From positions 7,783 to 71,782 of the forward strand of contig JAIORP010000100.1 of NCBI GenBank assembly GCA_021108075.1: 64,000 nucleotides of DNA. The letters are read 5' to 3'. How positions within the stretch are numbered: position 1 is the stretch's first letter; every line of letters begins with the position of its first letter. Shown here one piece after another: positions 1-64,000 of the stretch. This DNA comes from Candidatus Omnitrophota bacterium. GTDB taxonomy: Bacteria > Omnitrophota > Gorgyraeia > Zapsychrales > Zapsychraceae. Under the pieces are notes generated by a model. The model saw only the letters and a list, made by a program, of their open reading frames with translations, had not been told where the DNA came from and did no database searches. The position numbers were made by a program, and so were the translations under genes.

Positions 1-72
1 TTCGGGCTCTATCTCTCCGGGTTAAATCAGAAAAATGTTTTTTATGCGCCTGCAGGTAATCAAGGAGTCAAG

Positions 73-1608
73 ATGAAGGTTTTACCGGTAAGATTAACAA
101 ACAGTTATTTTTTCATGCTTGTCCTTCTATCTCTATTTTCCTCTGGATGTTTGACTTTAGACCGGATGACAATGATATATGAAATAAAGGAAGACCTGTC
201 CGGTTATGTTGATGTTTACGCGAGTCGGGTGCGGTCGGAAGAGAGTGATCCTTTAGAGCAACAAAGCGAAATGGCCGAATTGTATGCCGGGTTTGATGAC
301 CGGGACGGGGTGTCGGGCTTTGAAAAAGAAATGCGGCAAAATATGCCGGGATATCGTGATTGGAAGCTGGATGTCCTTAATAAGACAGTTTGTTCCTGTG
401 ATATTCATGTCCGGGGCTATTTTGATAGTTTTATTGATTTGCACATTTTTGATAGCACCACTTTACAGTATCAGGTGGAAGGAGAAAAAGTTATTGTTCG
501 TTTAAAAATCGATGATTTGAAGGATGGCGATTTGCCCGTTTTTTTTAAACTACTGTATCATGGTCCGGTTCTCGAACACAATGCGATGCAGGTTGAACCA
601 GTTACGAATACGTTAGTCTGGGATTTATCGAAATTTAATGATGATCTTTATTTTGTCTTGTCGTCGGAACAGATGAACATGTCTACACTGCAGGATCCGC
701 AAGAAGGTGTCCTAAGTTTTTTTGAAAGAAAATACGGCGATCAACTGTATGCCTGCGAAAGGGATCAGGATTGTGCCGGGGGCAAAACAAATTGTTGTTA
801 TGGGGTTAAGGGTATTTCAAAGCAATTTCAGCAAGAGTGGCAAACGTATTTGGACCGGCAATGTGGCGATATCGATTGTCCTCAAGAGGGCGATCCCCGG
901 GGCTCTCTACTTGTTTGTCAGCAACAAAAATGTTTGATGAAACCCCGGAATTATTCCCTGGCGACCTTTTCGGATTGTCTGCAAATGTTAAATCCCCAGG
1001 AGAAGGGACGGTGTTATTTGGATGTGGCCAGTCGACAAAAGGATATGAGCGGATGCTTTTATATTGATCAGAAGGATTTGCAGTTGAGCTGTTTACAGCT
1101 TTTAATACCACAAGTTCCGATTAAAGATGAGACCATTTGCCTGGAACAGGCCATTGCCTCCGATTATGGACTCAGTGCATTGTGTTGGCAGCGATTAGCG
1201 CAAGATGTCACATCTCCCTATTATTGTGGACACATTCAGGATCCGGTGACTTTAAGTGAGATTCAGAAACAAAGCCGTTGTTACCGGGAGACGATTCCTT
1301 TGGTTCAGAGTGTCAGCGACTGCGAGCCATTTGATCCCAACCGGATGCAAGATCCTAACATCGGGTATCTTTTTGGGACCTGCATTCAGCAAATAGCCTT
1401 AAAGCAGGGCCGTCCAGACGTTTGTCAGCGCATTCCGGAAGGGACTGAGTACTATTCGTATTGGTTTAATTGTATCACTGGAGTAGCTGAACAAGCCCAA
1501 AATGATCAATTTTGCCGGAGTTTGAACACGCGCCAGGCCCCCGCGGGTTATTCTGACGCATTCACTGAAGCGGGTTGCCGCAAAAAAGTACAAAAAGGAC
1601 ATTTTTAA
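73..1608 (+). CDS. Cysteine-rich putative lipoprotein (hypothetical)
   Basis: 511-aa ORF with an AAGGAG RBS 6 nt upstream. N-terminal signal peptide with lipobox-like LFSSGC. About 25 Cys, 21 of them in the C-terminal ~290 aa. No family recognised. Confidence 0.55.
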   Translation: MKVLPVRLTNSYFFMLVLLSLFSSGCLTLDRMTMIYEIKEDLSGYVDVYASRVRSEESDPLEQQSEMAELYAGFDDRDGVSGFEKEMRQNMPGYRDWKLDVLNKTVCSCDIHVRGYFDSFIDLHIFDSTTLQYQVEGEKVIVRLKIDDLKDGDLPVFFKLLYHGPVLEHNAMQVEPVTNTLVWDLSKFNDDLYFVLSSEQMNMSTLQDPQEGVLSFFERKYGDQLYACERDQDCAGGKTNCCYGVKGISKQFQQEWQTYLDRQCGDIDCPQEGDPRGSLLVCQQQKCLMKPRNYSLATFSDCLQMLNPQEKGRCYLDVASRQKDMSGCFYIDQKDLQLSCLQLLIPQVPIKDETICLEQAIASDYGLSALCWQRLAQDVTSPYYCGHIQDPVTLSEIQKQSRCYRETIPLVQSVSDCEPFDPNRMQDPNIGYLFGTCIQQIALKQGRPDVCQRIPEGTEYYSYWFNCITGVAEQAQNDQFCRSLNTRQAPAGYSDAFTEAGCRKKVQKGHF

Positions 1609-1644
1609 GTGGAAAAGGAAGGGAAAAAACTTATTAAGGTTTAC

Positions 1645-1673
1645 TTGTCAAATTTTCCATTCCCGTGTAAAAT
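1645..1673 (+). promoter_or_regulatory. Candidate sigma70 promoter (TTGTCA-17-TAAAAT) upstream of the 1721 gene
   Basis: TTGTCA at 1645-1650, 17-nt spacer, TAAAAT at 1668-1673. AGAGG RBS before the ATG at 1721. Confidence 0.4.
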
Positions 1674-1720
1674 ACCTATCAATAAGTGACCATTTTAGAT
1701 ATATGTGCTAGAGGTATAAT

Positions 1721-2191
1721 ATGTTAAAAAAAAAGTTGATTCTGCTGGCTTGTTTTTTCTTTGCTTTTGGTTCTTTGTCCCATAGTTCTGCCGATGAATC
1801 CCTGCCACGATTTCCTCAACGTGGCCAGGTCGAAAACTTTTTTTTTGATCATATTCGTTTTATACTTAAATATAGCGATGCTTTAAGCTTAACAGATAAG
1901 CAACTCCAACGTTTTCAGGAGCTTAACCTGCAAGCCCAAAAAGAAGCGATCTTGAAAGATGCTGAAATTCAAACGATTGCGATGGATCTAGAGAACGAAG
2001 TGAAGAAAGATTTGATTTATTCGAATCATTTGATGCATTTTATAGATAAAAAATATGAGGCTTTAAAAATAAAAGAAAAATTTTTTGCGGATGGATTTAT
2101 GATTATAAGAGAAATACTAGACGATCAGCAATATTCAGAAATGATTTCTCTATTTACTAATCAAAAGAAGAATATTGAAAATAATAATTAA
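1721..2191 (+). CDS. Secreted LTXXQ-motif protein (Spy/CpxP-like periplasmic protein)
   Basis: Signal peptide MLKKKLILLACFFFAFGSLSHSSA. LTDKQ and LDDQQ (LTXXQ-like) motifs in a short helical protein of 156 aa. Confidence 0.4.
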   Translation: MLKKKLILLACFFFAFGSLSHSSADESLPRFPQRGQVENFFFDHIRFILKYSDALSLTDKQLQRFQELNLQAQKEAILKDAEIQTIAMDLENEVKKDLIYSNHLMHFIDKKYEALKIKEKFFADGFMIIREILDDQQYSEMISLFTNQKKNIENNN

Positions 2192-2212
2192 CTAATTCAG
2201 GGGAAGGTTATC

Positions 2213-3598
2213 ATGGGTGATAGATTTTTATTTATTATGTTGATTTTTTTCGTTATCACGGCTGCGTTTGTTTATGATCGATACATGATTGAATCAAAGG
2301 GTGTTAGTCCGATCAGTCAATTTATTGATTTTGCCGGTTTAACAAAGATAAACAATTGGGATGGTGATGTCTCAGATGTTGTTCAAATGCGTCGCAAATA
2401 CAAGATTAATGTGGAGGATTCGTTTTTTAAAATTGAGTCGAAACATACTGACATGGTGAATCAGAAGGATGAGCTGATAGAAACCCGCAGGCAAATTTTG
2501 CAACAATTAACGAATATCAATGAGGACCTGAAAGAGTTTGCGTTGCCCTATCTTCGCATACTCGAAAATGAGAAGAAAGAGGTTTTGAAGAATCTTCCCC
2601 AGAGCAGTGATTTCGGGCAGTTTCTTGTGGACCTTCATAAACTCGGTACGAAGGATGAACGGTTAGATATATATCAACAGGAGAAGATAAGACTGTTGAA
2701 TCGATATCACGAATTGTTCGAGGAAGAGAATCCTGAATTAGAAAAGTTAAAAATTTTGTTCAAAAAAGTTGAGGGCATTGCCATTGCCCACGAACCGCCG
2801 GAACCTTACGGCTGTCGTGCCGTTGACCAATGTTTGCGCAAGAATGCCATTTCCATTGAAAAAGAGTTGAGTTTATTGTTCCGCCGTTACCTTATGCGTC
2901 CAAAGAAAAACATGAAAGACCTGATCGACAAGGTGCGTGTCCTGAATTATGAGAACACTTTGTTACTGAGCAATTTTAAGGCAACGGAGGATAAGATGGA
3001 CACAAATTATTACCGTATTGAGAACCGTTTTGAAGAGATTATTGCGAAAATTTCCAACCTGTCAGAACAAGAGGTCATTGACCTGGTCGCTTACTACGAT
3101 TCTCTGGATCAGGAACAAAGTTATCTTGTTCGAAATTTGTTGGCAAATTTGAAAAGAATGCAAACAACATATCCACGAACGTACAAAGACATGAAACATC
3201 TTTTAGATCTTTGCGAGTATTATTCAAATGAAGACTTAAATGATTTTATTAGTGAATTTAACCAAATAAAGAATCAAACAAAGGAGTTGGTCAAGAAATT
3301 AAAAGCCAATGAAGATCAGATGTTGTTTTTAATAGATGAGCAGAAGTATGATTATGAGAATTTATTAGATAAGATTATCAAGCAGGTCGGTGTTTACGAA
3401 GTCAGTGACCAACAAAAACAGATAGCTAAGAAGCGTTCAGCAATTATTCGCAAGGATGCCGTTGGATCAACTTCACAGAATGCTCGGGTCCTTGCAAAAG
3501 ATGTTTCCGGCGCGATACAAAGACAAAGGGATCGGCAAAGAGATTTGAATAGGGATTTTCAGCGTTTACGTGAACGCGTTCGCGAACAGGGATATTGA
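2213..3598 (+). CDS. Membrane-anchored coiled-coil protein (hypothetical)
   Basis: 461-aa ORF with an N-terminal TM helix (FLFIMLIFFVITAAFV). The rest is K/E-rich and predicted helical. GGAAGG RBS. No family recognised. Confidence 0.5.
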   Translation: MGDRFLFIMLIFFVITAAFVYDRYMIESKGVSPISQFIDFAGLTKINNWDGDVSDVVQMRRKYKINVEDSFFKIESKHTDMVNQKDELIETRRQILQQLTNINEDLKEFALPYLRILENEKKEVLKNLPQSSDFGQFLVDLHKLGTKDERLDIYQQEKIRLLNRYHELFEEENPELEKLKILFKKVEGIAIAHEPPEPYGCRAVDQCLRKNAISIEKELSLLFRRYLMRPKKNMKDLIDKVRVLNYENTLLLSNFKATEDKMDTNYYRIENRFEEIIAKISNLSEQEVIDLVAYYDSLDQEQSYLVRNLLANLKRMQTTYPRTYKDMKHLLDLCEYYSNEDLNDFISEFNQIKNQTKELVKKLKANEDQMLFLIDEQKYDYENLLDKIIKQVGVYEVSDQQKQIAKKRSAIIRKDAVGSTSQNARVLAKDVSGAIQRQRDRQRDLNRDFQRLRERVREQGY

Positions 3599-3610
3599 TT
3601 TTTTTTAATC

Positions 3611-3637
3611 CCGGCGGGAATTCCCCGCCTTTATTTA
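3611..3637 (+). terminator. Rho-independent terminator after the 2213-3598 gene
   Basis: GGCGGG-aattc-CCCGCC hairpin followed by TTTATTT. Confidence 0.55.
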
Positions 3638-3925
3638 AGGCGGGGATGAGAGCAATTTCCTGAATTGCGGTTGCATTTGAGCCTAATTGGAGAGAAGATT
3701 CAGGACAAGCGAAGCTTGAATTTTAAATCAAGTACCACGGGTGTGAACCCGTGGATATCTATTGGAGTGAATTCCTCTGAGCTCTGCTTTGAGGTTGCCG
3801 CCTGAGGAAGAGTTTGAGAAACCTTTGGTTTCTCAAATACAGTGTTCCTCTTAGATTCCTCGTAGCTCTGCTGCGAGGAGATTCACTATAAATTTACTGA
3901 CAACTTAACACAAGGTGATAACTAT

Positions 3926-4624
3926 ATGGATTGGGTATCTGTCTTATTGGGTGTCATAGTCGTTCTTGTTTATCTTGCAATTTTTTCTTTGTTACGAACA
4001 ATGTATTCTCCTTTTGTCAAACGTTTTGAATCAATTCTTAAAACAAACATGGAACCCTTACCCGGATATGATAAAGCCTTTAGTATGAAGTTTACTTTTG
4101 AAGACAAAGATTTCGAACTGAGGCAGTATAATGTCAAGTTTAACAAAGCCTATAACGAGCGGGAATATAAGGACATTATGGCCTTAAGTGTTAAAACAAA
4201 TGATTCATTGTTCATTCGATTTAGATATTTTTATGAAGATCAACGGGTTAAGGTTTTTTATAAGGATTTTTTAAAACAACCGAAAGACGAGGCCTTGGCT
4301 GAACTGAGTTGGCGCGACCTGAGGAACGGAATAGAGAAATTTTATTTGCATACGAATGACCGCGTGAGAACAATTGAGCTGATGAACAATGATGAAATTA
4401 ATAGCATTATTTCCTGTTACACCGGAAAAGAGCCTCCTTGCGCAATCCCTTTTGCTTTTGACGAGGGGAAGATTACGTTATTTTACAATTTGTCTCCTGT
4501 CCTATGGCAAGAAATTGTCGGCAATCCCAGGACCATAAGAAAACACATTCGCTATTTAAGCATTATGGCGGAAGACTTGAAAAGGGTTCCACAGTCTGAA
4601 CCGGAAGAAACTGTTACAAGTTAA
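3926..4624 (+). CDS. Hypothetical membrane-anchored protein
   Basis: 232-aa ORF with N-terminal TM (VLLGVIVVLVYLAIFSLL) and an AAGGTGA RBS. No family recognised. Confidence 0.5.
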   Translation: MDWVSVLLGVIVVLVYLAIFSLLRTMYSPFVKRFESILKTNMEPLPGYDKAFSMKFTFEDKDFELRQYNVKFNKAYNEREYKDIMALSVKTNDSLFIRFRYFYEDQRVKVFYKDFLKQPKDEALAELSWRDLRNGIEKFYLHTNDRVRTIELMNNDEINSIISCYTGKEPPCAIPFAFDEGKITLFYNLSPVLWQEIVGNPRTIRKHIRYLSIMAEDLKRVPQSEPEETVTS

Positions 4625-4698
4625 AACTTGATGTCTCTTTATTATCAATGATATTGATGGACAGATAGCTGGGGATACAAATCTTCACTGAACAAATT

Positions 4699-6369
4699 AT
4701 GTCAAATAATGATCTTTCTTCTAAAGAAGTGAAATTTCCTCATCTTTTCCATGCTGGTTTTTCTTTAAATGCTGTTTCATTCCTGCTTATTGTCGTCGGC
4801 GTTGTCTTTAGGTTGAAACATTATTTTGAAAATCGTTCATTTTGGTTAGACGAAGCCTATGTTTCTGTTCAGACCGCTAACAGGACCTGGCATCAGATAT
4901 TAAGTTTTATTCCCATTTTCTCAGATCAACCGAAAGCCCCTTTATTGGTCTATTGTTTTGGAAAAGCAGCGATCGGATTCTTGGGGAACAATGAATATGC
5001 GTTGCGTTTGCTTCCGTTGTCCGCAAGTCTAATCTCTTTGATCATATTTTATCTGTTATTAAAGAAATACGTCTCTGCGCGTGCGCAAATAGTCGCTTTG
5101 GGTTTATTTGCTTTCGCCGATTCATTAATATATTATGCTGCGGAATTGAAACCATATTCTTCAGACGTCTTTGTTTTTTTGCTTCTCGGGTTTGTTTACC
5201 ATCTCCTGGACAGATACCGGTATTCATTTCTTCCCATCGTTTTTCTTTTGTTTGTCGGAGTTTTTTCAATGTGGCTTTCAAACCCGACTCTTTTTATTTT
5301 GCCGGGACTGGGCGTAAGCGCGTATTACATGAATTGGAAAGAAAAGAAGCATACGAATTTATTTTTTCTGCGGCTGATTTTTATCTTCTGGGCCCTTAAT
5401 TTTATTGCCATTTATAAACTCAGTTACGGCGATATGCTGAAGAGTAATTATATTGTCGATTTGGCGAGGGCGCGCGGGGGGTTTCCGATGAGCTACACTT
5501 TTATCGATATTATTTTGTGGCTGAAGCATGTTTTTGTTGATACGTTTTATCATCTGGCGGGCTTACGTGTTCCTGTCGTCGGGCTGCTTTTGGCTCTTGT
5601 CGGCGGATATTCATTATTTAAACGTAACACGTGCTTTTTCTTTTTTATTTTTAGTCCGTTTTGTTTGTGTTTTTTTGCGGCGTTCATCAGTAAATATCCG
5701 TTTTATGACAGGATGGTCCTGTTTTTATCCCCACTAATTTTTTTATTGCTCGCGGAAGGCTTTGACTGGTTATTAAATCATTGTCCGAGGGCGCAGAGAA
5801 TCGTTGCCTGCCTTGTCTTGTTTTTACTTTTCGCCTTTCCGGTTAAAACTTCTGTCGCTTATTTGTTTAAAAGAAGGCTTGTTCAGGACACCCGCCAGGC
5901 ACTTGAATTTATAAAAGAGCATATTGAGCCGGACGACTACATTGTGGTCAATCAATCCGGCCAATACCATTTGATGTATTACCTGAACAGTATCGGATTG
6001 ACGCGCAAGATGACACATTATGAAGTCGAAGGGGTCGACGATAAAAATCATTATTACCTTAAGATTGTCCGCACGAATGATGGTTTAGATGTGCGCGAAG
6101 AGGGGGCTTTTATGTTTGCCCGCAATGAAATATATCAAATGTCAAACGACCATTTTTACAAAACAACGATAATAAAAAAAGACAAAAGCGATATTCTTGT
6201 TATTACGGACATATCCGTCTCGAACATAACATCAAGGCGGTTTTGGATTTTTTATTCAAACGCACAGGATGATGCGAAGCAATATGTGCTTGATTTGTTT
6301 GATAAATATGGAACTCGAAAATATGCGAAAGAATTTTATGGTGCCTCAGTGCATCTTTATGAATTTTGA
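4699..6369 (+). CDS. GT-C fold glycosyltransferase, ArnT/PMT-like (polyprenyl-phosphate-sugar dependent)
   Basis: 556 aa with ~11 predicted TM helices in the N-terminal 400 aa. Conserved DE dipeptide in the first loop (FWLDEAY) as in PMT/ArnT families. Soluble C-terminal domain. Confidence 0.5.
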   Translation: MSNNDLSSKEVKFPHLFHAGFSLNAVSFLLIVVGVVFRLKHYFENRSFWLDEAYVSVQTANRTWHQILSFIPIFSDQPKAPLLVYCFGKAAIGFLGNNEYALRLLPLSASLISLIIFYLLLKKYVSARAQIVALGLFAFADSLIYYAAELKPYSSDVFVFLLLGFVYHLLDRYRYSFLPIVFLLFVGVFSMWLSNPTLFILPGLGVSAYYMNWKEKKHTNLFFLRLIFIFWALNFIAIYKLSYGDMLKSNYIVDLARARGGFPMSYTFIDIILWLKHVFVDTFYHLAGLRVPVVGLLLALVGGYSLFKRNTCFFFFIFSPFCLCFFAAFISKYPFYDRMVLFLSPLIFLLLAEGFDWLLNHCPRAQRIVACLVLFLLFAFPVKTSVAYLFKRRLVQDTRQALEFIKEHIEPDDYIVVNQSGQYHLMYYLNSIGLTRKMTHYEVEGVDDKNHYYLKIVRTNDGLDVREEGAFMFARNEIYQMSNDHFYKTTIIKKDKSDILVITDISVSNITSRRFWIFYSNAQDDAKQYVLDLFDKYGTRKYAKEFYGASVHLYEF

Positions 6370-6399
6370 AAACGTAATTTAATTAATAAGGAGAGAGAT

Positions 6400-7737
6400 A
6401 TGGACTCGAAAATGCCGACACTTGGCGAATTATTAGAATTATCTGTGGATAATTTAGGAGTCTGTGAAATAGATTCGCCATTGAACAAAGAGCCGTCTTT
6501 ATATAGGGAAGATGATATGAAAGTTATGGTTTACAGCCATTCTCAATATTTTGAGCAATGTATTAAGGAAAATAGGCCTTTGCCCATGTTTGAAGCCGCT
6601 GGTCCGCGTAAGAAGATATTTTTTGATCCTAAAAAGTTGAACTGCGGTATTGTGACGTGTGGCGGTTTATGTCCTGGATTAAACGATGTTATCCGGACGG
6701 TCGCGCTCACATTGTTATGGCAATATGGTGTTCAGACAGTATATGGCTTTCGTTATGGCTATCAAGGTTTGTCGATGAATGCCGTCCAGCCCCCCATGAT
6801 TTTAACCCCGGAGATTTTGGATGGCATTCAGCATGATGGCGGCACAATTCTGGGAAGTTCACGCGGACAGCAAGATCCGTCAGAGATGATAAATACTTTG
6901 TTGAAGTATCAGATTGGGGTGCTGTTTGTCATCGGAGGAGATGGGACATTTTCAGGCGGACATCATCTTGTGCAAGAGATACAAAGACGCGAAGTCCCCA
7001 TAAGTGTCATTGGTATACCAAAAACGATTGACAACGATATCTATGGTTCTGAAAAAACGTTTGGGTTTAGCACGGCCGTCGGTGAGGCTCGTCGGTCCAT
7101 TTACATCGCCCATGAAGAGGCAAAAGCAGCTTGGAACGGGATTGGGCTGGTGAAACTCATGGGAAGGGATTCAGGTTTTATCGCGGCTTATGCGTCATTA
7201 GCGAATAGTGATGTCAATTTTTGTTTTATCCCTGAAGTTCCTATTTGTTTGGACGGAGAGAATGGCTTCCTGAAGGAATTACAGGAACGGATTCTCTCCA
7301 GACGTCACGCGGTGATTGTCGTTGCTGAGGGTGTCGGTCGTCATATCATTGATGATCCATCGATGATCCAGAAAGATGCGTCAGGGAATGTTCGCTACAA
7401 AGATATTGGTATGTTTTTAAAAGATCGTATTAAATGTTGCTTTGATCAGATTGACGAGAATGTTACTATAAAATATATTGATCCGAGCTACACGATCCGA
7501 AGTTGTCCTGCTAACGCGGAAGATTCCGCGTTTTGTCTGATGCTGGGGCAGAATGCTGTGCATGCTGCGATGGCAGGTAAAACAAACATGTTTGTCGGGT
7601 ATTGGAACCATCACTTCACACATGTCCCGCTTCCTTTAGCCGTTCACAAAAGAAAAGTTGTTGACCCTCAAGGCGAACTATGGCAAACCCTCGTGGAAAC
7701 AATTAAAATTCGCCGAAGCTTATCTGCTGAACGTTAA
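6400..7737 (+). CDS. pfkA: 6-phosphofructokinase (long-form PfkA family)
   Basis: GGLCPGLNDVIR, FVIGGDGTFSG and IPKTIDNDI motifs. AAGGAGAG RBS. Confidence 0.85.
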   Translation: MDSKMPTLGELLELSVDNLGVCEIDSPLNKEPSLYREDDMKVMVYSHSQYFEQCIKENRPLPMFEAAGPRKKIFFDPKKLNCGIVTCGGLCPGLNDVIRTVALTLLWQYGVQTVYGFRYGYQGLSMNAVQPPMILTPEILDGIQHDGGTILGSSRGQQDPSEMINTLLKYQIGVLFVIGGDGTFSGGHHLVQEIQRREVPISVIGIPKTIDNDIYGSEKTFGFSTAVGEARRSIYIAHEEAKAAWNGIGLVKLMGRDSGFIAAYASLANSDVNFCFIPEVPICLDGENGFLKELQERILSRRHAVIVVAEGVGRHIIDDPSMIQKDASGNVRYKDIGMFLKDRIKCCFDQIDENVTIKYIDPSYTIRSCPANAEDSAFCLMLGQNAVHAAMAGKTNMFVGYWNHHFTHVPLPLAVHKRKVVDPQGELWQTLVETIKIRRSLSAER

Positions 7738-7756
7738 GGATTTGAAAGGAACAACA

Positions 7757-9031
7757 ATGTCTTTTGTCAGACATTATGATGTCATAGTTGTTGGCGGTGG
7801 TCCAGCCGGTATGATGGCCGCAATAAGTGCCGGCAAAATGAAGAAAAAAGTTCTTTTATTAGAAAAGAACAAGAGCCTTGGGATAAAATTGCTTTTAACG
7901 GGTAAAGGCCGTTGCAATATCAGTAATGCTTGCGATTTGGAAGTGTTCTTATCAAAATTTTCGAAGAACGGGTCCTTTCTTAGAGACGCATTTAAAGCCT
8001 TTTTTTTGCCAGAACTGAAGTTATTTTTTGGGAAGAACGGGTTGGCCTTAAAGGAAGAAAGACAGGCGAGGATTTTTCCTGTAACCGATTCAGCCCGAAG
8101 CGTTTTACATGTTTTAGAAAAAGAGTTGAAAAAAGGGGCGGTGCATGTTTCTTTCGGGAAACGCCTAAAAAGGTTGACGGTTAAAGAGAACCGTGTCCAT
8201 AACTTGATTTTGCATGATCAATCGACTTTCTCGGCCCAGGCATATATTTTGGCTACAGGGGGGGCAAGTTATCCGGCGACTGGTTCTGATGGAAGTGTTT
8301 TGAATGCCGTTAAGGAATATGGCCACACGATTGTTCCTTTGCGACCGGGATTGGTTGCGTTGAAAACGAGGGAAACGATTCCAGCCCGGTTAGAAGGGTT
8401 GACGTTAAAAAATATTCAGATTAAGTTCATGAGAAAGAAAAGAGTTTATCGTTCTGCTGTGGGGGAGTTGATATTTACGGATGACGGAATTTCGGGCCCT
8501 TTGATTATATCGTGGAGTCGAGTGCTCGCTGATTGGTTTGACGTTATGGGCGACGTTCCGATTGAAATTGATTTGAAACCGGGTTTGTCGGAGCAGCAGT
8601 TAGAACAGCGTCTGTTAAATGTTTTTCATGAATATCCAAAAAAGCAAATCAAAAGCTCATTAGCCACATTTCTTCCGAAGCGTTTTATTCTGCCATTTTT
8701 AGAAGCAATAAAAGTTGATCCACAGAAACAGGTTAATCAAATCACGCAGCTTCAACGGAGTGAAATCATCCGTTCTCTTAAAGGGTTTTCGTTGCGCCTG
8801 ACCGGTCCACGCTCAATGTCTTCGGCTATGATAACAATCGGGGGAGTGTCCTTGAAGCAGATTAATCCCCGCACGATGTCGTCAAAACTCATTAAGAATT
8901 TGTATTTCGCAGGAGAAATGCTGGATCTCGATGGTGATACCGGTGGATATAATCTGCAGGCGGCTTTTTCTACGGGCTTTCTTGCGGGTCGAAATGCAGT
9001 CCAACTGTGTGATAGTCAAATTTCTCATTGA
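7757..9031 (+). CDS. HI0933/BaiN-family FAD-dependent flavoprotein
   Basis: YDVIVVGGGPAGMMAAISAG dinucleotide-binding motif, ~425 aa. I chose the in-frame ATG at 7757 (AAAGGA RBS) rather than the track start at 7658, which overlaps pfk. Confidence 0.75.
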   Translation: MSFVRHYDVIVVGGGPAGMMAAISAGKMKKKVLLLEKNKSLGIKLLLTGKGRCNISNACDLEVFLSKFSKNGSFLRDAFKAFFLPELKLFFGKNGLALKEERQARIFPVTDSARSVLHVLEKELKKGAVHVSFGKRLKRLTVKENRVHNLILHDQSTFSAQAYILATGGASYPATGSDGSVLNAVKEYGHTIVPLRPGLVALKTRETIPARLEGLTLKNIQIKFMRKKRVYRSAVGELIFTDDGISGPLIISWSRVLADWFDVMGDVPIEIDLKPGLSEQQLEQRLLNVFHEYPKKQIKSSLATFLPKRFILPFLEAIKVDPQKQVNQITQLQRSEIIRSLKGFSLRLTGPRSMSSAMITIGGVSLKQINPRTMSSKLIKNLYFAGEMLDLDGDTGGYNLQAAFSTGFLAGRNAVQLCDSQISH

Positions 9032-9057
9032 CAAAACAACCGTTTAAAGAGATGATA

Positions 9058-9161
9058 ATACCAATTCCATCAAATAATGACCAAAACCAATTCTGCTTTT
9101 CTCGACGATTTAGCGAGAATATCAGAATTAAGATAGAACAATTTATTAATGGATTTGGTAT
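9058..9161 (+). mobile_element. MITE-like intergenic repeat, copy A (104 bp, ~20-bp terminal inverted repeats, central hairpin)
   Basis: ATACCAATTCCATCAAATAA ... TTTATTAATGGATTTGGTAT ends. About 95% identical to copies at 15592-15695 (opposite orientation) and 20393-20496. Internal TTCTCG-acgatttag-CGAGAA hairpin. Confidence 0.8.
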
Positions 9162-9196
9162 AAGTATTATTTTTATACAATTAACTACCTGAACAT

Positions 9197-9673
9197 ATGG
9201 ACGATAAAAGAATAAATAGCCGTTATCATGCGGCGTACCCATTGGATTTTTCGTACGACGTGAGAACAAAGATTAAGATCCAAATAAAGGAAGATCAGGG
9301 AGCTCTTCAGAAGAAGCATGCGGCTTTTTCTCAGAATATAAGTACAGATGGGCTGTGTTTCGTTTCTAAGTATAAACTTCACAAGGGCGATGCCTTGCAC
9401 CTGGAGTTGTTTTTGCCTGGAAGTGACAAGGCTATTGGGATGGAAGGCGAAGTCCGGTGGTCGAAGACGGTGCTTGATGATAAGATTCACAAGAGTAAAT
9501 ATAATACTGGCGTTAAACTGTTAAGTGTCGATGGTCAGTCTGTTCCTGACACAGTTTGTTTTGATTCCACCTATCATGTTGCCTGGAGTATTGTTCTAGA
9601 ACGTGTATTTAATACCTACAAATTTATTCTAAAAAAGAATAAAGACGATTGTACTCCTCTTGAAGATTTCTAA
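9197..9673 (+). CDS. PilZ-domain protein (putative c-di-GMP receptor)
   Basis: RINSR (RxxxR) and QNISTDGLCF (D/NxSxxG) PilZ signature motifs. 158 aa. Confidence 0.7.
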   Translation: MDDKRINSRYHAAYPLDFSYDVRTKIKIQIKEDQGALQKKHAAFSQNISTDGLCFVSKYKLHKGDALHLELFLPGSDKAIGMEGEVRWSKTVLDDKIHKSKYNTGVKLLSVDGQSVPDTVCFDSTYHVAWSIVLERVFNTYKFILKKNKDDCTPLEDF

Positions 9674-9813
9674 AAAATTTTATCCGCTATTCAATTAAAT
9701 TGATGCCAGTGCCTTTTAAACGTATCGTTCGTCAAAGAAAATGTTTAAAATCAAAATATTGATATTACTGGATATGTGATCGTTTAGACATAAAAAAAAC
9801 ACTGCATTATTGC

Positions 9814-9842
9814 TTGACATGCGATAAACAGAATAATATTAT
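9814..9842 (+). promoter_or_regulatory. Candidate sigma70 promoter (TTGACA-17-TATTAT) upstream of glgP
   Basis: TTGACA at 9814-9819, 17-nt spacer, TATTAT at 9837-9842. AAGGAG RBS before the ATG at 9903. Confidence 0.45.
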
Positions 9843-9902
9843 TGTGTTGGTCTTGCAGTAAAAAATTTTTATTTTTATTGTACAATTTGATCAAGGAGTT
9901 TT

Positions 9903-12401
9903 ATGAAATCATTGAACAAAAAAAAGAAAGCTAAAACAGAAAACGATTTTGATTGGGTCAATGTTCATAAGGATATGAGTAAGGAAGGCTTGAAGCTGTC
10001 TTTTTTCGCGGACCGGCAATATAGTCTTGCGAAAGATCAGTATACTTCAACAGCGTATGATAATTATATGGCTTTAGCCATAACTGTCAGGAATCGTATT
10101 GTTGAACGGTGGATCCATACCCAGCAAAGTTATCATAAAAAGAATGTGAAGCGAGTTTACTATTTGTCAATGGAGTTTTTAATCGGTCGTTTGTTAGGAA
10201 ACTACATATATAATCTGGGGATTGAGAAGGAATTGCAGGCGGCCTTTGATGAATTGGGCTTTGACTTGGACTTGTTGCGTGAACAAGAGGTGGATGCTGC
10301 ATTAGGGAATGGGGGGTTAGGGCGGTTAGCCGCCTGTTTTTTAGATTCAATGGCGACTTTAGACATCCCGGCCCATGGTTATGGTATCCGTTATGAGTAT
10401 GGTATTTTTAATCAAAAGATTAAAAATGGTTTTCAGATTGAGCTTCCGGATGAATGGTTGCGTTGGGGAACTCCGTGGGAATTCCCTCGACCAGAATACA
10501 GGCAAAGAATCCGTTTTTATGGGCATATTGAACAGCGTCCGGATGAGAAAGGCCGCATGAAAAGTTGTTGGGTCAAGACAGATGATGTCTTAGCTGTTCC
10601 TTATGATATGCCGATTGTCGGATATAAAAATGATGTGGTCAACACCTTGAGATTGTGGTCAGCCAGAAGCAGTGATGATTTTGATCTGGACTATTTTAAC
10701 CATGGGGATTATGAGCGTGCTGTTTATTCAAAGATTTTATCGGAAAACATTTCAAAGGTTTTGTATCCGAACGATGCCATGAGCACCGGTCGAGAACTGC
10801 GTCTTCGGCAGGAATATTTTTTCACTGCGGCATCCATCGCAGATATTATCCGCCGGTTTAAGGTTGAGAATGATGACTTGAAAGATTTACCCGGCAAGTT
10901 AACAATTCAATTAAATGATACTCATCCGGCCCTCAGCATTGTCGAACTGATGCGGGTTTTGGTTGATGACGAAAAGTTTGAGTGGGAGACGGCCTGGGAC
11001 GTCGTCCGGCGGACCTTTGCCTATACCAATCACACATTGATGCCGGAGGCTTTAGAGCGATGGTCTGTCGATTTGCTTGAAAAAGTTCTGCCGCGTCATC
11101 TGCAGTTGATCTATGAAATTAATTCCCATTTCATAAAAGAAATTCGCGCGCGATTTCCAGACGACGAAGAAAAAATCCGCAATATGTCTTTGGTGGAGGA
11201 GAGTTGGCCGAAACAAATTCGTATGGCACAGCTTTCCATCGTCGGGAGCCGTTCGGTCAATGGTGTGTCGGCGTTGCATTCAGACCTGCTGAAACGGTGG
11301 ATGTTTCGTGATTTTTACACGATGTATCCAGAAAAATTTAATAACAAAACGAACGGGATTACACAGCGTCGATGGTTGCTTAAGGCAAATCCAAGATTAT
11401 CTTCTTTGATAACTGAAGCGATTGGAGACAAGTGGGTCATCGACTTAGACAAAATAAAGAAGATCCTCCCACTCAGCAAAGAAGCATCATTTGTAGAACA
11501 ATGGCAAAAAATAAAGGGGCAGAACAAGCAGGATCTGGCAACGTACATCAAGAGGACAATGGATATCCAGGTCGACCCTGAATCGATGTTTGATGTGCAG
11601 GTTAAGAGAATTCATGAATACAAACGACAGCTGTTATTCAGCTTTTATATTATTTCTCAGTATATGCTGTTAAAGAATGATCCTAAAAGTTTTAAGCAGC
11701 CACGCACTTTTATCGTCGGTGGTAAAGCCGCTCCGGGATATACCATGGCTAAGCTGATCATTAAGTTCGTCAATGCTATTGGGGACATCGTTAACAACGA
11801 TGCGCAAGTGTCTAAGAAGATGAAAGTGATTTTCCTGGAAAATTATCGTGTTTCATTGGCTGAAAAAATATTCCCAGCGAGCGAGTTGTCCGAGCAGATA
11901 TCGACGGCTGGCACAGAAGCGTCAGGAACAGGGAATATGAAATTTATGATCAATGGGGCATTAACGATCGGGACAATGGATGGGGCAAATGTTGAAATGT
12001 CACAATGTTTGGATAATAAAGACATTTTTATTTTTGGTCTAAAAGATAAAGAGGTTGAAGACTTAAAAAAACAAGGCTACCATCCGATGGATTATGTGAA
12101 TCAATCCCCCGTGCTTCAAGAGATTCATCATTTGTTGACGAGTCAGTTTTTTTGCCCGCAAGCTGCAGGGTTGTTTGATCCCATTATTAATACGATCTTT
12201 TATTCTGACCCGTTCTTGGTCTGCGCAGACTTTGATGCTTATTATAAAATGCAAGGTCAAGTTTCTGAGACATACACAGACAAATTATTATGGACACAGA
12301 AATCGATCAATAATGTCGCTAATACGGGATTCTTCTCTAGCGATAGGACGATCAGAGAATATGCTGATGATATTTGGCATGTGCGGTATAGAAAAGTTTA
12401 A
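9903..12401 (+). CDS. glgP: Glycogen/alpha-glucan phosphorylase
   Basis: EFLIGRLLGN and LGNGGLGRLAACFLDS motifs. PLP-lysine region IVGGKAAPGYTMAK. 832 aa. Confidence 0.95.
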   Translation: MKSLNKKKKAKTENDFDWVNVHKDMSKEGLKLSFFADRQYSLAKDQYTSTAYDNYMALAITVRNRIVERWIHTQQSYHKKNVKRVYYLSMEFLIGRLLGNYIYNLGIEKELQAAFDELGFDLDLLREQEVDAALGNGGLGRLAACFLDSMATLDIPAHGYGIRYEYGIFNQKIKNGFQIELPDEWLRWGTPWEFPRPEYRQRIRFYGHIEQRPDEKGRMKSCWVKTDDVLAVPYDMPIVGYKNDVVNTLRLWSARSSDDFDLDYFNHGDYERAVYSKILSENISKVLYPNDAMSTGRELRLRQEYFFTAASIADIIRRFKVENDDLKDLPGKLTIQLNDTHPALSIVELMRVLVDDEKFEWETAWDVVRRTFAYTNHTLMPEALERWSVDLLEKVLPRHLQLIYEINSHFIKEIRARFPDDEEKIRNMSLVEESWPKQIRMAQLSIVGSRSVNGVSALHSDLLKRWMFRDFYTMYPEKFNNKTNGITQRRWLLKANPRLSSLITEAIGDKWVIDLDKIKKILPLSKEASFVEQWQKIKGQNKQDLATYIKRTMDIQVDPESMFDVQVKRIHEYKRQLLFSFYIISQYMLLKNDPKSFKQPRTFIVGGKAAPGYTMAKLIIKFVNAIGDIVNNDAQVSKKMKVIFLENYRVSLAEKIFPASELSEQISTAGTEASGTGNMKFMINGALTIGTMDGANVEMSQCLDNKDIFIFGLKDKEVEDLKKQGYHPMDYVNQSPVLQEIHHLLTSQFFCPQAAGLFDPIINTIFYSDPFLVCADFDAYYKMQGQVSETYTDKLLWTQKSINNVANTGFFSSDRTIREYADDIWHVRYRKV

Positions 12402-12433
12402 ATCGTAATTTTTTTTATAAAAAGGAGGGTGAA

Positions 12434-12766
12434 GTGAGAACTAATGAAAGAAAAGAATTATTGAATCTTCCGGAAGTTGTGGAAGAGATTAAGCGGCATC
12501 TTTGGATAGAGAGTGAAAAAGCCGGTTATGATATTGGCTTTGATAGCGCGGCTGATGACTGGTTTAACAAATATTCTCAGGACTGGATGCGGTATCACTT
12601 GCCGGGGGAAAAGGCAGATGGTCCTAAGAACGGTAAATCTAAAGCTGATCCCGTAAAAGGAAAGAACGGGAAGGCGACTGCTGTGAAAACAACGGAAAAG
12701 AAAACAACTGCAAAGAAGTCTGCTGCAGCATCCAAAAGAAGAAGAGCTAAGAGTTATAGAAGTTAG
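12434..12766 (+). CDS. Hypothetical protein with lysine-rich histone-H1-like C-terminal tail
   Basis: 110-aa ORF with GTG start and a GGAGGGTG RBS. C-terminal KNGKSKADPVKGKNGK...KKTTAKKSAAASKRRRAK. Confidence 0.45.
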   Translation: MRTNERKELLNLPEVVEEIKRHLWIESEKAGYDIGFDSAADDWFNKYSQDWMRYHLPGEKADGPKNGKSKADPVKGKNGKATAVKTTEKKTTAKKSAAASKRRRAKSYRS

Positions 12767-12947
12767 TATTGCGTTTCTTTTGTCTTCGTGTCTTTTGTTA
12801 GAAAGGTCGAATTGTTTTGTGGATATATCAGGCAAAATAAGACGGCCTTTTTGGTTTTTCCCCTGATTTAGAAGAAAATAAAGGTTCTCATTGCGGTGTC
12901 AGGGTCATAGCTATATAATACGTCATATTAAAAAAGAGGAAAGGCGG

Positions 12948-13448
12948 ATGTCTGAAAATGAACAGCGAATCGCACAAATAAGAAGTTTATTTAATGACAT
13001 CACTCTGAGGGCCATTATGGTCTCTCCGGTGATCACGATTAACGTCGATGCTAACTTAAGCGAAGCGTTGGAGAGTTTTATCGCTTATAACATCACCCAT
13101 TTGATTGTTGTTGACAGTCAAATAAAATTAAAGGGCATTATAACCCAGAAATATATTTATAAAACTTGTTCTCCTCGGAAAATTATGGGAGATATTTCTG
13201 GATATGACCCTGACCTGTTGTTGGATGGTGACAGCGTATACAGCAAGCAAACCTTAGATAATTTTATTCTGCGTCACATGATGAAGAAAAATCCTTTCGT
13301 CTTAACTCCAGATGATTCAATCGCGTCAGCCGTATGCTATATGGCAAAAAATAATATTGCCTGCATCCCCTTAGTTAACGATAAAGAAGCGGTTTGCGGG
13401 ATTATTACGAATCAAGAAATTGTGAATTTTATTTCACAATTTGTTTGA
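12948..13448 (+). CDS. CBS-domain pair protein
   Basis: Two CBS-like segments (IMVSPVITINVDANLSEAL...HLIVVD; FVLTPDDSIASAVCYM...ACIPLVN). Start at ATG 12948 with AGAGGAAAGG RBS rather than TTG 12891. Confidence 0.65.
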   Translation: MSENEQRIAQIRSLFNDITLRAIMVSPVITINVDANLSEALESFIAYNITHLIVVDSQIKLKGIITQKYIYKTCSPRKIMGDISGYDPDLLLDGDSVYSKQTLDNFILRHMMKKNPFVLTPDDSIASAVCYMAKNNIACIPLVNDKEAVCGIITNQEIVNFISQFV

Positions 13449-13512
13449 TCCGGCTTAGATGATTCGCGTGGACCCGGTCAATGTCATGAATATTGAAATA
13501 ATATACTCTTGA

Positions 13513-13541
13513 TTGACTTACATATTAGCCTTTTTTATAAT
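13513..13541 (+). promoter_or_regulatory. Consensus sigma70 promoter (TTGACT-17-TATAAT) upstream of cheW/che operon
   Basis: TTGACT at 13513-13518, 17-nt spacer, TATAAT at 13536-13541, about 43 nt upstream of the cheW ATG. Confidence 0.5.
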
Positions 13542-13583
13542 TATATTGTTGAATTTGTCCAACTAATTCCATGGAGGCAGAAA

Positions 13584-14099
13584 ATGAATGATATTGAAAT
13601 GAACGGATTAGATTTCCATGAGGATAATGATGTTCTTCAATTGGTTTGTTTCAAGCTGGCCGAAGAAGAGTATGCTATCGATATCAATTTGATTCGGGAA
13701 GTCATTTTGGTTCCTAAAATTACGCCTGTTCCTCAAATGCCTGCTTTTTGTTTAGGCGTCATCAATAATCGTGGAAGTGTTATCCCCGTCTTTGATTTAA
13801 GAAGAAAATTTTATCTTCAGGAAAAAGAATTTGATGGAAATACCCGGATTTTGGTTGCCTACATTGATCATCAGATCATTAGCATGGTCGTGGATGAAGT
13901 CCTGGATAATATTAAATTCGAATCCACGCTTATTGACCCAGCGCCGAGTGTGAAAATGAAAATAGAACGTGAGTATATTCAGGGTCTTGGTGAAGTTGAG
14001 AATCGAATGATTATTATTTTGGATTTAGCGAAGATGCATGAATTTATAAAACAAGAAATCGGGATAGGCCAAGGCTTTGCTCAGCAAGAGGCGATATAA
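13584..14099 (+). CDS. cheW: Chemotaxis coupling protein CheW
   Basis: Single CheW-like domain (LQLVCFKLAEEEYAIDINLIREV...VINNRGSVIPVFDLRRKF). GGAGG RBS 6 nt before the ATG at 13584. Confidence 0.85.
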   Translation: MNDIEMNGLDFHEDNDVLQLVCFKLAEEEYAIDINLIREVILVPKITPVPQMPAFCLGVINNRGSVIPVFDLRRKFYLQEKEFDGNTRILVAYIDHQIISMVVDEVLDNIKFESTLIDPAPSVKMKIEREYIQGLGEVENRMIIILDLAKMHEFIKQEIGIGQGFAQQEAI

Positions 14100-14126
14100 C
14101 CATTTAAGGGGGAGGGTAAAAGACAC

Positions 14127-15065
14127 GTGACACAAATAAATGATGAAAATAAAAAAGGCATACTGTTGGAGTCCGGAACGAATGAGCTTGAAGTTGTTGA
14201 GTTTTGTGTTGATGATTCTTACTATGCGATAAATATTGCTAAAGTTTGTGAAATTATTAAAGCGGACATAGAAATTGTTTCGGTCCCTGACACACATCAA
14301 TCAATTGATGGTGCGATCAATATCCGCGGTAAAATTATACCCGTTATCAACTTAGGGCGTTATCTAAAGAACGCTCCCATTGAAGACAAAAAGGAAAGCC
14401 GTATTATTGTTTCAGAATTCAATAAGATGACCGTTGGTTTTTGGGTGACTTCCGTTGCCCGCATTCACCGGCTATCTTGGAAACAAGTGGAGCCTCCATC
14501 AGAAATGCTGCAGACGGACCAAGGATATGCTGTCGGTGTTATTCGTATTAATGATAAAGTTCTTTTCTTATTAGATTTCGAGAAGATTGCCGCGCATATC
14601 AATCCGCGCTCATCCATGGATGCGGAAGACCGTTTAAAAAATATTTCCGATACAGATAAACATATCCGCTCATCAAAAGTTATTTTGATCGCGGAAGATT
14701 CCGACTTTATACGGACCATGCTTGATAAAGTGCTTAGAGATGCCGGGTATAAGACGATGACAGCGATGAATGGCAGCGAAGTTTGGGAATATCTCACGGT
14801 CGCACTGAATGACTCGGGTTTTACTAAAATAGAGGACATATACAGCTTGCTTATTACGGACATCGAAATGCCCCAGGTGGACGGATTGCATCTGATCAAG
14901 AGGATAAAGGGAAATCCAAAATTGCGTGAATTGCCTTGTATAGCGTTCTCTTCGATGATTTCGGAGAAACTCAGGTTGAAGTGTAAAAGTGTTGGTTCTG
15001 ATGGCGAGATTGCTAAACCAGAAATTGAAAAGTTAGTGGAACTAGTTGATAAACTCTCTCTGTGA
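14127..15065 (+). CDS. cheV: CheV (CheW-like domain fused to response-regulator receiver)
   Basis: N-terminal CheW-like domain (LEVVEFCVDDSYYAINIAKV...IRGKIIPVINL) plus C-terminal REC domain (KVILIAEDSDFIR...ITDIEMPQVDGLHL). GTG start with GGAGGG RBS. Confidence 0.8.
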   Translation: MTQINDENKKGILLESGTNELEVVEFCVDDSYYAINIAKVCEIIKADIEIVSVPDTHQSIDGAINIRGKIIPVINLGRYLKNAPIEDKKESRIIVSEFNKMTVGFWVTSVARIHRLSWKQVEPPSEMLQTDQGYAVGVIRINDKVLFLLDFEKIAAHINPRSSMDAEDRLKNISDTDKHIRSSKVILIAEDSDFIRTMLDKVLRDAGYKTMTAMNGSEVWEYLTVALNDSGFTKIEDIYSLLITDIEMPQVDGLHLIKRIKGNPKLRELPCIAFSSMISEKLRLKCKSVGSDGEIAKPEIEKLVELVDKLSL

Positions 15066-15099
15066 TTTAAACACGCGCACGACAAAAAGGGAGGTATGA

Positions 15100-15528
15100 G
15101 TGAAAACGATGGCTACCAAAACTTTTTCTCCTGAAAGAAGAAAATATATCCGTATTCCTTCTCAGAATATTTTGTATTTAAAAAAATTTTCAGTTCGTGA
15201 CTTAACGGTTGATAAACGGATAGAACGTAAGATTGAGGCTATTACTAAGAATTTAAGTGTGGGGGGAGTTCTTTTTGACAGCGATATCAAATACAGTCTG
15301 GGTTCCCTTTTGAAGATCGAATTAAACCTTCCTGGTTGGGAGAAATTTAAGAATGAATTTTATCGTTTTGACAAGACCTCCCGATCTGAACCGTTAATTG
15401 TTTTAGCAAATGTGGTAAGGCTGGAGGTTATTATTCCTGAAAAGTCTTATGAAATTGGTGTTTGTTTTTCTGCGATCGATACAGGTCATAGGTGGGCTCT
15501 GATGAAATATATTAACTCAAAAAAATAG
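15100..15528 (+). CDS. PilZ-domain protein (second copy, embedded in che locus)
   Basis: ERRKYIR (RxxxR) and NLSVGGVLFD (NxSxGG) motifs. 142 aa. GGGAGG RBS, GTG start. Confidence 0.7.
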   Translation: MKTMATKTFSPERRKYIRIPSQNILYLKKFSVRDLTVDKRIERKIEAITKNLSVGGVLFDSDIKYSLGSLLKIELNLPGWEKFKNEFYRFDKTSRSEPLIVLANVVRLEVIIPEKSYEIGVCFSAIDTGHRWALMKYINSKK

Positions 15529-15591
15529 TTGGTTCGTCTGTTCGAGAAATTAAGTTCGGTTTTTCGTTTATGTAATTTTTATTAATTCTTT

Positions 15592-15695
15592 ATACCAAAT
15601 CCATTAATAAATTGTTTTATCTTCATTCTGATATTCTCGCTAAATCGTCGAGAAAAGCAGAATTGGGTTTGGTCATTATTTAATGGAATTGGTAT
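15592..15695 (-). mobile_element. MITE-like intergenic repeat, copy B (reverse orientation)
   Basis: Reverse complement of copy A over the full 104 bp, with a few substitutions. Lies between the PilZ and MCP genes. Confidence 0.8.
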
Positions 15696-15758
15696 TAGTA
15701 TCCTTCCAACCCTAATTTTTTATACTTTTTTTACATTATCTTGAGGGACGAAATATTC

Positions 15759-18302
15759 ATGATAAGAAGAGTAATATTTATATTATTATTTATTTCTTTT
15801 GTGTGTTTGCCCTGCAGTTCCGCCCAGGAACCGCCTCCGTCACAAACGTCTCAGTCTGAGATTCAACCGGAAGCTGGTTTTTTAGAAAAAGCCCCGTTGG
15901 TTGATCGTCCGGTGAATAACGGGACGGAGCCTGGTGAAGACGAAGCAAAACAATCAACGGAAGTAACAGCTACCGGGGTTATTGCCGAAACAGGGACAAG
16001 TCAAGGAGCTTTGGATCCTGCAATCGTTGTTGAACAGGAAATGGAATTGCTGCGGTCCCAGGAAGAAGCGGAATTACGGGATATTTTGCAGAAATTGAAA
16101 ACAGAACGCGAAGCGCAGATGAACGTCGAATTGAGTATTTTTAAGACCGATAAGATGGATCGTATTCAGCAGGAGCTGAAAGTTTTAAGAGAGAAAGAAT
16201 TGCAGGCCTTGCAGTCCGAATTAGATGAAGAACGAAAGCAGTTGCAGGGTAAGCTGGACGCAGAAATTTTAACATTGCGGCAAGCATCCGAAAAACAGCT
16301 TATGGAAGAAATAGACGCGCAGAAGGGTGTTGCAACCCAGAAGATGTTGACCTTAATCGCTGAACGGAAAAAAGTTGAGGAGCAGAAGGTCAGGGCGGAG
16401 ATGGAAACGTTAAAGCGGGAAGGGCAGGCAGATGTTAATAAGCTGATAGAAATACAGAAAGTTGTAGGTCAGAGGGAAATGGAAGCGGCGTTAGCCGGCA
16501 TGCAGAAAGAGGGCGAAAAAAAGATTCAGAGAGATTTAAGCTTGAAGAATGCGCAACTAGAAAAAGAATTGAATGAATTGTATAAGTTTAAAGAAATTGA
16601 AATCAATGACGCCTATTGGGCTGCATTGGCGAAGCAGGATGCGGTCGTTAAAGGATTTACCGACAACCTTAAGACAACATATCAATCAGGCCGGAACGAT
16701 TTTGTCGCCAGGAATTCTGAAAGAAATAAATTTGCTTTGATCATGAAGATTATTTTTTTCTTGTTCTTTATCTATTTCTTTGTTCGTTTAATATGGCTAT
16801 TTGTTATTTCGAAAAGAAAATCATTGTCAATGGTTCATGCGCATAAATATATCGCAATATTGATCGGTCTTTCGGTTTGTTTTTTTTCGTATCACTGTTT
16901 GATGTGTACCAATCAATTGCAATCCGTCCAGCGTTTAAGGTCTTTTGTTGAAGGGACTTCATCCCAATTGGAGCAGATTTTTTTTCGAACATATATTTTT
17001 AGTTTTCAGAAAAAGTTGTCCATGAGGACAGAAGCCCTGAAAGCGGTGGAGAAGCTGAACCTGAACTGGAGAATGTTTCATGAAAATCAGCTGCTTGTCG
17101 GCAATGAAAACAATTCCATCCATTTTGTTCAGATTCCCAAAGATATGAGCACACGGTTTTCCGCTCTTTCAGGCGGCTTTGTTAGTTCGTGGACGGAAAG
17201 GCAGAAGAAGGTTCGTGGCGTCCTGAATGATAAAACATCAGATTTTTCGTCGAGAGGTTTTGTGGAAAATTATAACTCTTTTTACGAAGGGCTCGGGCGC
17301 ATGGGCCTCTTTTTGACCTTAGAAACCAATCGTCTTAAGAAATATTTTTATGTTCATCTGGCATGCATTTTTGCCGTTTTCCTGGTTTATTCCATTATTG
17401 TGAAACAGTTTTTTTTAAATCAGGTTTTTATTTTTTTGAGGGATCTAAAGAAGAGAATGGCAGCTAATCGTGACGGGGTTTTTACAGAAGTATTAAATAT
17501 GGAGCAGTATCGTTTTATCGAAATGAAAAGAGCAGCTAATAGTTATAGATTGCTGGTTGATAAGGTTGCACAGATTTTACGTTCTTTAAGAGAACGCACA
17601 CTCGAGATGTTGTCTTTGACTCAGCAGGCGGTAAATACGTCTCAAACCATTGCCAAAGACCTGAACCAGAAGATCCGTGTTTTTGAAGAATTGGAAATGT
17701 CGATATGTGCGAACGTCGAGAAGTCCACATCCGCTAATGACCTGTCCAGCGAAGTTTCCAGGAAAGCGATCAAAGCGGGACAGGCGATGAACAACACGAT
17801 TGAAGCCATGACTGTCATAGAAGCCAGTTCCCATCAGATTTTTAAAGCGGTCCATCTGATCGGCGACATTGTCGATCAAACGAATTTGCTGGCCTCGAAT
17901 GCGGCAATAGAGGCGGCCAGGGCCGGTGAACAGGGTAAGGGTTTTTCTCTTGTCGCCGATGAGGTGCGCAGGTTGGCAGAGCGAAGTGCGAGTTCGGCGC
18001 ATGAGATTGAAACCATAATTCAGGTGAGCCTGCAGCAAGTTGGTAATGGTGTTTCGATTTCTCAGGAGGCAGGAAAAGACGTTAAAGGCATCATATCCCA
18101 TATCCGGCAAGTCTCAGACCAATTAGCTGAGATATTTTTATCTTCTCAAAAACAATCTCAGATAATGGACCTAAGCTCAACACAGAAAACGGGGGGGCGC
18201 GCATTATTGGCTTCGAACTTGATGCTGATTTCAAATGAACTGGCGGAACTATCCGATTCTTTGTTAGACACAATCAGTGGGGTGAAAATAGATAAAGTTT
18301 AA
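15759..18302 (+). CDS. Methyl-accepting chemotaxis protein with atypical N-terminal architecture
   Basis: C-terminal MCP signalling domain (NLLASNAAIEAARAGEQGKGFSLVADEVRRLAERS). Signal peptide, then a ~300-aa E/K/Q-rich coiled-coil region, then two TM segments far apart. Start at ATG 15759 (GAGGGA RBS) rather than TTG 15741. Confidence 0.8.
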   Translation: MIRRVIFILLFISFVCLPCSSAQEPPPSQTSQSEIQPEAGFLEKAPLVDRPVNNGTEPGEDEAKQSTEVTATGVIAETGTSQGALDPAIVVEQEMELLRSQEEAELRDILQKLKTEREAQMNVELSIFKTDKMDRIQQELKVLREKELQALQSELDEERKQLQGKLDAEILTLRQASEKQLMEEIDAQKGVATQKMLTLIAERKKVEEQKVRAEMETLKREGQADVNKLIEIQKVVGQREMEAALAGMQKEGEKKIQRDLSLKNAQLEKELNELYKFKEIEINDAYWAALAKQDAVVKGFTDNLKTTYQSGRNDFVARNSERNKFALIMKIIFFLFFIYFFVRLIWLFVISKRKSLSMVHAHKYIAILIGLSVCFFSYHCLMCTNQLQSVQRLRSFVEGTSSQLEQIFFRTYIFSFQKKLSMRTEALKAVEKLNLNWRMFHENQLLVGNENNSIHFVQIPKDMSTRFSALSGGFVSSWTERQKKVRGVLNDKTSDFSSRGFVENYNSFYEGLGRMGLFLTLETNRLKKYFYVHLACIFAVFLVYSIIVKQFFLNQVFIFLRDLKKRMAANRDGVFTEVLNMEQYRFIEMKRAANSYRLLVDKVAQILRSLRERTLEMLSLTQQAVNTSQTIAKDLNQKIRVFEELEMSICANVEKSTSANDLSSEVSRKAIKAGQAMNNTIEAMTVIEASSHQIFKAVHLIGDIVDQTNLLASNAAIEAARAGEQGKGFSLVADEVRRLAERSASSAHEIETIIQVSLQQVGNGVSISQEAGKDVKGIISHIRQVSDQLAEIFLSSQKQSQIMDLSSTQKTGGRALLASNLMLISNELAELSDSLLDTISGVKIDKV

Positions 18303-18481
18303 AATTGACCTTAGAAAAATGGTCCTGTTTAAAGTCACATTTGTATGAGGGGGTTCAGGTTTGTTTTGGATGGAATCCTGTCATGGAAAGCGTCATTAAT
18401 TAATCCAGTTTGCGCTTTATTAGGTCTTGTTATTATGTTATAGTCCAAAATTAAGAAAACAAATAAAATGGATTGGAGACT

Positions 18482-19294
18482 ATGTTAGCAATAACAGATA
18501 CTGAATTTGAACAAATCAAGAAAATTATGTATGCGCGCACGGGTGTGTTCTTGAAACCATCAAAAAAGCAGCTGGTTGTCACCCGGCTACGCAAGAGACT
18601 GGAACAGCTGGATCTCGAGCAGTTTCAAGAATATATCCATTTATTAGAAAAGAATCAGGGCGACGAACTGGAGTTTTTTATTAATGCCCTGACCACAAAT
18701 GAAACATATTTTTTTAGGCATACAAAGCAATTCAATTACTTGTATGAAAAAATTCTTCCGGAATTAAAGAGCAAACCTGGAAGGGAAATCCGTATTTGGT
18801 GCGCGGCATGCTCGACGGGTGAAGAGCCGTATTCTGTTGCTATAACCTGTCAAGAATTTTTTAGGCATAACCCCGGTGGCCGTTATAGCATTTATGCTTC
18901 AGACGTTAATAGTGATGTTTTGTCATTCGCCAGAACAGGACAATATCTGGAACGAAGTTTTAAAGAGACCCCGCCGAATTTGACAACAAGGTATTTTTCT
19001 CAGACTGAAAATGTTGCTAAAGTCCGAAAAGAATTCGTCATTAAACAAAATTTGAAAAAAAATATCAGGTTTATGCAGCATAATTTGTTAAAACCGTTCG
19101 CGGAAAAAAAAATTGATGTGATTTTTTTGAGAAATGTCATGATCTATTTCGATAATGACAGCAAATCCAAAGTCGTGAATAATTTGATTTCCAGTTTAAG
19201 TCCGGGAGGCTACATCATGATTAGTTTATCAGAAAGTCTGAATGATGTGAGTTCTCCTTTGACCAATATTTTTTCAGGAGTTTATAAGTTGTAG
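18482..19294 (+). CDS. cheR: Chemotaxis protein methyltransferase CheR
   Basis: TTNETYFFRH and IWCAACSTGEEPYSVAI SAM-MTase motifs. Start ambiguous between TTG 18473 and ATG 18482. Confidence 0.85.
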   Translation: MLAITDTEFEQIKKIMYARTGVFLKPSKKQLVVTRLRKRLEQLDLEQFQEYIHLLEKNQGDELEFFINALTTNETYFFRHTKQFNYLYEKILPELKSKPGREIRIWCAACSTGEEPYSVAITCQEFFRHNPGGRYSIYASDVNSDVLSFARTGQYLERSFKETPPNLTTRYFSQTENVAKVRKEFVIKQNLKKNIRFMQHNLLKPFAEKKIDVIFLRNVMIYFDNDSKSKVVNNLISSLSPGGYIMISLSESLNDVSSPLTNIFSGVYKL

Positions 19295-19313
19295 ATGTTG
19301 CGAGGGAGTATTT

Positions 19314-20375
19314 ATGATTAAAGTTGTGACAGCGGATGATTCCCCCCTTTTGAGAAACGTTTTAAAAGATGTTCTTGAACAGAGCGGGAAGATAAAAGTT
19401 GTTGGTGAGGCAAGGAACGGGAAGGAATCTATTGAGTTGGTCAAGTTATTGAATCCGGATGTCTTGATTCTGGACTGCGAGATGCCCGTTATGAACGGTC
19501 TTGAGGCCTTACGCATCATTATGAAAGAGTGTCCGCTGCCCGTTTTTATGTTTAGCTCCTTAACATTTGAAGGTGCTAGCGTCACGTTAAAAGCGTTAGA
19601 ACATGGCGCTGTCGATTTTTTGCCAAAACCAACAAAAGGAATTTTAGGGCTGGAAGACATCCAGGTGGATTTGGTTAATAAAATCGAACAAGTTGTCAGG
19701 CGGACAAGGTTTAAATATAAGGGGCTCGCGACAACAATCCACAGACCTAGAACGATTTTTTCAAAAAAAATCACGTCATTGACCCATTTGAGCAGAATAA
19801 AGATTGACTTGATTGCCGTTGGATCGTCAACAGGCGGGGTTCAAACTTCACTTGAGATTATCAAAAGTTTGCCCGCGCAAACAAAACCGATTGTTTGGGT
19901 TCAACATATGCCGGAGAACTTCACAAAAAGTTTTGCTGAAAGATTGGACTCTGCCGCGAAGATTAAGGTTAAAGAAAGCGTGAATGGCGACTTGTTGGAG
20001 AACAACACTTGCTATATCGCCCGCGGGGGGGTTCAGACGCGCATCAAGAAAAGTTCAAGAGGTTGTGAGCTGTCCGTCGGTGGAGGTGATAAAGTAAGCG
20101 GTCATTGTCCTTCTTGCAACGCGCTATTTGATTCCATCGCGCCGTTTTTTCTGAGTAATGTGCTGGGCGTTATCTTGACCGGTATGGGTGATGATGGCGC
20201 GCGGGGATTGCTGCGTCTGCATGAGCAGGGAGCGTTTGTGATCGGTCAATGTGAAGATAGCTGTATCGTCTACGGTATGCCAAAAGCCGCTTATAAATTA
20301 GGTGCGGTTGATATTGAACTGGATGTCTCTCAGATAGCAGACGCCATCGTTAGAAAAGGGGGAGGAACGGGATGA
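19314..20375 (+). CDS. cheB: Chemotaxis protein-glutamate methylesterase CheB (REC plus methylesterase)
   Basis: N-terminal REC domain (KVVTADDSPLLR...LDCEMPVMNGLEAL). C-terminal methylesterase (IAVGSSTGG...GMGDDGARGL). GAGGGAG RBS. Confidence 0.9.
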   Translation: MIKVVTADDSPLLRNVLKDVLEQSGKIKVVGEARNGKESIELVKLLNPDVLILDCEMPVMNGLEALRIIMKECPLPVFMFSSLTFEGASVTLKALEHGAVDFLPKPTKGILGLEDIQVDLVNKIEQVVRRTRFKYKGLATTIHRPRTIFSKKITSLTHLSRIKIDLIAVGSSTGGVQTSLEIIKSLPAQTKPIVWVQHMPENFTKSFAERLDSAAKIKVKESVNGDLLENNTCYIARGGVQTRIKKSSRGCELSVGGGDKVSGHCPSCNALFDSIAPFFLSNVLGVILTGMGDDGARGLLRLHEQGAFVIGQCEDSCIVYGMPKAAYKLGAVDIELDVSQIADAIVRKGGGTG

Positions 20376-20392
20376 TAGAAAGCAACTGATTG

Positions 20393-20496
20393 ATACCAAT
20401 TCCATTAAATAATGACCAAAACCAATTCTGTTTTTCTCGACGATTTAGCGAGAAAAGCAGAATTAAGATAGAACAATTTATTAATGGATTTGGTAT
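20393..20496 (+). mobile_element. MITE-like intergenic repeat, copy C
   Basis: Same 104-bp element as copy A, same orientation. Directly abuts the decayed cheY-like reading frame. Confidence 0.8.
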
Positions 20497-20514
20497 GATT
20501 TGATGGTTAAGACG

Positions 20515-20873
20515 TTACAGATGAAGGCGCAAAAGTTATTGGGTTTCAGGGTCAACAAGAAGCATTGGATTGCGTGGGTTAGCACGATATAGACTTAGTT
20601 ATTACAGACATCTCTATGCCGAAAATTCAAGGGACGGATTTGTTTTTTTAGAATGAGGAAGCTGAATCCTTTCCTCCAGGTCATCATTATCACGGCCTGT
20701 CTGAGCTTAAACAATATAATTTTGATGTTGGATCTGGGGCAGGAGACTTTATCATTAAACTATCTGAGATGGATGATCTGGTATCTGTCGTGCAAGAAAA
20801 ACTTTCATGCATTAACCTCTGGAAATCTTTATGGAAAGAATGGTTAAAGTATAAAAAGCCACAACTTCAATTA
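20515..20873 (+). pseudogene. Decayed CheY-like response-regulator gene (in-frame stops and at least two frameshifts)
   Basis: REC secondary-structure elements are recognisable but split across three frames. One frame reads GAKVIGFQGQQEALDCVG*HDIDLVITDISMPKIQGTDLFF*, a second reads PFLQVIIITAC, a third reads FDVGSGAGDFIIKLSEMDDLVSVVQEKL. The N-terminal beta1/DD segment is missing where the MITE sits. Confidence 0.6.
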
Positions 20874-20876
20874 TAA

Positions 20877-23846
20877 ATGGAGATGAATATGTCTGAGGGA
20901 CAAAACGAATTTCTTTCTGAATTTTTAGATGAAAGTGAAGAGCATTTGGCCGTTTTGAACGATAAGATGTTGGAGGCTGAATCTTCAATCAAACAAGGCA
21001 CGGATATGTCTGATGATGACCTAAACGCGATGTTCCGTGCCGCCCATACGATAAAAGGAACGGCGTCTTTCATTGGTTTGAATAAGGTCATTAACTTGAT
21101 GCACAAAACGGAAACCTTATTGCAGCACTTGCGTAACAGAGAAATCAATTTAACCGGTGAGATTGTTGATGTGTTGTTTTCATCTTTTGACTCGTTAACA
21201 TCTTTACTGACGAGTTTAAGAGAATCCGGTGAAGAAGCGGGTGAGATTGAAAATGATGTCGCGAAAATTGAAATGATTTTAAACCAATGTCTCGGAAGGG
21301 CTCAGGACGCTGCTAAAGAAAGAAAGGTAGCTGAACCGCAAGCAGCCGAGTCCCAAGAATCTGAAGAAAAATCATCAGAGCCCCAGGCCGTGGAGGCTCC
21401 TGCTCCGACAGGTCAAGCGCAAGACGTGTTGATTGAAGAACCGGGAGCGGAGGGTGTAGCCCCAGAGCAGGAGGATGAACCCCGGGACGTGGAGCCAAAG
21501 ATAAACAATAAATATTTACAACAATTTCTTGATGAGCTTGATCAAAATATTGCAGATTTTGAACGGTGTTTGCTCTCATTGGAAGAACAGAATGATGATA
21601 AAGAGATGATCAATAACATTTTTAGGCACATGCATACGATTAAAGGTTCTTCCGGCGTTATTAATGCTCAGAAAATCACAAATGTTTCACATAAAATGGA
21701 AAATGTTTTATCTTATCTCAGAGACCGAGAGGGGAAGGTTGATCCGGGTTTGATCGCACTGCTATTTAAAGGCCTGGATGTGATTGGCAGCTTATCGGAA
21801 GCGTTGAAAACTGTCGGTCATTTATCGGGAGTGGATATTACGAAAGTTTGTCAGGAGTTGGATGATTGCCACGCAGTGCTGATTGGCGCGGAAGATCAGA
21901 ATGTTTCCATCGCATCTGGAGCTGATGGGGAAGTCATTTTTGATGAGGAGGTCACGGCGTTTTTCGAAGGGCATCAGTTATCGGAGATGGAACACGAACG
22001 GTATCAGGAGGCTTTTAAGCAGCAGAGCAATATCTACAATGTCAAAATTTCATTTGATGATAGTGTTATTTTGCGGAGTATGAAAGCGATGATTGTGGAA
22101 GAACGATTGAAAAAGAGTGGTGTGCTCATTGGGACACGACCGCTCTTGGAGGCCTTAGATGAGACTGATATGAAAGTTTATTGTGGATTTACTGTCGCGA
22201 CAAATAAAAAACACAATGAGTTAGAAACATTGTTATCTTTGGCTGGCGTGCAGATTATTTTTTCTCAAACAGTTGATATCGAAAAAGTTAAAGGTATAAT
22301 AGTGAAGGCCGAGCAAGCCTCCAGACCTCAGAACAAAGTGAATGTCGAAGAGGGGGTGTCACGTTCTGTTGAGTCAAGGAAAGGAGCATCGATGAAAAAT
22401 CCAGTAGAAGAAAAATTAATGGCAGCTTCTAAGTCTGTGCCATCGGATATCTCCACCATCAGAATAGATTCCCGTAAATTGGACAATTTGATGAATCTAT
22501 CCGGAGAGCTTGTCATTATCCGCGCACAATTTGCCCGCCTTGTGAATTTATTTAATAATGATGTCGCCAATCAAAAAGAAACTGTGCGGATTATGGAAAA
22601 CATCGAACTGTATTTTGACACGATTAAGAAAGAAATAAATGATATCAATGGATCGGCAAAAGAAAATGAAGTTGATGATAAAGGTGTTTCAAGAATCCAC
22701 AAGGTCATTACTGAAATGATGACAATCTTCGGTGACCTCAATAAAATGGTCCTTAATAATGACATCATTGAAAATATACACGCTCTTGATGAAACGACAA
22801 GCATGTTAGAAAAGATTTCTTCTAATATTCAATCAGGGGTTATGCAGACACGGATGATTCCTATCGAAGGCGTATTCACCCGGTTTAAACGGATTGTTCG
22901 CGATATCTCTAAGGAAATCAATAAAGAGGTCGATCTAAAGATTGAAGGTCAAGAGACTGAATTGGATAAGAAGATCGTTGACGGGCTGGGTGACCCGCTT
23001 ACGCATATGATCCGTAATTCTGTTGATCATGGAATAGAGGATAATCAGACCCGGCAAGATTTAGGAAAAACACGGGTAGGTTCGGTCTACCTGAAAGCCT
23101 CGCATAAAGGCAATAATATTTGTATTGAAGTCGGGGACGATGGCAAAGGCATCGATTGCGAGAAGCTGGTCGAGAAAGCATTGGATAAAGGTTTAATAAC
23201 CGCCGAACAAGTTGACCGCATGAGCGAAAAAGATAAATTGAACCTGGTTTTCATGCCCGGGTTTAGCACCGCCGAGCAGGTTACGGGTTTGTCCGGTCGC
23301 GGCGTTGGCATGGACGTTGTCAAGAATATGATCAACTCTGTGAATGGTGTTGTTGATATTGAAACCAAATTAGGCGAGGGAACAAATTTTATGTTAAAGA
23401 TCCCGTTGACCCTGGCCATCATTCAAGCCTTATTAGTCACAATCGGAAGTGAGATTTATGCGTTCCCATTGGAAACTGTAACTGAGATCATCAAAGTCTC
23501 CAAAGAAGACATTTATTCTGTCGACAGGAATGATACTGTTAAGATACGAGACCATGCTTTGAGTTTGATCGAGCTGGAAAAAGTCATAAAGATCAAGCGT
23601 AAAGAGGAGAAGTCTCAAGATGAAGAAAAGAAGAAAAAACGAAGTCGGAAAGTTGTTATTATAACGGATGGAGAATCTCGTCTCGGTGTTGTTGTTGATG
23701 AATTAGTCGGAAAAGAGGAAATCGTTATCAAATCTTTTACAGAGCACTTTTCACGAGTCAAGGGTTTAACCGGGGCCTCGATTTTAGCGGATGGGACAGT
23801 GGCCTTAATATTAGATTCAGCAACCATAATAAGGGAATCAAGATAA
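20877..23846 (+). CDS. cheA: Chemotaxis histidine kinase CheA (two HPt domains)
   Basis: HPt motifs AAHTIKGTASFIGL and HMHTIKGSSGVINA. HATPase motifs (ICIEVGDDGKGID; GRGVGMDVVKNMI). C-terminal CheW-like domain. Confidence 0.95.
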   Translation: MEMNMSEGQNEFLSEFLDESEEHLAVLNDKMLEAESSIKQGTDMSDDDLNAMFRAAHTIKGTASFIGLNKVINLMHKTETLLQHLRNREINLTGEIVDVLFSSFDSLTSLLTSLRESGEEAGEIENDVAKIEMILNQCLGRAQDAAKERKVAEPQAAESQESEEKSSEPQAVEAPAPTGQAQDVLIEEPGAEGVAPEQEDEPRDVEPKINNKYLQQFLDELDQNIADFERCLLSLEEQNDDKEMINNIFRHMHTIKGSSGVINAQKITNVSHKMENVLSYLRDREGKVDPGLIALLFKGLDVIGSLSEALKTVGHLSGVDITKVCQELDDCHAVLIGAEDQNVSIASGADGEVIFDEEVTAFFEGHQLSEMEHERYQEAFKQQSNIYNVKISFDDSVILRSMKAMIVEERLKKSGVLIGTRPLLEALDETDMKVYCGFTVATNKKHNELETLLSLAGVQIIFSQTVDIEKVKGIIVKAEQASRPQNKVNVEEGVSRSVESRKGASMKNPVEEKLMAASKSVPSDISTIRIDSRKLDNLMNLSGELVIIRAQFARLVNLFNNDVANQKETVRIMENIELYFDTIKKEINDINGSAKENEVDDKGVSRIHKVITEMMTIFGDLNKMVLNNDIIENIHALDETTSMLEKISSNIQSGVMQTRMIPIEGVFTRFKRIVRDISKEINKEVDLKIEGQETELDKKIVDGLGDPLTHMIRNSVDHGIEDNQTRQDLGKTRVGSVYLKASHKGNNICIEVGDDGKGIDCEKLVEKALDKGLITAEQVDRMSEKDKLNLVFMPGFSTAEQVTGLSGRGVGMDVVKNMINSVNGVVDIETKLGEGTNFMLKIPLTLAIIQALLVTIGSEIYAFPLETVTEIIKVSKEDIYSVDRNDTVKIRDHALSLIELEKVIKIKRKEEKSQDEEKKKKRSRKVVIITDGESRLGVVVDELVGKEEIVIKSFTEHFSRVKGLTGASILADGTVALILDSATIIRESR

Positions 23847-24340
23847 TGGATCAAACAACGGTGAAAAAGGAAATTATCGTCGGTATGGCTGACCTTAAAG
23901 TTAGTAAAGCACCTGATATTATTACGACCAGTTTAGGTTCCTGTATTGGCGTTTGCTTATATTCTCCGACTCAAAAGGTTGGAGGAATTTTGCATTTGAT
24001 GATGGCTTATGCTGGTCCGGCAGCGCAGAGAGAAGGATTTAAAAAAGCGAAGTTTGCGGATACGGGTATCCCTGAGTTAATCCATCAGTTGCAAGCCATC
24101 AATTCTTCCGGGCCGAAAGACTATGTTGCCAAAATTTTTGGCGGAGGAAAAATCTTACATGGCATCGTCCGAAATATCGGGGCTGATAATGAATCGGCAG
24201 TGCGCTCGATATTGAAAGATTTAGGGATTCGTATTGTAGCTGCCAGAACAGGCGGGGGAAAAGGTTATCGGATCAGTTTAAATCTTGACACGGGAAAAGT
24301 TTCATGTCGAATTTTTGGAGCTGAAAGTGAGGAGTTTTAA
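23846..24340 (+). CDS. cheD: Chemoreceptor glutamine deamidase CheD
   Basis: TTSLGSCIGVCLY motif and ~160 aa size typical of CheD. AAGGGA RBS. Confidence 0.8.
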   Translation: MDQTTVKKEIIVGMADLKVSKAPDIITTSLGSCIGVCLYSPTQKVGGILHLMMAYAGPAAQREGFKKAKFADTGIPELIHQLQAINSSGPKDYVAKIFGGGKILHGIVRNIGADNESAVRSILKDLGIRIVAARTGGGKGYRISLNLDTGKVSCRIFGAESEEF

Positions 24341-24342
24341 TT

Positions 24343-24948
24343 ATGACAGATAGATTAAAGGTCGATAAAGCTTTAAAATTGATAGCCAAGCTTAGTATAG
24401 ATAAGTCATCTCAGGTTTTGTCTAAAATGATTAAATCCGGAGCTCGAATAGATTTGGAGAATGTTTGTGTCGTGGATATCACAGAAGCGACAGAGAAAGT
24501 CATCGGTCAATCGGATCAGGAAGTCGTCGGCGCCTTTATCGATTTAGTCGGCGATGCTCCGTTTAAGTTTTTATTTTACGTGAATGTTGCCGATAGCCTC
24601 GTGTTAACCGATTTGATATTAAAGAGAGAGATCGGCATGACCAAAATTTTCGATGTTTACGCGCAGAGCGCGGTTCAGGAGATGGGAAATATTTTGTCGA
24701 GTGCCATTTCGAATGTTTTTTCATCAGATTTTCAGATATCCATGGCACCCACACCGCCAACAGTTATCAATGATTACGCGAGTACAGTTTTTACAGAGTA
24801 TATTATGTCTGTTGCTGTAGATAAGAATGAAATTCTAATCATTGAGAGTGTTTTTAATATTGTTGCGACTAATATTGGATGCCGGATGTTTATTTTACCT
24901 GTTGGGGAAAGTGAGAAAATTCTTTCTTATGTGGCTAGTACAATGTAA
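24343..24948 (+). CDS. CheC/CheX-family CheY-P phosphatase
   Basis: 201 aa in a CheD-adjacent position. Internal duplicated segments with D/E-x3-N-like motifs typical of the CheC/CheX/FliY family. GAGGAG RBS. Confidence 0.55.
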   Translation: MTDRLKVDKALKLIAKLSIDKSSQVLSKMIKSGARIDLENVCVVDITEATEKVIGQSDQEVVGAFIDLVGDAPFKFLFYVNVADSLVLTDLILKREIGMTKIFDVYAQSAVQEMGNILSSAISNVFSSDFQISMAPTPPTVINDYASTVFTEYIMSVAVDKNEILIIESVFNIVATNIGCRMFILPVGESEKILSYVASTM

Positions 24949-24984
24949 TTGCAATCAAACTATCTAATCGGAAGAGGTGATTTT

Positions 24985-25353
24985 ATGGCTAAGAGAATAA
25001 TTGTTACAGATGATGCTCCTATCATTCGGCTTATGTTAAGAGATATATTGACCTACAATGGTTATGAAGTCATAAAAGAATGCAATAATGGGCAAGAAGC
25101 TGTGGAAGCATTTACAGAACTTAAGCCGGACTTGATGACCTTGGATATTGTTATGCCGGAGAAAGATGGGATTCAAGCATTAGAGGAAATTTTGACGGAT
25201 GATGACAGCGCTAAAATTGTTATGGTTACGGCCGTCGACCAGAGAGAAGCGCTGATGAAGGCCATCCGTATCGGCGCAACAGATTATATTGTTAAGCCTT
25301 TTGAAAACGATCGTGTTTTATCCGCAGTTCGGAAAGCCTTATGCGAGGATTAA
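24985..25353 (+). CDS. cheY: Chemotaxis response regulator CheY (single REC domain)
   Basis: KRIIVTDDAPIIR...LDIVMPEKDGIQAL...KIVMVTA...GATDYIVKPF. GAGGTG RBS 6 nt before ATG 24985. Confidence 0.85.
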   Translation: MAKRIIVTDDAPIIRLMLRDILTYNGYEVIKECNNGQEAVEAFTELKPDLMTLDIVMPEKDGIQALEEILTDDDSAKIVMVTAVDQREALMKAIRIGATDYIVKPFENDRVLSAVRKALCED

Positions 25354-25356
25354 ATT

Positions 25357-26550
25357 TTGAATTTTGCGAAGTCTAAAGTCCTCATTGTTGACGACACCTA
25401 CGTTAACAGATCTATTTTGCGAGAACTGTTAACAATTTCACATCCTGAATACGACATTGTTTGCGCGGTCGGTGGCCGTGAAGCCTTACAAATGGTTCAG
25501 GATATCCCCCCTGATATTATTCTCCTTGATGTTATGATGCCGGACCTTGACGGTTTTGAAGTTTGTAAAATTTTAAAATCAGACGATCGATACAAAAATA
25601 TCCCCATTATCATTATTACGGCTCTTGATAATATTGATCAAAAAATAAATGGGTTTAAACTCGGCGCTGATGATTATATCCCAAAGCCTATTAATGAGGA
25701 TGAAATTAAGGCTCGCGTTGAAGCTCACCTGAGAATTAAGAAATATCAAGATGACTTAAAGGATGCGAATAGAAAATTAAAACGGGCGCATAATGCATTA
25801 TTAGAGAATGCGAAGATGTCGGCTGTCGGCTCTTTCGCGGCAGGGATTTCACATGAATTCAATAATATTTTGACTATGATGGGTGGATACACACAATTAT
25901 CTTTGAAATCGAGGGATGTTGATGAATTGTTGGAGAACAACAAAGTTGTCGATGAACTGGTTGTTCGCGGTAAGGAAATCATTGAGGGTTTGTTAAGTTT
26001 CGCATGGGAGGATGAATATCACAAAAAGTGCAAAGCGAACATTATTGATTTGGTCGAACGGGATTTATTGTTATTGAAGAAATTTATAAACGACGGCAAT
26101 ATCAAGATTGTTAAGGAATATGAAGAAATACCGGATGTTTTCTGCTGGGCGAGTCAGATGTCACAAGTCTTTATTAACATTATCAAGAATTCCATTGATT
26201 CGATGTCCTCAGCGCCAGAAAAAATATTAACCATAAGAATTTATCCGGCAGATGTCGAGTTTTACATGCAAGGGAAGGATAAAAATTTTATCGTTAAGAA
26301 GAAATGTGTCGGCATTGATTTGTCAGACACAGGTTGCGGTATCCCGGAGAAAGTCAAGAAGAAAATTTTTGAACCTTTCGTTACAACCAAAGGTGTGTTC
26401 GGCGGGGGCGATAATACAACTCCTGGAACCGGCTTAGGGCTATCCATCGTCTATGGGATCGTTAAACGGCACAAGGGTATCATTGTTTTCAATAGTAAAG
26501 AAGGCGAAGGGACGATGTTTAAAATTAAAATACCTGTAAAGTTAAACTGA
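25357..26550 (+). CDS. Hybrid response regulator-histidine kinase (REC-HisKA-HATPase)
   Basis: N-terminal REC domain (KVLIVDDTYVNR...LDVMMPDLDGFEV). HisKA H-box AGISHEFNNILTMMGGY. HATPase G-boxes (DTGCGIPE; GTGLGLSIVYGIV). TTG start with GAGGAT RBS. Confidence 0.8.
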   Translation: MNFAKSKVLIVDDTYVNRSILRELLTISHPEYDIVCAVGGREALQMVQDIPPDIILLDVMMPDLDGFEVCKILKSDDRYKNIPIIIITALDNIDQKINGFKLGADDYIPKPINEDEIKARVEAHLRIKKYQDDLKDANRKLKRAHNALLENAKMSAVGSFAAGISHEFNNILTMMGGYTQLSLKSRDVDELLENNKVVDELVVRGKEIIEGLLSFAWEDEYHKKCKANIIDLVERDLLLLKKFINDGNIKIVKEYEEIPDVFCWASQMSQVFINIIKNSIDSMSSAPEKILTIRIYPADVEFYMQGKDKNFIVKKKCVGIDLSDTGCGIPEKVKKKIFEPFVTTKGVFGGGDNTTPGTGLGLSIVYGIVKRHKGIIVFNSKEGEGTMFKIKIPVKLN

Positions 26551-26619
26551 TCTCCATTCCGCCTCACGAGTTTTCCGCTTTCCAGTTATAAATAATGGCC
26601 AACATAATGAGATAAAATA

Positions 26620-27468
26620 ATGAACGCGATACTGCTAATTTCATGCCCTGACCGGAAGGGAATTGTTTACACTGTTACAGATTTTATTTTTAAGAATAAC
26701 GGCAACATCCTCGATGCGGATCAGCATATTGATGATCAAAGCAATATTTTCTTTATGCGTCTCGAGTGGTCCTTGGTTGACTTTGGTTTAGGGAAAGATG
26801 ATATTATTCCGGCTTTTTCTGCCATCGCCGAACGATTCTGCATGCAATGGAGTATTGTCTTTTCTGACCAAACACCAAATCTCGCGATATACGTGTCACG
26901 GCACTTGCATTGTCTGCAAGATTTGTTGGCGCGGTATCAATCCGGCCAATTGCGTTGTCATATCCCATTGATCATTAGTAACCATAAAGAGGCTGAGAGA
27001 ATAGCACGTTTAAGTGACATGGATTACTTTTATGTCCCGATTACGCCTGATAATAAAATCGAACAAGAGCAGCGTCAAACAGATATTCTTGCAAAGTATA
27101 GAATTGATGTTATTGTATTAGCTAGATATCATCAGATTTTTACGGGTGAATTTGTTGCCCGGCATGAAAATAAGATGATCAATATCCATCATTCTTTTCT
27201 TCCTGCTTTTGTTGGGAAAAAACCGTATAATCAAGCATATGAAAAAGGGGTTAAACTTATTGGTGCGACCAGTCATTATGTGACAGGACAGTTGGATCAG
27301 GGCCCTATTATTGAACAGGATACTGTTCGGATAAGCCATCGTGATGCGTTAACAGATCTGGTCAGAAAAGGGGAAGATTTAGAAAAAGTTGTTTTAGGCC
27401 GGGCTGTCCGGTTTCACCTGGAAAGAAAGGTTTTGGTTTATAACAATAAGACAGTTGTATTTGATTAG
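26620..27468 (+). CDS. purU: Formyltetrahydrofolate deformylase
   Basis: N-terminal ACT domain (ILLISCPDRKGIVYTVTDFI) plus formyltransferase core (HHSFLPAFVGKKPYNQA...GVKLIGATSHYV). Confidence 0.85.
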   Translation: MNAILLISCPDRKGIVYTVTDFIFKNNGNILDADQHIDDQSNIFFMRLEWSLVDFGLGKDDIIPAFSAIAERFCMQWSIVFSDQTPNLAIYVSRHLHCLQDLLARYQSGQLRCHIPLIISNHKEAERIARLSDMDYFYVPITPDNKIEQEQRQTDILAKYRIDVIVLARYHQIFTGEFVARHENKMINIHHSFLPAFVGKKPYNQAYEKGVKLIGATSHYVTGQLDQGPIIEQDTVRISHRDALTDLVRKGEDLEKVVLGRAVRFHLERKVLVYNNKTVVFD

Positions 27469-27485
27469 ACTGAACGGCAACTGGG

Positions 27486-28883
27486 ATGAGTGAGTTATGT
27501 ATGAAGCTTAAATTTATTATTCTTTTAAGTTTATCCGTAGTTTTTAGCTTGCTGAGTTTCTGCATTGGATTGACTCCGAAACAATCCGTCATCATTGGCA
27601 TTTTTTCGATGTCCATCCTTGGCACGTTATTCTTCTGGGATTTTCGTTTGAGTTTTGTTTTTATCGGCAGCGGGGTCTTTTTTCTTTTGAATGTCGTCCA
27701 CTTGGATGAATTTATCGAATACGCGTCCATTGATGTTATTATTTTCCTCGTGTCGATGATGATCATTGTCGGCATGATGAAGGAGGCGGGTCTTTTTACG
27801 TGGTTGATCACGTTAGTGCTAAGGGTCAAGAACCTGACCGGGCGGAAGATGGTCGTTCTTATCATGGTCAGTTCGGCTGTTTTTTCAGGATTAATGGATG
27901 AAGTGACTTCGATCATTATTGTGACGACGGTCATCCTGAATATTTGTGACTTTCTGGAAGTTGATCCTAAGCCGCTTGTTATTGCTTCTGTCTTAGCAAC
28001 TAATATCGGTTCAGCCGCGACCGTTCTGGGTAATCCTGTTGGCGTATTGATTGCCGCTCGTAGTCAGTTGTCTTTTGAGGATTTTATCATTCATGCCGCT
28101 CCGTTATCAGCCGTGGTGCTAGTTGTTACGATCTGTATTGTATTGTATTATTACCGGAAGTACATTGACGTCTTATCAGAAAAAATTATTCCTTTTCAAG
28201 ATGATAAATCTTTTTTATACCTCATCTCCATTCCTCCGGATAAGCGGACGAAAGTTAGTATTTACATATTTTTCGTAACAATCGCTCTGATCGCTATACA
28301 TAAACGGTTAGAGATGTTGTTGGGGCTGGAGCACAATACTTTGTTGATTATGCTTCCGGTTATTTCAGCCGGATTTGTCATGATCTACCGGCATGATAAA
28401 GCGCGGCATTATGTCGAACATGAGGTGGAATGGCCGTCATTGCTGTTTTTTATGTTTCTTTTTGCTCAGGCCGGGGTCATTCAATCTTCAGGGATCGCGG
28501 ATTTCTTCTCGCGCAAGATCCTGACTTTAGCTGGAGGTTCTGTCGAAGTCCTTGCCGGTATTATACTTTTTTCAAGCGGGATATTATCGAGTGGTTTGGA
28601 TAACGTTGTTACGGTTGCTTCAATGGTTCCCGTTGTTCAGAGCTTAGACGCCGTGCACATCAACTTAAAACCACTGTGGTGGGCTTTGTTATTCGGTGCT
28701 TGTTATGGTGGCAATATTAGTATGATCGGCTCAACAGCGAATATTGTTGCCCTTGGTTTGTTAGAGAAAGAACGTGATATACGCATAGTTTTCCTGGATT
28801 GGTTGCGAATTGGCTTTCTCATCGGTATTGTTGGCATGTCCATTGCCTATTTGGCGATATTATTTATACCCATTTATTTGTAA
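27486..28883 (+). CDS. ArsB/NhaD-superfamily anion permease (YbiR-like)
   Basis: 465 aa with ~12 TM helices. Internal two-fold repeat typical of ArsB/NhaD/CitMHS ion transporters. Confidence 0.5.
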   Translation: MSELCMKLKFIILLSLSVVFSLLSFCIGLTPKQSVIIGIFSMSILGTLFFWDFRLSFVFIGSGVFFLLNVVHLDEFIEYASIDVIIFLVSMMIIVGMMKEAGLFTWLITLVLRVKNLTGRKMVVLIMVSSAVFSGLMDEVTSIIIVTTVILNICDFLEVDPKPLVIASVLATNIGSAATVLGNPVGVLIAARSQLSFEDFIIHAAPLSAVVLVVTICIVLYYYRKYIDVLSEKIIPFQDDKSFLYLISIPPDKRTKVSIYIFFVTIALIAIHKRLEMLLGLEHNTLLIMLPVISAGFVMIYRHDKARHYVEHEVEWPSLLFFMFLFAQAGVIQSSGIADFFSRKILTLAGGSVEVLAGIILFSSGILSSGLDNVVTVASMVPVVQSLDAVHINLKPLWWALLFGACYGGNISMIGSTANIVALGLLEKERDIRIVFLDWLRIGFLIGIVGMSIAYLAILFIPIYL

Positions 28884-28910
28884 TTTTTAAACTCATTTAT
28901 TTTATATCTC

Positions 28911-29435
28911 ATGATTGTATTTGAAGTTGTTCAAGGTGATATCACAAAGCTTAAGGTTGACGCCCTTGTTAATGCGGCAAACACTTCCCTGCTTGGTGGA
29001 GGAGGAGTGGATGGCGCCATCCACAGAGCCGCGGGATCAGAGCTTTTAGATGCCTGTCGAACATTAGGCGGTTGTTCGGTCGGCGACGCGAAGATCACAA
29101 ACGGTTTTCAACTGTCAGCCCGGCATGTGATACACACTGTCGGTCCCATTTGGAGGGGTGGCCAGCATAATGAAGAGGGCTTGTTAGCGAATTGTTATCG
29201 TCGTGCGATTGAGGTCGCAACACAAAACAAGTTGAAGACGATAGCGTTCCCCTGCGTCAGTACCGGAGTTTATCGGTTCCCGAAAGCTTTAGCCGCACAG
29301 ATTGCCGTTGACACCGTTTATGATATCGTTCAGCATCAAAATATGTTTATTGCAAAAGTTATCTTTGTGTGTTTTGATTTGGAAAATTTTATGATATATC
29401 AGAAATTATTATCTTCTCACAGGGAAAAGAGTTAA
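28911..29435 (+). CDS. Macro-domain protein (O-acetyl-ADP-ribose deacetylase, YmdB-like)
   Basis: DITKLKVDALVNAANTSLLGGGGVDGAIHRAAG and HVIHTVGPIW motifs. Confidence 0.85.
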   Translation: MIVFEVVQGDITKLKVDALVNAANTSLLGGGGVDGAIHRAAGSELLDACRTLGGCSVGDAKITNGFQLSARHVIHTVGPIWRGGQHNEEGLLANCYRRAIEVATQNKLKTIAFPCVSTGVYRFPKALAAQIAVDTVYDIVQHQNMFIAKVIFVCFDLENFMIYQKLLSSHREKS

Positions 29436-29439
29436 GGAT

Positions 29440-30141
29440 ATGGATTATTTTGAGCAGAAGGCGGATCCGATCCCTTTGAGAAATTTTTTTAAAGATTCTT
29501 TTGTTTTTTATCGTCGCAATATTTCGATTTTTTTGCCGCTGGGGTTTATTTATGGTTTCTCGCAAATGCTGGCTGACAATATATATTTTTCGGACGAGCA
29601 ATTCTTAGGTCTGCGACTTTTTATTCAGATTATTATCAATTGTATCGCGACAATCATTGTTATCTATACGACCTTCGCCTTGGGTCAGGGGTTGGCTGTG
29701 GGGATCAAAGAGTGGATGGCGATTGTCAGGCAGAAGCTGTTGTTGTTTACGGGCATTTCTTTGATCAGGATGTTTTTTGTCGGATTGGGATTTCTTGCCT
29801 TTTTTTTGCCGGGCTTGTATTTAAGCACCATTTTTTTGTTTGTTGAGGTTATCGTAATTTTTGAGTATACGGATGTTCAAAGTGTTTTTCAAAAGAGTGT
29901 GGTTTTGGTTCATCATGTTTTTCGAAAAGTTTTTTCTTTCTTGATGATTATTATTTCCTGCGGAGTTTTGTTTATTCTGCTATTCTCCAATCTTAATGAA
30001 CAGAGCCCATTACTGGGAAAGGTCTTAAGCGTTTCATTTTTTGTTTTTTCCCCCGTGTATATGCATATGGCTATTACACTTTTGTATTTGCGGATTAAGC
30101 AGATGAATGTTGTGGGTCAAAATAGTGAAACTTGTACATGA
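29440..30141 (+). CDS. Hypothetical polytopic membrane protein
   Basis: 233 aa with ~6 predicted TM helices. AAGGA RBS. No family recognised. Confidence 0.45.
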   Translation: MDYFEQKADPIPLRNFFKDSFVFYRRNISIFLPLGFIYGFSQMLADNIYFSDEQFLGLRLFIQIIINCIATIIVIYTTFALGQGLAVGIKEWMAIVRQKLLLFTGISLIRMFFVGLGFLAFFLPGLYLSTIFLFVEVIVIFEYTDVQSVFQKSVVLVHHVFRKVFSFLMIIISCGVLFILLFSNLNEQSPLLGKVLSVSFFVFSPVYMHMAITLLYLRIKQMNVVGQNSETCT

Positions 30142-30160
30142 AACTAAGAAGGAGGCGGAA

Positions 30161-30658
30161 ATGGATTGTCCTGTTTGTCAAAAAGCGATGTCGGAACAAG
30201 ATTTTGGCGGGATCAAAGTGGATGTTTGTGCTGATGGATGTAGAGGCATCTGGTTTGATTGGTTTGAACTAGAAAAGTTAGACGAAACGCATGAAGGTTT
30301 AGGCGAGGCCTTGAAGAATTCATTGGAAGGCACAAGGGAGCAAGACGAGTCCCGCGGGCAAATCAATTGTCCCCGTTGTCAAAAGCCGATGATTGGGCAT
30401 TTATACAAAGCCGCTAAAGATGTGACGGTTGATGAATGTTATTTGTGTGGGGGATTTTATCTGGACGCTGGAGAATTAAAGGCGATTCGTGATAGTTTCA
30501 TGAATGAATCTCAGCGTGAGCAGTTTGTGAAACAAATATTAGATCAAACGACAGAATATCAACAAGCCCAAGAGGATTTAAAGAAAATAAAAGCCCGTTC
30601 AGAAGCATTAAGCAGAATGACACGTGTCTTACGGGTATCGGATTACTTCACGAAGTAG
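30161..30658 (+). CDS. Tandem zinc-ribbon (TFIIB-type zf) domain protein
   Basis: Two CPxC...C(x2)GGxW/Y(x3)EL units (MDCPVCQ...VDVCADGCRGIWFDWFEL and INCPRCQ...VDECYLCGGFYLDAGEL). GGAGG RBS before ATG 30161. Confidence 0.5.
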   Translation: MDCPVCQKAMSEQDFGGIKVDVCADGCRGIWFDWFELEKLDETHEGLGEALKNSLEGTREQDESRGQINCPRCQKPMIGHLYKAAKDVTVDECYLCGGFYLDAGELKAIRDSFMNESQREQFVKQILDQTTEYQQAQEDLKKIKARSEALSRMTRVLRVSDYFTK

Positions 30659-30753
30659 AAAAGATCGTTGGCAAGATGAGGGTGCTTTTCCCAATCGGAA
30701 CAGTACCCTTTCTTTTTTCTGTCCATTCAGGGCCTATCGCGGGGATTCAAAAA

Positions 30754-32076
30754 ATGGTTGAAGATTTTTTTACAGTATCATCATTAAACAATTTGATAAA
30801 GGATGTCATTCAAGCCGGCTTTCCTCGAATGGTCTGGGTTTGTGGTGAGATTCAGCAATTCAATCGTAATCGAACAAAGCGGCATGTATTCTTTGAACTC
30901 GTCGAGAAAGATTCCGCTTCCCAGGACATCAAGGCGCGGATTGGTTTGGTTATTTTTGCAGGAAAAAAAGTCTACATCGAGAAGAAGTTTAAAGAAGTCG
31001 ATCAAGCGTTTAATCTTAAAGATGATATTGAAGTTAAATTCGCTTGTCGGGTTGATTTTTATGCGCCACATGGCGCTGTACGACTCATTGTTGAAGATAT
31101 CGATCCTGCGTATACTTTGGGGAAATTAGCTCAAGAAAAACAAAGATTGATTATCGTTTTAAAGAAACAAGGTGTTTTCGAGCAAAATAAAAAACGGGAA
31201 CTGCCGTTGGCACCGCTGAACATTGGTTTAATTACGGCGTATGACTCAGCCGCCTATAATGATTTTATATCCGAATTAGACCGTAGCGGATATAGTTTTA
31301 AGGTCAGAGTTCGCAATACCTTGATGCAGGGTAAGAATTCAGAAAAAGATGTTTGTCAGGCCCTGTGTGTGCTCGAGGGGATAAAAAATCTTGATTTGAT
31401 TGTGATTACCCGGGGTGGAGGATCTTTAGCTGAGTTAAGTTGTTTTGACAGTAAGCTTATCGCTCAAGCCATTGCTAAATCGCGTTTGCCTGTTTTTTCA
31501 GGAATCGGACATGAGATTAACTTAACCATTACCGATATGGCGGCCCATACGTACGCAAAAACTCCGACGGCTATCGCGCAGTTTTTGATAGAGAAAATTG
31601 ATCTTTTTCTTCAGAAAATGGATACTTATCAGAATGGTCTGCTGGAAAATATAAAGACAATGTTTCAAGGGCGGCGGGCGTCATTGCAGCAGGATGCCTG
31701 GCAATTATACAACCAGACGGGAGGGTATTTGAAAGAGCACAAGAATCGATTAATGTTTTTTGGAGAATGTGTGCGACACAAACCTTTAGCGCGTATGCAA
31801 CAGGGCTTACGCGATCTGCTTGTTAAGCGGCAGGCAATCCGCAAAGAAGTGAAACATTTTTTCTCGCAGAGTCATCATAAACTCCGTTCTTTTGAGAAAA
31901 TTGTTGATTTTGTCCATCCTCGCAATACGATTAAAAGAGGTTTTTGTGTTGTTCAAAATCAAAAAGGTGAGTATATTAAAAGTATTCAACAGCTCAAAGA
32001 AAATGAACGAGTGATCAACCGGTTTTTTGATGGATGCTCACACAATATTGTTGAAAAAATTGTGAAGGAGGATTAA
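30754..32076 (+). CDS. xseA: Exodeoxyribonuclease VII large subunit
   Basis: N-terminal OB-fold motif VWVCGEIQQF. RGGGSLAELSCFD and SGIGHEINLTITDMAAHTYAKTPTAIAQ motifs. Start uncertain (ATG 30754 chosen, track start 30676). Confidence 0.85.
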   Translation: MVEDFFTVSSLNNLIKDVIQAGFPRMVWVCGEIQQFNRNRTKRHVFFELVEKDSASQDIKARIGLVIFAGKKVYIEKKFKEVDQAFNLKDDIEVKFACRVDFYAPHGAVRLIVEDIDPAYTLGKLAQEKQRLIIVLKKQGVFEQNKKRELPLAPLNIGLITAYDSAAYNDFISELDRSGYSFKVRVRNTLMQGKNSEKDVCQALCVLEGIKNLDLIVITRGGGSLAELSCFDSKLIAQAIAKSRLPVFSGIGHEINLTITDMAAHTYAKTPTAIAQFLIEKIDLFLQKMDTYQNGLLENIKTMFQGRRASLQQDAWQLYNQTGGYLKEHKNRLMFFGECVRHKPLARMQQGLRDLLVKRQAIRKEVKHFFSQSHHKLRSFEKIVDFVHPRNTIKRGFCVVQNQKGEYIKSIQQLKENERVINRFFDGCSHNIVEKIVKED

Positions 32077-32289
32077 GTGCCTGAGTTTAAGTACAGCAAA
32101 GCAATGAAAAGGATTGAAGCGATCATTGAAAAAATTGAAAACGAAGAAATTGACGTTGATGATTTGTCGAATTATGTGAATGAAGCGGCGACCTTGATTA
32201 AGAGTTGCAAGGATAAGATCACAAAAGTGGAAAGCGAAGTCCAGAAAGTGGTCGATGACTTGGTCGAACCCGGAGACAATTCGAAATAA
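32077..32289 (+). CDS. xseB: Exodeoxyribonuclease VII small subunit
   Basis: 70-aa helical protein immediately after xseA (FEEAMKRLEEIVEKLE-like: SKAMKRIEAIIEKIENEEIDVDDL). GTG start. Confidence 0.8.
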   Translation: MPEFKYSKAMKRIEAIIEKIENEEIDVDDLSNYVNEAATLIKSCKDKITKVESEVQKVVDDLVEPGDNSK

Positions 32290-32416
32290 TTTTTTATTTG
32301 CAAAATATTATAAAACTGTTAGTTTGTTAGATGTTGTTTGATCGGTCAGCTCCGTGTTACTCGCATATAAGTTTACAGACATCTATCCCAAAATATCATT
32401 ATTTTTCATATGTTAC

Positions 32417-32490
32417 GCGCCTGTAGCTCAGCTGGATAGAGCACCTGCCTTCGGAGCAGGGTGTCGGGGGTTCGAATCCTCCCAGGCGCG
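32417..32490 (+). tRNA. tRNA-Arg (anticodon TCG)
   Basis: 74-nt cloverleaf. Acceptor GCGCCTG/CAGGCGC, D arm GCTC-AGCTGGATA-GAGC, anticodon stem CCTGC/GCAGG with loop CTTCGGA, T arm GGGGG-TTCGAAT-CCTCC. No encoded CCA. Followed by a T run. Confidence 0.85.
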
Positions 32491-32512
32491 TTTTTTATCA
32501 AATCGTATTAAT

Positions 32513-32686
32513 CCGGAAAATGCAATTGGGATCACCTGCGAAGGAAAAATTCATCGCAATTGCTACGTTATGCTCGGGATTATTTTGTTTACCGTATCTT
32601 GATGCGCTTCACGTAATAACCCTCGCAATGCCTTGCACTTGCAACAACGACTGCCTTTTCGTTACGATTCCAATTGCATTTTCCGG
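32513..32686. repeat. 17-bp perfect inverted repeat pair (CCGGAAAATGCAATTGG) flanking 140 nt, immediately 3' of tRNA-Arg
   Basis: IR1 at 32513-32529 and IR2 at 32670-32686 are exact reverse complements. Confidence 0.7.
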
Positions 32687-32999
32687 GTTAAACGCTTCTG
32701 TTTTAAATTTATCATGTCGATAACGTTTTGATTTCATGCTTTCATCCGATATTTTTCAGTTTTTTTATCCATTGTCCCGGCCTGTCGGCTCTGTAGTGAA
32801 CATGAAGAAGATGTGTTTTAGAATAGATTGTAACGGTTATGTGGTTCTTTCTTTATTAATTATCTTTACATTTATTATTGATTTTAATAAAATATGTCCA
32901 TCGTAACAGATTCATGATAGATAATGTCTAAGAGCCGTGAATGATATTCATAAATTTATTTTATACAAAAAGGCATGACAATAAAAAAGGATAAACAAA

Positions 33000-34112
33000 A
33001 TGTCCCGGGATGATACCACTACGATAAAGACCTTGTTAACATCACCGCTGGATAAACAACACCGGGCATTAAGCGCCCGGATGGTGTCATTCGGTGGATG
33101 GGAGATGCCTGTTCAGTATAAGGGTGTGCTGGCCGAGTACCGTCACACCCGCACCAAAGCGTCCATTTTTGATATATCCCATATGGGAGAGTTTAAAGTC
33201 CTTACGAATGATAAAGATAGAAGCTTAGAGAAAATTTTTACGATCAATTTATCCCGGATCCCTCTTATGAAATGTCGCTACGGAATGATTTTAAATGAGC
33301 AGGCTGGGATTATTGATGATCTTATTGTCTTTCGGTGCGCGCAGAATGAATGGTTTGTTGTCGTGAATGCCGCTACAATGGAGAAAGATGAAAAATATAT
33401 CGCATCCCATCTCCCTTCTGAATCTCAATTGACCAATTTGACATTTCAACTGGGAAAAATAGATTTACAGGGCCCTGAGGCGAGAACCGTGATGAAGGCC
33501 CTGGTCCCGGGTATTGAAAAATTAGCGTATTATTCATTTGATTTTTTTAATTTATTAGGGGAAAATGTTTTAATCAGCCGAACAGGTTACACCGGTGAGT
33601 TGGGATATGAGATTTATTATCCGTGGGAAAAGATCCATTTGGTCTGGGATGGATTGCTTGCAAACGAGTTGGTTGAACCGGCAGGTTTAGGCGCGCGTGA
33701 TATTTTACGTTTGGAAATGGGCTACAGTCTGTATGGGCATGAAATGAACGAAAGCATTTGTCCTTTTGAGGCGGGATTAGATCGATTTGTTGATTTGAGC
33801 AAAGATTTTATTGGCAGGGAGGCTTTATTAGCCAAAAAAGATATTATAAAGCGTAAATTAGTCGGTTTTGTTTCATCTTCGAGACGCTCACCCCGCGCGC
33901 GGCAACATATTTTTTCTATGGCCGAAGAAGAAATTGGAATAGTGACAAGTGGCACATTCTCACCCTTTCTTGAAAAGGGTATCGGTTTAGGTTTTCTTCC
34001 GAAAGATTATTTAGCGCAACATAAGGAAGTTTATTTTGGTGATCAGCGCGCAAAGACACCGGCCATTATTTCAAGTAGACTTTTTTATAATAAGGGATCT
34101 TTAAAAAATTAA
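33000..34112 (+). CDS. gcvT: Glycine cleavage system T protein (aminomethyltransferase)
   Basis: MVSFGGWEMPVQYKGVLAEYRHTRTKASIFDISHMGEF N-terminal signature. 370 aa. Confidence 0.9.
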   Translation: MSRDDTTTIKTLLTSPLDKQHRALSARMVSFGGWEMPVQYKGVLAEYRHTRTKASIFDISHMGEFKVLTNDKDRSLEKIFTINLSRIPLMKCRYGMILNEQAGIIDDLIVFRCAQNEWFVVVNAATMEKDEKYIASHLPSESQLTNLTFQLGKIDLQGPEARTVMKALVPGIEKLAYYSFDFFNLLGENVLISRTGYTGELGYEIYYPWEKIHLVWDGLLANELVEPAGLGARDILRLEMGYSLYGHEMNESICPFEAGLDRFVDLSKDFIGREALLAKKDIIKRKLVGFVSSSRRSPRARQHIFSMAEEEIGIVTSGTFSPFLEKGIGLGFLPKDYLAQHKEVYFGDQRAKTPAIISSRLFYNKGSLKN

Positions 34113-34123
34113 AGGAGCAAGTT

Positions 34124-34510
34124 ATGGAAATAATAGATTATTTTTTGTATTCAAAGGAGCATGAGTGGGTTTCTCTAGAAGATGGAATTGCGACTATAGG
34201 TATTTCTGAATATGCTCAGGCAGCATTAGGCGATATCACATTCATTGAACTTCCGAGCATTGATGATGAAATCGATCAATTTGAGCAGATCGCGTCCGTT
34301 GAATCCGTTAAAGCGGCCAGTGATATTTTTTCTCCGATGTCGGGTAAGATCGTGGACATCAATGGCAGTCTGGAAAATGACCCGGGACTTATTAATAAGT
34401 CTTGCTATGAGAAGGGTTGGATTATCAAGATTGAGATCTCTGAGAAAGACGAGAAGTCCAACCTTATGACCGCCGAGGAATATCGGAACTTTTTGAATAG
34501 TGTTAGATAA
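34124..34510 (+). CDS. gcvH: Glycine cleavage system H protein
   Basis: Lipoyl-lysine motif SVESVKAASD. 128 aa. AAAGGAG RBS. Confidence 0.9.
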   Translation: MEIIDYFLYSKEHEWVSLEDGIATIGISEYAQAALGDITFIELPSIDDEIDQFEQIASVESVKAASDIFSPMSGKIVDINGSLENDPGLINKSCYEKGWIIKIEISEKDEKSNLMTAEEYRNFLNSVR

Positions 34511-34540
34511 TAAATAAAATGCTTATAGAAAGAAGTTTTT

Positions 34541-35887
34541 TTGAAGCCATATATTGCTAATACAGTAAAAGACATAAAAGACATGTTGCAGGCGATCGGT
34601 GTTGCGACGATTGATGATCTGTTTAAAGATATTCAGCCACAGCAAAGGCCGTCTTCATTTAACCTTCCCGAAGGTCAATCAGAATTTGAGGTTATTCAGT
34701 TCTTTCGTGAGATTGCTGATCATAACAGGACACATTTGATCCCTTTTATCGGCGGAGGTTTTTATGACCATTATATTCCTGCGCCTGTTTTTTCCCTGAT
34801 CTCTAGAGGGGAGCTTTCCACGGCGTACACGCCATACCAGCCGGAATGTTCTCAAGGAACGCTACAGGCATTATACGAATACCAAAGTTTGATGTGTGCG
34901 TTAACGGGCATGGAAGTGTCGAATGCCTCATTGTATGACGGGGGTACGGCTTTGTATGAAGCGACAATGATGGCGCTGCGGATCACGAAAAGAAAAAAGG
35001 TTCTAATGGACGGGGGTGTTAGTCCCATATACCGTAAAATTATTCAGTCCTACACGAGAAACCTGAATTATGAATTTATTCAAACACCTGTTGTCCACGG
35101 GCATAGTGACCGGGATGCGATACAGAAATTAATAGACGAGGATACGGCTGCCATTATCCTGCAGAATCCAAATTTTTTTGGCACGATAGATGATCATTCG
35201 GATATTGTTAACATGGCGCATGCTAAAGGAGTTTTGGTCATACAGAGTGTTTATCCTATCGCGTTAGGATTAGTTAAGACGCCCGGAGAGATGGGTGTTG
35301 ATATCGTGACAGGTGAAGGGCAGAGCCTCGGACTTCCGTTGAATTTTGGAGGGCCGTATTTAGGTTTTATGACCACAAAGAAGAAATATGTCCGGAAAAT
35401 GCCTGGCAGGGTCGTGGGAAAGACGGTTGATCAAAGTGCCCGGAGGTGTTTTGTCAACACTTTACAAACGAGGGAGCAGCATATCCGTCGGGAGAAAGCG
35501 ACATCTAATATCTGCACAAACGTCGCATTGTGTGCGGTGCAGTCATCGATCTTTATGTCATTACTTGGCAAAGAGGGTTTGAAGCAATTGGCTCAATTAA
35601 ATTTAGATAAAGCGGAGTATTGCCGTCAATTGCTGGAAGGCATCAAGGGGGTTGAAGTGAAAAGGAGTTCGCCAACGTTTAATGAGTTTACAATTCGTTT
35701 GCCTTCAGACTCAAATAGAATATGTGAAGAGATGATTGAGGAGGGTTTTGCCCCCGGGATCCCTCTGGACCGATATTATCCTGATACGGCGAATTATATG
35801 CTTGTCGCTGTTACCGAAAAAAGAACGCGAACTGAAATTGAACAGTATGTTTCCTTGTTGAAACATATCATAGAGAAACAAAAATAA
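34541..35887 (+). CDS. gcvPA: Glycine dehydrogenase (decarboxylating) subunit 1
   Basis: N-terminal MLQAIGVATIDDLF and TAYTPYQPE(CS)QG motifs. TTG start at 34541, alternative ATG at 34583. Confidence 0.85.
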   Translation: MKPYIANTVKDIKDMLQAIGVATIDDLFKDIQPQQRPSSFNLPEGQSEFEVIQFFREIADHNRTHLIPFIGGGFYDHYIPAPVFSLISRGELSTAYTPYQPECSQGTLQALYEYQSLMCALTGMEVSNASLYDGGTALYEATMMALRITKRKKVLMDGGVSPIYRKIIQSYTRNLNYEFIQTPVVHGHSDRDAIQKLIDEDTAAIILQNPNFFGTIDDHSDIVNMAHAKGVLVIQSVYPIALGLVKTPGEMGVDIVTGEGQSLGLPLNFGGPYLGFMTTKKKYVRKMPGRVVGKTVDQSARRCFVNTLQTREQHIRREKATSNICTNVALCAVQSSIFMSLLGKEGLKQLAQLNLDKAEYCRQLLEGIKGVEVKRSSPTFNEFTIRLPSDSNRICEEMIEEGFAPGIPLDRYYPDTANYMLVAVTEKRTRTEIEQYVSLLKHIIEKQK

Positions 35888-35899
35888 TTTTTTATAGAT

Positions 35900-37366
35900 A
35901 TGGAATTAATATTTGAGAAAAGTGTGGCTGGTCGACGGGGGTATTTGTTGCCTAAAACAGATGTCCCTGTCTCCGCAAGTATTCCGGAGCAGTTTCAACG
36001 AAAGCGAGATTGTCCTTTCCCTGAAGTGACAGAATTAGATGTTGTCCGGCATTTTACGCGATTATCCCATCTTAACTATTCGGTTGATACGCATTTTTAT
36101 CCCCTTGGATCTTGTACGATGAAATATAATCCGAAATTTACCGAGCAGGTTGCGGCCATGCCTCAATTTTGTGAGGTGCATCCGATCCTGCCGCAGTTGA
36201 AGAATGGAGAACTGTTAACGCAAGGGGCATTATTTGTTCTCTATGAGATGGATAAATTGTTGTCCGAGATAACAGGTATGGACGCTTTTACAATGCAGCC
36301 CTTGGCTGGCGCGCATGGAGAGCTGACGGGTGTGATGATCATGGCCGCTTATCATAAGGCCCAAAAGAATAAAAAGAAATATATCATTGTTCCGGATGCT
36401 GCCCATGGAACGAATCCAGCGACAGCCGCTATCGCCGGGTATGAAACAATATCAGTAAAAAGCAATGCTACGGGAGTCATTGATATTGATCAATTAAAGC
36501 AATGTATCAATGATGACGTTGCTGGCCTTATGTTGACCTGCCCCAATACCCACGGCATTTTCAATATGGACATCGATAAGATCACAAAAATGGTTCATGA
36601 TGTTGACGGCCTCATGTATTATGACGGGGCCAACCTGAACGCCATATTGGGGCGCTGCCGTCCGGGAGATATCGGTTTTGATATCGTGCATGTTAATTTG
36701 CACAAGACGTTCGCAACGCCCCACGGCGGGGGTGGGCCAGGGTCCGGACCGGTTGGCGTGTGTGAAAAATTAGCGCCCTATTTACCTATTTCACGCATTT
36801 GCAAACGTGATAATGACACATATTTTTTGAATTATGATTATCCGCAATCCATTGGTTATATCGCGTCCTTTTATGGTAATTTTGGCATTGTGTTGCGGGC
36901 TTATGCTTATATTTTGCAGTTAGGCAAAGAAGGATTGATGGCGATTAGTGATCATTCCGTTCTCAACGCGAATTACCTCCGGGAGCAATTGAAAAAATAT
37001 TACCATTTACCATATGACCGTATTTGCATGCATGAATGTGTTTTTTCTGCGGTAGAACAAGCCCAGCGAGGTGTGCATGCTATTGATATCGCCAAGTTTT
37101 TAATTGATCATGACCTGCATCCCCCGACTGTTTATTTTCCTTTGACAGTTAAAGAAGCGTTGATGATCGAACCAACAGAGTCAGAATCAAAAGAGACATT
37201 AGACTTGTTTGTTGATAAAATGATCCAGGCGGACGAATTGAGCCGTTCAAATCCTGCAAGTTTTCATGACAGACCGAAAACAACATGTATCTCCCGGCCT
37301 GATGAGGTCAAAGCTGCCAGAGAAATAAATACAAATTATTTCGCCGAAGAAAAACCGGATGACTAA
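35900..37366 (+). CDS. gcvPB: Glycine dehydrogenase (decarboxylating) subunit 2
   Basis: PLP-lysine region HVNLHKTFATPHGGGGPG. 488 aa. Confidence 0.9.
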   Translation: MELIFEKSVAGRRGYLLPKTDVPVSASIPEQFQRKRDCPFPEVTELDVVRHFTRLSHLNYSVDTHFYPLGSCTMKYNPKFTEQVAAMPQFCEVHPILPQLKNGELLTQGALFVLYEMDKLLSEITGMDAFTMQPLAGAHGELTGVMIMAAYHKAQKNKKKYIIVPDAAHGTNPATAAIAGYETISVKSNATGVIDIDQLKQCINDDVAGLMLTCPNTHGIFNMDIDKITKMVHDVDGLMYYDGANLNAILGRCRPGDIGFDIVHVNLHKTFATPHGGGGPGSGPVGVCEKLAPYLPISRICKRDNDTYFLNYDYPQSIGYIASFYGNFGIVLRAYAYILQLGKEGLMAISDHSVLNANYLREQLKKYYHLPYDRICMHECVFSAVEQAQRGVHAIDIAKFLIDHDLHPPTVYFPLTVKEALMIEPTESESKETLDLFVDKMIQADELSRSNPASFHDRPKTTCISRPDEVKAAREINTNYFAEEKPDD

Positions 37367-37374
37367 ATTGATTC

Positions 37375-38091
37375 ATGGTTTTAAAAGATATTTCATTTGA
37401 TTTGCCAGAAGAAAACATACTTTATGATGAACTGCTTCTGCATTTGGCAGAAAAGGGCAAGCTGGGGAATACTTTGCGGTTTTGGGAATCATCAGCGGTA
37501 TTCGTTGTGCTTGGAAGAATTTCCTCTTTAGACGAAGATGTTAATCAGCAGGCTGTTCGGAAAGACCGCGTTTCCGTTGTAAGGCGTTGTTCCGGCGGCG
37601 GTACGGTCGTGCAGGGTAAGGGATGTTTGAATTATTCATTGATTTTGTGTAAGCAGGATTATCCGCAAGTTCAGGATATTCGGCGCTCCTATAATTTTAT
37701 TTTAAATAAGTTGGTCAGAGCCTTTCATAAGTTAAACGTAAACACTGTCTGGCATCCGATTTCTGATGTCGCGTGTGTTGGTAATAATAAAAAAGTTTCC
37801 GGTAACGCGCAAAAACGCGCACGAAATTTTATTCTTCATCATGGGACAATTTTATGTGACTTTGATTTGTCGATTGTGGCTAAATATTTAACCTTGCCGC
37901 AACAACAGCCAGAGTACCGCCAAAACCGATCGCATTTAGATTTTTTGGATAATATATATTTAGATCCCGCTGATATTAAAAAGGAACTTCGAGAATCGTT
38001 TTTTATAACAGAGCATTTAGTGACACCAACACACGTTGAAAGAGAAATGTTAAGTGAGTGGCTGAAGAATAAAAAAATAAGATTAATGTGA
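37375..38091 (+). CDS. Lipoate-protein ligase / octanoyltransferase family protein (BPL_LplA_LipB domain)
   Basis: RRCSGGGTVVQGKGCLNYSLIL and KVSGNAQKRARNFILHHGTIL motifs. Lies immediately downstream of the gcv operon. Confidence 0.75.
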   Translation: MVLKDISFDLPEENILYDELLLHLAEKGKLGNTLRFWESSAVFVVLGRISSLDEDVNQQAVRKDRVSVVRRCSGGGTVVQGKGCLNYSLILCKQDYPQVQDIRRSYNFILNKLVRAFHKLNVNTVWHPISDVACVGNNKKVSGNAQKRARNFILHHGTILCDFDLSIVAKYLTLPQQQPEYRQNRSHLDFLDNIYLDPADIKKELRESFFITEHLVTPTHVEREMLSEWLKNKKIRLM

Positions 38092-38096
38092 TAATG

Positions 38097-38178
38097 ATAC
38101 CAATTCCATTAAATAATGACCAAAGCCAATTCTGCTTTTCAGAATTAAGATAGAACCATTTATTAATGGATTTGGTAT
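38097..38178 (+). mobile_element. MITE-like intergenic repeat, copy D (82-bp deletion variant lacking the central hairpin)
   Basis: Both TIRs and flanks match copy A. The 22 nt TCGACGATTTAGCGAGAATATC are absent. The element supplies the GAGGTG RBS for the next gene. Confidence 0.75.
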
Positions 38179-38193
38179 GAGGTGCTGTTATTT

Positions 38194-39480
38194 ATGATAA
38201 CAAAATGGGTCAAATTTTTTGATACTCTGAATTCAGTCGTCATAAAAAAGTTTTTGCCATTTTTCGCCTGTTGTCTGTTCGTTATGATCATGTGCCCTGA
38301 TCGTGCTGTATCCCAATCGGACGTTCAACCTGGAAACAATGCTTACCGTGATTACATCGACTTTTTTGAAGAAGTGTATGACACAATGAATGATAATTAT
38401 TACCAATCAATTTCCCGATCAATGTTCGATTTGTTTATTAAGCAGTTCAACGATAAGATCTACAGCCAATTAAAATCGTCGGGCAAGTCCCTTGATTATA
38501 TCCGCTGGAGAAGCGCAGCTATGTTGGTCGATCATTTGATCACGTCGGAAGATGTGTTTTCCGCTTTTTATCCTCCAGCGCCCGCGAAAGAATATAAAGA
38601 AACGGCATTGGGCAAGCGGGTTGACTTGGGTATATCCGGGGAGAAGGTTAAAAAGGGTTTTGAGGTGACACATATTGAACCGCGATCGGATGCGTATGCA
38701 AAAGGACTCCGGGTCGGAGATGTTATTATCCGTATCGGGAAAAAGAAGATAAGGAAATTAGACAAAGCAACGATTGTTGATTTTTTAAATCCTTTGATAG
38801 ATACAAAAGTTTTATTGACTTATCTGGACCGGGGAAATATTAAAAAAAGAATTGAAGCCTTCAGCAAAGAATATTTTAAACAAACAGTTTTTTTGATCCC
38901 TGTTGAAGTCCCGGGAGTTTTTTGTTTGCGTATTGAACGTTTTAACAAAAAATCATCAGAAGATTTGTTCCGGTATCTTGGTTTGGTCAGGCAGGCCCAG
39001 CCATTGTACGGTTTGATTATTGATTTGCGAGGTAATCCCGGGGGCCCGCCCTTAGCCGCACGTGAAATTTCGTCGTTTTTTTTGCCGCCAGGAGATGACT
39101 TTGCCTATTTCCAAAAAAAAGGTCGGCCTAAAGCTCTTTTAGATGTTCCCCGGATTCCAGACAAGTTTCATTATCATGGGCCACTGGTTATCTTGATTGA
39201 TAAAAAGAGCGGAAGTGCTTCAGAATTGTTTTCTGGAATCCTCCAAAGGAAAGGGCGTGCGGTCCTGATGGGTACGAATAGTGCCGGACAGGTGATGCTG
39301 AAGAGCATGTTTCATTTTGATGATGAATCGATGTTGTTGTTGATTACTTCACGGGGCTATCATTCAGATGGGCGGCCGTTTAGCTTTGATGGATTAAGTC
39401 CTGACAGGCGTATCGAAGATGCAGAAGTCGATGTGCTAGAATATGCTGCGACGTATTTTTATTATTTAAGTCAAAAATAA
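38194..39480 (+). CDS. S41-family C-terminal processing peptidase with PDZ domain
   Basis: PDZ-like segment (GISGEKVKKGFEVTHIEPRSDAYAKGLRVGDVIIRIG). S41 core LIIDLRGNPGGPPLAAREI...VILIDKKSGSASELFSG. Start at ATG 38194 (track GTG 38182). Confidence 0.8.
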   Translation: MITKWVKFFDTLNSVVIKKFLPFFACCLFVMIMCPDRAVSQSDVQPGNNAYRDYIDFFEEVYDTMNDNYYQSISRSMFDLFIKQFNDKIYSQLKSSGKSLDYIRWRSAAMLVDHLITSEDVFSAFYPPAPAKEYKETALGKRVDLGISGEKVKKGFEVTHIEPRSDAYAKGLRVGDVIIRIGKKKIRKLDKATIVDFLNPLIDTKVLLTYLDRGNIKKRIEAFSKEYFKQTVFLIPVEVPGVFCLRIERFNKKSSEDLFRYLGLVRQAQPLYGLIIDLRGNPGGPPLAAREISSFFLPPGDDFAYFQKKGRPKALLDVPRIPDKFHYHGPLVILIDKKSGSASELFSGILQRKGRAVLMGTNSAGQVMLKSMFHFDDESMLLLITSRGYHSDGRPFSFDGLSPDRRIEDAEVDVLEYAATYFYYLSQK

Positions 39481-39491
39481 ATAAATGTCTG

Positions 39492-40226
39492 ATGAGAACA
39501 ATAAAAGATCAACATAAAATTTTAATTGTTGTGCCCGCCTATAACGAAGAAACAAATATTCGGAACGTGATTCAAGAAATACGTTCTTATGATAAAAGCT
39601 TAACGGTTCTTGTTGTTAATGATGGCTCGAAGGACGCGACATCCCGCATGGCGCAAGAAGCAGGGGCGGAGGTTTTGAACTTGCCGTACAACTTAGGTAT
39701 TGGCGGGGCCGTGCAGATGGGATTCATTTATGCGTTAAAGAATGATTTTGATTTTGTTGTTCAAGTGGATGGTGATGGGCAACACGATATCACCTTTATG
39801 GAGAACATAATGGAGCCGTTGCTAAATGAAAATATTGATATGGCGATCGGCTCGCGTTTTTTACCTCCGTATGTTGGTTACCGTTCTTCATTTGTCCGGC
39901 GTTTTGGGATTCATTTTTTCGCTTTCTTGATTAGCCGGCTGACGCAATATACCGTTACGGACCCCACATCAGGATTTCGTGCGTTCAATCGAAAGATGAT
40001 ACGTATTTTTGCGAAGTATTACCCTCAGGATTTTCCTGAGCCGGAAGCGATCGCCGTGGCCGCACGCTATAAATCCTTCGTTAAAGAGGTTCCTGTCCGA
40101 ATGCGCAGACGGGAAAACGGGCACAGTTCCATTAGATATTTAAGAACGTTGTATTACATGGTTAAGGTTACGTTTGCTTTATTCTTGGATAAATTAAAAG
40201 GCCGGGGGCAAGTTGTTGGCGATTAA
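39492..40226 (+). CDS. GT2 polyprenol-phosphate glycosyltransferase (DPM1/GtrB/ArnC-like)
   Basis: ILIVVPAYNEETNI...LVVNDGSKDAT...VQVDGDGQHD motifs. 244 aa soluble GT-A. Confidence 0.8.
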   Translation: MRTIKDQHKILIVVPAYNEETNIRNVIQEIRSYDKSLTVLVVNDGSKDATSRMAQEAGAEVLNLPYNLGIGGAVQMGFIYALKNDFDFVVQVDGDGQHDITFMENIMEPLLNENIDMAIGSRFLPPYVGYRSSFVRRFGIHFFAFLISRLTQYTVTDPTSGFRAFNRKMIRIFAKYYPQDFPEPEAIAVAARYKSFVKEVPVRMRRRENGHSSIRYLRTLYYMVKVTFALFLDKLKGRGQVVGD

Positions 40227-40253
40227 AGTACATTATTTGATGAGGCTGACGTT

Positions 40254-40604
40254 ATGGCAAAATTGATAACTATCGGAATCAGTTGTTTTTTAATCCTCAG
40301 CGTTGTTGAACTCATTCGAAAAGAGAAATTGACGTTCAAATACGCATCGTTGTGGCTTACCGTGTCATTCCTGGCGCTTGTATTCGCGATATTCAACTCC
40401 TGGCTGTTTAAGTTGTCTGAAGTTTTAGGCTTCGTCCTGCCCAGTAATTTTATATTTTTTTCATTGTTGATCGTTTTAACATTGCTTATATTTGTGGTCA
40501 CGCTGTTTTTATGTCAACAAAATCGGCATAATGACACGATCGCTCAAAAGATTGCTTTATTAGAGCATGAATTGGAATCATTGAAGAAAAATAAAAAAAG
40601 ATAA
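40254..40604 (+). CDS. Small membrane protein (DUF2304-like, GT2-associated)
   Basis: 116 aa with 3 TM helices and a coiled C-terminus. Typical genomic partner of DPM1-like GT2 enzymes. Confidence 0.5.
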   Translation: MAKLITIGISCFLILSVVELIRKEKLTFKYASLWLTVSFLALVFAIFNSWLFKLSEVLGFVLPSNFIFFSLLIVLTLLIFVVTLFLCQQNRHNDTIAQKIALLEHELESLKKNKKR

Positions 40605-40605
40605 C

Positions 40606-41286
40606 ATGGCACAAGATCGTTCAAATAATATCTTAGCGCGCGAACAAGATTGGAATAAATATTGGCGTATGGACAATGTCCGGCGTGGCGGGCAATTGAG
40701 CTGGTCCAAAAAACGCATTGTGTTTTTACTGCAATCCTTTCTTGGGCGCAAGCAAAAAATCCTGGACGCGGGTTGTGGGAGCGGTTTTTTTTCGAAGCAT
40801 TTTTATGATTTAGGGCATCGTGTCTGTTCATTGGATTATTCGCAGGAAGCCCTTAAGTCAACGCAACAATTGACCAATAATAAAACTCATCTGATTTGTA
40901 AGGATATGCTGGCGGATGATTTTTGCGCGACGATGGACTCAGACTATGATGTCATTTTTTCAGATGGGTTGTTGGAACATTTCGGATGTTCACAGCAACA
41001 GAGAATCCTGGGGCATTTTTCACAAATATTATCTGAAAAGGGAATGATTGTGACATTTGTCCCGAACAAATGGTCTCCATGGCAATTGATTCGGCCTTTC
41101 TATATGCCAGGGATCAAAGAGTCTCCGTTTGTTTTATCCGGTTTGTTAAGACTTCATTTTAAGTGTAATTTGCTCATCATTCAATCAGGGGGGGTGAATG
41201 TCTTGCCTTTTCGTTTTTCCCCCGAAAAAATTTTCGGTCAATATTTCGGCATGTTGTTATATGCCATTGCCCGGAAAAAGACATAA
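40606..41286 (+). CDS. Class I SAM-dependent methyltransferase
   Basis: Motif I ILDAGCGSGFFS. Acidic motif II SLDYS. 226 aa. Confidence 0.75.
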   Translation: MAQDRSNNILAREQDWNKYWRMDNVRRGGQLSWSKKRIVFLLQSFLGRKQKILDAGCGSGFFSKHFYDLGHRVCSLDYSQEALKSTQQLTNNKTHLICKDMLADDFCATMDSDYDVIFSDGLLEHFGCSQQQRILGHFSQILSEKGMIVTFVPNKWSPWQLIRPFYMPGIKESPFVLSGLLRLHFKCNLLIIQSGGVNVLPFRFSPEKIFGQYFGMLLYAIARKKT

Positions 41287-41310
41287 ATTCCGATAGATGC
41301 ATTCAGCCAC

Positions 41311-42318
41311 ATGAACGTCAAGTTGGTTTATATGGACCATAGGTCGGTCAGTGTCGTTGTTCCTGCCTACAATTGTGAATCCACGATTGCTCGGACAATA
41401 ACGGCTATAAAAAATCAATCTTTTAAGCCCAAAGACATTATCATCATTGATGATGGTTCCTGCGATGGGTCTGCCCACACAGTAAAATTTTTTCCTGAGG
41501 TAAAATATGTTTTTCAGCCTAACGCCGGTCCCGCGGCTGCGCGCAATAAAGGCGCTGAACTGGCTGAAGGGGAGGTGCTTTTTTTTACCGATTCAGACTG
41601 TATCCCGGCGAAGGATTGGATTGAGAAAATGATTCAACATTTTGATAGGCCGCTAATTGGCGCCGTAGCAGGCAGTTATGGGATCGCAAATGCGGATAAC
41701 CGCCTGGCGCGAGGCATTCATAACGAAATTCTTTTCCGGCACGATCATTTGATGCCGGAATATCCCTCCGCTTTTGGGAGCTATAATGTGGCGATTCGTA
41801 AGTCTGTTTTTCATCAGGTCGGAGGATTTGATGAATCTTATCGTTGGGCAAGCGGTGAAGATAATGATTTGAGCTACAAGCTTTTAAAGGCCGGGTTTAA
41901 AATTTATTTTGAAAGGGCGGCCAAAGTTGATCATTTTCATGCGACAAGTATATTCAGGTATCTAAAAGAACAGTACCGTCACGGGTTTTGGCGGGTTCGG
42001 TTGTATATGGCTCATCCCGATATGGTTAAGGGGGATAATTATACTTTTTGGAAAGATATTATTGAAATGCCTTTGGCTTTCTTGACTCTTGTGTTTTTGT
42101 TTTTCAGTGTTTTACCGTACGGGGCTGCTGTTATGCTCCTCATAGTGTTATTATTTAACGGTTTTATGCAGTTAATTTTTTCTTGTATGACTGAAAATAC
42201 TATTTATGATGCTATTTATTATTCTTTCATTTTATTCGTGAGGAGTTATCTGAGGTTCTTTGGTTTGTCGACGGGGATTTGCTTCTTTTTCTTTGAGAAA
42301 TTTTCAAAAAAAAATTAA
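41311..42318 (+). CDS. GT2 glycosyltransferase with C-terminal membrane anchor
   Basis: VSVVVPAYNCESTI...IIIDDGSCDGS...LFFTDSDCIP (DXD). C-terminal ~3 TM helices. Confidence 0.8.
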   Translation: MNVKLVYMDHRSVSVVVPAYNCESTIARTITAIKNQSFKPKDIIIIDDGSCDGSAHTVKFFPEVKYVFQPNAGPAAARNKGAELAEGEVLFFTDSDCIPAKDWIEKMIQHFDRPLIGAVAGSYGIANADNRLARGIHNEILFRHDHLMPEYPSAFGSYNVAIRKSVFHQVGGFDESYRWASGEDNDLSYKLLKAGFKIYFERAAKVDHFHATSIFRYLKEQYRHGFWRVRLYMAHPDMVKGDNYTFWKDIIEMPLAFLTLVFLFFSVLPYGAAVMLLIVLLFNGFMQLIFSCMTENTIYDAIYYSFILFVRSYLRFFGLSTGICFFFFEKFSKKN

Positions 42319-42391
42319 ATAAATGTTGCAGGCCCAGAGGTGTATGTTAGAATCAAAAATGTAATTGCAAATATAACTAGTAATTATATTT

Positions 42392-43297
42392 ATGAGATTT
42401 CCATTCACAACTTCAAAAGTCGGCTATTATTCTGTCTTGGGCTTTAAAAAAGAACCCTTTTCTACGAGTCCTGACCCTGCCTTCTTTTATCCCACAAAAC
42501 AACATGAGACAGCATTGACAAATTTATTGATTGAACTCAGGCTTCGCCGGGGACTGTCGGTTATTTTTGGAGACGTCGGAACGGGTAAAACAACATTGTC
42601 AAGACGGCTGCTTCATGAGTTAAATAAACGTAAAGATGTTATTTTTCACATGATTTTGAACCCTGCTTTCGATGGTGAACAGCATTTTTTAATATCTCTG
42701 ATCAGGAATTTTAGTATTGATATTCCGAAGGACCGTAAATTGAAAGATCTGGACCTTATGGAGTTGAGAGATATTATCGAGCGGTTTCTTATTCATAAAA
42801 CGTTAGAAGAGAACCGAACGGTTGTCCTGATTATTGATGAGGCCCAGAAAATGGATCTGGCCTCATTGGAAACCCTGAGGATTTTGTTGAATTTTGAAAC
42901 GAATGATCATAAGCTCATTCAGCTGATTCTCCTCGGGCAATTAGAATTGTATGCCAGGGTCGTCCATATGTCCAACTTTATGGACCGCATTAGTTTCCGT
43001 TACACGTTGAATCCTCTTAGCGTTGAAGAAACAAAAGAATTGATCCTGTTTCGAATTAATAAAGCGGGTTATGAAAGTCAACAAAGAATTTTTTTAGATG
43101 ATGCTATCAGTGAGATCTATACTCAAACCAAAGGCTATCCTCGAAAAATAAATATGCTTTGTCATAAGGCTCTTAAAGAGCTCATCCTGCAACAGCATTC
43201 TATTATCGACGCGCCTTTTATTAAAGAAATTTTTGTTAAGCAAGAAATGACACCCGGTTCCGTCAAGGATGGTTTTGTGTCTGCGAACCGTTCGTAA
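42392..43297 (+). CDS. ExeA/GspA/MshM-type AAA ATPase (secretin-associated)
   Basis: AAA_22 Walker A FGDVGTGKTTLSRRL and Walker B LIIDEAQ. 301 aa. Lies upstream of the secretin. Confidence 0.75.
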   Translation: MRFPFTTSKVGYYSVLGFKKEPFSTSPDPAFFYPTKQHETALTNLLIELRLRRGLSVIFGDVGTGKTTLSRRLLHELNKRKDVIFHMILNPAFDGEQHFLISLIRNFSIDIPKDRKLKDLDLMELRDIIERFLIHKTLEENRTVVLIIDEAQKMDLASLETLRILLNFETNDHKLIQLILLGQLELYARVVHMSNFMDRISFRYTLNPLSVEETKELILFRINKAGYESQQRIFLDDAISEIYTQTKGYPRKINMLCHKALKELILQQHSIIDAPFIKEIFVKQEMTPGSVKDGFVSANRS

Positions 43298-43349
43298 AAA
43301 AAAACATTTTTATCTTGAACTAAATAAATAGAAATATAAGATTAATAAT

Positions 43350-43979
43350 ATGGTTGCAAAACAAGAAACGGCTGAGCAAAAATTATTAAAAATGATTGAA
43401 GCCTCTGCGGCTAAGAAGAGTCCGACGCCTGAAGTGCAAGTTGAGCAGAAGGTTAAGAAAAAGATTTCTTTTTTAACTTTAATAAAACGAATCAACTTGG
43501 TGCTAATTATTATAGTTTTATTTGTCGGCTTCGAATTGTTTCGCGGTATAAACGCCGGCACGCAGTTGTTAAGCCGAAAGTTGCAATTAACGGCAACCGT
43601 TAAGGCCTCGTCGGCAAACCTGCATCAATCAAATTATGTTGATATTCAACAGTTGGCCTTTTATGTCGCTCCGGTTGAAGAGAGAAATATTTTTCAGCCT
43701 TACCAGGAAAAAAGCAGGACGGCAACTGACCAGTCAGTTGAGGACATCAAAAAAATTGTTCTGTTGTCCGAAAATTATAGACTTGTCGGTGTCGCCTGGC
43801 TTGATAAAATTGAAACAGCCTCGGTTATGATTGAAGACACCGAGAAAGAGATTACCTATTTTTTGCATAAAGGGGAAAAGATAGGCGATATAATTGTAAA
43901 AACCATTTATGCCGACAGTGCTTTATTAGGCTATGAAAATGAGGAGATGATAATACGATATGATAAATCACAAATGTAA
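43350..43979 (+). CDS. Hypothetical bitopic membrane protein, possibly pilus/secretin accessory (PilP/GspB-like)
   Basis: Single TM (LVLIIIVLFVGFELF). C-terminal beta-rich domain (EITYFLHKGEKIGDIIVKTI). Position between the ExeA-like ATPase and the secretin. Confidence 0.35.
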   Translation: MVAKQETAEQKLLKMIEASAAKKSPTPEVQVEQKVKKKISFLTLIKRINLVLIIIVLFVGFELFRGINAGTQLLSRKLQLTATVKASSANLHQSNYVDIQQLAFYVAPVEERNIFQPYQEKSRTATDQSVEDIKKIVLLSENYRLVGVAWLDKIETASVMIEDTEKEITYFLHKGEKIGDIIVKTIYADSALLGYENEEMIIRYDKSQM

Positions 43980-45552
43980 GATTAAAAGACCTCTTTTTTT
44001 CTGCTTTTTATTGTCCATATGTGTCGTCAACTGTGCGACTTTGAGTTACGCTGCTAAGCCAAAACCGATTGTGATCAAAAAACAAAAAGAGTCCATATTT
44101 ACGCGGATGGAACGCAAGATCACCCTTGATGTCAGAGACATGAATATCGTTGATGTCATCAAGTTTTTGGCCCTAAAAGGTGAATTTAATATTGTCATAA
44201 GCCCAACCGTTAATGGACGCTCGACGGTATTATTGAACAATGTCACGATCCGTAATGCTTTAGATATTGTGATCATATCGAATCAGCTCGCGTATGAAGT
44301 TGAGGGCAATATCATTCAGATTATGAGTTCAGTCGAATATGAGGCGCTATACGGAAAAAGATTTGGTGATAAAACCATTGTTAGTATTATCCGGTTGAAA
44401 TATTCAAAGCCGAGTTATGTCTTGGCTGCTCTGGATAATATTAAGAGTAACGTTGGAAAAATTATTATTGATGAGGACACGGGTTCCGTCGTGATGATTG
44501 ACACGCCAGATGCAATAGAAAAAATGAAATTAGCGATTAAGGAAATAGAAAAACCGTTAAAAACAGTTATATATGATCTGCAATATGCTAACGCAAACAT
44601 CATTGCTAATAAGCTCCGTGCGCGTATCGATGCCAAAGCCGTTGGATCAATCACCCCTGATGAGAGATCAAATAAAATTATTATCCGCGCGTTCCCTGAT
44701 CGGGTAAAAGAAGTCCGGGCGATCATAAAAGAGTTGGATACGATCACGAAAGAAGTGCTTGTCAATGCCCGCATTTTGCAGATTGTTTTGAAACCTCAGT
44801 ATGACGTCGGGATTGACTGGCAGATGGATTTCAGGGGCAGTTCCTATGACGGCCTGAAGAAAGTGTCTTTCAATAATATTTATCTCGACAAAAATAACAT
44901 TTCATCGTCGGACAATTTAAAGACAACATTTGGTCAAATTGCTGTGGGAGACTTCAGCGCGGATCAGTTTGAGGTGGCTATACGTGCGTTGAGACAGGTG
45001 AGTGACACGAAAATTTTGTCCAATCCGCAATTGTTGGTAACCAATAATGAAGAAGCCCGTATTCATATCGGCGATACGGTTCCCTATATTATTTCAACCA
45101 CATCCGGAACCGGTGATAGTGCCATCACGAGTGAAGATGTCCGTTTTGTTGACGTCGGGTTAAAGCTGAACGTAACTCCTTCCATTAATGATGATGGATT
45201 TGTCACAATGCGATTGAGACCGGAGATTTCTACCGTCGTTGCTTCTGTCGAGTCCCAGGGCGGAGGCATCCCTCAGGTCAATAAAACAGAGGTTGACACA
45301 ACTGTTATGGTCAAGGACGGCAATACGATTATTTTAGGCGGATTAAAGCGTAATGATAAAGTCCATATGAAAAAAGGATTTCCTGTTTTGATGGATCTTC
45401 CATTCTTTGGCACCTTGTTCAGCCGGACGGATGACAATTACACGACGACAGAAATTGCCATTTTTATAACCCCTCATATTATAAAAGGCGATGACGATTA
45501 CACCTTGCTCAGAGGAACAATTAAACCTTTTAAATCATATAGTACTGATTAA
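43960..45552 (+). CDS. Secretin (GspD/PilQ/MshL family outer-membrane channel)
   Basis: Signal peptide, N-terminal secretin_N-like domain. C-terminal secretin core (LSNPQLLVTNNEEARIHIGDTVPYI...TTVMVKDGNTIILGGL...PVLMDLPFFGTLF). Confidence 0.85.
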   Translation: MINHKCKIKRPLFFCFLLSICVVNCATLSYAAKPKPIVIKKQKESIFTRMERKITLDVRDMNIVDVIKFLALKGEFNIVISPTVNGRSTVLLNNVTIRNALDIVIISNQLAYEVEGNIIQIMSSVEYEALYGKRFGDKTIVSIIRLKYSKPSYVLAALDNIKSNVGKIIIDEDTGSVVMIDTPDAIEKMKLAIKEIEKPLKTVIYDLQYANANIIANKLRARIDAKAVGSITPDERSNKIIIRAFPDRVKEVRAIIKELDTITKEVLVNARILQIVLKPQYDVGIDWQMDFRGSSYDGLKKVSFNNIYLDKNNISSSDNLKTTFGQIAVGDFSADQFEVAIRALRQVSDTKILSNPQLLVTNNEEARIHIGDTVPYIISTTSGTGDSAITSEDVRFVDVGLKLNVTPSINDDGFVTMRLRPEISTVVASVESQGGGIPQVNKTEVDTTVMVKDGNTIILGGLKRNDKVHMKKGFPVLMDLPFFGTLFSRTDDNYTTTEIAIFITPHIIKGDDDYTLLRGTIKPFKSYSTD

Positions 45553-45584
45553 TAAGTTGTCTTAACAATAAAGAGGGCCAAGAT

Positions 45585-46469
45585 ATGTTTACAAAAAATT
45601 ATTTTAAAAGAACACGTGATGTTTTTTGTGGGGTTTTGTTTTTAAGTTTATGTTTTTCAGTCGTTTTTTTCTCTGATGTGCAGGCAGACATTAGAGAAAG
45701 ACAAGCGGTCGAAATCAATAAAAGCTTAAAAACTTTAATTGAAGAAAATCAACGCTTAGTGGACGACAATGATGGTTTGAAATTTGAGCTCAGAAAAATG
45801 AAAGGCAATATGGATAATCGTTCCTCTTTCGAATCTTTGAAGCAGGAAAAGGAAGACATCGCGGGAAGATATAAAAGAATAGAGAAAGTCAACCAACGTT
45901 ATTCCCGGAAGATAAGAGCCCTTGAGGATCAAATAGAGAAATTGAAACAAGAGGACGATGTTAAGTCTTCTCAGATCGGCAATGAATTTGATGACCAGGA
46001 TTATTTAAGAAATTTGCAAAAAGATTATAATATGCAACTTGTTTCTTCCGGCGATAAAGATGTTGAAACGTCAGAGGTTACGCAAAGAGAGATCAGTACG
46101 ATTGAACTGTTGACGAGTATTGATGCTTTTATTGAGGATGATGAACGCGTACGCTCAGACGCGGCAAAAGCTCATTACAATATGGGCAATATTTATTTTC
46201 AAAAGGGGAAGTATGAAATTGCTTACAGGGAATATTATCAAGCTGTGAATTTAATGCCCGATGATCCGGATTCTCATTACAATCTGGCATTTGTCAGCGG
46301 CGAGTATCTTAAGGATTTTAAGACGGCTTTAAAACATTACAAAATGTACATGTATTTAAAGCCACAGGCGAAAGATTCCAATTTGGTTAGACAGAAGATA
46401 ATGGAAGCTGAGTTAGAAATTAGAAGCATGACAGATTCCCCTTTAGAAGATGGCGATTATTTAAGATAA
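45585..46469 (+). CDS. Secreted coiled-coil / TPR-repeat protein (MshN/PilF-like)
   Basis: Signal peptide, coiled-coil. TPR units (AHYNMGNIYFQKGKYEIAYREYYQAVNLMPDDPDSHYNLAF). Confidence 0.55.
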   Translation: MFTKNYFKRTRDVFCGVLFLSLCFSVVFFSDVQADIRERQAVEINKSLKTLIEENQRLVDDNDGLKFELRKMKGNMDNRSSFESLKQEKEDIAGRYKRIEKVNQRYSRKIRALEDQIEKLKQEDDVKSSQIGNEFDDQDYLRNLQKDYNMQLVSSGDKDVETSEVTQREISTIELLTSIDAFIEDDERVRSDAAKAHYNMGNIYFQKGKYEIAYREYYQAVNLMPDDPDSHYNLAFVSGEYLKDFKTALKHYKMYMYLKPQAKDSNLVRQKIMEAELEIRSMTDSPLEDGDYLR

Positions 46470-46621
46470 TTTGACATGTTTGTACTTATTAGGAATTGAA
46501 TCACTTTCGGTTTATTGGATAAATAAAATTTAAAAAAATAAATGTACAGTTCTGCTGGTGCATTTCGTGTATTGTTTTCCATATTATATATATAACAAAA
46601 TTAATAATAATTAGAGGTGAT

Positions 46622-48214
46622 ATGAAAAACAAACAGTTTTTTATTGAATGCTTCATCCTGCTCCTCATCCTTTTGCTTTCATCAGGGCATTCCTGCTACG
46701 CGAACAATCTAAACATTACGAATGTAACCTTAACGGAGAGAAACCCTTCTGCCGGAACGGTCGTGGTTGAATTTGATGTGTCCTGGGAGAATTCCTGGCG
46801 CACAAAAATTAACCACGATGCCGTATGGTTAACTGTCCGTTTATATAAATCCACCGTAACTCCCACCAATAAAATTCTCTCTCCTCTAACCGAAAGTGGT
46901 TTGAACCCTCAAGGCATATATACAGGTTCAACATCCCAAGTTGAGCTTTATGTCCCTGCTGATAAATGGGGGGTATTTATCCGGCCTGCAGCTTATGGAA
47001 AATTTTCAACGATTACGGCTGAGGCTGTTCAGCTGACCATTGATTACGGAACAGCTGGATTTAGTTCTTCAGATGATGTTTATGTTAGTCTCATGGGTGT
47101 CGAAATGGTTCTGGTTCCTTCAGGGACTTTTTTTGCGGGTGATTTTGATTCCAGTACGGCAGCCCTCGACCAGGGAACGGCAGATTCTGATCCCTGGGTG
47201 ATCTCCAATGATTTGATGATTAATGTGACAAATCCCAGTAACAACGGTTATCGGTATGTGTCCAATAATAATCCGGGTGAAGATCCTACGGGCGCCACCT
47301 TTACGATCAGTTCCGCGTTTCCTGTTGGCTATTATGCATTTTATGTTATGAAGTATGAAATCACGGAAGGGCAATGGATCGAATTCATCAATGCGTTACC
47401 ATCAAATAGCGCCCGACTGAACAGGGATATAACGGATAGTGCCCATAAGAACACGGACAGCGTGATTAATCGAAATACCGTCACTTGCTCCGGCTCGCCA
47501 CTTTCTTGTTCGTCATCCCGTCCGAACAGATCGTTGAGTTTTATAACTTGGATGGATTTAGCTTCTTTTTTAGATTGGATGGCATTGCGACCCATGAGTG
47601 AACTTGAATTCGAGAAATTATCCCGGGGACCTTTGTTGGCTGAGACCTCAGAGTTTGCCTGGGGCGACACGAACATCACTTCAGCGACGACGATTTCTGC
47701 TGGTGATGAGGTTGGCAACGAAACAATTACAACAACAGGAGCAAATGCCCATTTTAACAACATGACCCTAACAGGTGGCGACACCGGCTATGGAACGGGA
47801 TACACCCAGGGGCCGTTACGTGGCGGTATTTTTGCGACAGGCCAGTCCACACGGGAAACGTCAGGAGCCACATATTACGGCGTTTTAGATGTCTCCGGGA
47901 ATTTAAGAGAACGTGTTGTTACGTTCGGCAATGCCAGTGGGCGGTTATTCGACGGCAGCCATGGCGATGGTGACTTGACAACCGTGAGCGGTTATGAAGG
48001 TAATGCTACGAACAGCGACTGGCCGGGAATGGACACGAATACGGCACGCGGAGTTACCGGTGCGAATGGCTCTGGTTTTCGTGGAGGCGCTTGGGATTCT
48101 CAGTCGAGTGGTGACTTATTAAGAGTTTCTGACCGGACAGAGGCAGCCTTGTCGACGACATCCGCTTTTAATAATGCCGGCGGCCGCGGCGTAAGGACTT
48201 ACGAAGGTGAATAA
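46622..48214 (+). CDS. Secreted FGE-sulfatase/SUMF1-domain protein, paralog 1
   Basis: Signal peptide. SWENSWRT motif. C-terminal SUMF1-like core (SFITWMDLASFLDWMALRPMSELEFEKLSRG...YGVLDVSGNLRE). AGAGGTGAT RBS. Confidence 0.6.
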   Translation: MKNKQFFIECFILLLILLLSSGHSCYANNLNITNVTLTERNPSAGTVVVEFDVSWENSWRTKINHDAVWLTVRLYKSTVTPTNKILSPLTESGLNPQGIYTGSTSQVELYVPADKWGVFIRPAAYGKFSTITAEAVQLTIDYGTAGFSSSDDVYVSLMGVEMVLVPSGTFFAGDFDSSTAALDQGTADSDPWVISNDLMINVTNPSNNGYRYVSNNNPGEDPTGATFTISSAFPVGYYAFYVMKYEITEGQWIEFINALPSNSARLNRDITDSAHKNTDSVINRNTVTCSGSPLSCSSSRPNRSLSFITWMDLASFLDWMALRPMSELEFEKLSRGPLLAETSEFAWGDTNITSATTISAGDEVGNETITTTGANAHFNNMTLTGGDTGYGTGYTQGPLRGGIFATGQSTRETSGATYYGVLDVSGNLRERVVTFGNASGRLFDGSHGDGDLTTVSGYEGNATNSDWPGMDTNTARGVTGANGSGFRGGAWDSQSSGDLLRVSDRTEAALSTTSAFNNAGGRGVRTYEGE

Positions 48215-48217
48215 AAA

Positions 48218-49900
48218 ATGAAAAAGAAAATTTGCGAACAAACTTATCACGGGTTCAGAACGCGAGCACAAAGAACAGTTAATTTTTTTATTTTTTTGTT
48301 CGTTTCTATTTGTTTTGTTCCGTTGATGGCAAGGGCCAACAATTTAATCATTGAGGGCTTTGAAGTCGACAGCATCGATACAGCAGCCAACACGATCACA
48401 TATGTTTGCGATGTCTCCTGGGACAACAGTTGGAGGACGACGACAAACAACGATTCCGTCTGGGTTTTTTTGAAATATTCAACCGATGCCGGAGTGAATT
48501 GGGATCATGCCAGCATGTCCTTAAGTGGAACAGACCCAATGGGTTTTGCCCCTCCTGTTGATTTTGAAGTTGTTGTTCCGAATGATGAGAAAGGGTTCTT
48601 TTTGCAACGAACAGATTTAAGTTCAGGCAGTGTGAGCGCGGAAGGTGTCAAGTTTGTGTGGGACTATGCCCAGGACGGATTATCTGATGATGAGGCAACG
48701 GCTTCGAATACGATTAACAAAATTTTTGGAATTGAAATGGTTTACATCCCTGAGGGGTCTTTTAGCGCGGGAGATAGCAGCAGTTCTTCGGAGTATCCCT
48801 TTAAACAAGGTTCCGCTGATAGTGACCCTTGGTATATCCAGGGCGAGGAATCGATTACAACAGCAAATGTGGTCAGCGATGGATATTATTACCAGAGTGC
48901 CGGCGTGACGGGCGAGAATGCCAGTGGGGATGTCTTTCTTATTTCAACATCATTTCCCAAGGGGTACCGGTCTTTTTACATAATGAAATATGAGTTAACA
49001 GAAGGTCAATGGACAAGTTTTTTTAATTCTTTGAGCCATGCGGCAAAAACAAACCGTGACATAACGGGTTTTCAGGAAGGCGGAAAGAATTCTGACAGCG
49101 TCGTGGATAGAAATACGATAAGTTGGGATCATGTGGACGTCAAATCTATCGCGACCACACAAAGGCCGGATCGGCCGGTAACATACATTTCCTGGACCGA
49201 CCTGATGGCTTATGCCGATTGGGCAGGCTTACGGCCGATGACCGAATTGGAATATGAAAAAGCCGCTCGTGGCGTTGATATTTCTGCTGTGCCGAATGAG
49301 TTCGCCTGGGGCACGGCATCGTATAACACCGCGGAATCATCAGAGATATATCCAAATGGCGATGAAGATGGAACGGAACAGATTTTTGATGGAGCTGCAA
49401 ACATCAACAGAAACAGTTTAGGCTGGACTTCCGGTGATGGCCGCGCGGGAGGTATTGCTGTGGGGCAGAAAGGTCCTGTGCGCGCGGGTATTTTTGCTGA
49501 AAGTTCAACAAACAGGGAAACGAGTGGCGCTTCTTTCTATGGTGTGATGGAGTTGTCCGGGAATTTATACGAAATGTGCGTTACCGTCGGGAGAATAGAA
49601 GGACGCCAATATTTAGGCACACATGGAGACGGCCGGTTGTCATCGGTTTCCGGTTATGAGGGAAACGCAACAAATACGGATTGGCCGGGTATCAATACAT
49701 CCGATTCCGCAAGAGGAATCACCGGAACTCTCGGGTCAGGTTATAGAGGCGGGGATTTCCAATCGGTGAGTTCATTGCATTTTCAAGTTTCAAATCGAAC
49801 ATTAGCAGTAAGGGATGCCGATACAGGAGGTTTTCAGGAGCGGTATGACGCAACTGCCGGAGTTTATCAAGGAGGTCGATTGGTCCGAACAGCACCGTAA
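48218..49900 (+). CDS. Secreted FGE-sulfatase/SUMF1-domain protein, paralog 2
   Basis: Signal peptide. SWDNSWRT motif. VTYISWTDLMAYADWAGLRPMTELEYEKAARG and YGVMELSGNLYE motifs. Same domain order as paralog 1. Confidence 0.6.
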   Translation: MKKKICEQTYHGFRTRAQRTVNFFIFLFVSICFVPLMARANNLIIEGFEVDSIDTAANTITYVCDVSWDNSWRTTTNNDSVWVFLKYSTDAGVNWDHASMSLSGTDPMGFAPPVDFEVVVPNDEKGFFLQRTDLSSGSVSAEGVKFVWDYAQDGLSDDEATASNTINKIFGIEMVYIPEGSFSAGDSSSSSEYPFKQGSADSDPWYIQGEESITTANVVSDGYYYQSAGVTGENASGDVFLISTSFPKGYRSFYIMKYELTEGQWTSFFNSLSHAAKTNRDITGFQEGGKNSDSVVDRNTISWDHVDVKSIATTQRPDRPVTYISWTDLMAYADWAGLRPMTELEYEKAARGVDISAVPNEFAWGTASYNTAESSEIYPNGDEDGTEQIFDGAANINRNSLGWTSGDGRAGGIAVGQKGPVRAGIFAESSTNRETSGASFYGVMELSGNLYEMCVTVGRIEGRQYLGTHGDGRLSSVSGYEGNATNTDWPGINTSDSARGITGTLGSGYRGGDFQSVSSLHFQVSNRTLAVRDADTGGFQERYDATAGVYQGGRLVRTAP

Positions 49901-50013
49901 GGCTGTGTTTCAATGATCAGCATGTTGTTTTTTCTTGGCGAAATTACTAAGGAAAGAGCCGAGAGTCATCGCCTGATAGATAAAAAAGCTAGGCGACAAA
50001 CGAACAAACTTGA

Positions 50014-53000
50014 ATGAGAAAAGATAAAAAATCAAAATTACAATATATAATACATAGCAGCTTAAGATCTGTTATGATATTTATTTTCTTGTTCGCCCAA
50101 TTACCCGCACCTGTTTTTGCGCAATACACAGGTGGGAGCTATGGGGGTGATGAGGAAAGTTCGCTTGGTAATGATATTTATACAGGTGGATCACAGGATG
50201 ATACCTTTATCGGTCATTCATCTCAAGGGGAGGCTCTGTCTCACGGACAAGCGGCGTATCTTGTTTTCAGTCAAATGCCATCGGAGTCATCTCACCACAA
50301 TTCCTTTGAACGTCAACCCATTGTTGAGATCCGTGACTCGAATAATAATTTCGTTGCTACGGACAATACAACACAGGTCACCATTGAGTTGTTAAGCAAC
50401 CCGGGCAATTCTCAACTGATCGGTACAAAGACAATCTCTGTCCAAGGCGGCCAGGCCCTGTACACGGACTTGCAAATTCCTAAACCCGCTGAAATGTACA
50501 CTCTCATCGCAACTTCTCCAGGTCTAACCTCGGCTATATCCGATGCTTTTAATGTTCAACCCGGATCCAGTCCGCGTATTATCGCTTCTTGGGATGATTC
50601 TGCCAATTCGGGTTCGGGTGGTTACACACTTTTTATCTGGTTAGAAGATAATAGCGCAACAGGCCGCGTTGATCTGGATAACAATGGCGGAAACGCTGAT
50701 GACCGTTGTCAGGTAACGATTTATGATCCTGATGGAACAACCCAGGATTCCACTTTTGATTCTGGCGGTGGCTCGCCGACGCTGACCTTAGACACAAATG
50801 TCGAATGGTTTTATTCTGCGTCGGGCGCCTGGCAACCAGACCTTCAGGATGATTCTTATGTCGCTAATGTGGTTATCACGGAAGACCCGGACGTCGCTAA
50901 TACGGTCTACAGTGCGTATGCTTCTTTAGATGTTATCAAACCCACATTAGAAGACCTGGGGGATGTCAACTGGGATGAGCTTGCTCAAATCAGATCCAAA
51001 ACGCAGACCATCAATTGGGATGATATTACGGCTGTTAAAGCCCAAACGGATACCATCAATTGGGATGATATTGATGTGCTCGTTACGAATGTTGCTGATA
51101 TTAAAGATGTCACGAATCAATTGGATCCGGTCGACTGGGCGAATATTCAATCCATGGCCGATGCCGGTATCAATTGGGATGATCTAAAAATTTTAACTGA
51201 GGCGGGTATCAATTGGGAAGACCTGGATTCCCTGTCAAACATGAACATCAACTGGGATGACATTGATGTCTTGTCTAAGACGGGAATCAATTGGAATGAT
51301 ATTCAAGTGTTAAGTGATGAGGGCATTAACTGGGCTGACATTGACGTCTTAACGGACGCGGGTATCAACTGGTCCGATATTCAAGTTTTATCAGACCTGG
51401 GAGTTAATTGGACGGATTTTGATGCGTTAACCAAGGCCGGATTGAATTGGACGGATTTTGACGTGATGACAAAAGCGGGGATCAATTGGCTTGATATGGC
51501 CGTTATGACAGGTGCGAGCGTCGATTGGGAGGAGTATATCAATTGGAGTGATTTAGCTGTTTTGTCAAAGGCGAATGTCAATTGGGATGATTTAACCGCG
51601 TTGTCCAATGCGAATGTTAATTGGGATGATTGGCAAGTCTTGAGTGAATCCGGGATCAATTGGGATGACCTTGCTTCTATGGCGACGGCAAGTATTAACT
51701 GGTCTGACCTGGACGTGATGTCAGATGCGGGCATTAATTGGTCTGACATTGATGTGTTAAGCGAAGCTGGTGTGAACTGGCTTGACATTGGGGTGTTCAG
51801 TCAGGCGGGTATTAATTGGGCGGATATCGATGTGTTAAGCGACGCGGGTATTAATTGGGAAGATATCGAGGCCATGACCGAAGCGGGTATCAATTGGGCG
51901 GATATCGATGTGTTAAGCGAAGCGGGTATCAATTGGGAAGACATTGAAGCCTTAACAGCGGCGGGCATCAACTGGGAAGATTTTGAATCTTTAACCGAAG
52001 CCGGAATCAATTGGGAAGATGTTGAAGTATTGAGCGAGTCCGGAGTGAATTGGTTGGATATTGGTGAATTGTCAGACGCGGGTATTAATTGGTTGGATAT
52101 TGACGTGATGAGTGATGCGGGTATCAACTGGTCTGATATTGAAACGATGTCGAATGAAGGCGTCAATTGGCAAGATATCAATATACTCAGTGATGCGGGT
52201 GTGAATTGGGAAGATATTGATGCCCTCTCTGAAGCGGGTGTGAATTGGGAAGATATTGAAGCCATGAGTGAAGCGAACGTCAATTGGGCGGATATTGCTG
52301 TTTTGTCGTCGAAGGGAATAAACTGGACTGATGTTGATGTTTTAAGTGACAGCGGCATCAATTGGGAAGACATACGCATATTAAGTGAAGCGGGTATTAA
52401 CTGGGAAGACATTGAGGTCCTGAGTGAAGCGGGCATCAATTGGTCTGATATCGATGTTCTCAGTGGTACGGGTATTAACTGGTCAGATATTGACGTGATG
52501 GCCAGGGTAGGTATTAATTGGCAGGATGTGGATGTTCTCAGTGATGCGGGCATTAATTGGATAGATGTGAACCGGTTGTCTCGGGCAGGCGTGAATTGGG
52601 AAGACATTGACCTTATGTCTGAGGCAGGCGTGAATTGGGAAGACCTTGAGGCATTGAGTGTGGCGGGTATCAATTGGCAGGACATTAATGTTCTTAGTGA
52701 TGCGGGCGTGAATTGGGAAGATATCGAAGTCATGTCGGAGGCGGGCATCAACTGGGAAGATATCGAGGTCTTTAGCGAGGCGGGTATCAATTGGCAGGAC
52801 ATGGATGTTCTTAGTGATTCAGGTATCAATTGGCAAGATATCGGAGTGATGGCAGCAGCGGGTGTCAATTGGGCTGATATCGATGTGTTGAGTGAGGCGG
52901 GTGTGAATTGGGAAGATCTCGAGGCGTTAACAGAAGCGGGCATCAATTGGTCGGACATTGATGTATTGACTGACGCTGGAATTAACTGGGAAGACCTTGA

Positions 53001-56000
53001 AGTCTTGACGGAAGCCGGTGTAAATTGGGAAGATTTAGAATTATTAACAGAAGCAGGTGTTAATTGGCAGGACATTGGAATTCTTAGCGCTGCCGGTATT
53101 AATTGGGAAGATGTTGAGGCCATGAGTGAAGCGGGTGTGAATTGGTCTGATATCGATGTCCTCAGTGATACGGGGATTAACTGGGAAGATATTGAGGCGA
53201 TGACGGAATCCGGTGTGAACTGGTCGGACCTCGACGTGATGAGCGAGGCGGGCATCAATTGGGAAGATATTGAAGCGATGACGGAAGCGGGAATTAACTG
53301 GCAAGATATTGATGTTTTAAGTGACGCCGGAATCAATTGGGAGGATATTGAACTCTTAAGTGAGGCAGGTGTGAATTGGGAAGATCTCGAGGCGTTAACA
53401 GAAGCGGGCATCAATTGGTCGGACATCGATGTGTTGAGCGGTGCGGGTATCAATTGGGAAGATGTCGAAGCTCTGAGTGAAGCGGGCGTCAACTGGCAGG
53501 ATATCGGTATGCTCTCCGACGCGGGCATCAATTGGGAAGACCTCGAAGTCTTAAGTGAGGCGGGCGTCAACTGGCAGGATATCGGTATGCTCTCCGACGC
53601 GGGAATTAATTGGGAAGACGTCGATGTGTTGAGCGGTGCGGGCATCAATTGGGAAGATATCGAAGCTCTGAGTGAAGCGGGCGTCAACTGGCAGGATATC
53701 GGTATGCTTTCCGACGCGGGCATCAATTGGTCGGATATCGATGTGTTGAGCGGTGCGGGCATCAATTGGGAAGACCTTGAAGCGCTAACAGAATCCGGTA
53801 TCAATTGGGAAGACCTGGATGTCATGAGCGGTGCGGGCATCAATTGGGAAGACATTGGGGTGCTGACCGAATCAGGCGTCAATTGGCTGGACGTTGACAT
53901 GATGAGTGACGCGGGCATTAATTGGGAAGATATTGAAGTCTTGACGGAAGCTGGCATTAACTGGACGGACATTGACGTGATGAGTGATGCAGGGGTCAAT
54001 TGGACGGATGTCAACCGCCTGACAAGAGCGGGCGTCAATTGGGAGGATCTTGGCGCTATGTCCTCAACCGGAATCAATTGGACGGATATAAATATGTTGA
54101 GTGAAGCGGGCATCAATTGGCAAGACATTGAGGTTATGACAGAAGCGGGTATCAACTGGTTGGATATTGATGTGTTGAGTGAAGCGGGGATTAACTGGGA
54201 AGACATTGAAGTCTTAAGTGAGGCCGGCATTAATTGGGAAGATATTGATGTGTTGAGTGACGCCGGTATCAATTGGCAAGATATTGATATTTTAAGTGAA
54301 GCCGGTATTAACTGGGAGGATATCGAAGCCTTGACAGAAGCGGGTATCAACTGGCAGGATGTGGGTGTCATGAGTGATGTCGGTGTGAATTGGCAAGATC
54401 TGCGGACGTTAAGTACGGTAGGTGTGAATTGGGAAGACATTGAAGTGATGACGGAAGCGGGCATTAATTGGCAAGACATCGATGTGTTGACTGAAGCTGG
54501 CATTAATTGGGAAGATATTGAATTGATGAGTGACGCGGGCATCAATTGGCAAGACATCGGCATGTTTTCCGACGCGGGTATCAATTGGGAAGATGTCGAA
54601 GTTTTAACCCGATCCGGTATTAACTGGGAAGATATTGAAGTCCTCTCCGAGACAGGCATCAATTGGGCGGACATGGGCGTTCTCAGTGGTTCGGGAATCA
54701 ATTGGGAAGACATTGAAATGATGAGTGAAGCCGGGATCAATTGGTTAGATATTGATATTTTAACCGATGCTGGAATTAACTGGGAAGACCTTGAGGTTAT
54801 GACAGAGGCGGGTGTTAACTGGCAGGATATTGATGCTTTAAGTGAGGCCGGAATCAATTGGGAAGATATTGAATTGATGAGTGAAGCTGGCATCAATTGG
54901 GAAGACATTGAAATGATGAGTGAAGCCGGAATCAACTGGGAAGACCTTGAGATCTTGACGGAAGCCGGAATCAATTGGATCGATATTGACACGATGAGTG
55001 CGTCCGGAATTAATTGGGAAGATGTTGGGACATTGACCGAGGCTGGAATTAATTGGCAGGACATCGGTGTCTTAAGTGACACCGGAATCAATTGGGAAGA
55101 CATCCATGTTATGTCTAAGGCCGGTGTGAATTGGGAAGACATTGAAATGATGAGCGAAGCCGGAATCAATTGGGTGGATATCGATGTCATGTCTGAAACA
55201 GGTATCAACTGGCAGGATATCAATGCTTTGAGCGTCGCAGGTATTAACTGGCAAGATGTTGACCTTCTCTCCGACGCCGGGATTAATTGGGAAGACATTG
55301 AATCCATGTCCGACGCCGGTGTCAATTGGCAAGATATTGGGGTGTTAAGTGATGTCGGTGTTAATTGGGAAGACATTGGGGTGTTAAGTGATGCGGGTGT
55401 CAATTGGGAAGACATTGAGGCCATGACAGAAGCGGGTATCAACTGGCAGGATATCAATGCCCTAACGGTTGCCGGAATCAACTGGCAAGATATAGACGTT
55501 CTCTCCGACTCCGGCGTGAATTGGGAAGATATTGAAGCCATGAGCGAAGCGGGTATCAATTGGACGGATATTGATGCGTTAAGTGAAACGGGAATCAATT
55601 GGGAAGACATTGAAATGATGAGCGAAGCCGGCGTGAATTGGGAAGACATTGAAATTCTTTCTGAAAGTGGAATCAACTGGACGGACATGAATGTGCTTTC
55701 TCTATCGGGTATCAATTGGGAAGATATCGAAGTGATGAGCGACTCCGGCGTGAATTGGGAAGACATTGAAATGATGAGCGAAGCCGGCGTGAATTGGAAT
55801 GATATCGGCATGTTGACTTTATCCGGAGTCAATTGGCAGGATGTTGAAGTGATGACTGAAGCGGGTATCAATTGGTTGGACATAGATATGATGAGTGGCG
55901 CCGGGATTAATTGGGAAGATGTCGAGGCGCTGACGGAGGCCGGTGTTAATTGGTCGGATATCAATATATTGTCTGACGCCGGGATTAATTGGGAAGACAT

Positions 56001-59000
56001 TGAAGTGCTGACAAAGGCCGGGGTCAATTGGGAAGATTTTGAAGCTTTATCAGAGTCAGGTATCAACTGGCAGGATATTGAAGTCTTGACGGAAGCGGGC
56101 ATCAACTGGCAGGATTTAGATGTTATGAGTGGTTCCGGTATTAATTGGGAGGACATTGAGGTCTTAAGCGAAGCCGGTATCAATTGGGAAGACATTGAGA
56201 TGATGAGTGAAGCCGGAGTGAATTGGTTTGACATTGACGCCCTTTCCGACGCTGGTATTAACTGGGAAGATATTGAAGTCCTAACAAAAGCCGGTATCAA
56301 CTGGGAAGATGTTGAAGTCATCAGCGAGACCGGTATCAACTGGGAAGACATTGAGGCCATGACAGAAGCGGGCATCAACTGGCAGGATATAGACATTTTA
56401 AGTGAGGCCGGAGTTAATTGGGAAAACATTGAAGCGATGACGGAAGCGGGAATTAATTGGATTGATATTGATGTGATGAGTGATACGGGCATCAATTGGG
56501 AAGACATTGAAATGATGAGTGAAGCCGGAGTGAATTGGTCTGACATTGACGCCCTCTCCGACGCTGGTATTAACTGGGAAGACATCGAAGTCCTGAGTGA
56601 GGCGGGGATCAATTGGGAAGATGTCGAAGCTCTGAGTGAAGCGGGCGTCAATTGGGAAGACATTGAAGTCCTGAGTGAGGCCGGAATTAATTGGGAAGAC
56701 ATTGAAGTGATGAGTGAAGCGGGTGTGAACTGGGAGGATATTGAAGTCTTGAGTGAAGCGGGAATTAACTGGGAAGACATTGAAGCGATGAGTGAAGCGG
56801 GTATAAATTGGCTGGATATTGATGCCTTAAGTGAAACGGGTGTTAATTGGGAAGACATTGAGGTCATGACGAAAGCGGGAGTGAACTGGACAGATATTGA
56901 TATCCTGAGCGAGGCGGGGATCAATTGGGAAGATGTCGAGGCGATGAGTGAAGCGGGGATTAATTGGGAAGACATTGACATCTTAAGCGAGGCGGGGATC
57001 AATTGGGAAGACGTCGAAGTGCTGACCGAGTCCGGTATCAATTGGCAGGACATTAACATGTTGAGTGGCGCGGGCATCAATTGGGCAGACATCGATGTTC
57101 TAAGTGCTGCCGGCATCAATTGGGAAGATATTGAAGTGATGACGGAATCAGGTATTAATTGGTTGGATATTGAAGCCTTAAGCGCAACCGGCATCAATTG
57201 GCAGGATATTGACGTATTGAGTGAGGCCGGCGTCAATTGGGAAGACATTGAGATCATGACGAGAGCCGGTGTTAATTGGCAAGATATTGATATGCTGAGT
57301 GATGCAGGTATCAATTGGGAAGATATCGAAGTGATGAGCGAGGCCGGGATCAACTGGCTGGATATTGATGTGTTGAGTGAAGCGGGGATCAATTGGGAAG
57401 ATATCGAAGTGATGAGCGAGGCCAGTATCAATTGGGCAGACATCGATGTTTTAAGTGCTGCCGGCATCAATTGGGAAGATATTGAAACCATGAGTGATGC
57501 CGGGATCAATTGGGAAGACATTGAAACCATGAGTGAAGCGGGCATCAACTGGCAGGACATGGATGCCTTGAGTTCAGCCGGGATCAACTGGCAGGACATG
57601 GATGTCTTGAGTTCAGCCGGGATTAACTGGCTAGATATCGAATTGATGAGTGAAGCGGGGATCAACTGGCAGGATATCGATTTATTAAGTGAAGCGGGTA
57701 TCAATTGGGAAAATATTGAAGCGATGACCGAAGCGGGCATCAACTGGCAAGATATTGATATGTTGAGTGAAGCGGGTATCAACTGGGAAGATGTTGAAGT
57801 GATGAGTGCCGCGGGCATCAACTGGGAAGATGTTGAGTCTTTGAGTGAGGCGGGTATTAACTGGGAAGATGTTGAAGTGATGAGTGAAGCGGGCGTGAAC
57901 TGGGAAGATATTGGAGTCTTGAGTGAGGCGGGCGTTAATTGGGAAGACATCGAAGCCTTGAGTGAAGCGGGCATCAACTGGCAGGATATCGAAGTGATGA
58001 GCGAGGCGGGTATCAATTGGAAGGATATTGATGTGCTGAGTGAGGCGGGCATTAATTGGGAAGATATTGAAGTCATGACCGAAGCAGGTATCAATTGGGA
58101 AGATATTGATGTGCTGAGCGCGACGGGCATCAACTGGGAAGATATCAAGGCGTTGAGTGAAGCGGGCGTGAACTGGGAAGACATTGACGCGTTGAGTGAA
58201 GCGGGCATCAACTGGGAAGACATTGACGTGCTGAGTGAAGCGGGCATCAACTGGGAAGACATTGACGTGCTGAGTGAAGCGGGCATCAACTGGGAAGACA
58301 TTGACGTGCTGAGTGAAGCGGGCATCAACTGGGAAGATATTGGAGTCTTGAGTGCCGCGGGTATCAATTGGGAAGACATTGAAGTGATGAGCGAGTCTGG
58401 TGTGAATTGGGCTGATCTCAATACGATGTCTATGGTCGGTGTGAATTGGTCTGATCTCAATTATATGTCGGGAGTAGGCGTTAACTGGGATAACCTGACA
58501 CAATTGACAAATTCAGGCATCAATTGGGATGATATCGGTGCCATGAGCGATGCGGGCATTAATTGGATTGACATTAATGAGATGAGTGAAGCGGGCATCA
58601 ATTGGACAGATATCGACGTCATCAGTGATACGGGCATTAACTGGGAAGATATTGAAGTGCTGAGTGAAGCGGGCGTGAACTGGGAAGATATTGGAGTCTT
58701 GAGTGCCGCGGGCATCAATTGGGAAGACATTGAAGTGATGAGCGAGTCTGGTGTGAATTGGGCTGATCTCAATACGATGTCTATGGTCGGTGTGAATTGG
58801 TCTGATCTCAATTATATGTCGGGAGTAGGCGTTAACTGGGATAACCTGACACAATTGACAAATTCAGGCATCAATTGGGATGATATCGGTGCCATGAGCG
58901 ATGCGGGCATTAATTGGACGAACATCAATGATTTATCAACAGCAGGTATCAACTGGAATGATATTGATGTGATGAGTGATACGGGCATTAACTGGACAGA

Positions 59001-62000
59001 TTTTGGTCAATTATCGACATCCGGCGTTAATTGGAGCGACATCGGTGTGATGAGTGATGCTGGCATTAATTGGGAAGACATCGATGTGATGAGTTCGGCG
59101 GGTATTAATTGGGAAGACATTGAAACCTTAAGCGAAGCGGGTGTAAACTGGTCGGATATCGACATATTGTCGAGTGCGGGCATCAATTGGGAAGACATTG
59201 AGGTTATGACCGAGGCGGGCATCAACTGGTATGATGTTGATGCGCTTTCAGGTGCGGGCATCAATTGGGAAGACATCGAGGTTATGACCGAGGCGGGTAT
59301 TAATTGGGAAGATATCGAGTTTTTGAGTGAATCCGGAATTAACTGGCAAGACATAGATGTGTTAAGCGAAACAGGGATTAACTGGTCGGACATTCAAGCA
59401 TTAACCACCTCCGGTATCAACTGGAAAGACATAGACGTCATGTCAAGTGCGGGCATCAATTGGCAGGACATCGATGTGTTATCTGAATCGAATATTAACT
59501 GGTCTAATATTTATGAGATGTCTTCCAACGGTATCAACTGGAGCGATATCGGTGTCATGAGTACCATCAATATCAATTGGTCTGATTTGCAGGCCTTGTC
59601 GACAGCAAGCATTAACTGGCAGGATATCGATGTGCTGAGTTCGGTCGGCATCAATTGGGAAGATATTGAGGCCATGGCAGGGGCGGGTATCAATTGGCAG
59701 GACATTGATGTTCTTTCTGATTCGGGCATCAATTGGCAAGACATTGACGTGATGAGTGAAGCGGGTGTGAATTGGGCGGATATCGATGTGTTGTCAGGCG
59801 CGGGCATTAATTGGGAAGATATGGAGGCGCTGACCCGGTCCGGTGTTAACTGGCAAGACATTCAGGTTCTCAGTGAAGCGGGTATTAACTGGGAAGACAT
59901 TGAAGCCATGACGGAATCAGGGATTAATTGGCAAGATATTGACGTGATGAGTTCCTCCGCTATTAATTGGAATAATATTTATGATATGACAATTGCTGGT
60001 GTTAATTGGGATGATATCGGGGCTCTTTCTTCCGCCGGTATTAATTGGACAGATATTGATGTTTTATCTGATTCCGGCGTGAACTGGAGCAATATCTATG
60101 AACTTTCCTCGTCTGGAGTCAATTGGACGGATATTGGCGTGATGTCCTCTTCGGGCATCAATTGGAATGATATCGACATGTTAAGTGAGGCGGGCATTAA
60201 TTGGGAAGATATTGAAGCCATGACAGAAGCTGGTATTAATTGGCAGGATATTAACGCCTTCAGCGACGCTGGTATCAATTGGGAAGCCCTTGAAGTCATG
60301 ACGGAAGCCGGTATCAACTGGGAAGACATCGAAGTCCTCAGTGAGGCGGGCATTAACTGGGAAGATATTGAATCCATGACAGAATCCGGTATTAATTGGG
60401 AAGACATTGAAGTGCTGAGTGAGGCGGGTGTGAATTGGTCTGATCTCAATACGATGTCTATGGTCGGTGTGAATTGGTCTGATCTCAATTATATGTCCGG
60501 GGTTGGGGTCAATTGGGAAAATTTGACCGAGTTAACGAATTCTGGCGTGAACTGGAATGATATCGGTGTGATGAGTGACGCGGGAATTAATTGGACGAAT
60601 ATGAATGAACTGTCTACCTCTGGTATCAATTGGGAAGAAATTGATGTCTTAAGTGACGCGGGTGTGAACTGGACGGATATTGAAGTCCTTTCAAAGGCGG
60701 GTGTAAATTGGAGTGATGTTAACGTGCTGAGTTCTGCCGGCGTGAATTGGGAAGATTTTGAAGTGATGACCGGGACCGGAGTTAACTGGGAGGATTTTGA
60801 AGTGATGACGAAGGCTGGTGTGAATTGGTCTGATGTTGATATTTTAAGCGATGCGGGTGTGAATTGGGAAGATATTGAGGTCATGACAGAATCGGGTATC
60901 AACTGGCAGGACATGAATATCCTCAGTGAATCCGGTATTAATTGGGAAGATATTGAGGTTATGACGGACGCCGGTGTGAATTGGTCAGACATTGGCGTTT
61001 TATCGTTAATCGGCATCAACTGGCAAGACATTGATGTGCTGAGTGAAGCCGGTATTAATTGGCAGGACATCAATGTGATGAGTGCTGCTGGCATCAACTG
61101 GCAGGACATCAATGTGATGAGCGATACCGGCATCAATTGGGAAGACATTGAGGCTATGACAAAAGCCGGCGTCAATTGGCAGGATATAGATGTTTTCAGT
61201 TCAGCCGGTATCAACTGGGAAGATATCGAGGCGATGTCAGGTGCGGGCATTAATTGGGAAGACATTGAGGTCTTATCCGAATCCGGCATTAACTGGGAAG
61301 ACATTGAGGTCATGACCGAGGCCGGTGTGAATTGGCAAGACATCAACGCGTTGAGTTTAGCGGGTATCAATTGGGAAGACATCGGTGTCTTAAGTGACGC
61401 GGGAATCAATTGGTCTGACATTGATGTGATGAGCTCGTCGGGAATCAACTGGTCGAATATCAATGACTTAACACAATCCGGCATCAATTGGTCCGACATT
61501 GATGTGATGAGCGATACCGGCATCAATTGGACCAACATCGGCGAATTATCTTCCGCGGGTATCAATTGGGATGACATTGACATCATGAGCGACGCGGGTG
61601 TGAACTGGACAGATATTAATCGGTTGTCAAAAGCCGGTATTAACTGGGAAGACATTAATATATTAAGTGACGCGGGCATTAATTGGGAAGACATTGAAGT
61701 GATGTCAGAAACGGGTATTAATTGGGAAGATATCGAAGTGATGTCGGAATCTGGCATTAATTGGGAAGACATTGAAGTGATGTCAGAAGCCGGTGTGAAC
61801 TGGGAAGACATTGAACTCCTCTCTGAGACGGGCATCAATTGGCTGAATATCGGCGAGCTCTCTTCGTCAGGCGTCAATTGGGAAGATATCGATGTGATGA
61901 GCGGGTCTGGCATCAATTGGGCCGATATCGGCGCGCTTTCTTCGGCCGGAATTAATTGGGAGGATATTAACGTATTTTCGGATACAGGCATTAATTGGGA

Positions 62001-64000
62001 AGACATTGAAGCCATGAGCGACGCGGGTATCAACTGGCAAGACATTGGCGCGATGAGTGGTGCCGGTGTGAATTGGGAGGATATTGAAGCCTTGAGTGAG
62101 GCTGATATCAATTGGCAAGATATCGACATCATGAGCTCGACCGGAATTAATTGGACGAATATCGATGTGTTGTCCAGGGCAGGTATCAATTGGTCTGATA
62201 TTGATGTGCTGAGTGATTCTGGAATCAACTGGTCTGATATCGGGGTGCTTTCCGTAGCCGGCATTAATTGGAGCGATATTGACGTGCTGACTGACACGGG
62301 TATTAATTGGGAAGACGTGAAGGCGATGAGTGCCGCGGGGATTAATTGGGATGATCTTAATGTGATGAGTGATGCCTCGATCAATTGGACCAATATTGAT
62401 GAATTATCTTCAGTCGGTATTAATTGGGAAGATATGAATGTGATGAGTGACCAGGGAATCAATTGGTCAAATATCGGGGAGATGTCTTCAGCCGGTATTA
62501 ATTGGGATGACATCAACATGATGACCGAGGCTGGAGTGAATTGGGCGGATATCGGTGTTCTGAGTGGTGCCAGTATTAATTGGCAGGATATTGAACAATT
62601 AAGTGAAGCCGGGGTGAATTGGGCGGATATCAGTGTGTTTTCACAATCCGGAATCAATTGGAGTGACATTGATGTGATGAGTGACTCCGGTATTAATTGG
62701 GAGGATATTGAGGTCCTCAGTGATGCCGGAATCAATTGGGTAGATTTTGACGCATTGACTTCTATTGGTATTAATTGGACCAATATTGATGAATTATCCA
62801 AAGCCGGAATCAATTGGGACGACATTGATGTGATGAGTGATATGGGGATCAACTGGACGAATATGGGTGACTTAACCACTTCGGGTATTAATTGGAGTGA
62901 TGTGAACGTGATGAGCGACGCGGGCATCAATTGGACGAATATCGGCGAAATGTCGTCTGCAAATATCAATTGGAACGACATTGATATGATGAGCGATACA
63001 GGCATCAATTGGGAAGATATCAATGTGATGAGCGACGCAGGCGTGAACTGGTCAAACATTGGTGCGTTATCAGCGTCGGGTATCAATTGGGATGACATTG
63101 ACATCATGAGCGACGCGGGTGTGAACTGGTCCAATATTGGTGAATTGTCGTCGTCCGGCATCAATTGGGACGACATTGATGTCATGAGTGAGTCCGGCAT
63201 TAACTGGGCGAATATCGGCGCTTTATCTGCTTCTGGAATCAACTGGACAGATATCAACGTGATGAGTGACGCGGGCGTCAATTGGGCGGATATTGGGGAA
63301 TTGAGCAGTGTCGGTATTAACTGGGATGATATCCATGTCTTAAGTGATACCGGTATTAACTGGGAAGATGTTAAAGCGATGAGTCAATCCAGCATCAACT
63401 GGGATAACATCGACATGATGAGTGACGCGGGTATTAATTGGACGGATATGAACCGGCTCTCTACCGCGGGTGTTAACTGGGAAGATATTAATGCGATGAG
63501 TGACGCGGGCATCAACTGGGAAGACATTGAAGTGATGAGCGGTGCGGGCGTCAACTGGGAGGATATCGAAGTGATGAGCGACGCGGGCATCAATTGGGAA
63601 GATATCGAAGCGTTATCAGAGGCGGGCGTCAACTGGGACGATATTGAAGTGCTGTCAGAAACAGGTGTTAATTGGTCGAATATTGGGGAATTGTCCTCTT
63701 CAGGGATTAATTGGTCTAACATTGAAGTGATGAGCGGTGCGGGTATTAATTGGTCTGATATTGGGGAGCTATCTTCTGCGGGAGTTAACTGGCAGGATAT
63801 CGATGTCATGAGTGACGCGGGCATTAATTGGTCTGATATCATGACATTATCTTCGGCCGGTATTAATTGGCAAGATATTGATGTGATGAGTGATACGGGT
63901 GTGAATTGGACGGATATCGGCGAGCTATCTGCATCTGGTATCAATTGGGAAGATATCGACGTGATGAGTGACGCGGGGATCAACTGGGAAGACATTGAAG
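50014..64000 (+). CDS. Giant secreted acidic tandem-repeat protein, 5' portion (>=4,662 codons in window, continues beyond 64000)
   Basis: ATG 50014 is preceded by an in-frame TGA. Signal peptide MRKDKKSKLQYIIHSSLRSVMIFIFLFAQLPAPVFA. The ~300-aa non-repetitive N-terminal region has Ig/Big-like beta character. From ~50960 on, the same frame reads uninterrupted 13-aa units (consensus SEAGINWEDIEVL) to the window end. Frame phase checked at 51172, 57001, 60511 and 63982, all congruent with 50014. Confidence 0.8.
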   Translation, partial: MRKDKKSKLQYIIHSSLRSVMIFIFLFAQLPAPVFAQYTGGSYGGDEESSLGNDIYTGGSQDDTFIGHSSQGEALSHGQAAYLVFSQMPSESSHHNSFERQPIVEIRDSNNNFVATDNTTQVTIELLSNPGNSQLIGTKTISVQGGQALYTDLQIPKPAEMYTLIATSPGLTSAISDAFNVQPGSSPRIIASWDDSANSGSGGYTLFIWLEDNSATGRVDLDNNGGNADDRCQVTIYDPDGTTQDSTFDSGGGSPTLTLDTNVEWFYSASGAWQPDLQDDSYVANVVITEDPDVANTVYSAYASLDVIKPTLEDLGDVNWDELAQIRSKTQTINWDDITAVKAQTDTINWDDIDVLVTNVADIKDVTNQLDPVDWANIQSMADAGINWDDLKILTEAGINWEDLDSLSNMNINWDDIDVLSKTGINWNDIQVLSDEGINWADIDVLTDAGINWSDIQVLSDLGVNWTDFDALTKAGLNWTDFDVMTKAGINWLDMAVMTGASVDWEEYINWSDLAVLSKANVNWDDLTALSNANVNWDDWQVLSESGINWDDLASMATASINWSDLDVMSDAGINWSDIDVLSEAGVNWLDIGVFSQAGINWADIDVLSDAGINWEDIEAMTEAGINWADIDVLSEAGINWEDIEALTAAGINWEDFESLTEAGINWEDVEVLSESGVNWLDIGELSDAGINWLDIDVMSDAGINWSDIETMSNEGVNWQDINILSDAGVNWEDIDALSEAGVNWEDIEAMSEANVNWADIAVLSSKGINWTDVDVLSDSGINWEDIRILSEAGINWEDIEVLSEAGINWSDIDVLSGTGINWSDIDVMARVGINWQDVDVLSDAGINWIDVNRLSRAGVNWEDIDLMSEAGVNWEDLEALSVAGINWQDINVLSDAGVNWEDIEVMSEAGINWEDIEVFSEAGINWQDMDVLSDSGINWQDIGVMAAAGVNWADIDVLSEAGVNWEDLEALTEAGINWSDIDVLTDAGINWEDLEVLTEAGVNWEDLELLTEAGVNWQDIGILSAAGINWEDVEAMSEAGVNWSDIDVLSDTGINWEDIEAMTESGVNWSDLDVMSEAGINWEDIEAMTEAGINWQDIDVLSDAGINWEDIELLSEAGVNWEDLEALTEAGINWSDIDVLSGAGINWEDVEALSEAGVNWQDIGMLSDAGINWEDLEVLSEAGVNWQDIGMLSDAGINWEDVDVLSGAGINWEDIEALSEAGVNWQDIGMLSDAGINWSDIDVLSGAGINWEDLEALTESGINWEDLDVMSGAGINWEDIGVLTESGVNWLDVDMMSDAGINWEDIEVLTEAGINWTDIDVMSDAGVNWTDVNRLTRAGVNWEDLGAMSSTGINWTDINMLSEAGINWQDIEVMTEAGINWLDIDVLSEAGINWEDIEVLSEAGINWEDIDVLSDAGINWQDIDILSEAGINWEDIEALTEAGINWQDVGVMSDVGVNWQDLRTLSTVGVNWEDIEVMTEAGINWQDIDVLTEAGINWEDIELMSDAGINWQDIGMFSDAGINWEDVEVLTRSGINWEDIEVLSETGINWADMGVLSGSGINWEDIEMMSEAGINWLDIDILTDAGINWEDLEVMTEAGVNWQDIDALSEAGINWEDIELMSEAGINWEDIEMMSEAGINWEDLEILTEAGINWIDIDTMSASGINWEDVGTLTEAGINWQDIGVLSDTGINWEDIHVMSKAGVNWEDIEMMSEAGINWVDIDVMSETGINWQDINALSVAGINWQDVDLLSDAGINWEDIESMSDAGVNWQDIGVLSDVGVNWEDIGVLSDAGVNWEDIEAMTEAGINWQDINALTVAGINWQDIDVLSDSGVNWEDIEAMSEAGINWTDIDALSETGINWEDIEMMSEAGVNWEDIEILSESGINWTDMNVLSLSGINWEDIEVMSDSGVNWEDIEMMSEAGVNWNDIGMLTLSGVNWQDVEVMTEAGINWLDIDMMSGAGINWEDVEALTEAGVNWSDINILSDAGINWEDIEVLTKAGVNWEDFEALSESGINWQDIEVLTEAGINWQDLDVMSGSGINWEDIEVLSEAGINWEDIEMMSEAGVNWFDIDALSDAGINWEDIEVLTKAGINWEDVEVISETGINWEDIEAMTEAGINWQDIDILSEAGVNWENIEAMTEAGINWIDIDVMSDTGINWEDIEMMSEAGVNWSDIDALSDAGINWEDIEVLSEAGINWEDVEALSEAGVNWEDIEVLSEAGINWEDIEVMSEAGVNWEDIEVLSEAGINWEDIEAMSEAGINWLDIDALSETGVNWEDIEVMTKAGVNWTDIDILSEAGINWEDVEAMSEAGINWEDIDILSEAGINWEDVEVLTESGINWQDINMLSGAGINWADIDVLSAAGINWEDIEVMTESGINWLDIEALSATGINWQDIDVLSEAGVNWEDIEIMTRAGVNWQDIDMLSDAGINWEDIEVMSEAGINWLDIDVLSEAGINWEDIEVMSEASINWADIDVLSAAGINWEDIETMSDAGINWEDIETMSEAGINWQDMDALSSAGINWQDMDVLSSAGINWLDIELMSEAGINWQDIDLLSEAGINWENIEAMTEAGINWQDIDMLSEAGINWEDVEVMSAAGINWEDVESLSEAGINWEDVEVMSEAGVNWEDIGVLSEAGVNWEDIEALSEAGINWQDIEVMSEAGINWKDIDVLSEAGINWEDIEVMTEAGINWEDIDVLSATGINWEDIKALSEAGVNWEDIDALSEAGINWEDIDVLSEAGINWEDIDVLSEAGINWEDIDVLSEAGINWEDIGVLSAAGINWEDIEVMSESGVNWADLNTMSMVGVNWSDLNYMSGVGVNWDNLTQLTNSGINWDDIGAMSDAGINWIDINEMSEAGINWTDIDVISDTGINWEDIEVLSEAGVNWEDIGVLSAAGINWEDIEVMSESGVNWADLNTMSMVGVNWSDLNYMSGVGVNWDNLTQLTNSGINWDDIGAMSDAGINWTNINDLSTAGINWNDIDVMSDTGINWTDFGQLSTSGVNWSDIGVMSDAGINWEDIDVMSSAGINWEDIETLSEAGVNWSDIDILSSAGINWEDIEVMTEAGINWYDVDALSGAGINWEDIEVMTEAGINWEDIEFLSESGINWQDIDVLSETGINWSDIQALTTSGINWKDIDVMSSAGINWQDIDVLSESNINWSNIYEMSSNGINWSDIGVMSTININWSDLQALSTASINWQDIDVLSSVGINWEDIEAMAGAGINWQDIDVLSDSGINWQDIDVMSEAGVNWADIDVLSGAGINWEDMEALTRSGVNWQDIQVLSEAGINWEDIEAMTESGINWQDIDVMSSSAINWNNIYDMTIAGVNWDDIGALSSAGINWTDIDVLSDSGVNWSNIYELSSSGVNWTDIGVMSSSGINWNDIDMLSEAGINWEDIEAMTEAGINWQDINAFSDAGINWEALEVMTEAGINWEDIEVLSEAGINWEDIESMTESGINWEDIEVLSEAGVNWSDLNTMSMVGVNWSDLNYMSGVGVNWENLTELTNSGVNWNDIGVMSDAGINWTNMNELSTSGINWEEIDVLSDAGVNWTDIEVLSKAGVNWSDVNVLSSAGVNWEDFEVMTGTGVNWEDFEVMTKAGVNWSDVDILSDAGVNWEDIEVMTESGINWQDMNILSESGINWEDIEVMTDAGVNWSDIGVLSLIGINWQDIDVLSEAGINWQDINVMSAAGINWQDINVMSDTGINWEDIEAMTKAGVNWQDIDVFSSAGINWEDIEAMSGAGINWEDIEVLSESGINWEDIEVMTEAGVNWQDINALSLAGINWEDIGVLSDAGINWSDIDVMSSSGINWSNINDLTQSGINWSDIDVMSDTGINWTNIGELSSAGINWDDIDIMSDAGVNWTDINRLSKAGINWEDINILSDAGINWEDIEVMSETGINWEDIEVMSESGINWEDIEVMSEAGVNWEDIELLSETGINWLNIGELSSSGVNWEDIDVMSGSGINWADIGALSSAGINWEDINVFSDTGINWEDIEAMSDAGINWQDIGAMSGAGVNWEDIEALSEADINWQDIDIMSSTGINWTNIDVLSRAGINWSDIDVLSDSGINWSDIGVLSVAGINWSDIDVLTDTGINWEDVKAMSAAGINWDDLNVMSDASINWTNIDELSSVGINWEDMNVMSDQGINWSNIGEMSSAGINWDDINMMTEAGVNWADIGVLSGASINWQDIEQLSEAGVNWADISVFSQSGINWSDIDVMSDSGINWEDIEVLSDAGINWVDFDALTSIGINWTNIDELSKAGINWDDIDVMSDMGINWTNMGDLTTSGINWSDVNVMSDAGINWTNIGEMSSANINWNDIDMMSDTGINWEDINVMSDAGVNWSNIGALSASGINWDDIDIMSDAGVNWSNIGELSSSGINWDDIDVMSESGINWANIGALSASGINWTDINVMSDAGVNWADIGELSSVGINWDDIHVLSDTGINWEDVKAMSQSSINWDNIDMMSDAGINWTDMNRLSTAGVNWEDINAMSDAGINWEDIEVMSGAGVNWEDIEVMSDAGINWEDIEALSEAGVNWDDIEVLSETGVNWSNIGELSSSGINWSNIEVMSGAGINWSDIGELSSAGVNWQDIDVMSDAGINWSDIMTLSSAGINWQDIDVMSDTGVNWTDIGELSASGINWEDIDVMSDAGINWEDIE
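50960..64000 (+). repeat. Tandem array of ~330 x 39-nt units (coding, period 13 aa), including perfect triple unit and a 351-nt higher-order repeat
   Basis: Example unit GCGGGCATCAACTGGGAAGACATTGACGTGCTGAGTGAA, present 3x identical at ~58200-58316. 58330-58566 is near-identical to 58681-58917 (offset 351 = 9 x 39). Confidence 0.9.

Follow-up and report, generated by a model that had tools for sequence, protein, structure and literature searches.

A short repeat in the 64-kb stretch of Omnitrophota DNA that we analysed (the window) is very probably a miniature inverted-repeat transposable element (MITE), namely a 102-bp, non-coding and near-palindromic derivative of an insertion sequence (IS) of the IS630 family (IS630/Tc1/mariner). 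The MITE family is previously undescribed. It adds a new case to a well-known class of selfish DNA rather than a new type of system. A first-pass annotation had proposed a non-autonomous, MITE-like element. This proposal is supported by the terminal inverted repeats (TIRs), the target-site duplications (TSDs), the presence of both orientations and the dispersal of the copies, and further by a related genome that carries dozens of copies and by termini in common with autonomous IS630-family elements.

Anatomy and setting of the four copies

The window contains four copies of the repeat and no more, three of full length and one with a 22-nt central deletion. A 25-nt pattern for the left end, searched with up to three mismatches, matched exactly these four copies and had no match in 100 shuffles. 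A covariance model of the family, run with its filters off, scored them at 75–120 bits and gave no fifth copy in the window, the next match being at 17.8 bits (E = 0.6). Both searches placed the four copies where the first-pass annotation had put them, and its figure of ~95% identity agrees with the 94–96% found between pairs of copies. While its locations were right, its exact ends (~104 bp) were not: the true ends lie one base further in, so that the element proper (TACC...GGTA) is 102 bp, or 80 bp in the deleted copy (w4).

The element has a GC content of 28–30% and no coding capacity: it is crossed by a single ORF, a TTG frame of 37 codons, and matches no protein family. Its TIRs are TACCAATTCCATYAAATAAT and ATTWATTAATGGAWTTGGTA. 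The inverted repeats of ~20 bp that had been claimed are indeed present, but in the window copies they are imperfect, with a mismatch at position 7 and a 1-nt register shift near positions 15–18. In many copies of a related MAG they are complementary at 20 of 20 positions. The nested inverted repeats and the central stem-loop noted previously are also present.

The first copy, w1 (9056..9163, + strand, 113.6 bits), comprises the element at 9059–9160 between TAA repeats at 9056–9058 and 9161–9163. It lies 25 nt past the stop (9031) of a gene for a HI0933-like flavoprotein and 34 nt ahead of a PilZ start (9197). In w2 (15590..15697, − strand, 109.4 bits) the element occupies 15593–15694, and the flanking repeats at 15590–15592 and 15695–15697 read TTA on the + strand, which is TAA in the orientation of the element. 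This copy is inverted with respect to the other three copies and to the surrounding genes, with a PilZ gene (stop 15528) on one side and an MCP gene (start 15741) on the other. The third copy, w3 (20391..20498, + strand, 119.7 bits; element 20394–20495, TGA repeats 20391–20393 and 20496–20498), begins 16 nt past the cheB stop (20375), with cheA beyond, and has the best internal stem of all the copies, with 16 contiguous pairs. Finally, w4 (38095..38180, + strand, 74.6 bits; element 38098–38177, TGA repeats 38095–38097 and 38178–38180) is a deletion derivative that lacks the central stem-loop of 22 nt. A LipB-type ligase gene stops 3 nt before it (38091), and the right TSD of the copy touches the GAGG/start region of an S41 peptidase gene.

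As had been claimed, the copies are strictly intergenic and occur in both orientations. Each copy is bordered on both sides by Pfam-supported genes that run in the same direction (HI0933-like/PilZ, PilZ/MCP, CheB/CheA and LipB-type ligase/S41 peptidase), three on the + strand and one on the − strand. No copy out of 48 fell within a long stop-free frame, a count that is uninformative since the element would itself break any frame.

Target-site duplications and IS630-family elements with the same ends

Identical 3-bp direct repeats of the form TNA flank all four window copies (TAA, TTA, TGA and TGA). When 52 distinct copies were compared (window, MAGs and metagenome contigs), the TNA repeats on the two sides were identical in 34, and the central base is the same on both flanks in 77%, compared to 34% expected. 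The first-pass annotation had proposed inspecting the flanks for TA or other duplications; duplications are there, but the footprint is TNA (3 bp) and not TA. The canonical TSD of IS630/Tc1/mariner elements is TA (PMC8533490), a dinucleotide duplication that the element does not show. A literature search on IS630 elements with TNA or 3-bp TSDs returned nothing relevant.

We scanned representative genomes for the TIR and located the terminus at the end of IS630-type genes. In 10 loci of other taxa, IS630-family ISs have ends that match the outer 15 nt of the MITE (TACCAATTCCATTAA) without a difference. These autonomous elements are ~1.1 kb long and come from taxa that include Vibrio, Psychromonas (4 loci, among them Psychromonas sp. 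PT13), Colwellia (Colwellia sp. TT2012), Shewanella and a Melainabacteria MAG. The element of Vibrio sp. HN007 (locus L002, 988–2077) is 1090 bp long with a TSD of TGA/TGA, and a second Vibrio also has an IS630-type gene that ends in the shared terminus. TNA precedes 14 of the 14 termini of these elements. Their transposase (in elements of 1.09–1.1 kb) is encoded by two frameshifted ORFs, HTH and DDE_3, in which Pfam recognized HTH_32/HTH_33/HTH_29 and DDE_3. Both halves match NCBIfam NF033545 (transpos_IS630), at 110.8 and 98.2 bits, against a cut-off of 100 that applies to the whole protein. The MITE has nothing in common with the autonomous elements inside the TIR, only the outer 15 nt being the same, and the best-matching elements come from phyla other than Omnitrophota. 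For degenerate IS copies in two loci (L035 and L077), a search for the second end gave no clear partner.

More distant relatives, annotated by PGAP as 'IS630 family transposase', occur on Enterobacter pN260-3 and on a plasmid of Photobacterium toruni. Both have TACCAAT... ends identical to the MITE in the outer 7 nt, and both are flanked by TTA/TTA. The pN260-3 element, which has the ends TACCAATCGG..., lies within an aac(6')-Il/blaIMP-1 integron; a literature search on it returned nothing relevant. When its flanks were joined via a single TTA, the join matched CP123377.1 at 100% (400/400 nt, ungapped) and six other plasmids at 99.8% in one ungapped piece. The duplication is therefore 3 bp. 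This empty-site test also rules out a reading in which the element is CCAAT...ATTGG and the duplication is TA, where every target would need to be T-X-A-TA-T-X-A with matching X. As the autonomous relatives also duplicate TNA, the departure from TA is a property of this IS clade and is no evidence against an IS630 relationship. Overall, the ISs with TACCAAT... ends resemble the MITE in the outer 15 nt (marine) or 7 nt (plasmid) and in the TNA duplication, but they are 1.09–1.1 kb long, encode a transposase and are found mainly in Gammaproteobacteria, whereas the MITE is non-coding and resides in Omnitrophota.

A 3-bp TNA/TWA duplication is the textbook footprint of the IS1031 subgroup of IS5 and of PIF/Harbinger, and the small TIR format of the MITE is also like that of Tourist, PIF-Harbinger and IS5 (IS1031 group) elements. 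Nevertheless, we consider it highly improbable that the repeat is a Tourist-like MITE of the IS5/PIF-Harbinger lineage. The transposase family differs: the transposase genes found adjoining the shared terminus are all of the IS630 type (DDE_3, NF033545), with no IS5- or Harbinger-type gene among them, and empty-site reconstruction shows that the IS630 clade itself duplicates 3-bp TNA. The first-pass annotation had also offered a REP/BIME-like repeat as an alternative. Such repeats are spread by a RAYT (IS200/IS605-like) transposase and, like the element, are palindromic, intergenic and multi-copy, but they are imperfect palindromes of 20–40 bp, rather than 102 bp, and lack TSDs. We give this alternative virtually no credence, as the element has TSDs and transposase-type TIRs of 15–20 nt, it ends in the same termini as IS630-family elements, and the window ORFs that were scanned gave no Y1/RAYT domain.

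IS630-derived MITEs known from bacteria include Correia/NEMIS in Neisseria, RUP in Streptococcus pneumoniae and Nezha in cyanobacteria. These are ~100–150 bp long, non-coding, bounded by TIRs, intergenic, present in both orientations and able to form a long hairpin; an IS630/Tc1/mariner-type transposase is presumed to mobilise them in trans, with duplication of TA. Compared by description only, the element described here is of the same size class, is likewise bounded by TIRs and has a similar setting and hairpin, but it differs in its TNA rather than TA duplication, in its terminal sequence and in its host, Omnitrophota. The Zator/TP36 branch of the IS630-Tc1-mariner (ITm) elements has 3-bp rather than TA duplications, according to Repbase. 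Again by description only, the 3-bp duplication is alike, whereas the partners found here score as ordinary transpos_IS630. TP36 is bacterial, and the relationship of Zator/TP36 to the ITm group has been described (PMC7386202). Sailor is another ITm clade that departs from TA, with TATA (PMC8533490). The data presented above draw attention to an IS630 clade that, by duplicating 3-bp TNA, breaks the group-wide TA rule.

How might the MITE move? By analogy with what is established for IS630/Tc1/mariner, cut-and-paste chemistry would be expected. An IS630-family transposase, supplied in trans, would bind the ~15–20-nt TIRs (TACCAATTCCATTAA...) via its N-terminal HTH domains, excise the element and insert it at a TNA trinucleotide, which would then be duplicated on both sides. 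A candidate for binding and moving the element is an IS630 transposase of the TACCAATTCC type, and the autonomous partner would be a ~1.1-kb IS630-family element with TACCAATTCCATTAAAT-type ends. Copies would be expected to survive at sites where the damage is small, in AT-rich spacers beside stop codons and inside co-directional gene strings; the stop codons TAA and TGA are themselves TNA targets.

The first-pass annotation saw no transposase in the window. This holds for an IS630-type tblastn search, in which the Vibrio transposase as query had no match in the window, and for a Pfam scan of 40 of its 42 long + strand ORFs (all except 46622–48214 and 48218–49900). Nor did tblastn detect an autonomous partner in the loci of the related MAG (~106 kb) or of metagenomes (659 kb). 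When the N-terminal transposase ORF served as the query of a protein search, it gave 189 homologues, mostly ~158-aa orfA products on ~1.1-kb contigs, and none of them was tied to Omnitrophota. Because no partner was found in this lineage, we can only infer that the window copies were mobilised by an IS630-type transposase of this kind.

The hairpin and its interpretation

Each window copy folds into a single long hairpin, as had been predicted (DNA fold, z = −4.6 to −8.1, equalled by none of 200 shuffles). The first-pass annotation had suggested that the repeat could act as a terminator, an RNA-stability element or an sRNA. More generally, selection might maintain it for a function as structured RNA or DNA (as a terminator, an sRNA, or a site of mRNA stabilisation or processing), with mobility being secondary. 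The strength of the hairpin (z to −8.1) is consistent with this idea, as is the position of all the copies between cistrons of co-directional gene strings, where they are probably transcribed. In addition, symmetric changes in the two arms exceed those expected by permutation (13 vs 3.7, and 17 vs 5.4 in a second count). However, scans of the four copy regions found no terminator-like site and no U-tract, and promoter-like sites at the copies were at chance level. An Rfam 15 search of the window left the element unmatched, finding only a tRNA-Arg at 32417–32490. One of the four window copies is inverted with respect to the genes, and the related MAG has copies in both orientations as well as tandem, nested and truncated ones. 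The central stem-loop is dispensable in w4. Moreover, changes in one arm (83) far outnumber symmetric ones (17), and the latter are confined to 2–3 subfamilies and therefore represent few events. On this evidence a selected function is quite improbable. The long hairpin follows from the palindromic build of the transposon and does not reflect a dedicated RNA function.

Distribution and age of the MITE

Outside the window, the fetched loci (113.7 kb) contained the same MITE at 29 places: 28 in MAG CAZIRV01 and one in the Omnitrophota MAG OFTM38. The related MAG CAZIRV01 (~106 kb seen) has several subfamilies, and its copies lie in both orientations and include tandem, nested and truncated forms. 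Metagenome contigs of VAPK01 have the MITE at 44 places. When metagenomes were scanned with a family-specific 19-mer, full-length copies were found only in VAPK01, at 74–88% identity, and nothing was found at ≥95% identity, so the window's own organism is absent from that collection. Two Logan contigs end inside the element. Viral contigs scanned for the 20-nt terminus yielded 10 loci, but no convincing inverted pair or TSD was seen at any of them, and these matches were attributed to chance. The literature searched contained no MITE described for Omnitrophota, and a full-text search for the terminal 12-mers returned only unrelated primer sequences.

The first-pass annotation took the density of copies as a sign of an active or recently active element. 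The data do not bear this out: the copies differ from each other by 4–6%, and at each of three sites (w2, w3 and w4) the insertions are shared by near-identical strain contigs from five other assemblies, found via exact-protein look-ups of three neighbouring genes, with no presence/absence polymorphism. It is possible, if somewhat doubtful, that the MITE is a fossil, once mobile in an ancestor but with its transposase now lost from this genome, and that the four copies are immobile, decaying relics. The divergence between copies and the identical insertion state in the five assemblies point this way, as do the 22-nt internal deletion in w4 and the absence of a transposase from the window and from beside any copy; that all four TSDs are still perfect gives only a loose upper bound on age. 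On the other hand, the part of the genome seen is 64 kb only, and the tandem and nested copies and several subfamilies of the related MAG suggest repeated bursts. Furthermore, because the strains compared are >99.9% identical, even an active element would not be expected to show polymorphism among them. In a syntenic block of the related MAG (L083), where divergence of the spacers prevents an empty site from being defined to the base, a MITE copy that is absent from the window lies upstream of the tRNA-Arg.

MITEs shape small genomes, as they break assemblies, seed rearrangements and can alter operon expression. Knowing this MITE family and its TNA footprint aids the annotation of Omnitrophota MAGs and accounts for contig breaks, and termini that are common across phyla offer a concrete way to follow horizontal transfer of the cognate transposase. 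Bdellovibrionota, Alteromonadaceae, Thalassomonas, Colwellia and Psychromonas have MITE families of their own, 81–183 bp long and unrelated to this one, that share its termini and are flanked by TNA. The near-invariant 15–20-nt terminus in MITEs of Omnitrophota and Bdellovibrionota and in autonomous copies of marine Gammaproteobacteria suggests a recent spread of the transposase across phyla, possibly between predator and prey.

A perfect TSD is missing in 18 of the 52 distinct copies, and in 8 of these 18 the flanks are reverse-complementary, an arrangement not predicted by simple insertion. There appears to be homogenisation of the arms and even of the TSD centre; the symmetric TIR changes and the TAA/TTA flanks fit quasipalindrome template-switch correction. 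If this is true, these MITEs would be a natural record of quasipalindrome template-switch mutation. A joint reading, in which an IS630 clade with 3-bp TNA duplications, recent cross-phylum spread of its transposase and homogenisation of the arms and TSD centre all hold together, is tentative and on the whole unlikely. Omnitrophota and Bdellovibrionota have both been described as predatory or host-dependent.

Copies and boundaries of the element

All four copies of the MITE-like element placed in the window by the first-pass annotation were found there, with w1 (9059-9160), w3 (20394-20495) and w4 (38098-38177) on the + strand and w2 (15593-15694) on the - strand. A 25-nt left-end pattern (up to 3 mismatches) occurred at exactly these 4 sites and at none in 100 shuffles, and the right-end pattern gave the same 4 sites plus cross-matches to left arms. 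A covariance model of the family (22 members, filters off) scored w1-w4 at 75-120 bits, with the next match at 17.8 bits (E = 0.6), and revealed no fifth copy, even a degenerate one, across the 64 kb. The window copies are 94-96% identical to each other; w4 is an 80-bp deletion derivative, and the 22 nt it has lost are precisely the central stem-loop. When folded as single-stranded DNA, every copy formed the single long hairpin that had been predicted (-15.7 to -22.2 kcal/mol, z -4.6 to -8.1).

To fix the boundaries, 19 copies from CAZIRV01, a related MAG, were aligned with those of the window, retaining 12 nt of flank. The pattern was T-X-A / TACC...GGTA / T-X-A, with X identical on left and right. 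Therefore, the element proper is 102 bp, bounded by a 3-bp direct repeat, TNA; the earlier coordinates were right in position and one base too long on each side. The repeats are TAA/TAA at w1, TTA/TTA at w2 (read on the + strand) and TGA/TGA at both w3 and w4. Across all sources, 34 of 52 distinct copies have identical TNA repeats, and the central base is the same on both sides in 77%, compared to 34% expected from composition. The first-pass annotation had proposed checking the flanks for a TA duplication; on inspection, the duplication was the 3-bp TNA. A TA-duplication reading, with the element starting at CCAAT, was rejected: it would need T-X-A-TA-T-X-A at every target, and the empty-site test described below also argues against it.

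Termini shared with IS630-family elements

Where else do these termini occur? A scan with a degenerate terminus (one genome per species) found at least 88 loci, and the matches listed fell into three classes: the same MITE, other small elements with terminal inverted repeats (TIRs), and the ends of transposase genes. Among the matches listed, full-length copies of the window MITE (74-88% identity) were confined to CAZIRV01 and OFTM38, another Omnitrophota MAG, whose one copy (L041) could be aligned over the entire element. CAZIRV01 is labelled 'uncultured Planctomycetales', but synteny between one of its contigs and window 32.4-38.0 kb (56-73% amino acid identity) shows it to be a relative of the window's organism. 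The other TIR-bounded elements (81-183 bp) share the 16-24-nt termini of the window MITE and, in most cases, its TNA flanks, around interiors that are unrelated; they are found in Bdellovibrionota and Alteromonadaceae MAGs, Thalassomonas, Colwellia and Psychromonas.

The terminus lay at a transposase-gene end in Vibrio sp. HN007, another Vibrio, Psychromonas (four loci), Colwellia, Shewanella and a Melainabacteria MAG, and TNA preceded 14 of 14 such termini. The complete Vibrio sp. HN007 element (L002 988-2077, 1090 bp, flanked by TGA/TGA) has two ORFs, matching HTH_32/HTH_33/HTH_29 and DDE_3, and both match NCBIfam transpos_IS630. In all relatives, two ORFs in different frames, orfA and orfB, make up the transposase, which suggests programmed frameshifting. 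This stretch of Vibrio sp. HN007 chromosome 2 (L002 934-3116) holds a solo 54-nt left end, then the complete copy, then a second copy whose truncated left end is fused straight to the right end of the first.

Plasmids carry more distant relatives with the annotation 'IS630 family transposase', the ends TACCAATCGG/TACCAATCTGG and TTA/TTA flanks: one sits on Enterobacter pN260-3 between aac(6')-Il and blaIMP-1, another on a plasmid of Photobacterium toruni. When the pN260-3 flanks were joined via a single TTA (400 nt), the resulting empty site was found in CP123377.1 (100% identity) and in six other plasmids (99.8%), always as one ungapped piece. This is a direct demonstration that the IS630 clade of the pN260-3 element duplicates 3 bp at TNA. 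The published rule for the IS630/Tc1/mariner group is a TA duplication, Sailor (TATA) being an exception (PMC8533490). The canonical TA duplication is absent from the MITE and equally from its autonomous relatives.

The window element has all the testable hallmarks of a MITE, as first proposed, and sequence comparison of its ends and footprint links it to this IS630-family clade. The REP/BIME-like alternative raised at the same time was rejected, as were an IS5/Harbinger-type MITE and, with no match in Rfam, a known RNA family. In its mode of action the MITE presumably resembles Correia, RUP and Nezha elements; it differs from them in terminus, target-site duplication and host phylum. The literature searched contained no mention of MITEs in Omnitrophota or of the terminal sequence. 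What stands out most is that this IS630 clade leaves a TNA footprint and that common termini recur in different phyla.

Copies in relatives and paired changes in the arms

According to the covariance model, the 15 fetched loci (113.7 kb) contain the MITE at 29 distinct places, of which 28 lie in ~106 kb of CAZIRV01 and 1 in OFTM38; this density is biased upward because the loci were chosen for containing a match. A further 44 places were found in VAPK01 metagenome contigs. L083 (CAZIRV010000020.1, 1-8000 syntenic with window 32418-38000) has head-to-tail copies at 1157-1256 and 1261-1363, a copy with a second palindromic repeat, GGCTCAAAAATAACCTCGACAACTATAG..., nested in it (1443-1636), and one copy 14 nt upstream of a tRNA-Arg, where the window has none. 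Its spacers are packed with several other repeat families, among them the GGCTCAAAAATAACCTCGACAACTATAG... palindrome and, at 3835-3995 and 7440-7545, REP-like pairs that are GC-rich; the corresponding spacers in the window are only 9-13 bp long.

At w2, w3 and w4, the three sites checked, contigs of five other assemblies (≥99.9% identity to the window) carried the same insertions, with no presence/absence polymorphism. Logan assemblies of the window's strain stop 22-27 nt into the MITE in two contigs (L090 at window 20420, L202 at 38119), as expected at a repeat, illustrating how it fragments assemblies. The first 50 nt of an ENA contig, L089, had no match to the window.

The two arms co-change above chance expectation. 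In the 22-sequence alignment, 13 cells were changed in both arms, compared to 3.7 ± 1.7 in shuffles (0/500), and 47 copies gave 17 symmetric-change cells, compared to 5.4 ± 2.2 (0/2000). The symmetric changes were confined to two or three subfamilies (position 5 A>C; positions 9 and 11), and one-arm changes were far more frequent (83). In addition, in 8 of the 52 copies the two flanks are reverse complements of each other (TAA...TTA, TGA...TCA) in place of the direct repeat; other central-base mismatches occurred in only 3. Quasipalindrome template-switch correction, an established replication-error mechanism, may be responsible and would account for both patterns. Inversions between oppositely oriented copies, amplification from doubly mutated master copies and selection for the hairpin are the other candidate explanations.

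Genomic setting in the window

All long ORFs within 1-50 kb are on the + strand, and four of the window's proteins have identical counterparts at NCBI (MCD4780378, MCD4780386, MCD4780401 and MCD4780402). The copies occupy spacers of a chemotaxis cluster and a glycine-cleavage/lipoylation cluster, 25 (w1), 62 (w2), 16 (w3) and 3 nt (w4) past a stop codon, with w4 directly adjoining the GAGG/start region of the gene that follows; orientation relative to genes is not fixed. The earlier statement that the window lacks a transposase holds for the 40 of 42 long + strand ORFs scanned for transposase-type domains (all except 46622-48214 and 48218-49900), and tblastn with an IS630-type transposase gave no match in the window.

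All four copies are probably transcribed, because they lie within co-directional gene strings. A terminator role had been suggested; four scans of the copy regions gave 0 intrinsic terminator sites, and the element (28-30% GC) has no T-run. Promoter-like sites at the copies were at chance level. The element is best read as selfish DNA that is tolerated between genes; its hairpins may have incidental effects on the processing or stability of mRNA.

Five consecutive + strand ORFs (73-6369, 156-556 aa) had no Pfam match at E ≤ 1e-5. A second MITE-like element of 184 bp, unrelated to the 102-bp MITE, lies at 32508-32691, 17 nt downstream of tRNA-Arg(TCG) (32416-32491); its 26-nt TIRs (TTAATCCGGAAAATGCAATTGGGATC / GATTCCAATTGCATTTTCCGGGTTAA) are 92% complementary, and no fetched locus held a copy. 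From ~51100 to 64000 on the + strand, and past the window end, ~300 tandem 39-bp units with strong GC skew (consensus GCGGGCATCAATTGGGAAGATATTGAAGTGATGAGTGAA, encoding AGINWEDIEVMSE) form part of a giant repeat-protein gene.

What the first reader, a model, noticed from the sequence alone, without database searches (positions are those of the whole stretch)
50014..64000. Giant secreted protein built from ~330 tandem 13-aa acidic Trp-containing repeats (SEAGINWEDIEVL), running off the window
Directly visible: a single + frame opens at ATG 50014 and shows no stop for the remaining ~14 kb. After a signal peptide and a ~300-aa beta-rich N-terminal region, it becomes a near-perfect 39-nt periodic array. 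Each unit has one invariant Trp (xGINWxDI), about 4 acidic and no basic residues, and hydrophobics at fixed positions (I, W, I, V/M, L). Over 13 kb no indel breaks the period, which implies strong purifying selection on frame. The visible part alone would carry ~330 Trp and a net charge of roughly -1000. I do not recognise the unit as any described repeat class. It is not RTX GGxGxD, RHS/YD, pentapeptide, LRR, TPR, HEAT, Ig, cadherin or a collagen-like repeat. The fixed Gly plus alternating hydrophobics suggest a beta-solenoid with two units per coil, or another fibrous fold. The acidity suggests divalent-cation binding or an S-layer/adhesin-like surface polymer. Giant repetitive ORFs are a hallmark of a few lineages such as Omnitrophota and some Bacteroidota, which may hint at lineage.
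Basis: partly seen in the sequence, partly recalled or inferred. Interest (0 to 1): 0.92.

Follow-up and report, generated by a model that had tools for sequence, protein, structure and literature searches.

The report
Giant Trp-repeat surface protein, Omnitrophota
This is a real gene for a giant exported protein made of more than 330 copies of a 13-residue tryptophan-containing unit; it belongs to a conserved but undescribed family in Omnitrophota bacteria that always sits beside outer-membrane secretion-pore genes, and it is most likely a long cell-surface fibre.

Summary
From ATG 50014 the + frame has 4,662 codons and no stop up to the window end. It contains 331 Trp-anchored 13-aa units (consensus SEAGINWEDIEVL), 316 of them in one unbroken register. 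Third-codon-position variation shows it is coding. Units are only about 64% identical at DNA level, so this is an old array and not an assembly artefact.

It is not an orphan. About 40 Omnitrophota species carry orthologues with the same layout: signal peptide, two Ig-like domains, the array, and a C-terminal coiled coil. They also share one gene order: GT2, GspC-like, secretin, TPR, two FGE-like genes, then the giant gene. In relatives, ATP synthase and MshE/GspF/pseudopilin genes follow. Arrays range from about 35 to more than 1,200 units. No Pfam, NCBIfam or PDB family matches, and two papers on Omnitrophota giant proteins do not describe this unit.

The beta-solenoid idea is not supported. 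Two AlphaFold runs (low confidence in the array) and the helix-capping pattern of the conserved residues suggest one short helix plus a G-I-N turn per unit. The extreme acidity is specific to some lineages, not to the family.

Most likely it is a Sec-exported, secretin-associated surface fibre or tether. I rate it a new variant of a known kind.

The parts
50014..64000 (+). 5' part (4,662 codons) of the giant INW-repeat protein gene; the ORF runs off the window end
   Evidence: No stops in this frame. Orthologues occur in about 40 Omnitrophota genomes.
50014..50121 (+). Predicted Sec signal peptide (aa 1-36: basic n-region RKDKKSK, hydrophobic core, VFA|QY)
   Evidence: Read directly from the sequence. 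AF2 places a helix at aa 8-27. The segment aligns with orthologue N-termini. No signal-peptide predictor was available.
50122..50250 (+). Gly/Ser/Asp-rich linker with the conserved [YF]xGGSxxG motif right after the signal peptide
   Evidence: G40 and G41 are nearly invariant in alignment A2. AF2 gives pLDDT below 50 for aa 32-76.
50251..50931 (+). Two tandem Ig/FN3-like beta-sandwich domains (aa 80-306)
   Evidence: AF2 pLDDT 80-95 in domain 1 (aa 80-190) and about 60-85 in domain 2, all-beta. Foldseek PDB hits at E about 1e-5 include tandem Ig-like proteins such as RbmA, Sap S-layer domains 4-5, cadherins and Fab light chains.
50950..51117 (+). Transition zone: 15-aa 'KTxTINWDDI' units plus a longer helix
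   Evidence: W spacings of 15, 15 and 25. The AIKAKTDTINWxDI motif is conserved in orthologues.
51118..51642 (+). First 13 regular units and the conserved irregular segment MTGASVDWEEYINW...DDWQVL (aa 499-550)
   Evidence: The same irregularity is present in orthologues, which shows orthology of the array start.
51643..64000 (+). Unbroken 39-nt / 13-aa array holding 316 complete units, consensus S-E-A-G-I-N-W-E-D-I-E-V-L
   Evidence: Mean unit identity is 64% at nt level and 59% at aa level.
58273..58935 (+). The only recent internal duplication: 8 units at 58273-58584 against 58624-58935 (95% identical), with an older third copy at 60301-60495
   Evidence: TRF finds a 351-nt period. Unit-identity matrix. 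This is the only place where local mis-assembly is a realistic concern.
48218..49900 (+). FGE-sulfatase-fold protein 2 (560 aa, pI 4.6, N-terminal hydrophobic signal-like segment), immediately upstream
   Evidence: Pfam PF03781, E 1.3e-20. PDB FGE hits at about 2e-8. Syntenic in 33 loci.
46622..48214 (+). FGE-sulfatase-fold protein 1 (530 aa, pI 4.6)
   Evidence: Pfam PF03781, E 1.6e-7. Syntenic in 33 loci.
45585..46469 (+). TPR protein in the position of a secretin pilotin (weak PilW/Tgl/GltE-like hits)
   Evidence: Syntenic in 34 loci.
43960..45552 (+). Outer-membrane secretin (PilQ/GspD/MshL-like)
   Evidence: Pfam Secretin 6.9e-49 and Secretin_N. NCBIfam PilQ 1e-74 and GspD 3.7e-71, both below their cut-offs. 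Syntenic in 34 loci at 42-72% identity.
43350..43979 (+). 209-aa protein, weakly GspC-like
   Evidence: Pfam T2SSC E 0.0077, below cut-off. Syntenic in 26 loci.
42392..43297 (+). AAA_22 ATPase (ExeA/GspA/MshM-like)
   Evidence: Pfam AAA_22 1.6e-23. NCBIfam TIGR03015 at 187 bits, below its cut-off of 324.5. Syntenic in 16 loci.
39492..42318 (+). GT2, DUF2304-like 116-aa membrane protein, methyltransferase and GT2: a conserved glycosylation block upstream of the secretin module
   Evidence: DUF2304 is annotated in homologous loci. Synteny.

Best explanation
The window holds the first 4,662 codons of a giant exported structural protein from an Omnitrophota bacterium. It belongs to a conserved, unnamed family.

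The family's layout is: Sec signal peptide, a Gly-rich linker, two Ig-like beta-sandwich domains, a very long array of 13-residue units (S-x-A-G-[IV]-N-W-x-D-[ILF]-x-V-[LM]), and, in complete relatives, a coiled-coil C-terminal region of about 200 aa ending in ..[VI]x[AS]W[FYL]E.

Each unit most likely forms one short amphipathic helix (W7 to A3 of the next unit). In this reading N6 is the N-cap and D9 the N3 capping-box residue. I5 and I10 form a hydrophobic staple, and G4 is the C-cap. The helices are joined by a G-I-N turn. Hundreds of such helices would stack through I5, W7, I10 and L13 into an elongated rod. Positions 2, 8 and 11 face solvent and set the surface charge, which is extremely acidic here.

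Inferred mechanism: the protein crosses the inner membrane by Sec. It is then displayed on or released from the cell through the co-encoded secretin/GspC-like/pilotin module. The MshE/GspF/pseudopilin genes found downstream in relatives would take part. It would serve as a fibre or tether, tens to hundreds of nanometres long, for contact with host or prey cells or for a protective polyelectrolyte coat.

Shown: gene reality, family, architecture, synteny and lineage. Inferred: the helical fold (moderate confidence), the export route and the function.
For: Gene reality:
- No stops over 4,662 codons and a third-position entropy excess.
- Units are diverged (64% nt identity); the longest exact repeat is 205 nt.

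Family and lineage:
- 47 hits to the repeat, and the named ones are all Omnitrophota 'hypothetical protein, partial'.
- 48 loci in species-representative genomes, about 40 of them with INW arrays. Arrays exceed 4,000 aa wherever DNA is available, including chromosome OY759724.1.
- A JGI gene call of 16,204 aa directly follows P0008.
- 570 related proteins among 1.84 billion representatives.

Architecture:
- AF2 with 21 orthologues gives a signal-like helix, a disordered linker and two beta-sandwiches (pLDDT 80-95 in the first, about 60-85 in the second), then one helix per unit.
- Foldseek hits are tandem Ig-like surface or matrix proteins.
- C-terminal fragments and the complete short members P0050 and P0051 show the coiled-coil end.

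Synteny:
- Secretin, TPR, FGE1 and FGE2 lie directly upstream in 33-34 loci.
- The full locus L053 continues with a 435-aa ORF, ATP synthase, MshE-like ATPase, T2SSF and T2SSG.

Helix reading:
- DSSP helices W7..A3' in both AF2 runs.
- The hydrophobic moment of that segment peaks at 110-120 degrees (0.39-0.44) against 0.22 at 160-180 degrees.
- The only PDB or NCBIfam resemblance is the DMC1/RAD51 N-terminal helix-hairpin-helix 'GINxxD[IV]xxLxxxG', which has the same 13-residue G-to-G spacing.

Exposed charge stripe:
- Position 2 flips between K/R and D/E by lineage, while N6, W7, G4 and D9 stay fixed.

Literature:
- Giant Omnitrophota proteins are typically flanked by T2SS/T4P-like loci and are proposed to mediate prey adhesion (10.1101/2023.11.21.568195; 10.64898/2026.06.07.730766).
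Against: - AF2 confidence in the array is low (pLDDT 46 for 20 units, 45-66 in the second run; pTM 0.20 and 0.35), so inter-helix packing and even the secondary structure are not secure.
- The hydrophobic pattern I5/W7 and I10/V12 is also compatible with short beta-strands, and the whole-array hydrophobicity spectrum peaks at 2.6 aa, which is ambiguous.
- The helix-hairpin-helix resemblance is statistically insignificant (E 0.45; hhalign probability 13%).
- Nothing shows that the protein passes the secretin. T2SS substrates of this size are unknown, and the secretin could serve only the pilus genes.
- No anchor or sorting signal is recognisable, so surface retention is unexplained.
- The C-terminus of this particular gene is outside the window.
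- There are no expression data.
Confidence: 0.55

Rival explanations
1. Beta-solenoid fibre. Two 13-aa units would form one coil of about 26 residues, with Asn and Trp ladders, giving a rigid acidic rod that may bind divalent cations, like RTX or antifreeze solenoids.
For: - Invariant Gly, Asn and Trp and alternating hydrophobics (I5/W7, I10/V12).
- A weak lag-2 similarity excess and 78-nt TRF periods.
- High acidity in this protein.
Against: - Two AF2 runs with different alignments predict no strand in the array, although confidence there is low.
- The conserved residues fit helix-capping motifs.
- The unit has no GGxGxD or DxDxDG cation-binding pattern.
- Acidity is absent in many orthologues.
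Confidence: 0.15
2. Polyanionic cation-binding or matrix protein. In this reading the main role of the array is charge: sequestering Ca2+, Mg2+ or metals, or forming a hydrated, repulsive coat around the cell.
For: - Net charge is about -21 per 100 aa in the array, with pI about 4.05.
- Neighbouring proteins have a median pI of 7.6, so the acidity is specific to this protein and not a feature of the proteome.
- Several other lineages also have -10 to -16 per 100 aa.
Against: - Orthologues with the same architecture and synteny are nearly neutral because they carry K/R at position 2 (L004, L015, L021, L034).
- Charge is therefore an adjustable surface property and not the conserved function.
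- The unit has no recognised metal-binding motif.
Confidence: 0.15
3. Periplasmic or DNA-handling scaffold. The units would be true helix-hairpin-helix motifs that bind nucleic acid or another polymer taken up through the adjacent PilQ-like secretin and T4P machinery, like a giant ComEA.
For: - The local motif resembles the RAD51/DMC1 helix-hairpin-helix.
- The gene sits next to a PilQ/HofQ-like secretin, and MshE/GspF/pilin genes lie nearby in relatives.
- Neutral orthologues place K/R just before the G-[IV]-N hairpin.
Against: - The similarity is not significant.
- This protein is far too acidic to bind DNA directly.
- The tandem Ig-like N-terminal domains and the size are typical of surface proteins.
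- There is no evidence of competence genes in the window.
Confidence: 0.07
4. Artefact. The array would be an assembly expansion or collapse or a non-coding satellite, and the long ORF incidental.
For: - Repeat arrays are prone to mis-assembly.
- An antisense ORF of 2,219 aa also exists at 51801-58460.
- Many orthologous contigs end inside the array.
Against: - Units are only about 64% identical, and there is a single recent 312-nt duplication.
- Variation sits at + frame third codon positions, and only that frame is free of stops.
- The conserved N-terminal domains, synteny and irregularities are shared with about 40 independent assemblies, including a chromosome-level one.
Confidence: 0.03

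Closest known systems
Giant proteins of Omnitrophota next to T2SS/T4P-like loci ('Archaeovorins' and 'Dockerin-type' giants, West-Roberts et al. 2023, bioRxiv 10.1101/2023.11.21.568195; catalogue of Nielsen & Lui 2026, 10.64898/2026.06.07.730766)
   Same: Same phylum. A very long ORF sits directly beside secretin/GspE/GspF/pseudopilin-type genes. Assemblies break inside the repeats. An extracellular adhesion role has been proposed. The 2026 catalogue lists 137 of 916 long proteins as having no database hit, the class this protein would fall into.
   Different: None of the defining domains is present in the visible 4,662 aa: SecA-DEAD, multiple TM segments, HEAT, dockerin, TSP3, enzymes. The protein is almost entirely one 13-aa unit. 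The specific operon (secretin, TPR, two FGE-like genes, giant gene) and the unit are not mentioned in either paper, as far as my text searches show.
Helix-hairpin-helix motif of the RAD51/DMC1 N-terminal domain (e.g. PDB 1v5w, 2zjb; 'LEQCGINANDVKKLEEAG')
   Same: Local pattern L-x-x-x-G-I-N-x-x-D-[IV]-x-x-L-x-x-A-G with 13 residues between the two Gly. In those structures it is a hairpin followed by a helix (my knowledge of the fold), which matches the AF2 helix boundaries here.
   Different: The match is not significant (E 0.45; hhalign probability 13%). There is no DNA-compatible charge. Here every helix is shared by two 'hairpins' in a continuous chain, which is not known for helix-hairpin-helix domains.
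Giant repetitive bacterial adhesins exported by T1SS (RTX adhesins such as LapA, SiiE, MpIBP)
   Same: Sizes of hundreds of kDa to MDa, a monotonous extender region flanked by different terminal domains, an acidic character, and use as a surface tether.
   Different: Those use Ig-like (BIg) extender domains of about 100 aa and C-terminal RTX nonapeptides with a T1SS signal, and they have no Sec signal. This protein has an N-terminal signal peptide, a 13-aa unit, no RTX motif, and secretin rather than ABC/MFP/TolC neighbours.
Short aromatic-containing solenoid repeats that bind ligands between units (choline/cell-wall-binding repeats, PF01473)
   Same: Short units of 13 against about 20 aa, each with conserved Gly and aromatic residues, in long tandem arrays on secreted proteins.
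   Different: No Pfam hit. The consensus is different. Those repeats are beta-hairpins, whereas this unit is predicted to be helical.

Membership tests
Omnitrophota INW-repeat giant protein family (unnamed; defined here by its orthologues) | N-terminal signal peptide, [YF]xGGSxxG motif and tandem beta-sandwich domains alignable with orthologues | tested here: met
   Alignments A2 and A3 show 29-52% identity with invariant columns. AF2 model.
Omnitrophota INW-repeat giant protein family (unnamed; defined here by its orthologues) | 13-aa S-x-A-G-[IV]-N-W-x-D-h-x-V-[LM] array preceded by KTDTINW 15-aa units and carrying the conserved MTGxxVNWxxxINW irregularity | tested here: met
Omnitrophota INW-repeat giant protein family (unnamed; defined here by its orthologues) | Gene order secretin, TPR, FGE-like, FGE-like, giant gene | tested here: met
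   Window genes. The order is conserved in 33-34 loci.
Omnitrophota INW-repeat giant protein family (unnamed; defined here by its orthologues) | C-terminal coiled-coil region ending ..W[FYL]E, followed by the ATP synthase and MshE/GspF/pseudopilin genes | not testable with these tools
   The gene runs off the window. Seen only in relatives.
Archaeovorin / Dockerin-type giant proteins (West-Roberts et al. 2023) | At least 30,000 aa with many TM segments and a SecA-DEAD domain, or dockerin/TSP3/EF-hand repeats | tested here: not met
   None of these Pfam families is found in the 1,394 aa scanned (aa 1-395 and 663-1312), and the rest of the visible 4,662 aa is the same 13-aa unit. The remainder of the protein is unseen, so the length criterion cannot be judged.
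Archaeovorin / Dockerin-type giant proteins (West-Roberts et al. 2023) | Adjacent T2SS/T4P-like secretion locus | tested here: met
   Secretin, a GspC-like protein, an ExeA-like ATPase and a TPR protein lie upstream. GspE/F/G-like genes lie downstream in relatives.
RTX / T1SS giant adhesins | GGxGxDxUx nonapeptide repeats, a C-terminal T1SS signal, no Sec signal, and ABC/MFP/TolC genes nearby | tested here: not met
   The unit consensus has no such motif. An N-terminal signal peptide is present. The neighbours are secretin-type.
Helix-hairpin-helix (HhH) motif proteins | Significant sequence or profile match to an HhH family | tested here: inconclusive
   PDB profile search: DMC1 at E 0.45. 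hhalign against the RAD51 N-terminal domain: probability 13%. No HHH Pfam hit.
Helix-hairpin-helix (HhH) motif proteins | Non-specific DNA backbone binding | not testable with these tools
   A net charge of -21 per 100 aa argues against it for this protein.
Beta-solenoid repeat proteins | Beta-strands stacked coil on coil | tested here: inconclusive
   AF2 predicts helices only in the array, but at pLDDT 45-66. Hydrophobic-moment analysis mildly favours a helix.
EF-hand / dockerin Ca2+-binding repeats | D-x-[DN]-x-[DN]-G 12-residue loop | tested here: not met
   The unit has a single acidic position before G4 and lacks the loop. There is no Dockerin or EF-hand Pfam hit.
Type II secretion substrate | Sec signal and a co-encoded secretin/GspC/E/F/pseudopilin set | tested here: met
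   This is association only.
Type II secretion substrate | Demonstrated secretin-dependent export | not testable with these tools
   This needs genetics or biochemistry.

The most novel reading that the evidence does not exclude
The INW unit would be a new minimal structural repeat: a continuous chain of 13-residue helix-plus-hairpin modules in which each helix is shared by two helix-hairpin-helix-like turns. The chain would build a single-polypeptide rod up to a micrometre long, with more than 1,200 units in relatives. The rod would be exported through a dedicated secretin module, with help from two FGE-fold proteins. Its surface charge would be re-tuned from lineage to lineage, and it would act as the prey- or host-capture tether of nano-sized Omnitrophota. 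Under this reading the units self-associate, which would explain why a gokushovirus-like microvirus carries four INW units on its DNA-pilot protein.
Probability: 0.2. Interest if true: 0.8.

Novelty: new variant of a known kind. Interest (0 to 1): 0.6.

Why it matters
Omnitrophota are widespread, ultra-small bacteria thought to depend on or prey on other cells. How they contact those cells is unknown. Their giant genes are a recognised puzzle, and so far the debate rests mostly on domain annotation.

This family has no annotatable domain, yet it offers several handles:
- It is conserved in about 40 species.
- It sits in a fixed operon with an outer-membrane secretin.
- It has a simple, highly regular unit.

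That makes it a tractable test of whether secretin systems export giant fibres. Short synthetic arrays could be folded, solved and tested for binding.

If the unit is a 13-residue helix-hairpin solenoid, it would be among the shortest helical repeats known. That would interest protein designers.

The lineage-specific charge flips at exposed positions are a natural experiment on how surface electrostatics are tuned.

Tried and rejected
- Pfam and NCBIfam scans of the N-terminus and of a 650-aa repeat block. The only hits were composition- or repeat-driven summed scores with no valid stretch (Ntox33, ACT_6, Lysostaphin_N, recomb_DMC1, RimP). I rejected them as family assignments.
- PDB sequence searches. 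Nothing was significant.
- AF2 on 20 units with an alignment of 15 in-window paralogous segments. pLDDT was 46, so I used it only for secondary structure and ran no fold search on it.
- The afdb50 fold library was unavailable.
- Antisense ORF 51801-58460 (2,219 aa). I rejected it as a by-product of the codon periodicity. That strand has 33 to 396 stops across the region, and the variable nucleotide positions are the third positions of the + frame.
- Halophile-type acidic proteome as the cause of the acidity. Rejected, because the median pI of 43 neighbouring ORFs is 7.6.
- IMG/VR scan for phage-borne INW arrays. None confirmed.
- Search for the window's own contig in JGI metagenomes with a 60-mer from its end. 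No match, so I could not obtain the gene's true length or C-terminus. The window genome is also absent from the GTDB species representatives; the best orthologue is 52% identical.
- Self-BLAST for internal duplications returned nothing usable, so I replaced it with a unit-identity matrix.
- FGE-type modification of the array looks unlikely. The array has no Cys and one Pro, so it has no CxPxR motif. The role of the two FGE-fold proteins stays open. They might act as structural partners, as in GldJ/GldK; that comparison rests on my memory and was not tested.
Full report
**Observation**

Translating window 50014-64000 on the + strand gives 4,662 codons without a stop. The other five frames of the same stretch contain 393, 494, 396, 132 and 33 stops.

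The product has 339 Trp, and 328 of the successive Trp-Trp spacings are exactly 13 residues. Anchoring on Trp gives 331 units from aa 369. From aa 544 to the window end (nt 51643-64000) the register is never broken, holding 316 complete units (317 Trp). Tandem Repeats Finder reports the same 39-nt period, for example 177.9 copies over 51805-58742.

The unit consensus is S-E-A-G-I-N-W-E-D-I-E-V-L. Counts out of 331 are W7 331, N6 328, I/V5 329, S/T1 323, G4 312 and D9 301.

The array has 920 Asp+Glu against 33 Lys+Arg, no Cys and one Pro. That is 2.8 acidic and 0.09 basic residues per unit on average.

The acidic content is 2.8 per unit, not about 4. The start of the array is not perfectly periodic: there are 15-aa units at aa 313-355 and an irregular segment at aa 499-550.

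**Is it a real coding array?**

Across the 316 aligned units, nucleotide-column entropy is 0.83, 0.48 and 1.43 bits at codon positions 1, 2 and 3 of the + frame. Among differing codon pairs, 40% are synonymous. This is the signature of a translated sequence under purifying selection, not of a satellite.

Units are only 64% identical at nucleotide level, and the longest exact repeat is 205 nt. The only recent internal duplication is an 8-unit block, 58273-58584 against 58624-58935, at 95% identity (also TRF period 351). An assembly artefact is therefore very unlikely outside that spot.

A 2,219-aa antisense ORF (51801-58460) is a by-product of the periodic codon usage.

**Relatives**

A 390-aa piece of the array retrieved 47 proteins. 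All the named ones are 'hypothetical protein, partial' from Candidatus Omnitrophota or Omnitrophica MAGs.

These share the whole N-terminal architecture at 29-52% identity, including the irregular segment MTGxxVNWxxxINW. They are therefore orthologues and not just repeat look-alikes.

A scan of one genome per GTDB species found 48 loci, about 40 of which carry INW arrays. Some are labelled Planctomycetales or otherwise by automated pipelines. The best is 52% identical, so the window's own genome is not among them.

Wherever DNA was available the ORF continued to the end of the fetched stretch. It exceeds 4,000 aa in L008, L011, L015, L021, L022 and L035, and L022 comes from a chromosome-level assembly, OY759724.1. 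On a 105-kb JGI contig, the gene call that follows the 582-aa N-terminal fragment P0008 is 16,204 aa long and consists of the same units.

Complete short members also exist: P0050 at 868 aa and P0051 at 900 aa, with about 35 units. I cannot tell whether these are truly short or collapsed by short-read assembly.

An exhaustive profile search of 1.84 billion representative proteins found 570 matches at E<=1e-3 and 37 at E<=1e-30. Some of these carry about 16 degenerate INW units inside other surface-protein architectures, such as P0062, P0065, P0066 and P0070, which have a Gly-rich N-terminal repeat region, and P0062 also has InlB B-repeats.

**Architecture**

AlphaFold2 on the first 600 aa with 21 orthologues gave mean pLDDT 63. 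The model has these parts:
- a hydrophobic helix at aa 8-27, the core of a signal peptide (basic n-region, VFA|QY at aa 36/37, read);
- a disordered Gly/Ser/Asp linker at aa 32-76, carrying the conserved [YF]xGGSxxG motif;
- two beta-sandwich domains at aa 80-306, pLDDT 80-95 in the first and about 60-85 in the second;
- from aa 320, one 9-10-residue helix per unit at pLDDT 45-66.

Foldseek against the PDB matched the beta region to tandem Ig/FN3-like modules at E about 1e-5. Hits include the V. cholerae matrix protein RbmA, B. anthracis Sap S-layer domains 4-5, cadherins and antibody light chains. This is a generic extracellular fold.

C-terminal fragments of relatives (P0010, P0012, P0015, P0017, P0018, P0022, P0023) and the complete P0050 and P0051 show how the array ends. 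It runs into a region of about 200-250 aa that is Ser/Thr-rich and looks coiled-coil by eye, with repeated 'TLFGKI' motifs. The terminus is conserved as ..[VI]x[AS]W[FYL]E, and there is no TM segment or known sorting signal. The corresponding part of this gene lies beyond the window.

**Fold of the unit**

A separate AF2 run on 20 units, using 15 paralogous in-window segments as the alignment, was of low confidence (pLDDT 46, pTM 0.20). It gave the same pattern: a helix from W7 to A3 of the next unit, a G-I-N loop, and no strands.

The conserved residues fit textbook helix-capping rules. This is my inference from established knowledge of capping boxes, hydrophobic staples and Schellman motifs:
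- N6 is the N-cap and D9 the N3 residue of a capping box.
- I5 (N') and I10 (N4) form a hydrophobic staple.
- G4 is the C' residue, with L13 (C3) and I5 (C'') in contact.

The hydrophobic moment of the W7..A3' segment peaks at 110-120 degrees (0.39-0.44), against 0.22 at 160-180 degrees. The whole-array spectrum is ambiguous.

The only resemblance in NCBIfam or the PDB is to the helix-hairpin-helix of the DMC1/RAD51 N-terminal domain ('QDIDLLQKHGINVADIKKLKSVGI', 'LEQCGINANDVKKLEEAG'). It shares G-I-N-x-x-D-[IV]-x-x-L and the 13-residue Gly-to-Gly spacing. It is not significant (E 0.45; hhalign probability 13%), so I treat it as a lead for the local conformation and not as membership.

There is a weak two-unit super-period (aa identity 0.626 at lag 2 against 0.579 at lag 1). 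That would fit antiparallel helix pairs.

Overall I put about 70% on a helical unit. The beta-solenoid proposal is not supported but is not excluded.

**Charge**

Comparison of unit consensus sequences in 16 orthologues shows that N6 and W7 (about 100%), G4, D9, S/T1 and the hydrophobic positions are held. Position 2 is K/R in some lineages (57-81% in L004, L011, L013, L015, L021, L032 and L034) and D/E in others (74-80% in L022 and L035, 64% here).

Net charge of the arrays ranges from -0.4 to -16 per 100 aa. This window is the extreme at about -21. The 43 neighbouring ORFs have a median pI of 7.6, so the acidity is a property of this protein and not of the proteome.

Acidity is thus a tunable surface feature on positions 2, 8 and 11, which form one stripe of the predicted helix. 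It is not the conserved function.

**Genomic context**

All genes of the window are on the + strand. Directly upstream lie the following genes:

| Window coordinates | Gene |
|---|---|
| 39492-42318 | GT2, a DUF2304-like membrane protein, a methyltransferase, GT2 |
| 42392-43297 | AAA_22 ATPase of the ExeA/MshM type |
| 43350-43979 | weakly GspC-like protein |
| 43960-45552 | PilQ/GspD-type secretin |
| 45585-46469 | TPR protein in the position of a pilotin |
| 46622-48214 and 48218-49900 | two acidic FGE-sulfatase-fold proteins with N-terminal hydrophobic, signal-like segments |

tblastn of these proteins against all fetched loci shows the secretin and TPR genes upstream of the INW gene in 34 loci and both FGE-fold genes in 33, in the same order (gene calls).

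In relatives where the 3' end is assembled, the giant gene is followed by one or two unknown ORFs, an F-type ATP synthase operon, and then an MshE-type ATPase, a GspF-type platform protein and pseudopilins.

The family is thus embedded in a T2SS/T4P-like gene set. This agrees with the published observation that giant Omnitrophota genes are flanked by such systems (10.1101/2023.11.21.568195; 10.64898/2026.06.07.730766).

Neither paper describes this unit or this operon in the sections I searched and read. This protein fits neither the 'Archaeovorin' nor the 'Dockerin-type' class. It would belong to the 137 of 916 long proteins with no database hit.

**Most likely function**

Three things are shown: it is a real, conserved, exported giant protein of Omnitrophota; it has Ig-like N-terminal domains and a monotonous array; and it is tightly linked to a secretin module.

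The rest is inferred. After Sec export the protein would be displayed or released through that secretin system, forming a long rod or tether for contact with other cells, or a protective polyelectrolyte layer. If two units form a helical hairpin adding roughly 1 nm, the visible 331 units would span on the order of 150 nm, and a 16,000-aa relative several hundred nm. This is a rough estimate by analogy with helical repeat proteins and was not computed from a model.

I give this overall reading a confidence of about 0.55. The main rivals are a beta-solenoid version of the same idea, a charge-based cation-binding or matrix role, and a periplasmic helix-hairpin-helix-type polymer-handling scaffold.

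**Novelty and score**

The kind is known: giant repetitive Omnitrophota proteins beside T2SS-like loci. The unit, its probable fold, the conserved secretin/TPR/FGE/FGE/giant operon and the lineage-specific charge switching appear to be undescribed. I therefore rate it a new variant of a known kind.

I set interest at 0.6. It stays well above ordinary because the family is uncharacterised, structurally unusual and experimentally tractable.

Noticed in passing
L054 (ENA ERZ1744934 NODE_425, 4,075 nt, coverage about 108x), gene 145-1074 = P0033: This is a gokushovirus-like Microviridae genome, with Chlamy_scaf, Phage_F capsid and a Rep gene. Its VP2/pilot-like protein starts with four 13-aa INW units (..DVLSKTGVNWVDLNTMTLAGVNWSD..). 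A virus seems to have captured the host repeat, which hints that the units self-associate or that the host array is reachable by the virus.
   Followed up: partly
P0062, P0065, P0066, P0070: About 16 degenerate INW-type 13-aa units occur as an internal module in unrelated secreted proteins of 800-1,400 aa. These have a Gly-rich (GGLVG-type) N-terminal repeat region, and P0062 has InlB B-repeat domains. The unit therefore behaves as a portable spacer module outside the giant family.
   Followed up: partly
P0055 (796 aa) and loci L046, L048, L051, L052 (CPR bacteria and a Bathyarchaeia MAG): The 15-17-aa motif 'AIKAKTDxINWxDV' that precedes the array here is itself repeated many times in other secreted proteins. 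One of them has MG2 and dockerin domains. The motif reaches beyond Omnitrophota.
   Followed up: no
P0074 (997 aa): A BlaR1/M56-type membrane peptidase with a long C-terminal array of 16-17-aa units 'EIKEYGVLGIKPEYVxEMKxxGY'. It is another short helix-hairpin-like repeat, picked up by the INW profile.
   Followed up: no
L053 13933-19336; L002 2724-7554; L003 12945-18081: In relatives an F-type ATP synthase operon (the first large subunit followed by epsilon in L053 and L003, then c, OSCP/delta, gamma and the second large subunit) is wedged between the giant gene and the MshE/GspF/pseudopilin genes. This is an odd and conserved placement for an ATP synthase.
   Followed up: no
L022, L024, L027, L033, L037, L041: In a subset of species the two FGE-fold genes are missing, and the INW ORF instead starts about 1,000 aa further upstream, right after the TPR gene. 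These genes have a different, longer N-terminal region, which I did not examine.
   Followed up: no
window 15741-26550: A chemotaxis-type signalling cluster on the same strand: an MCP (15741-18302), a CheA with duplicated Hpt (20877-23846), and a response-regulator/histidine-kinase hybrid (25357-26550). This is notable for a lineage thought to be host-attached.
   Followed up: no
window 33000-38091 and 32417-32490: Glycine cleavage genes gcvT, gcvH, gcvPA and gcvPB plus a lipoate-protein ligase lie just upstream of the locus. The same gcvP-LplA junction precedes the locus in L053. A tRNA gene lies at 32417-32490.
   Followed up: no
window 73-1608, 2213-3598, 4699-6369: Three ORFs of 461-556 aa with no Pfam hit. 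The first has a lipoprotein-like N-terminus (..LFSSGC).
   Followed up: no
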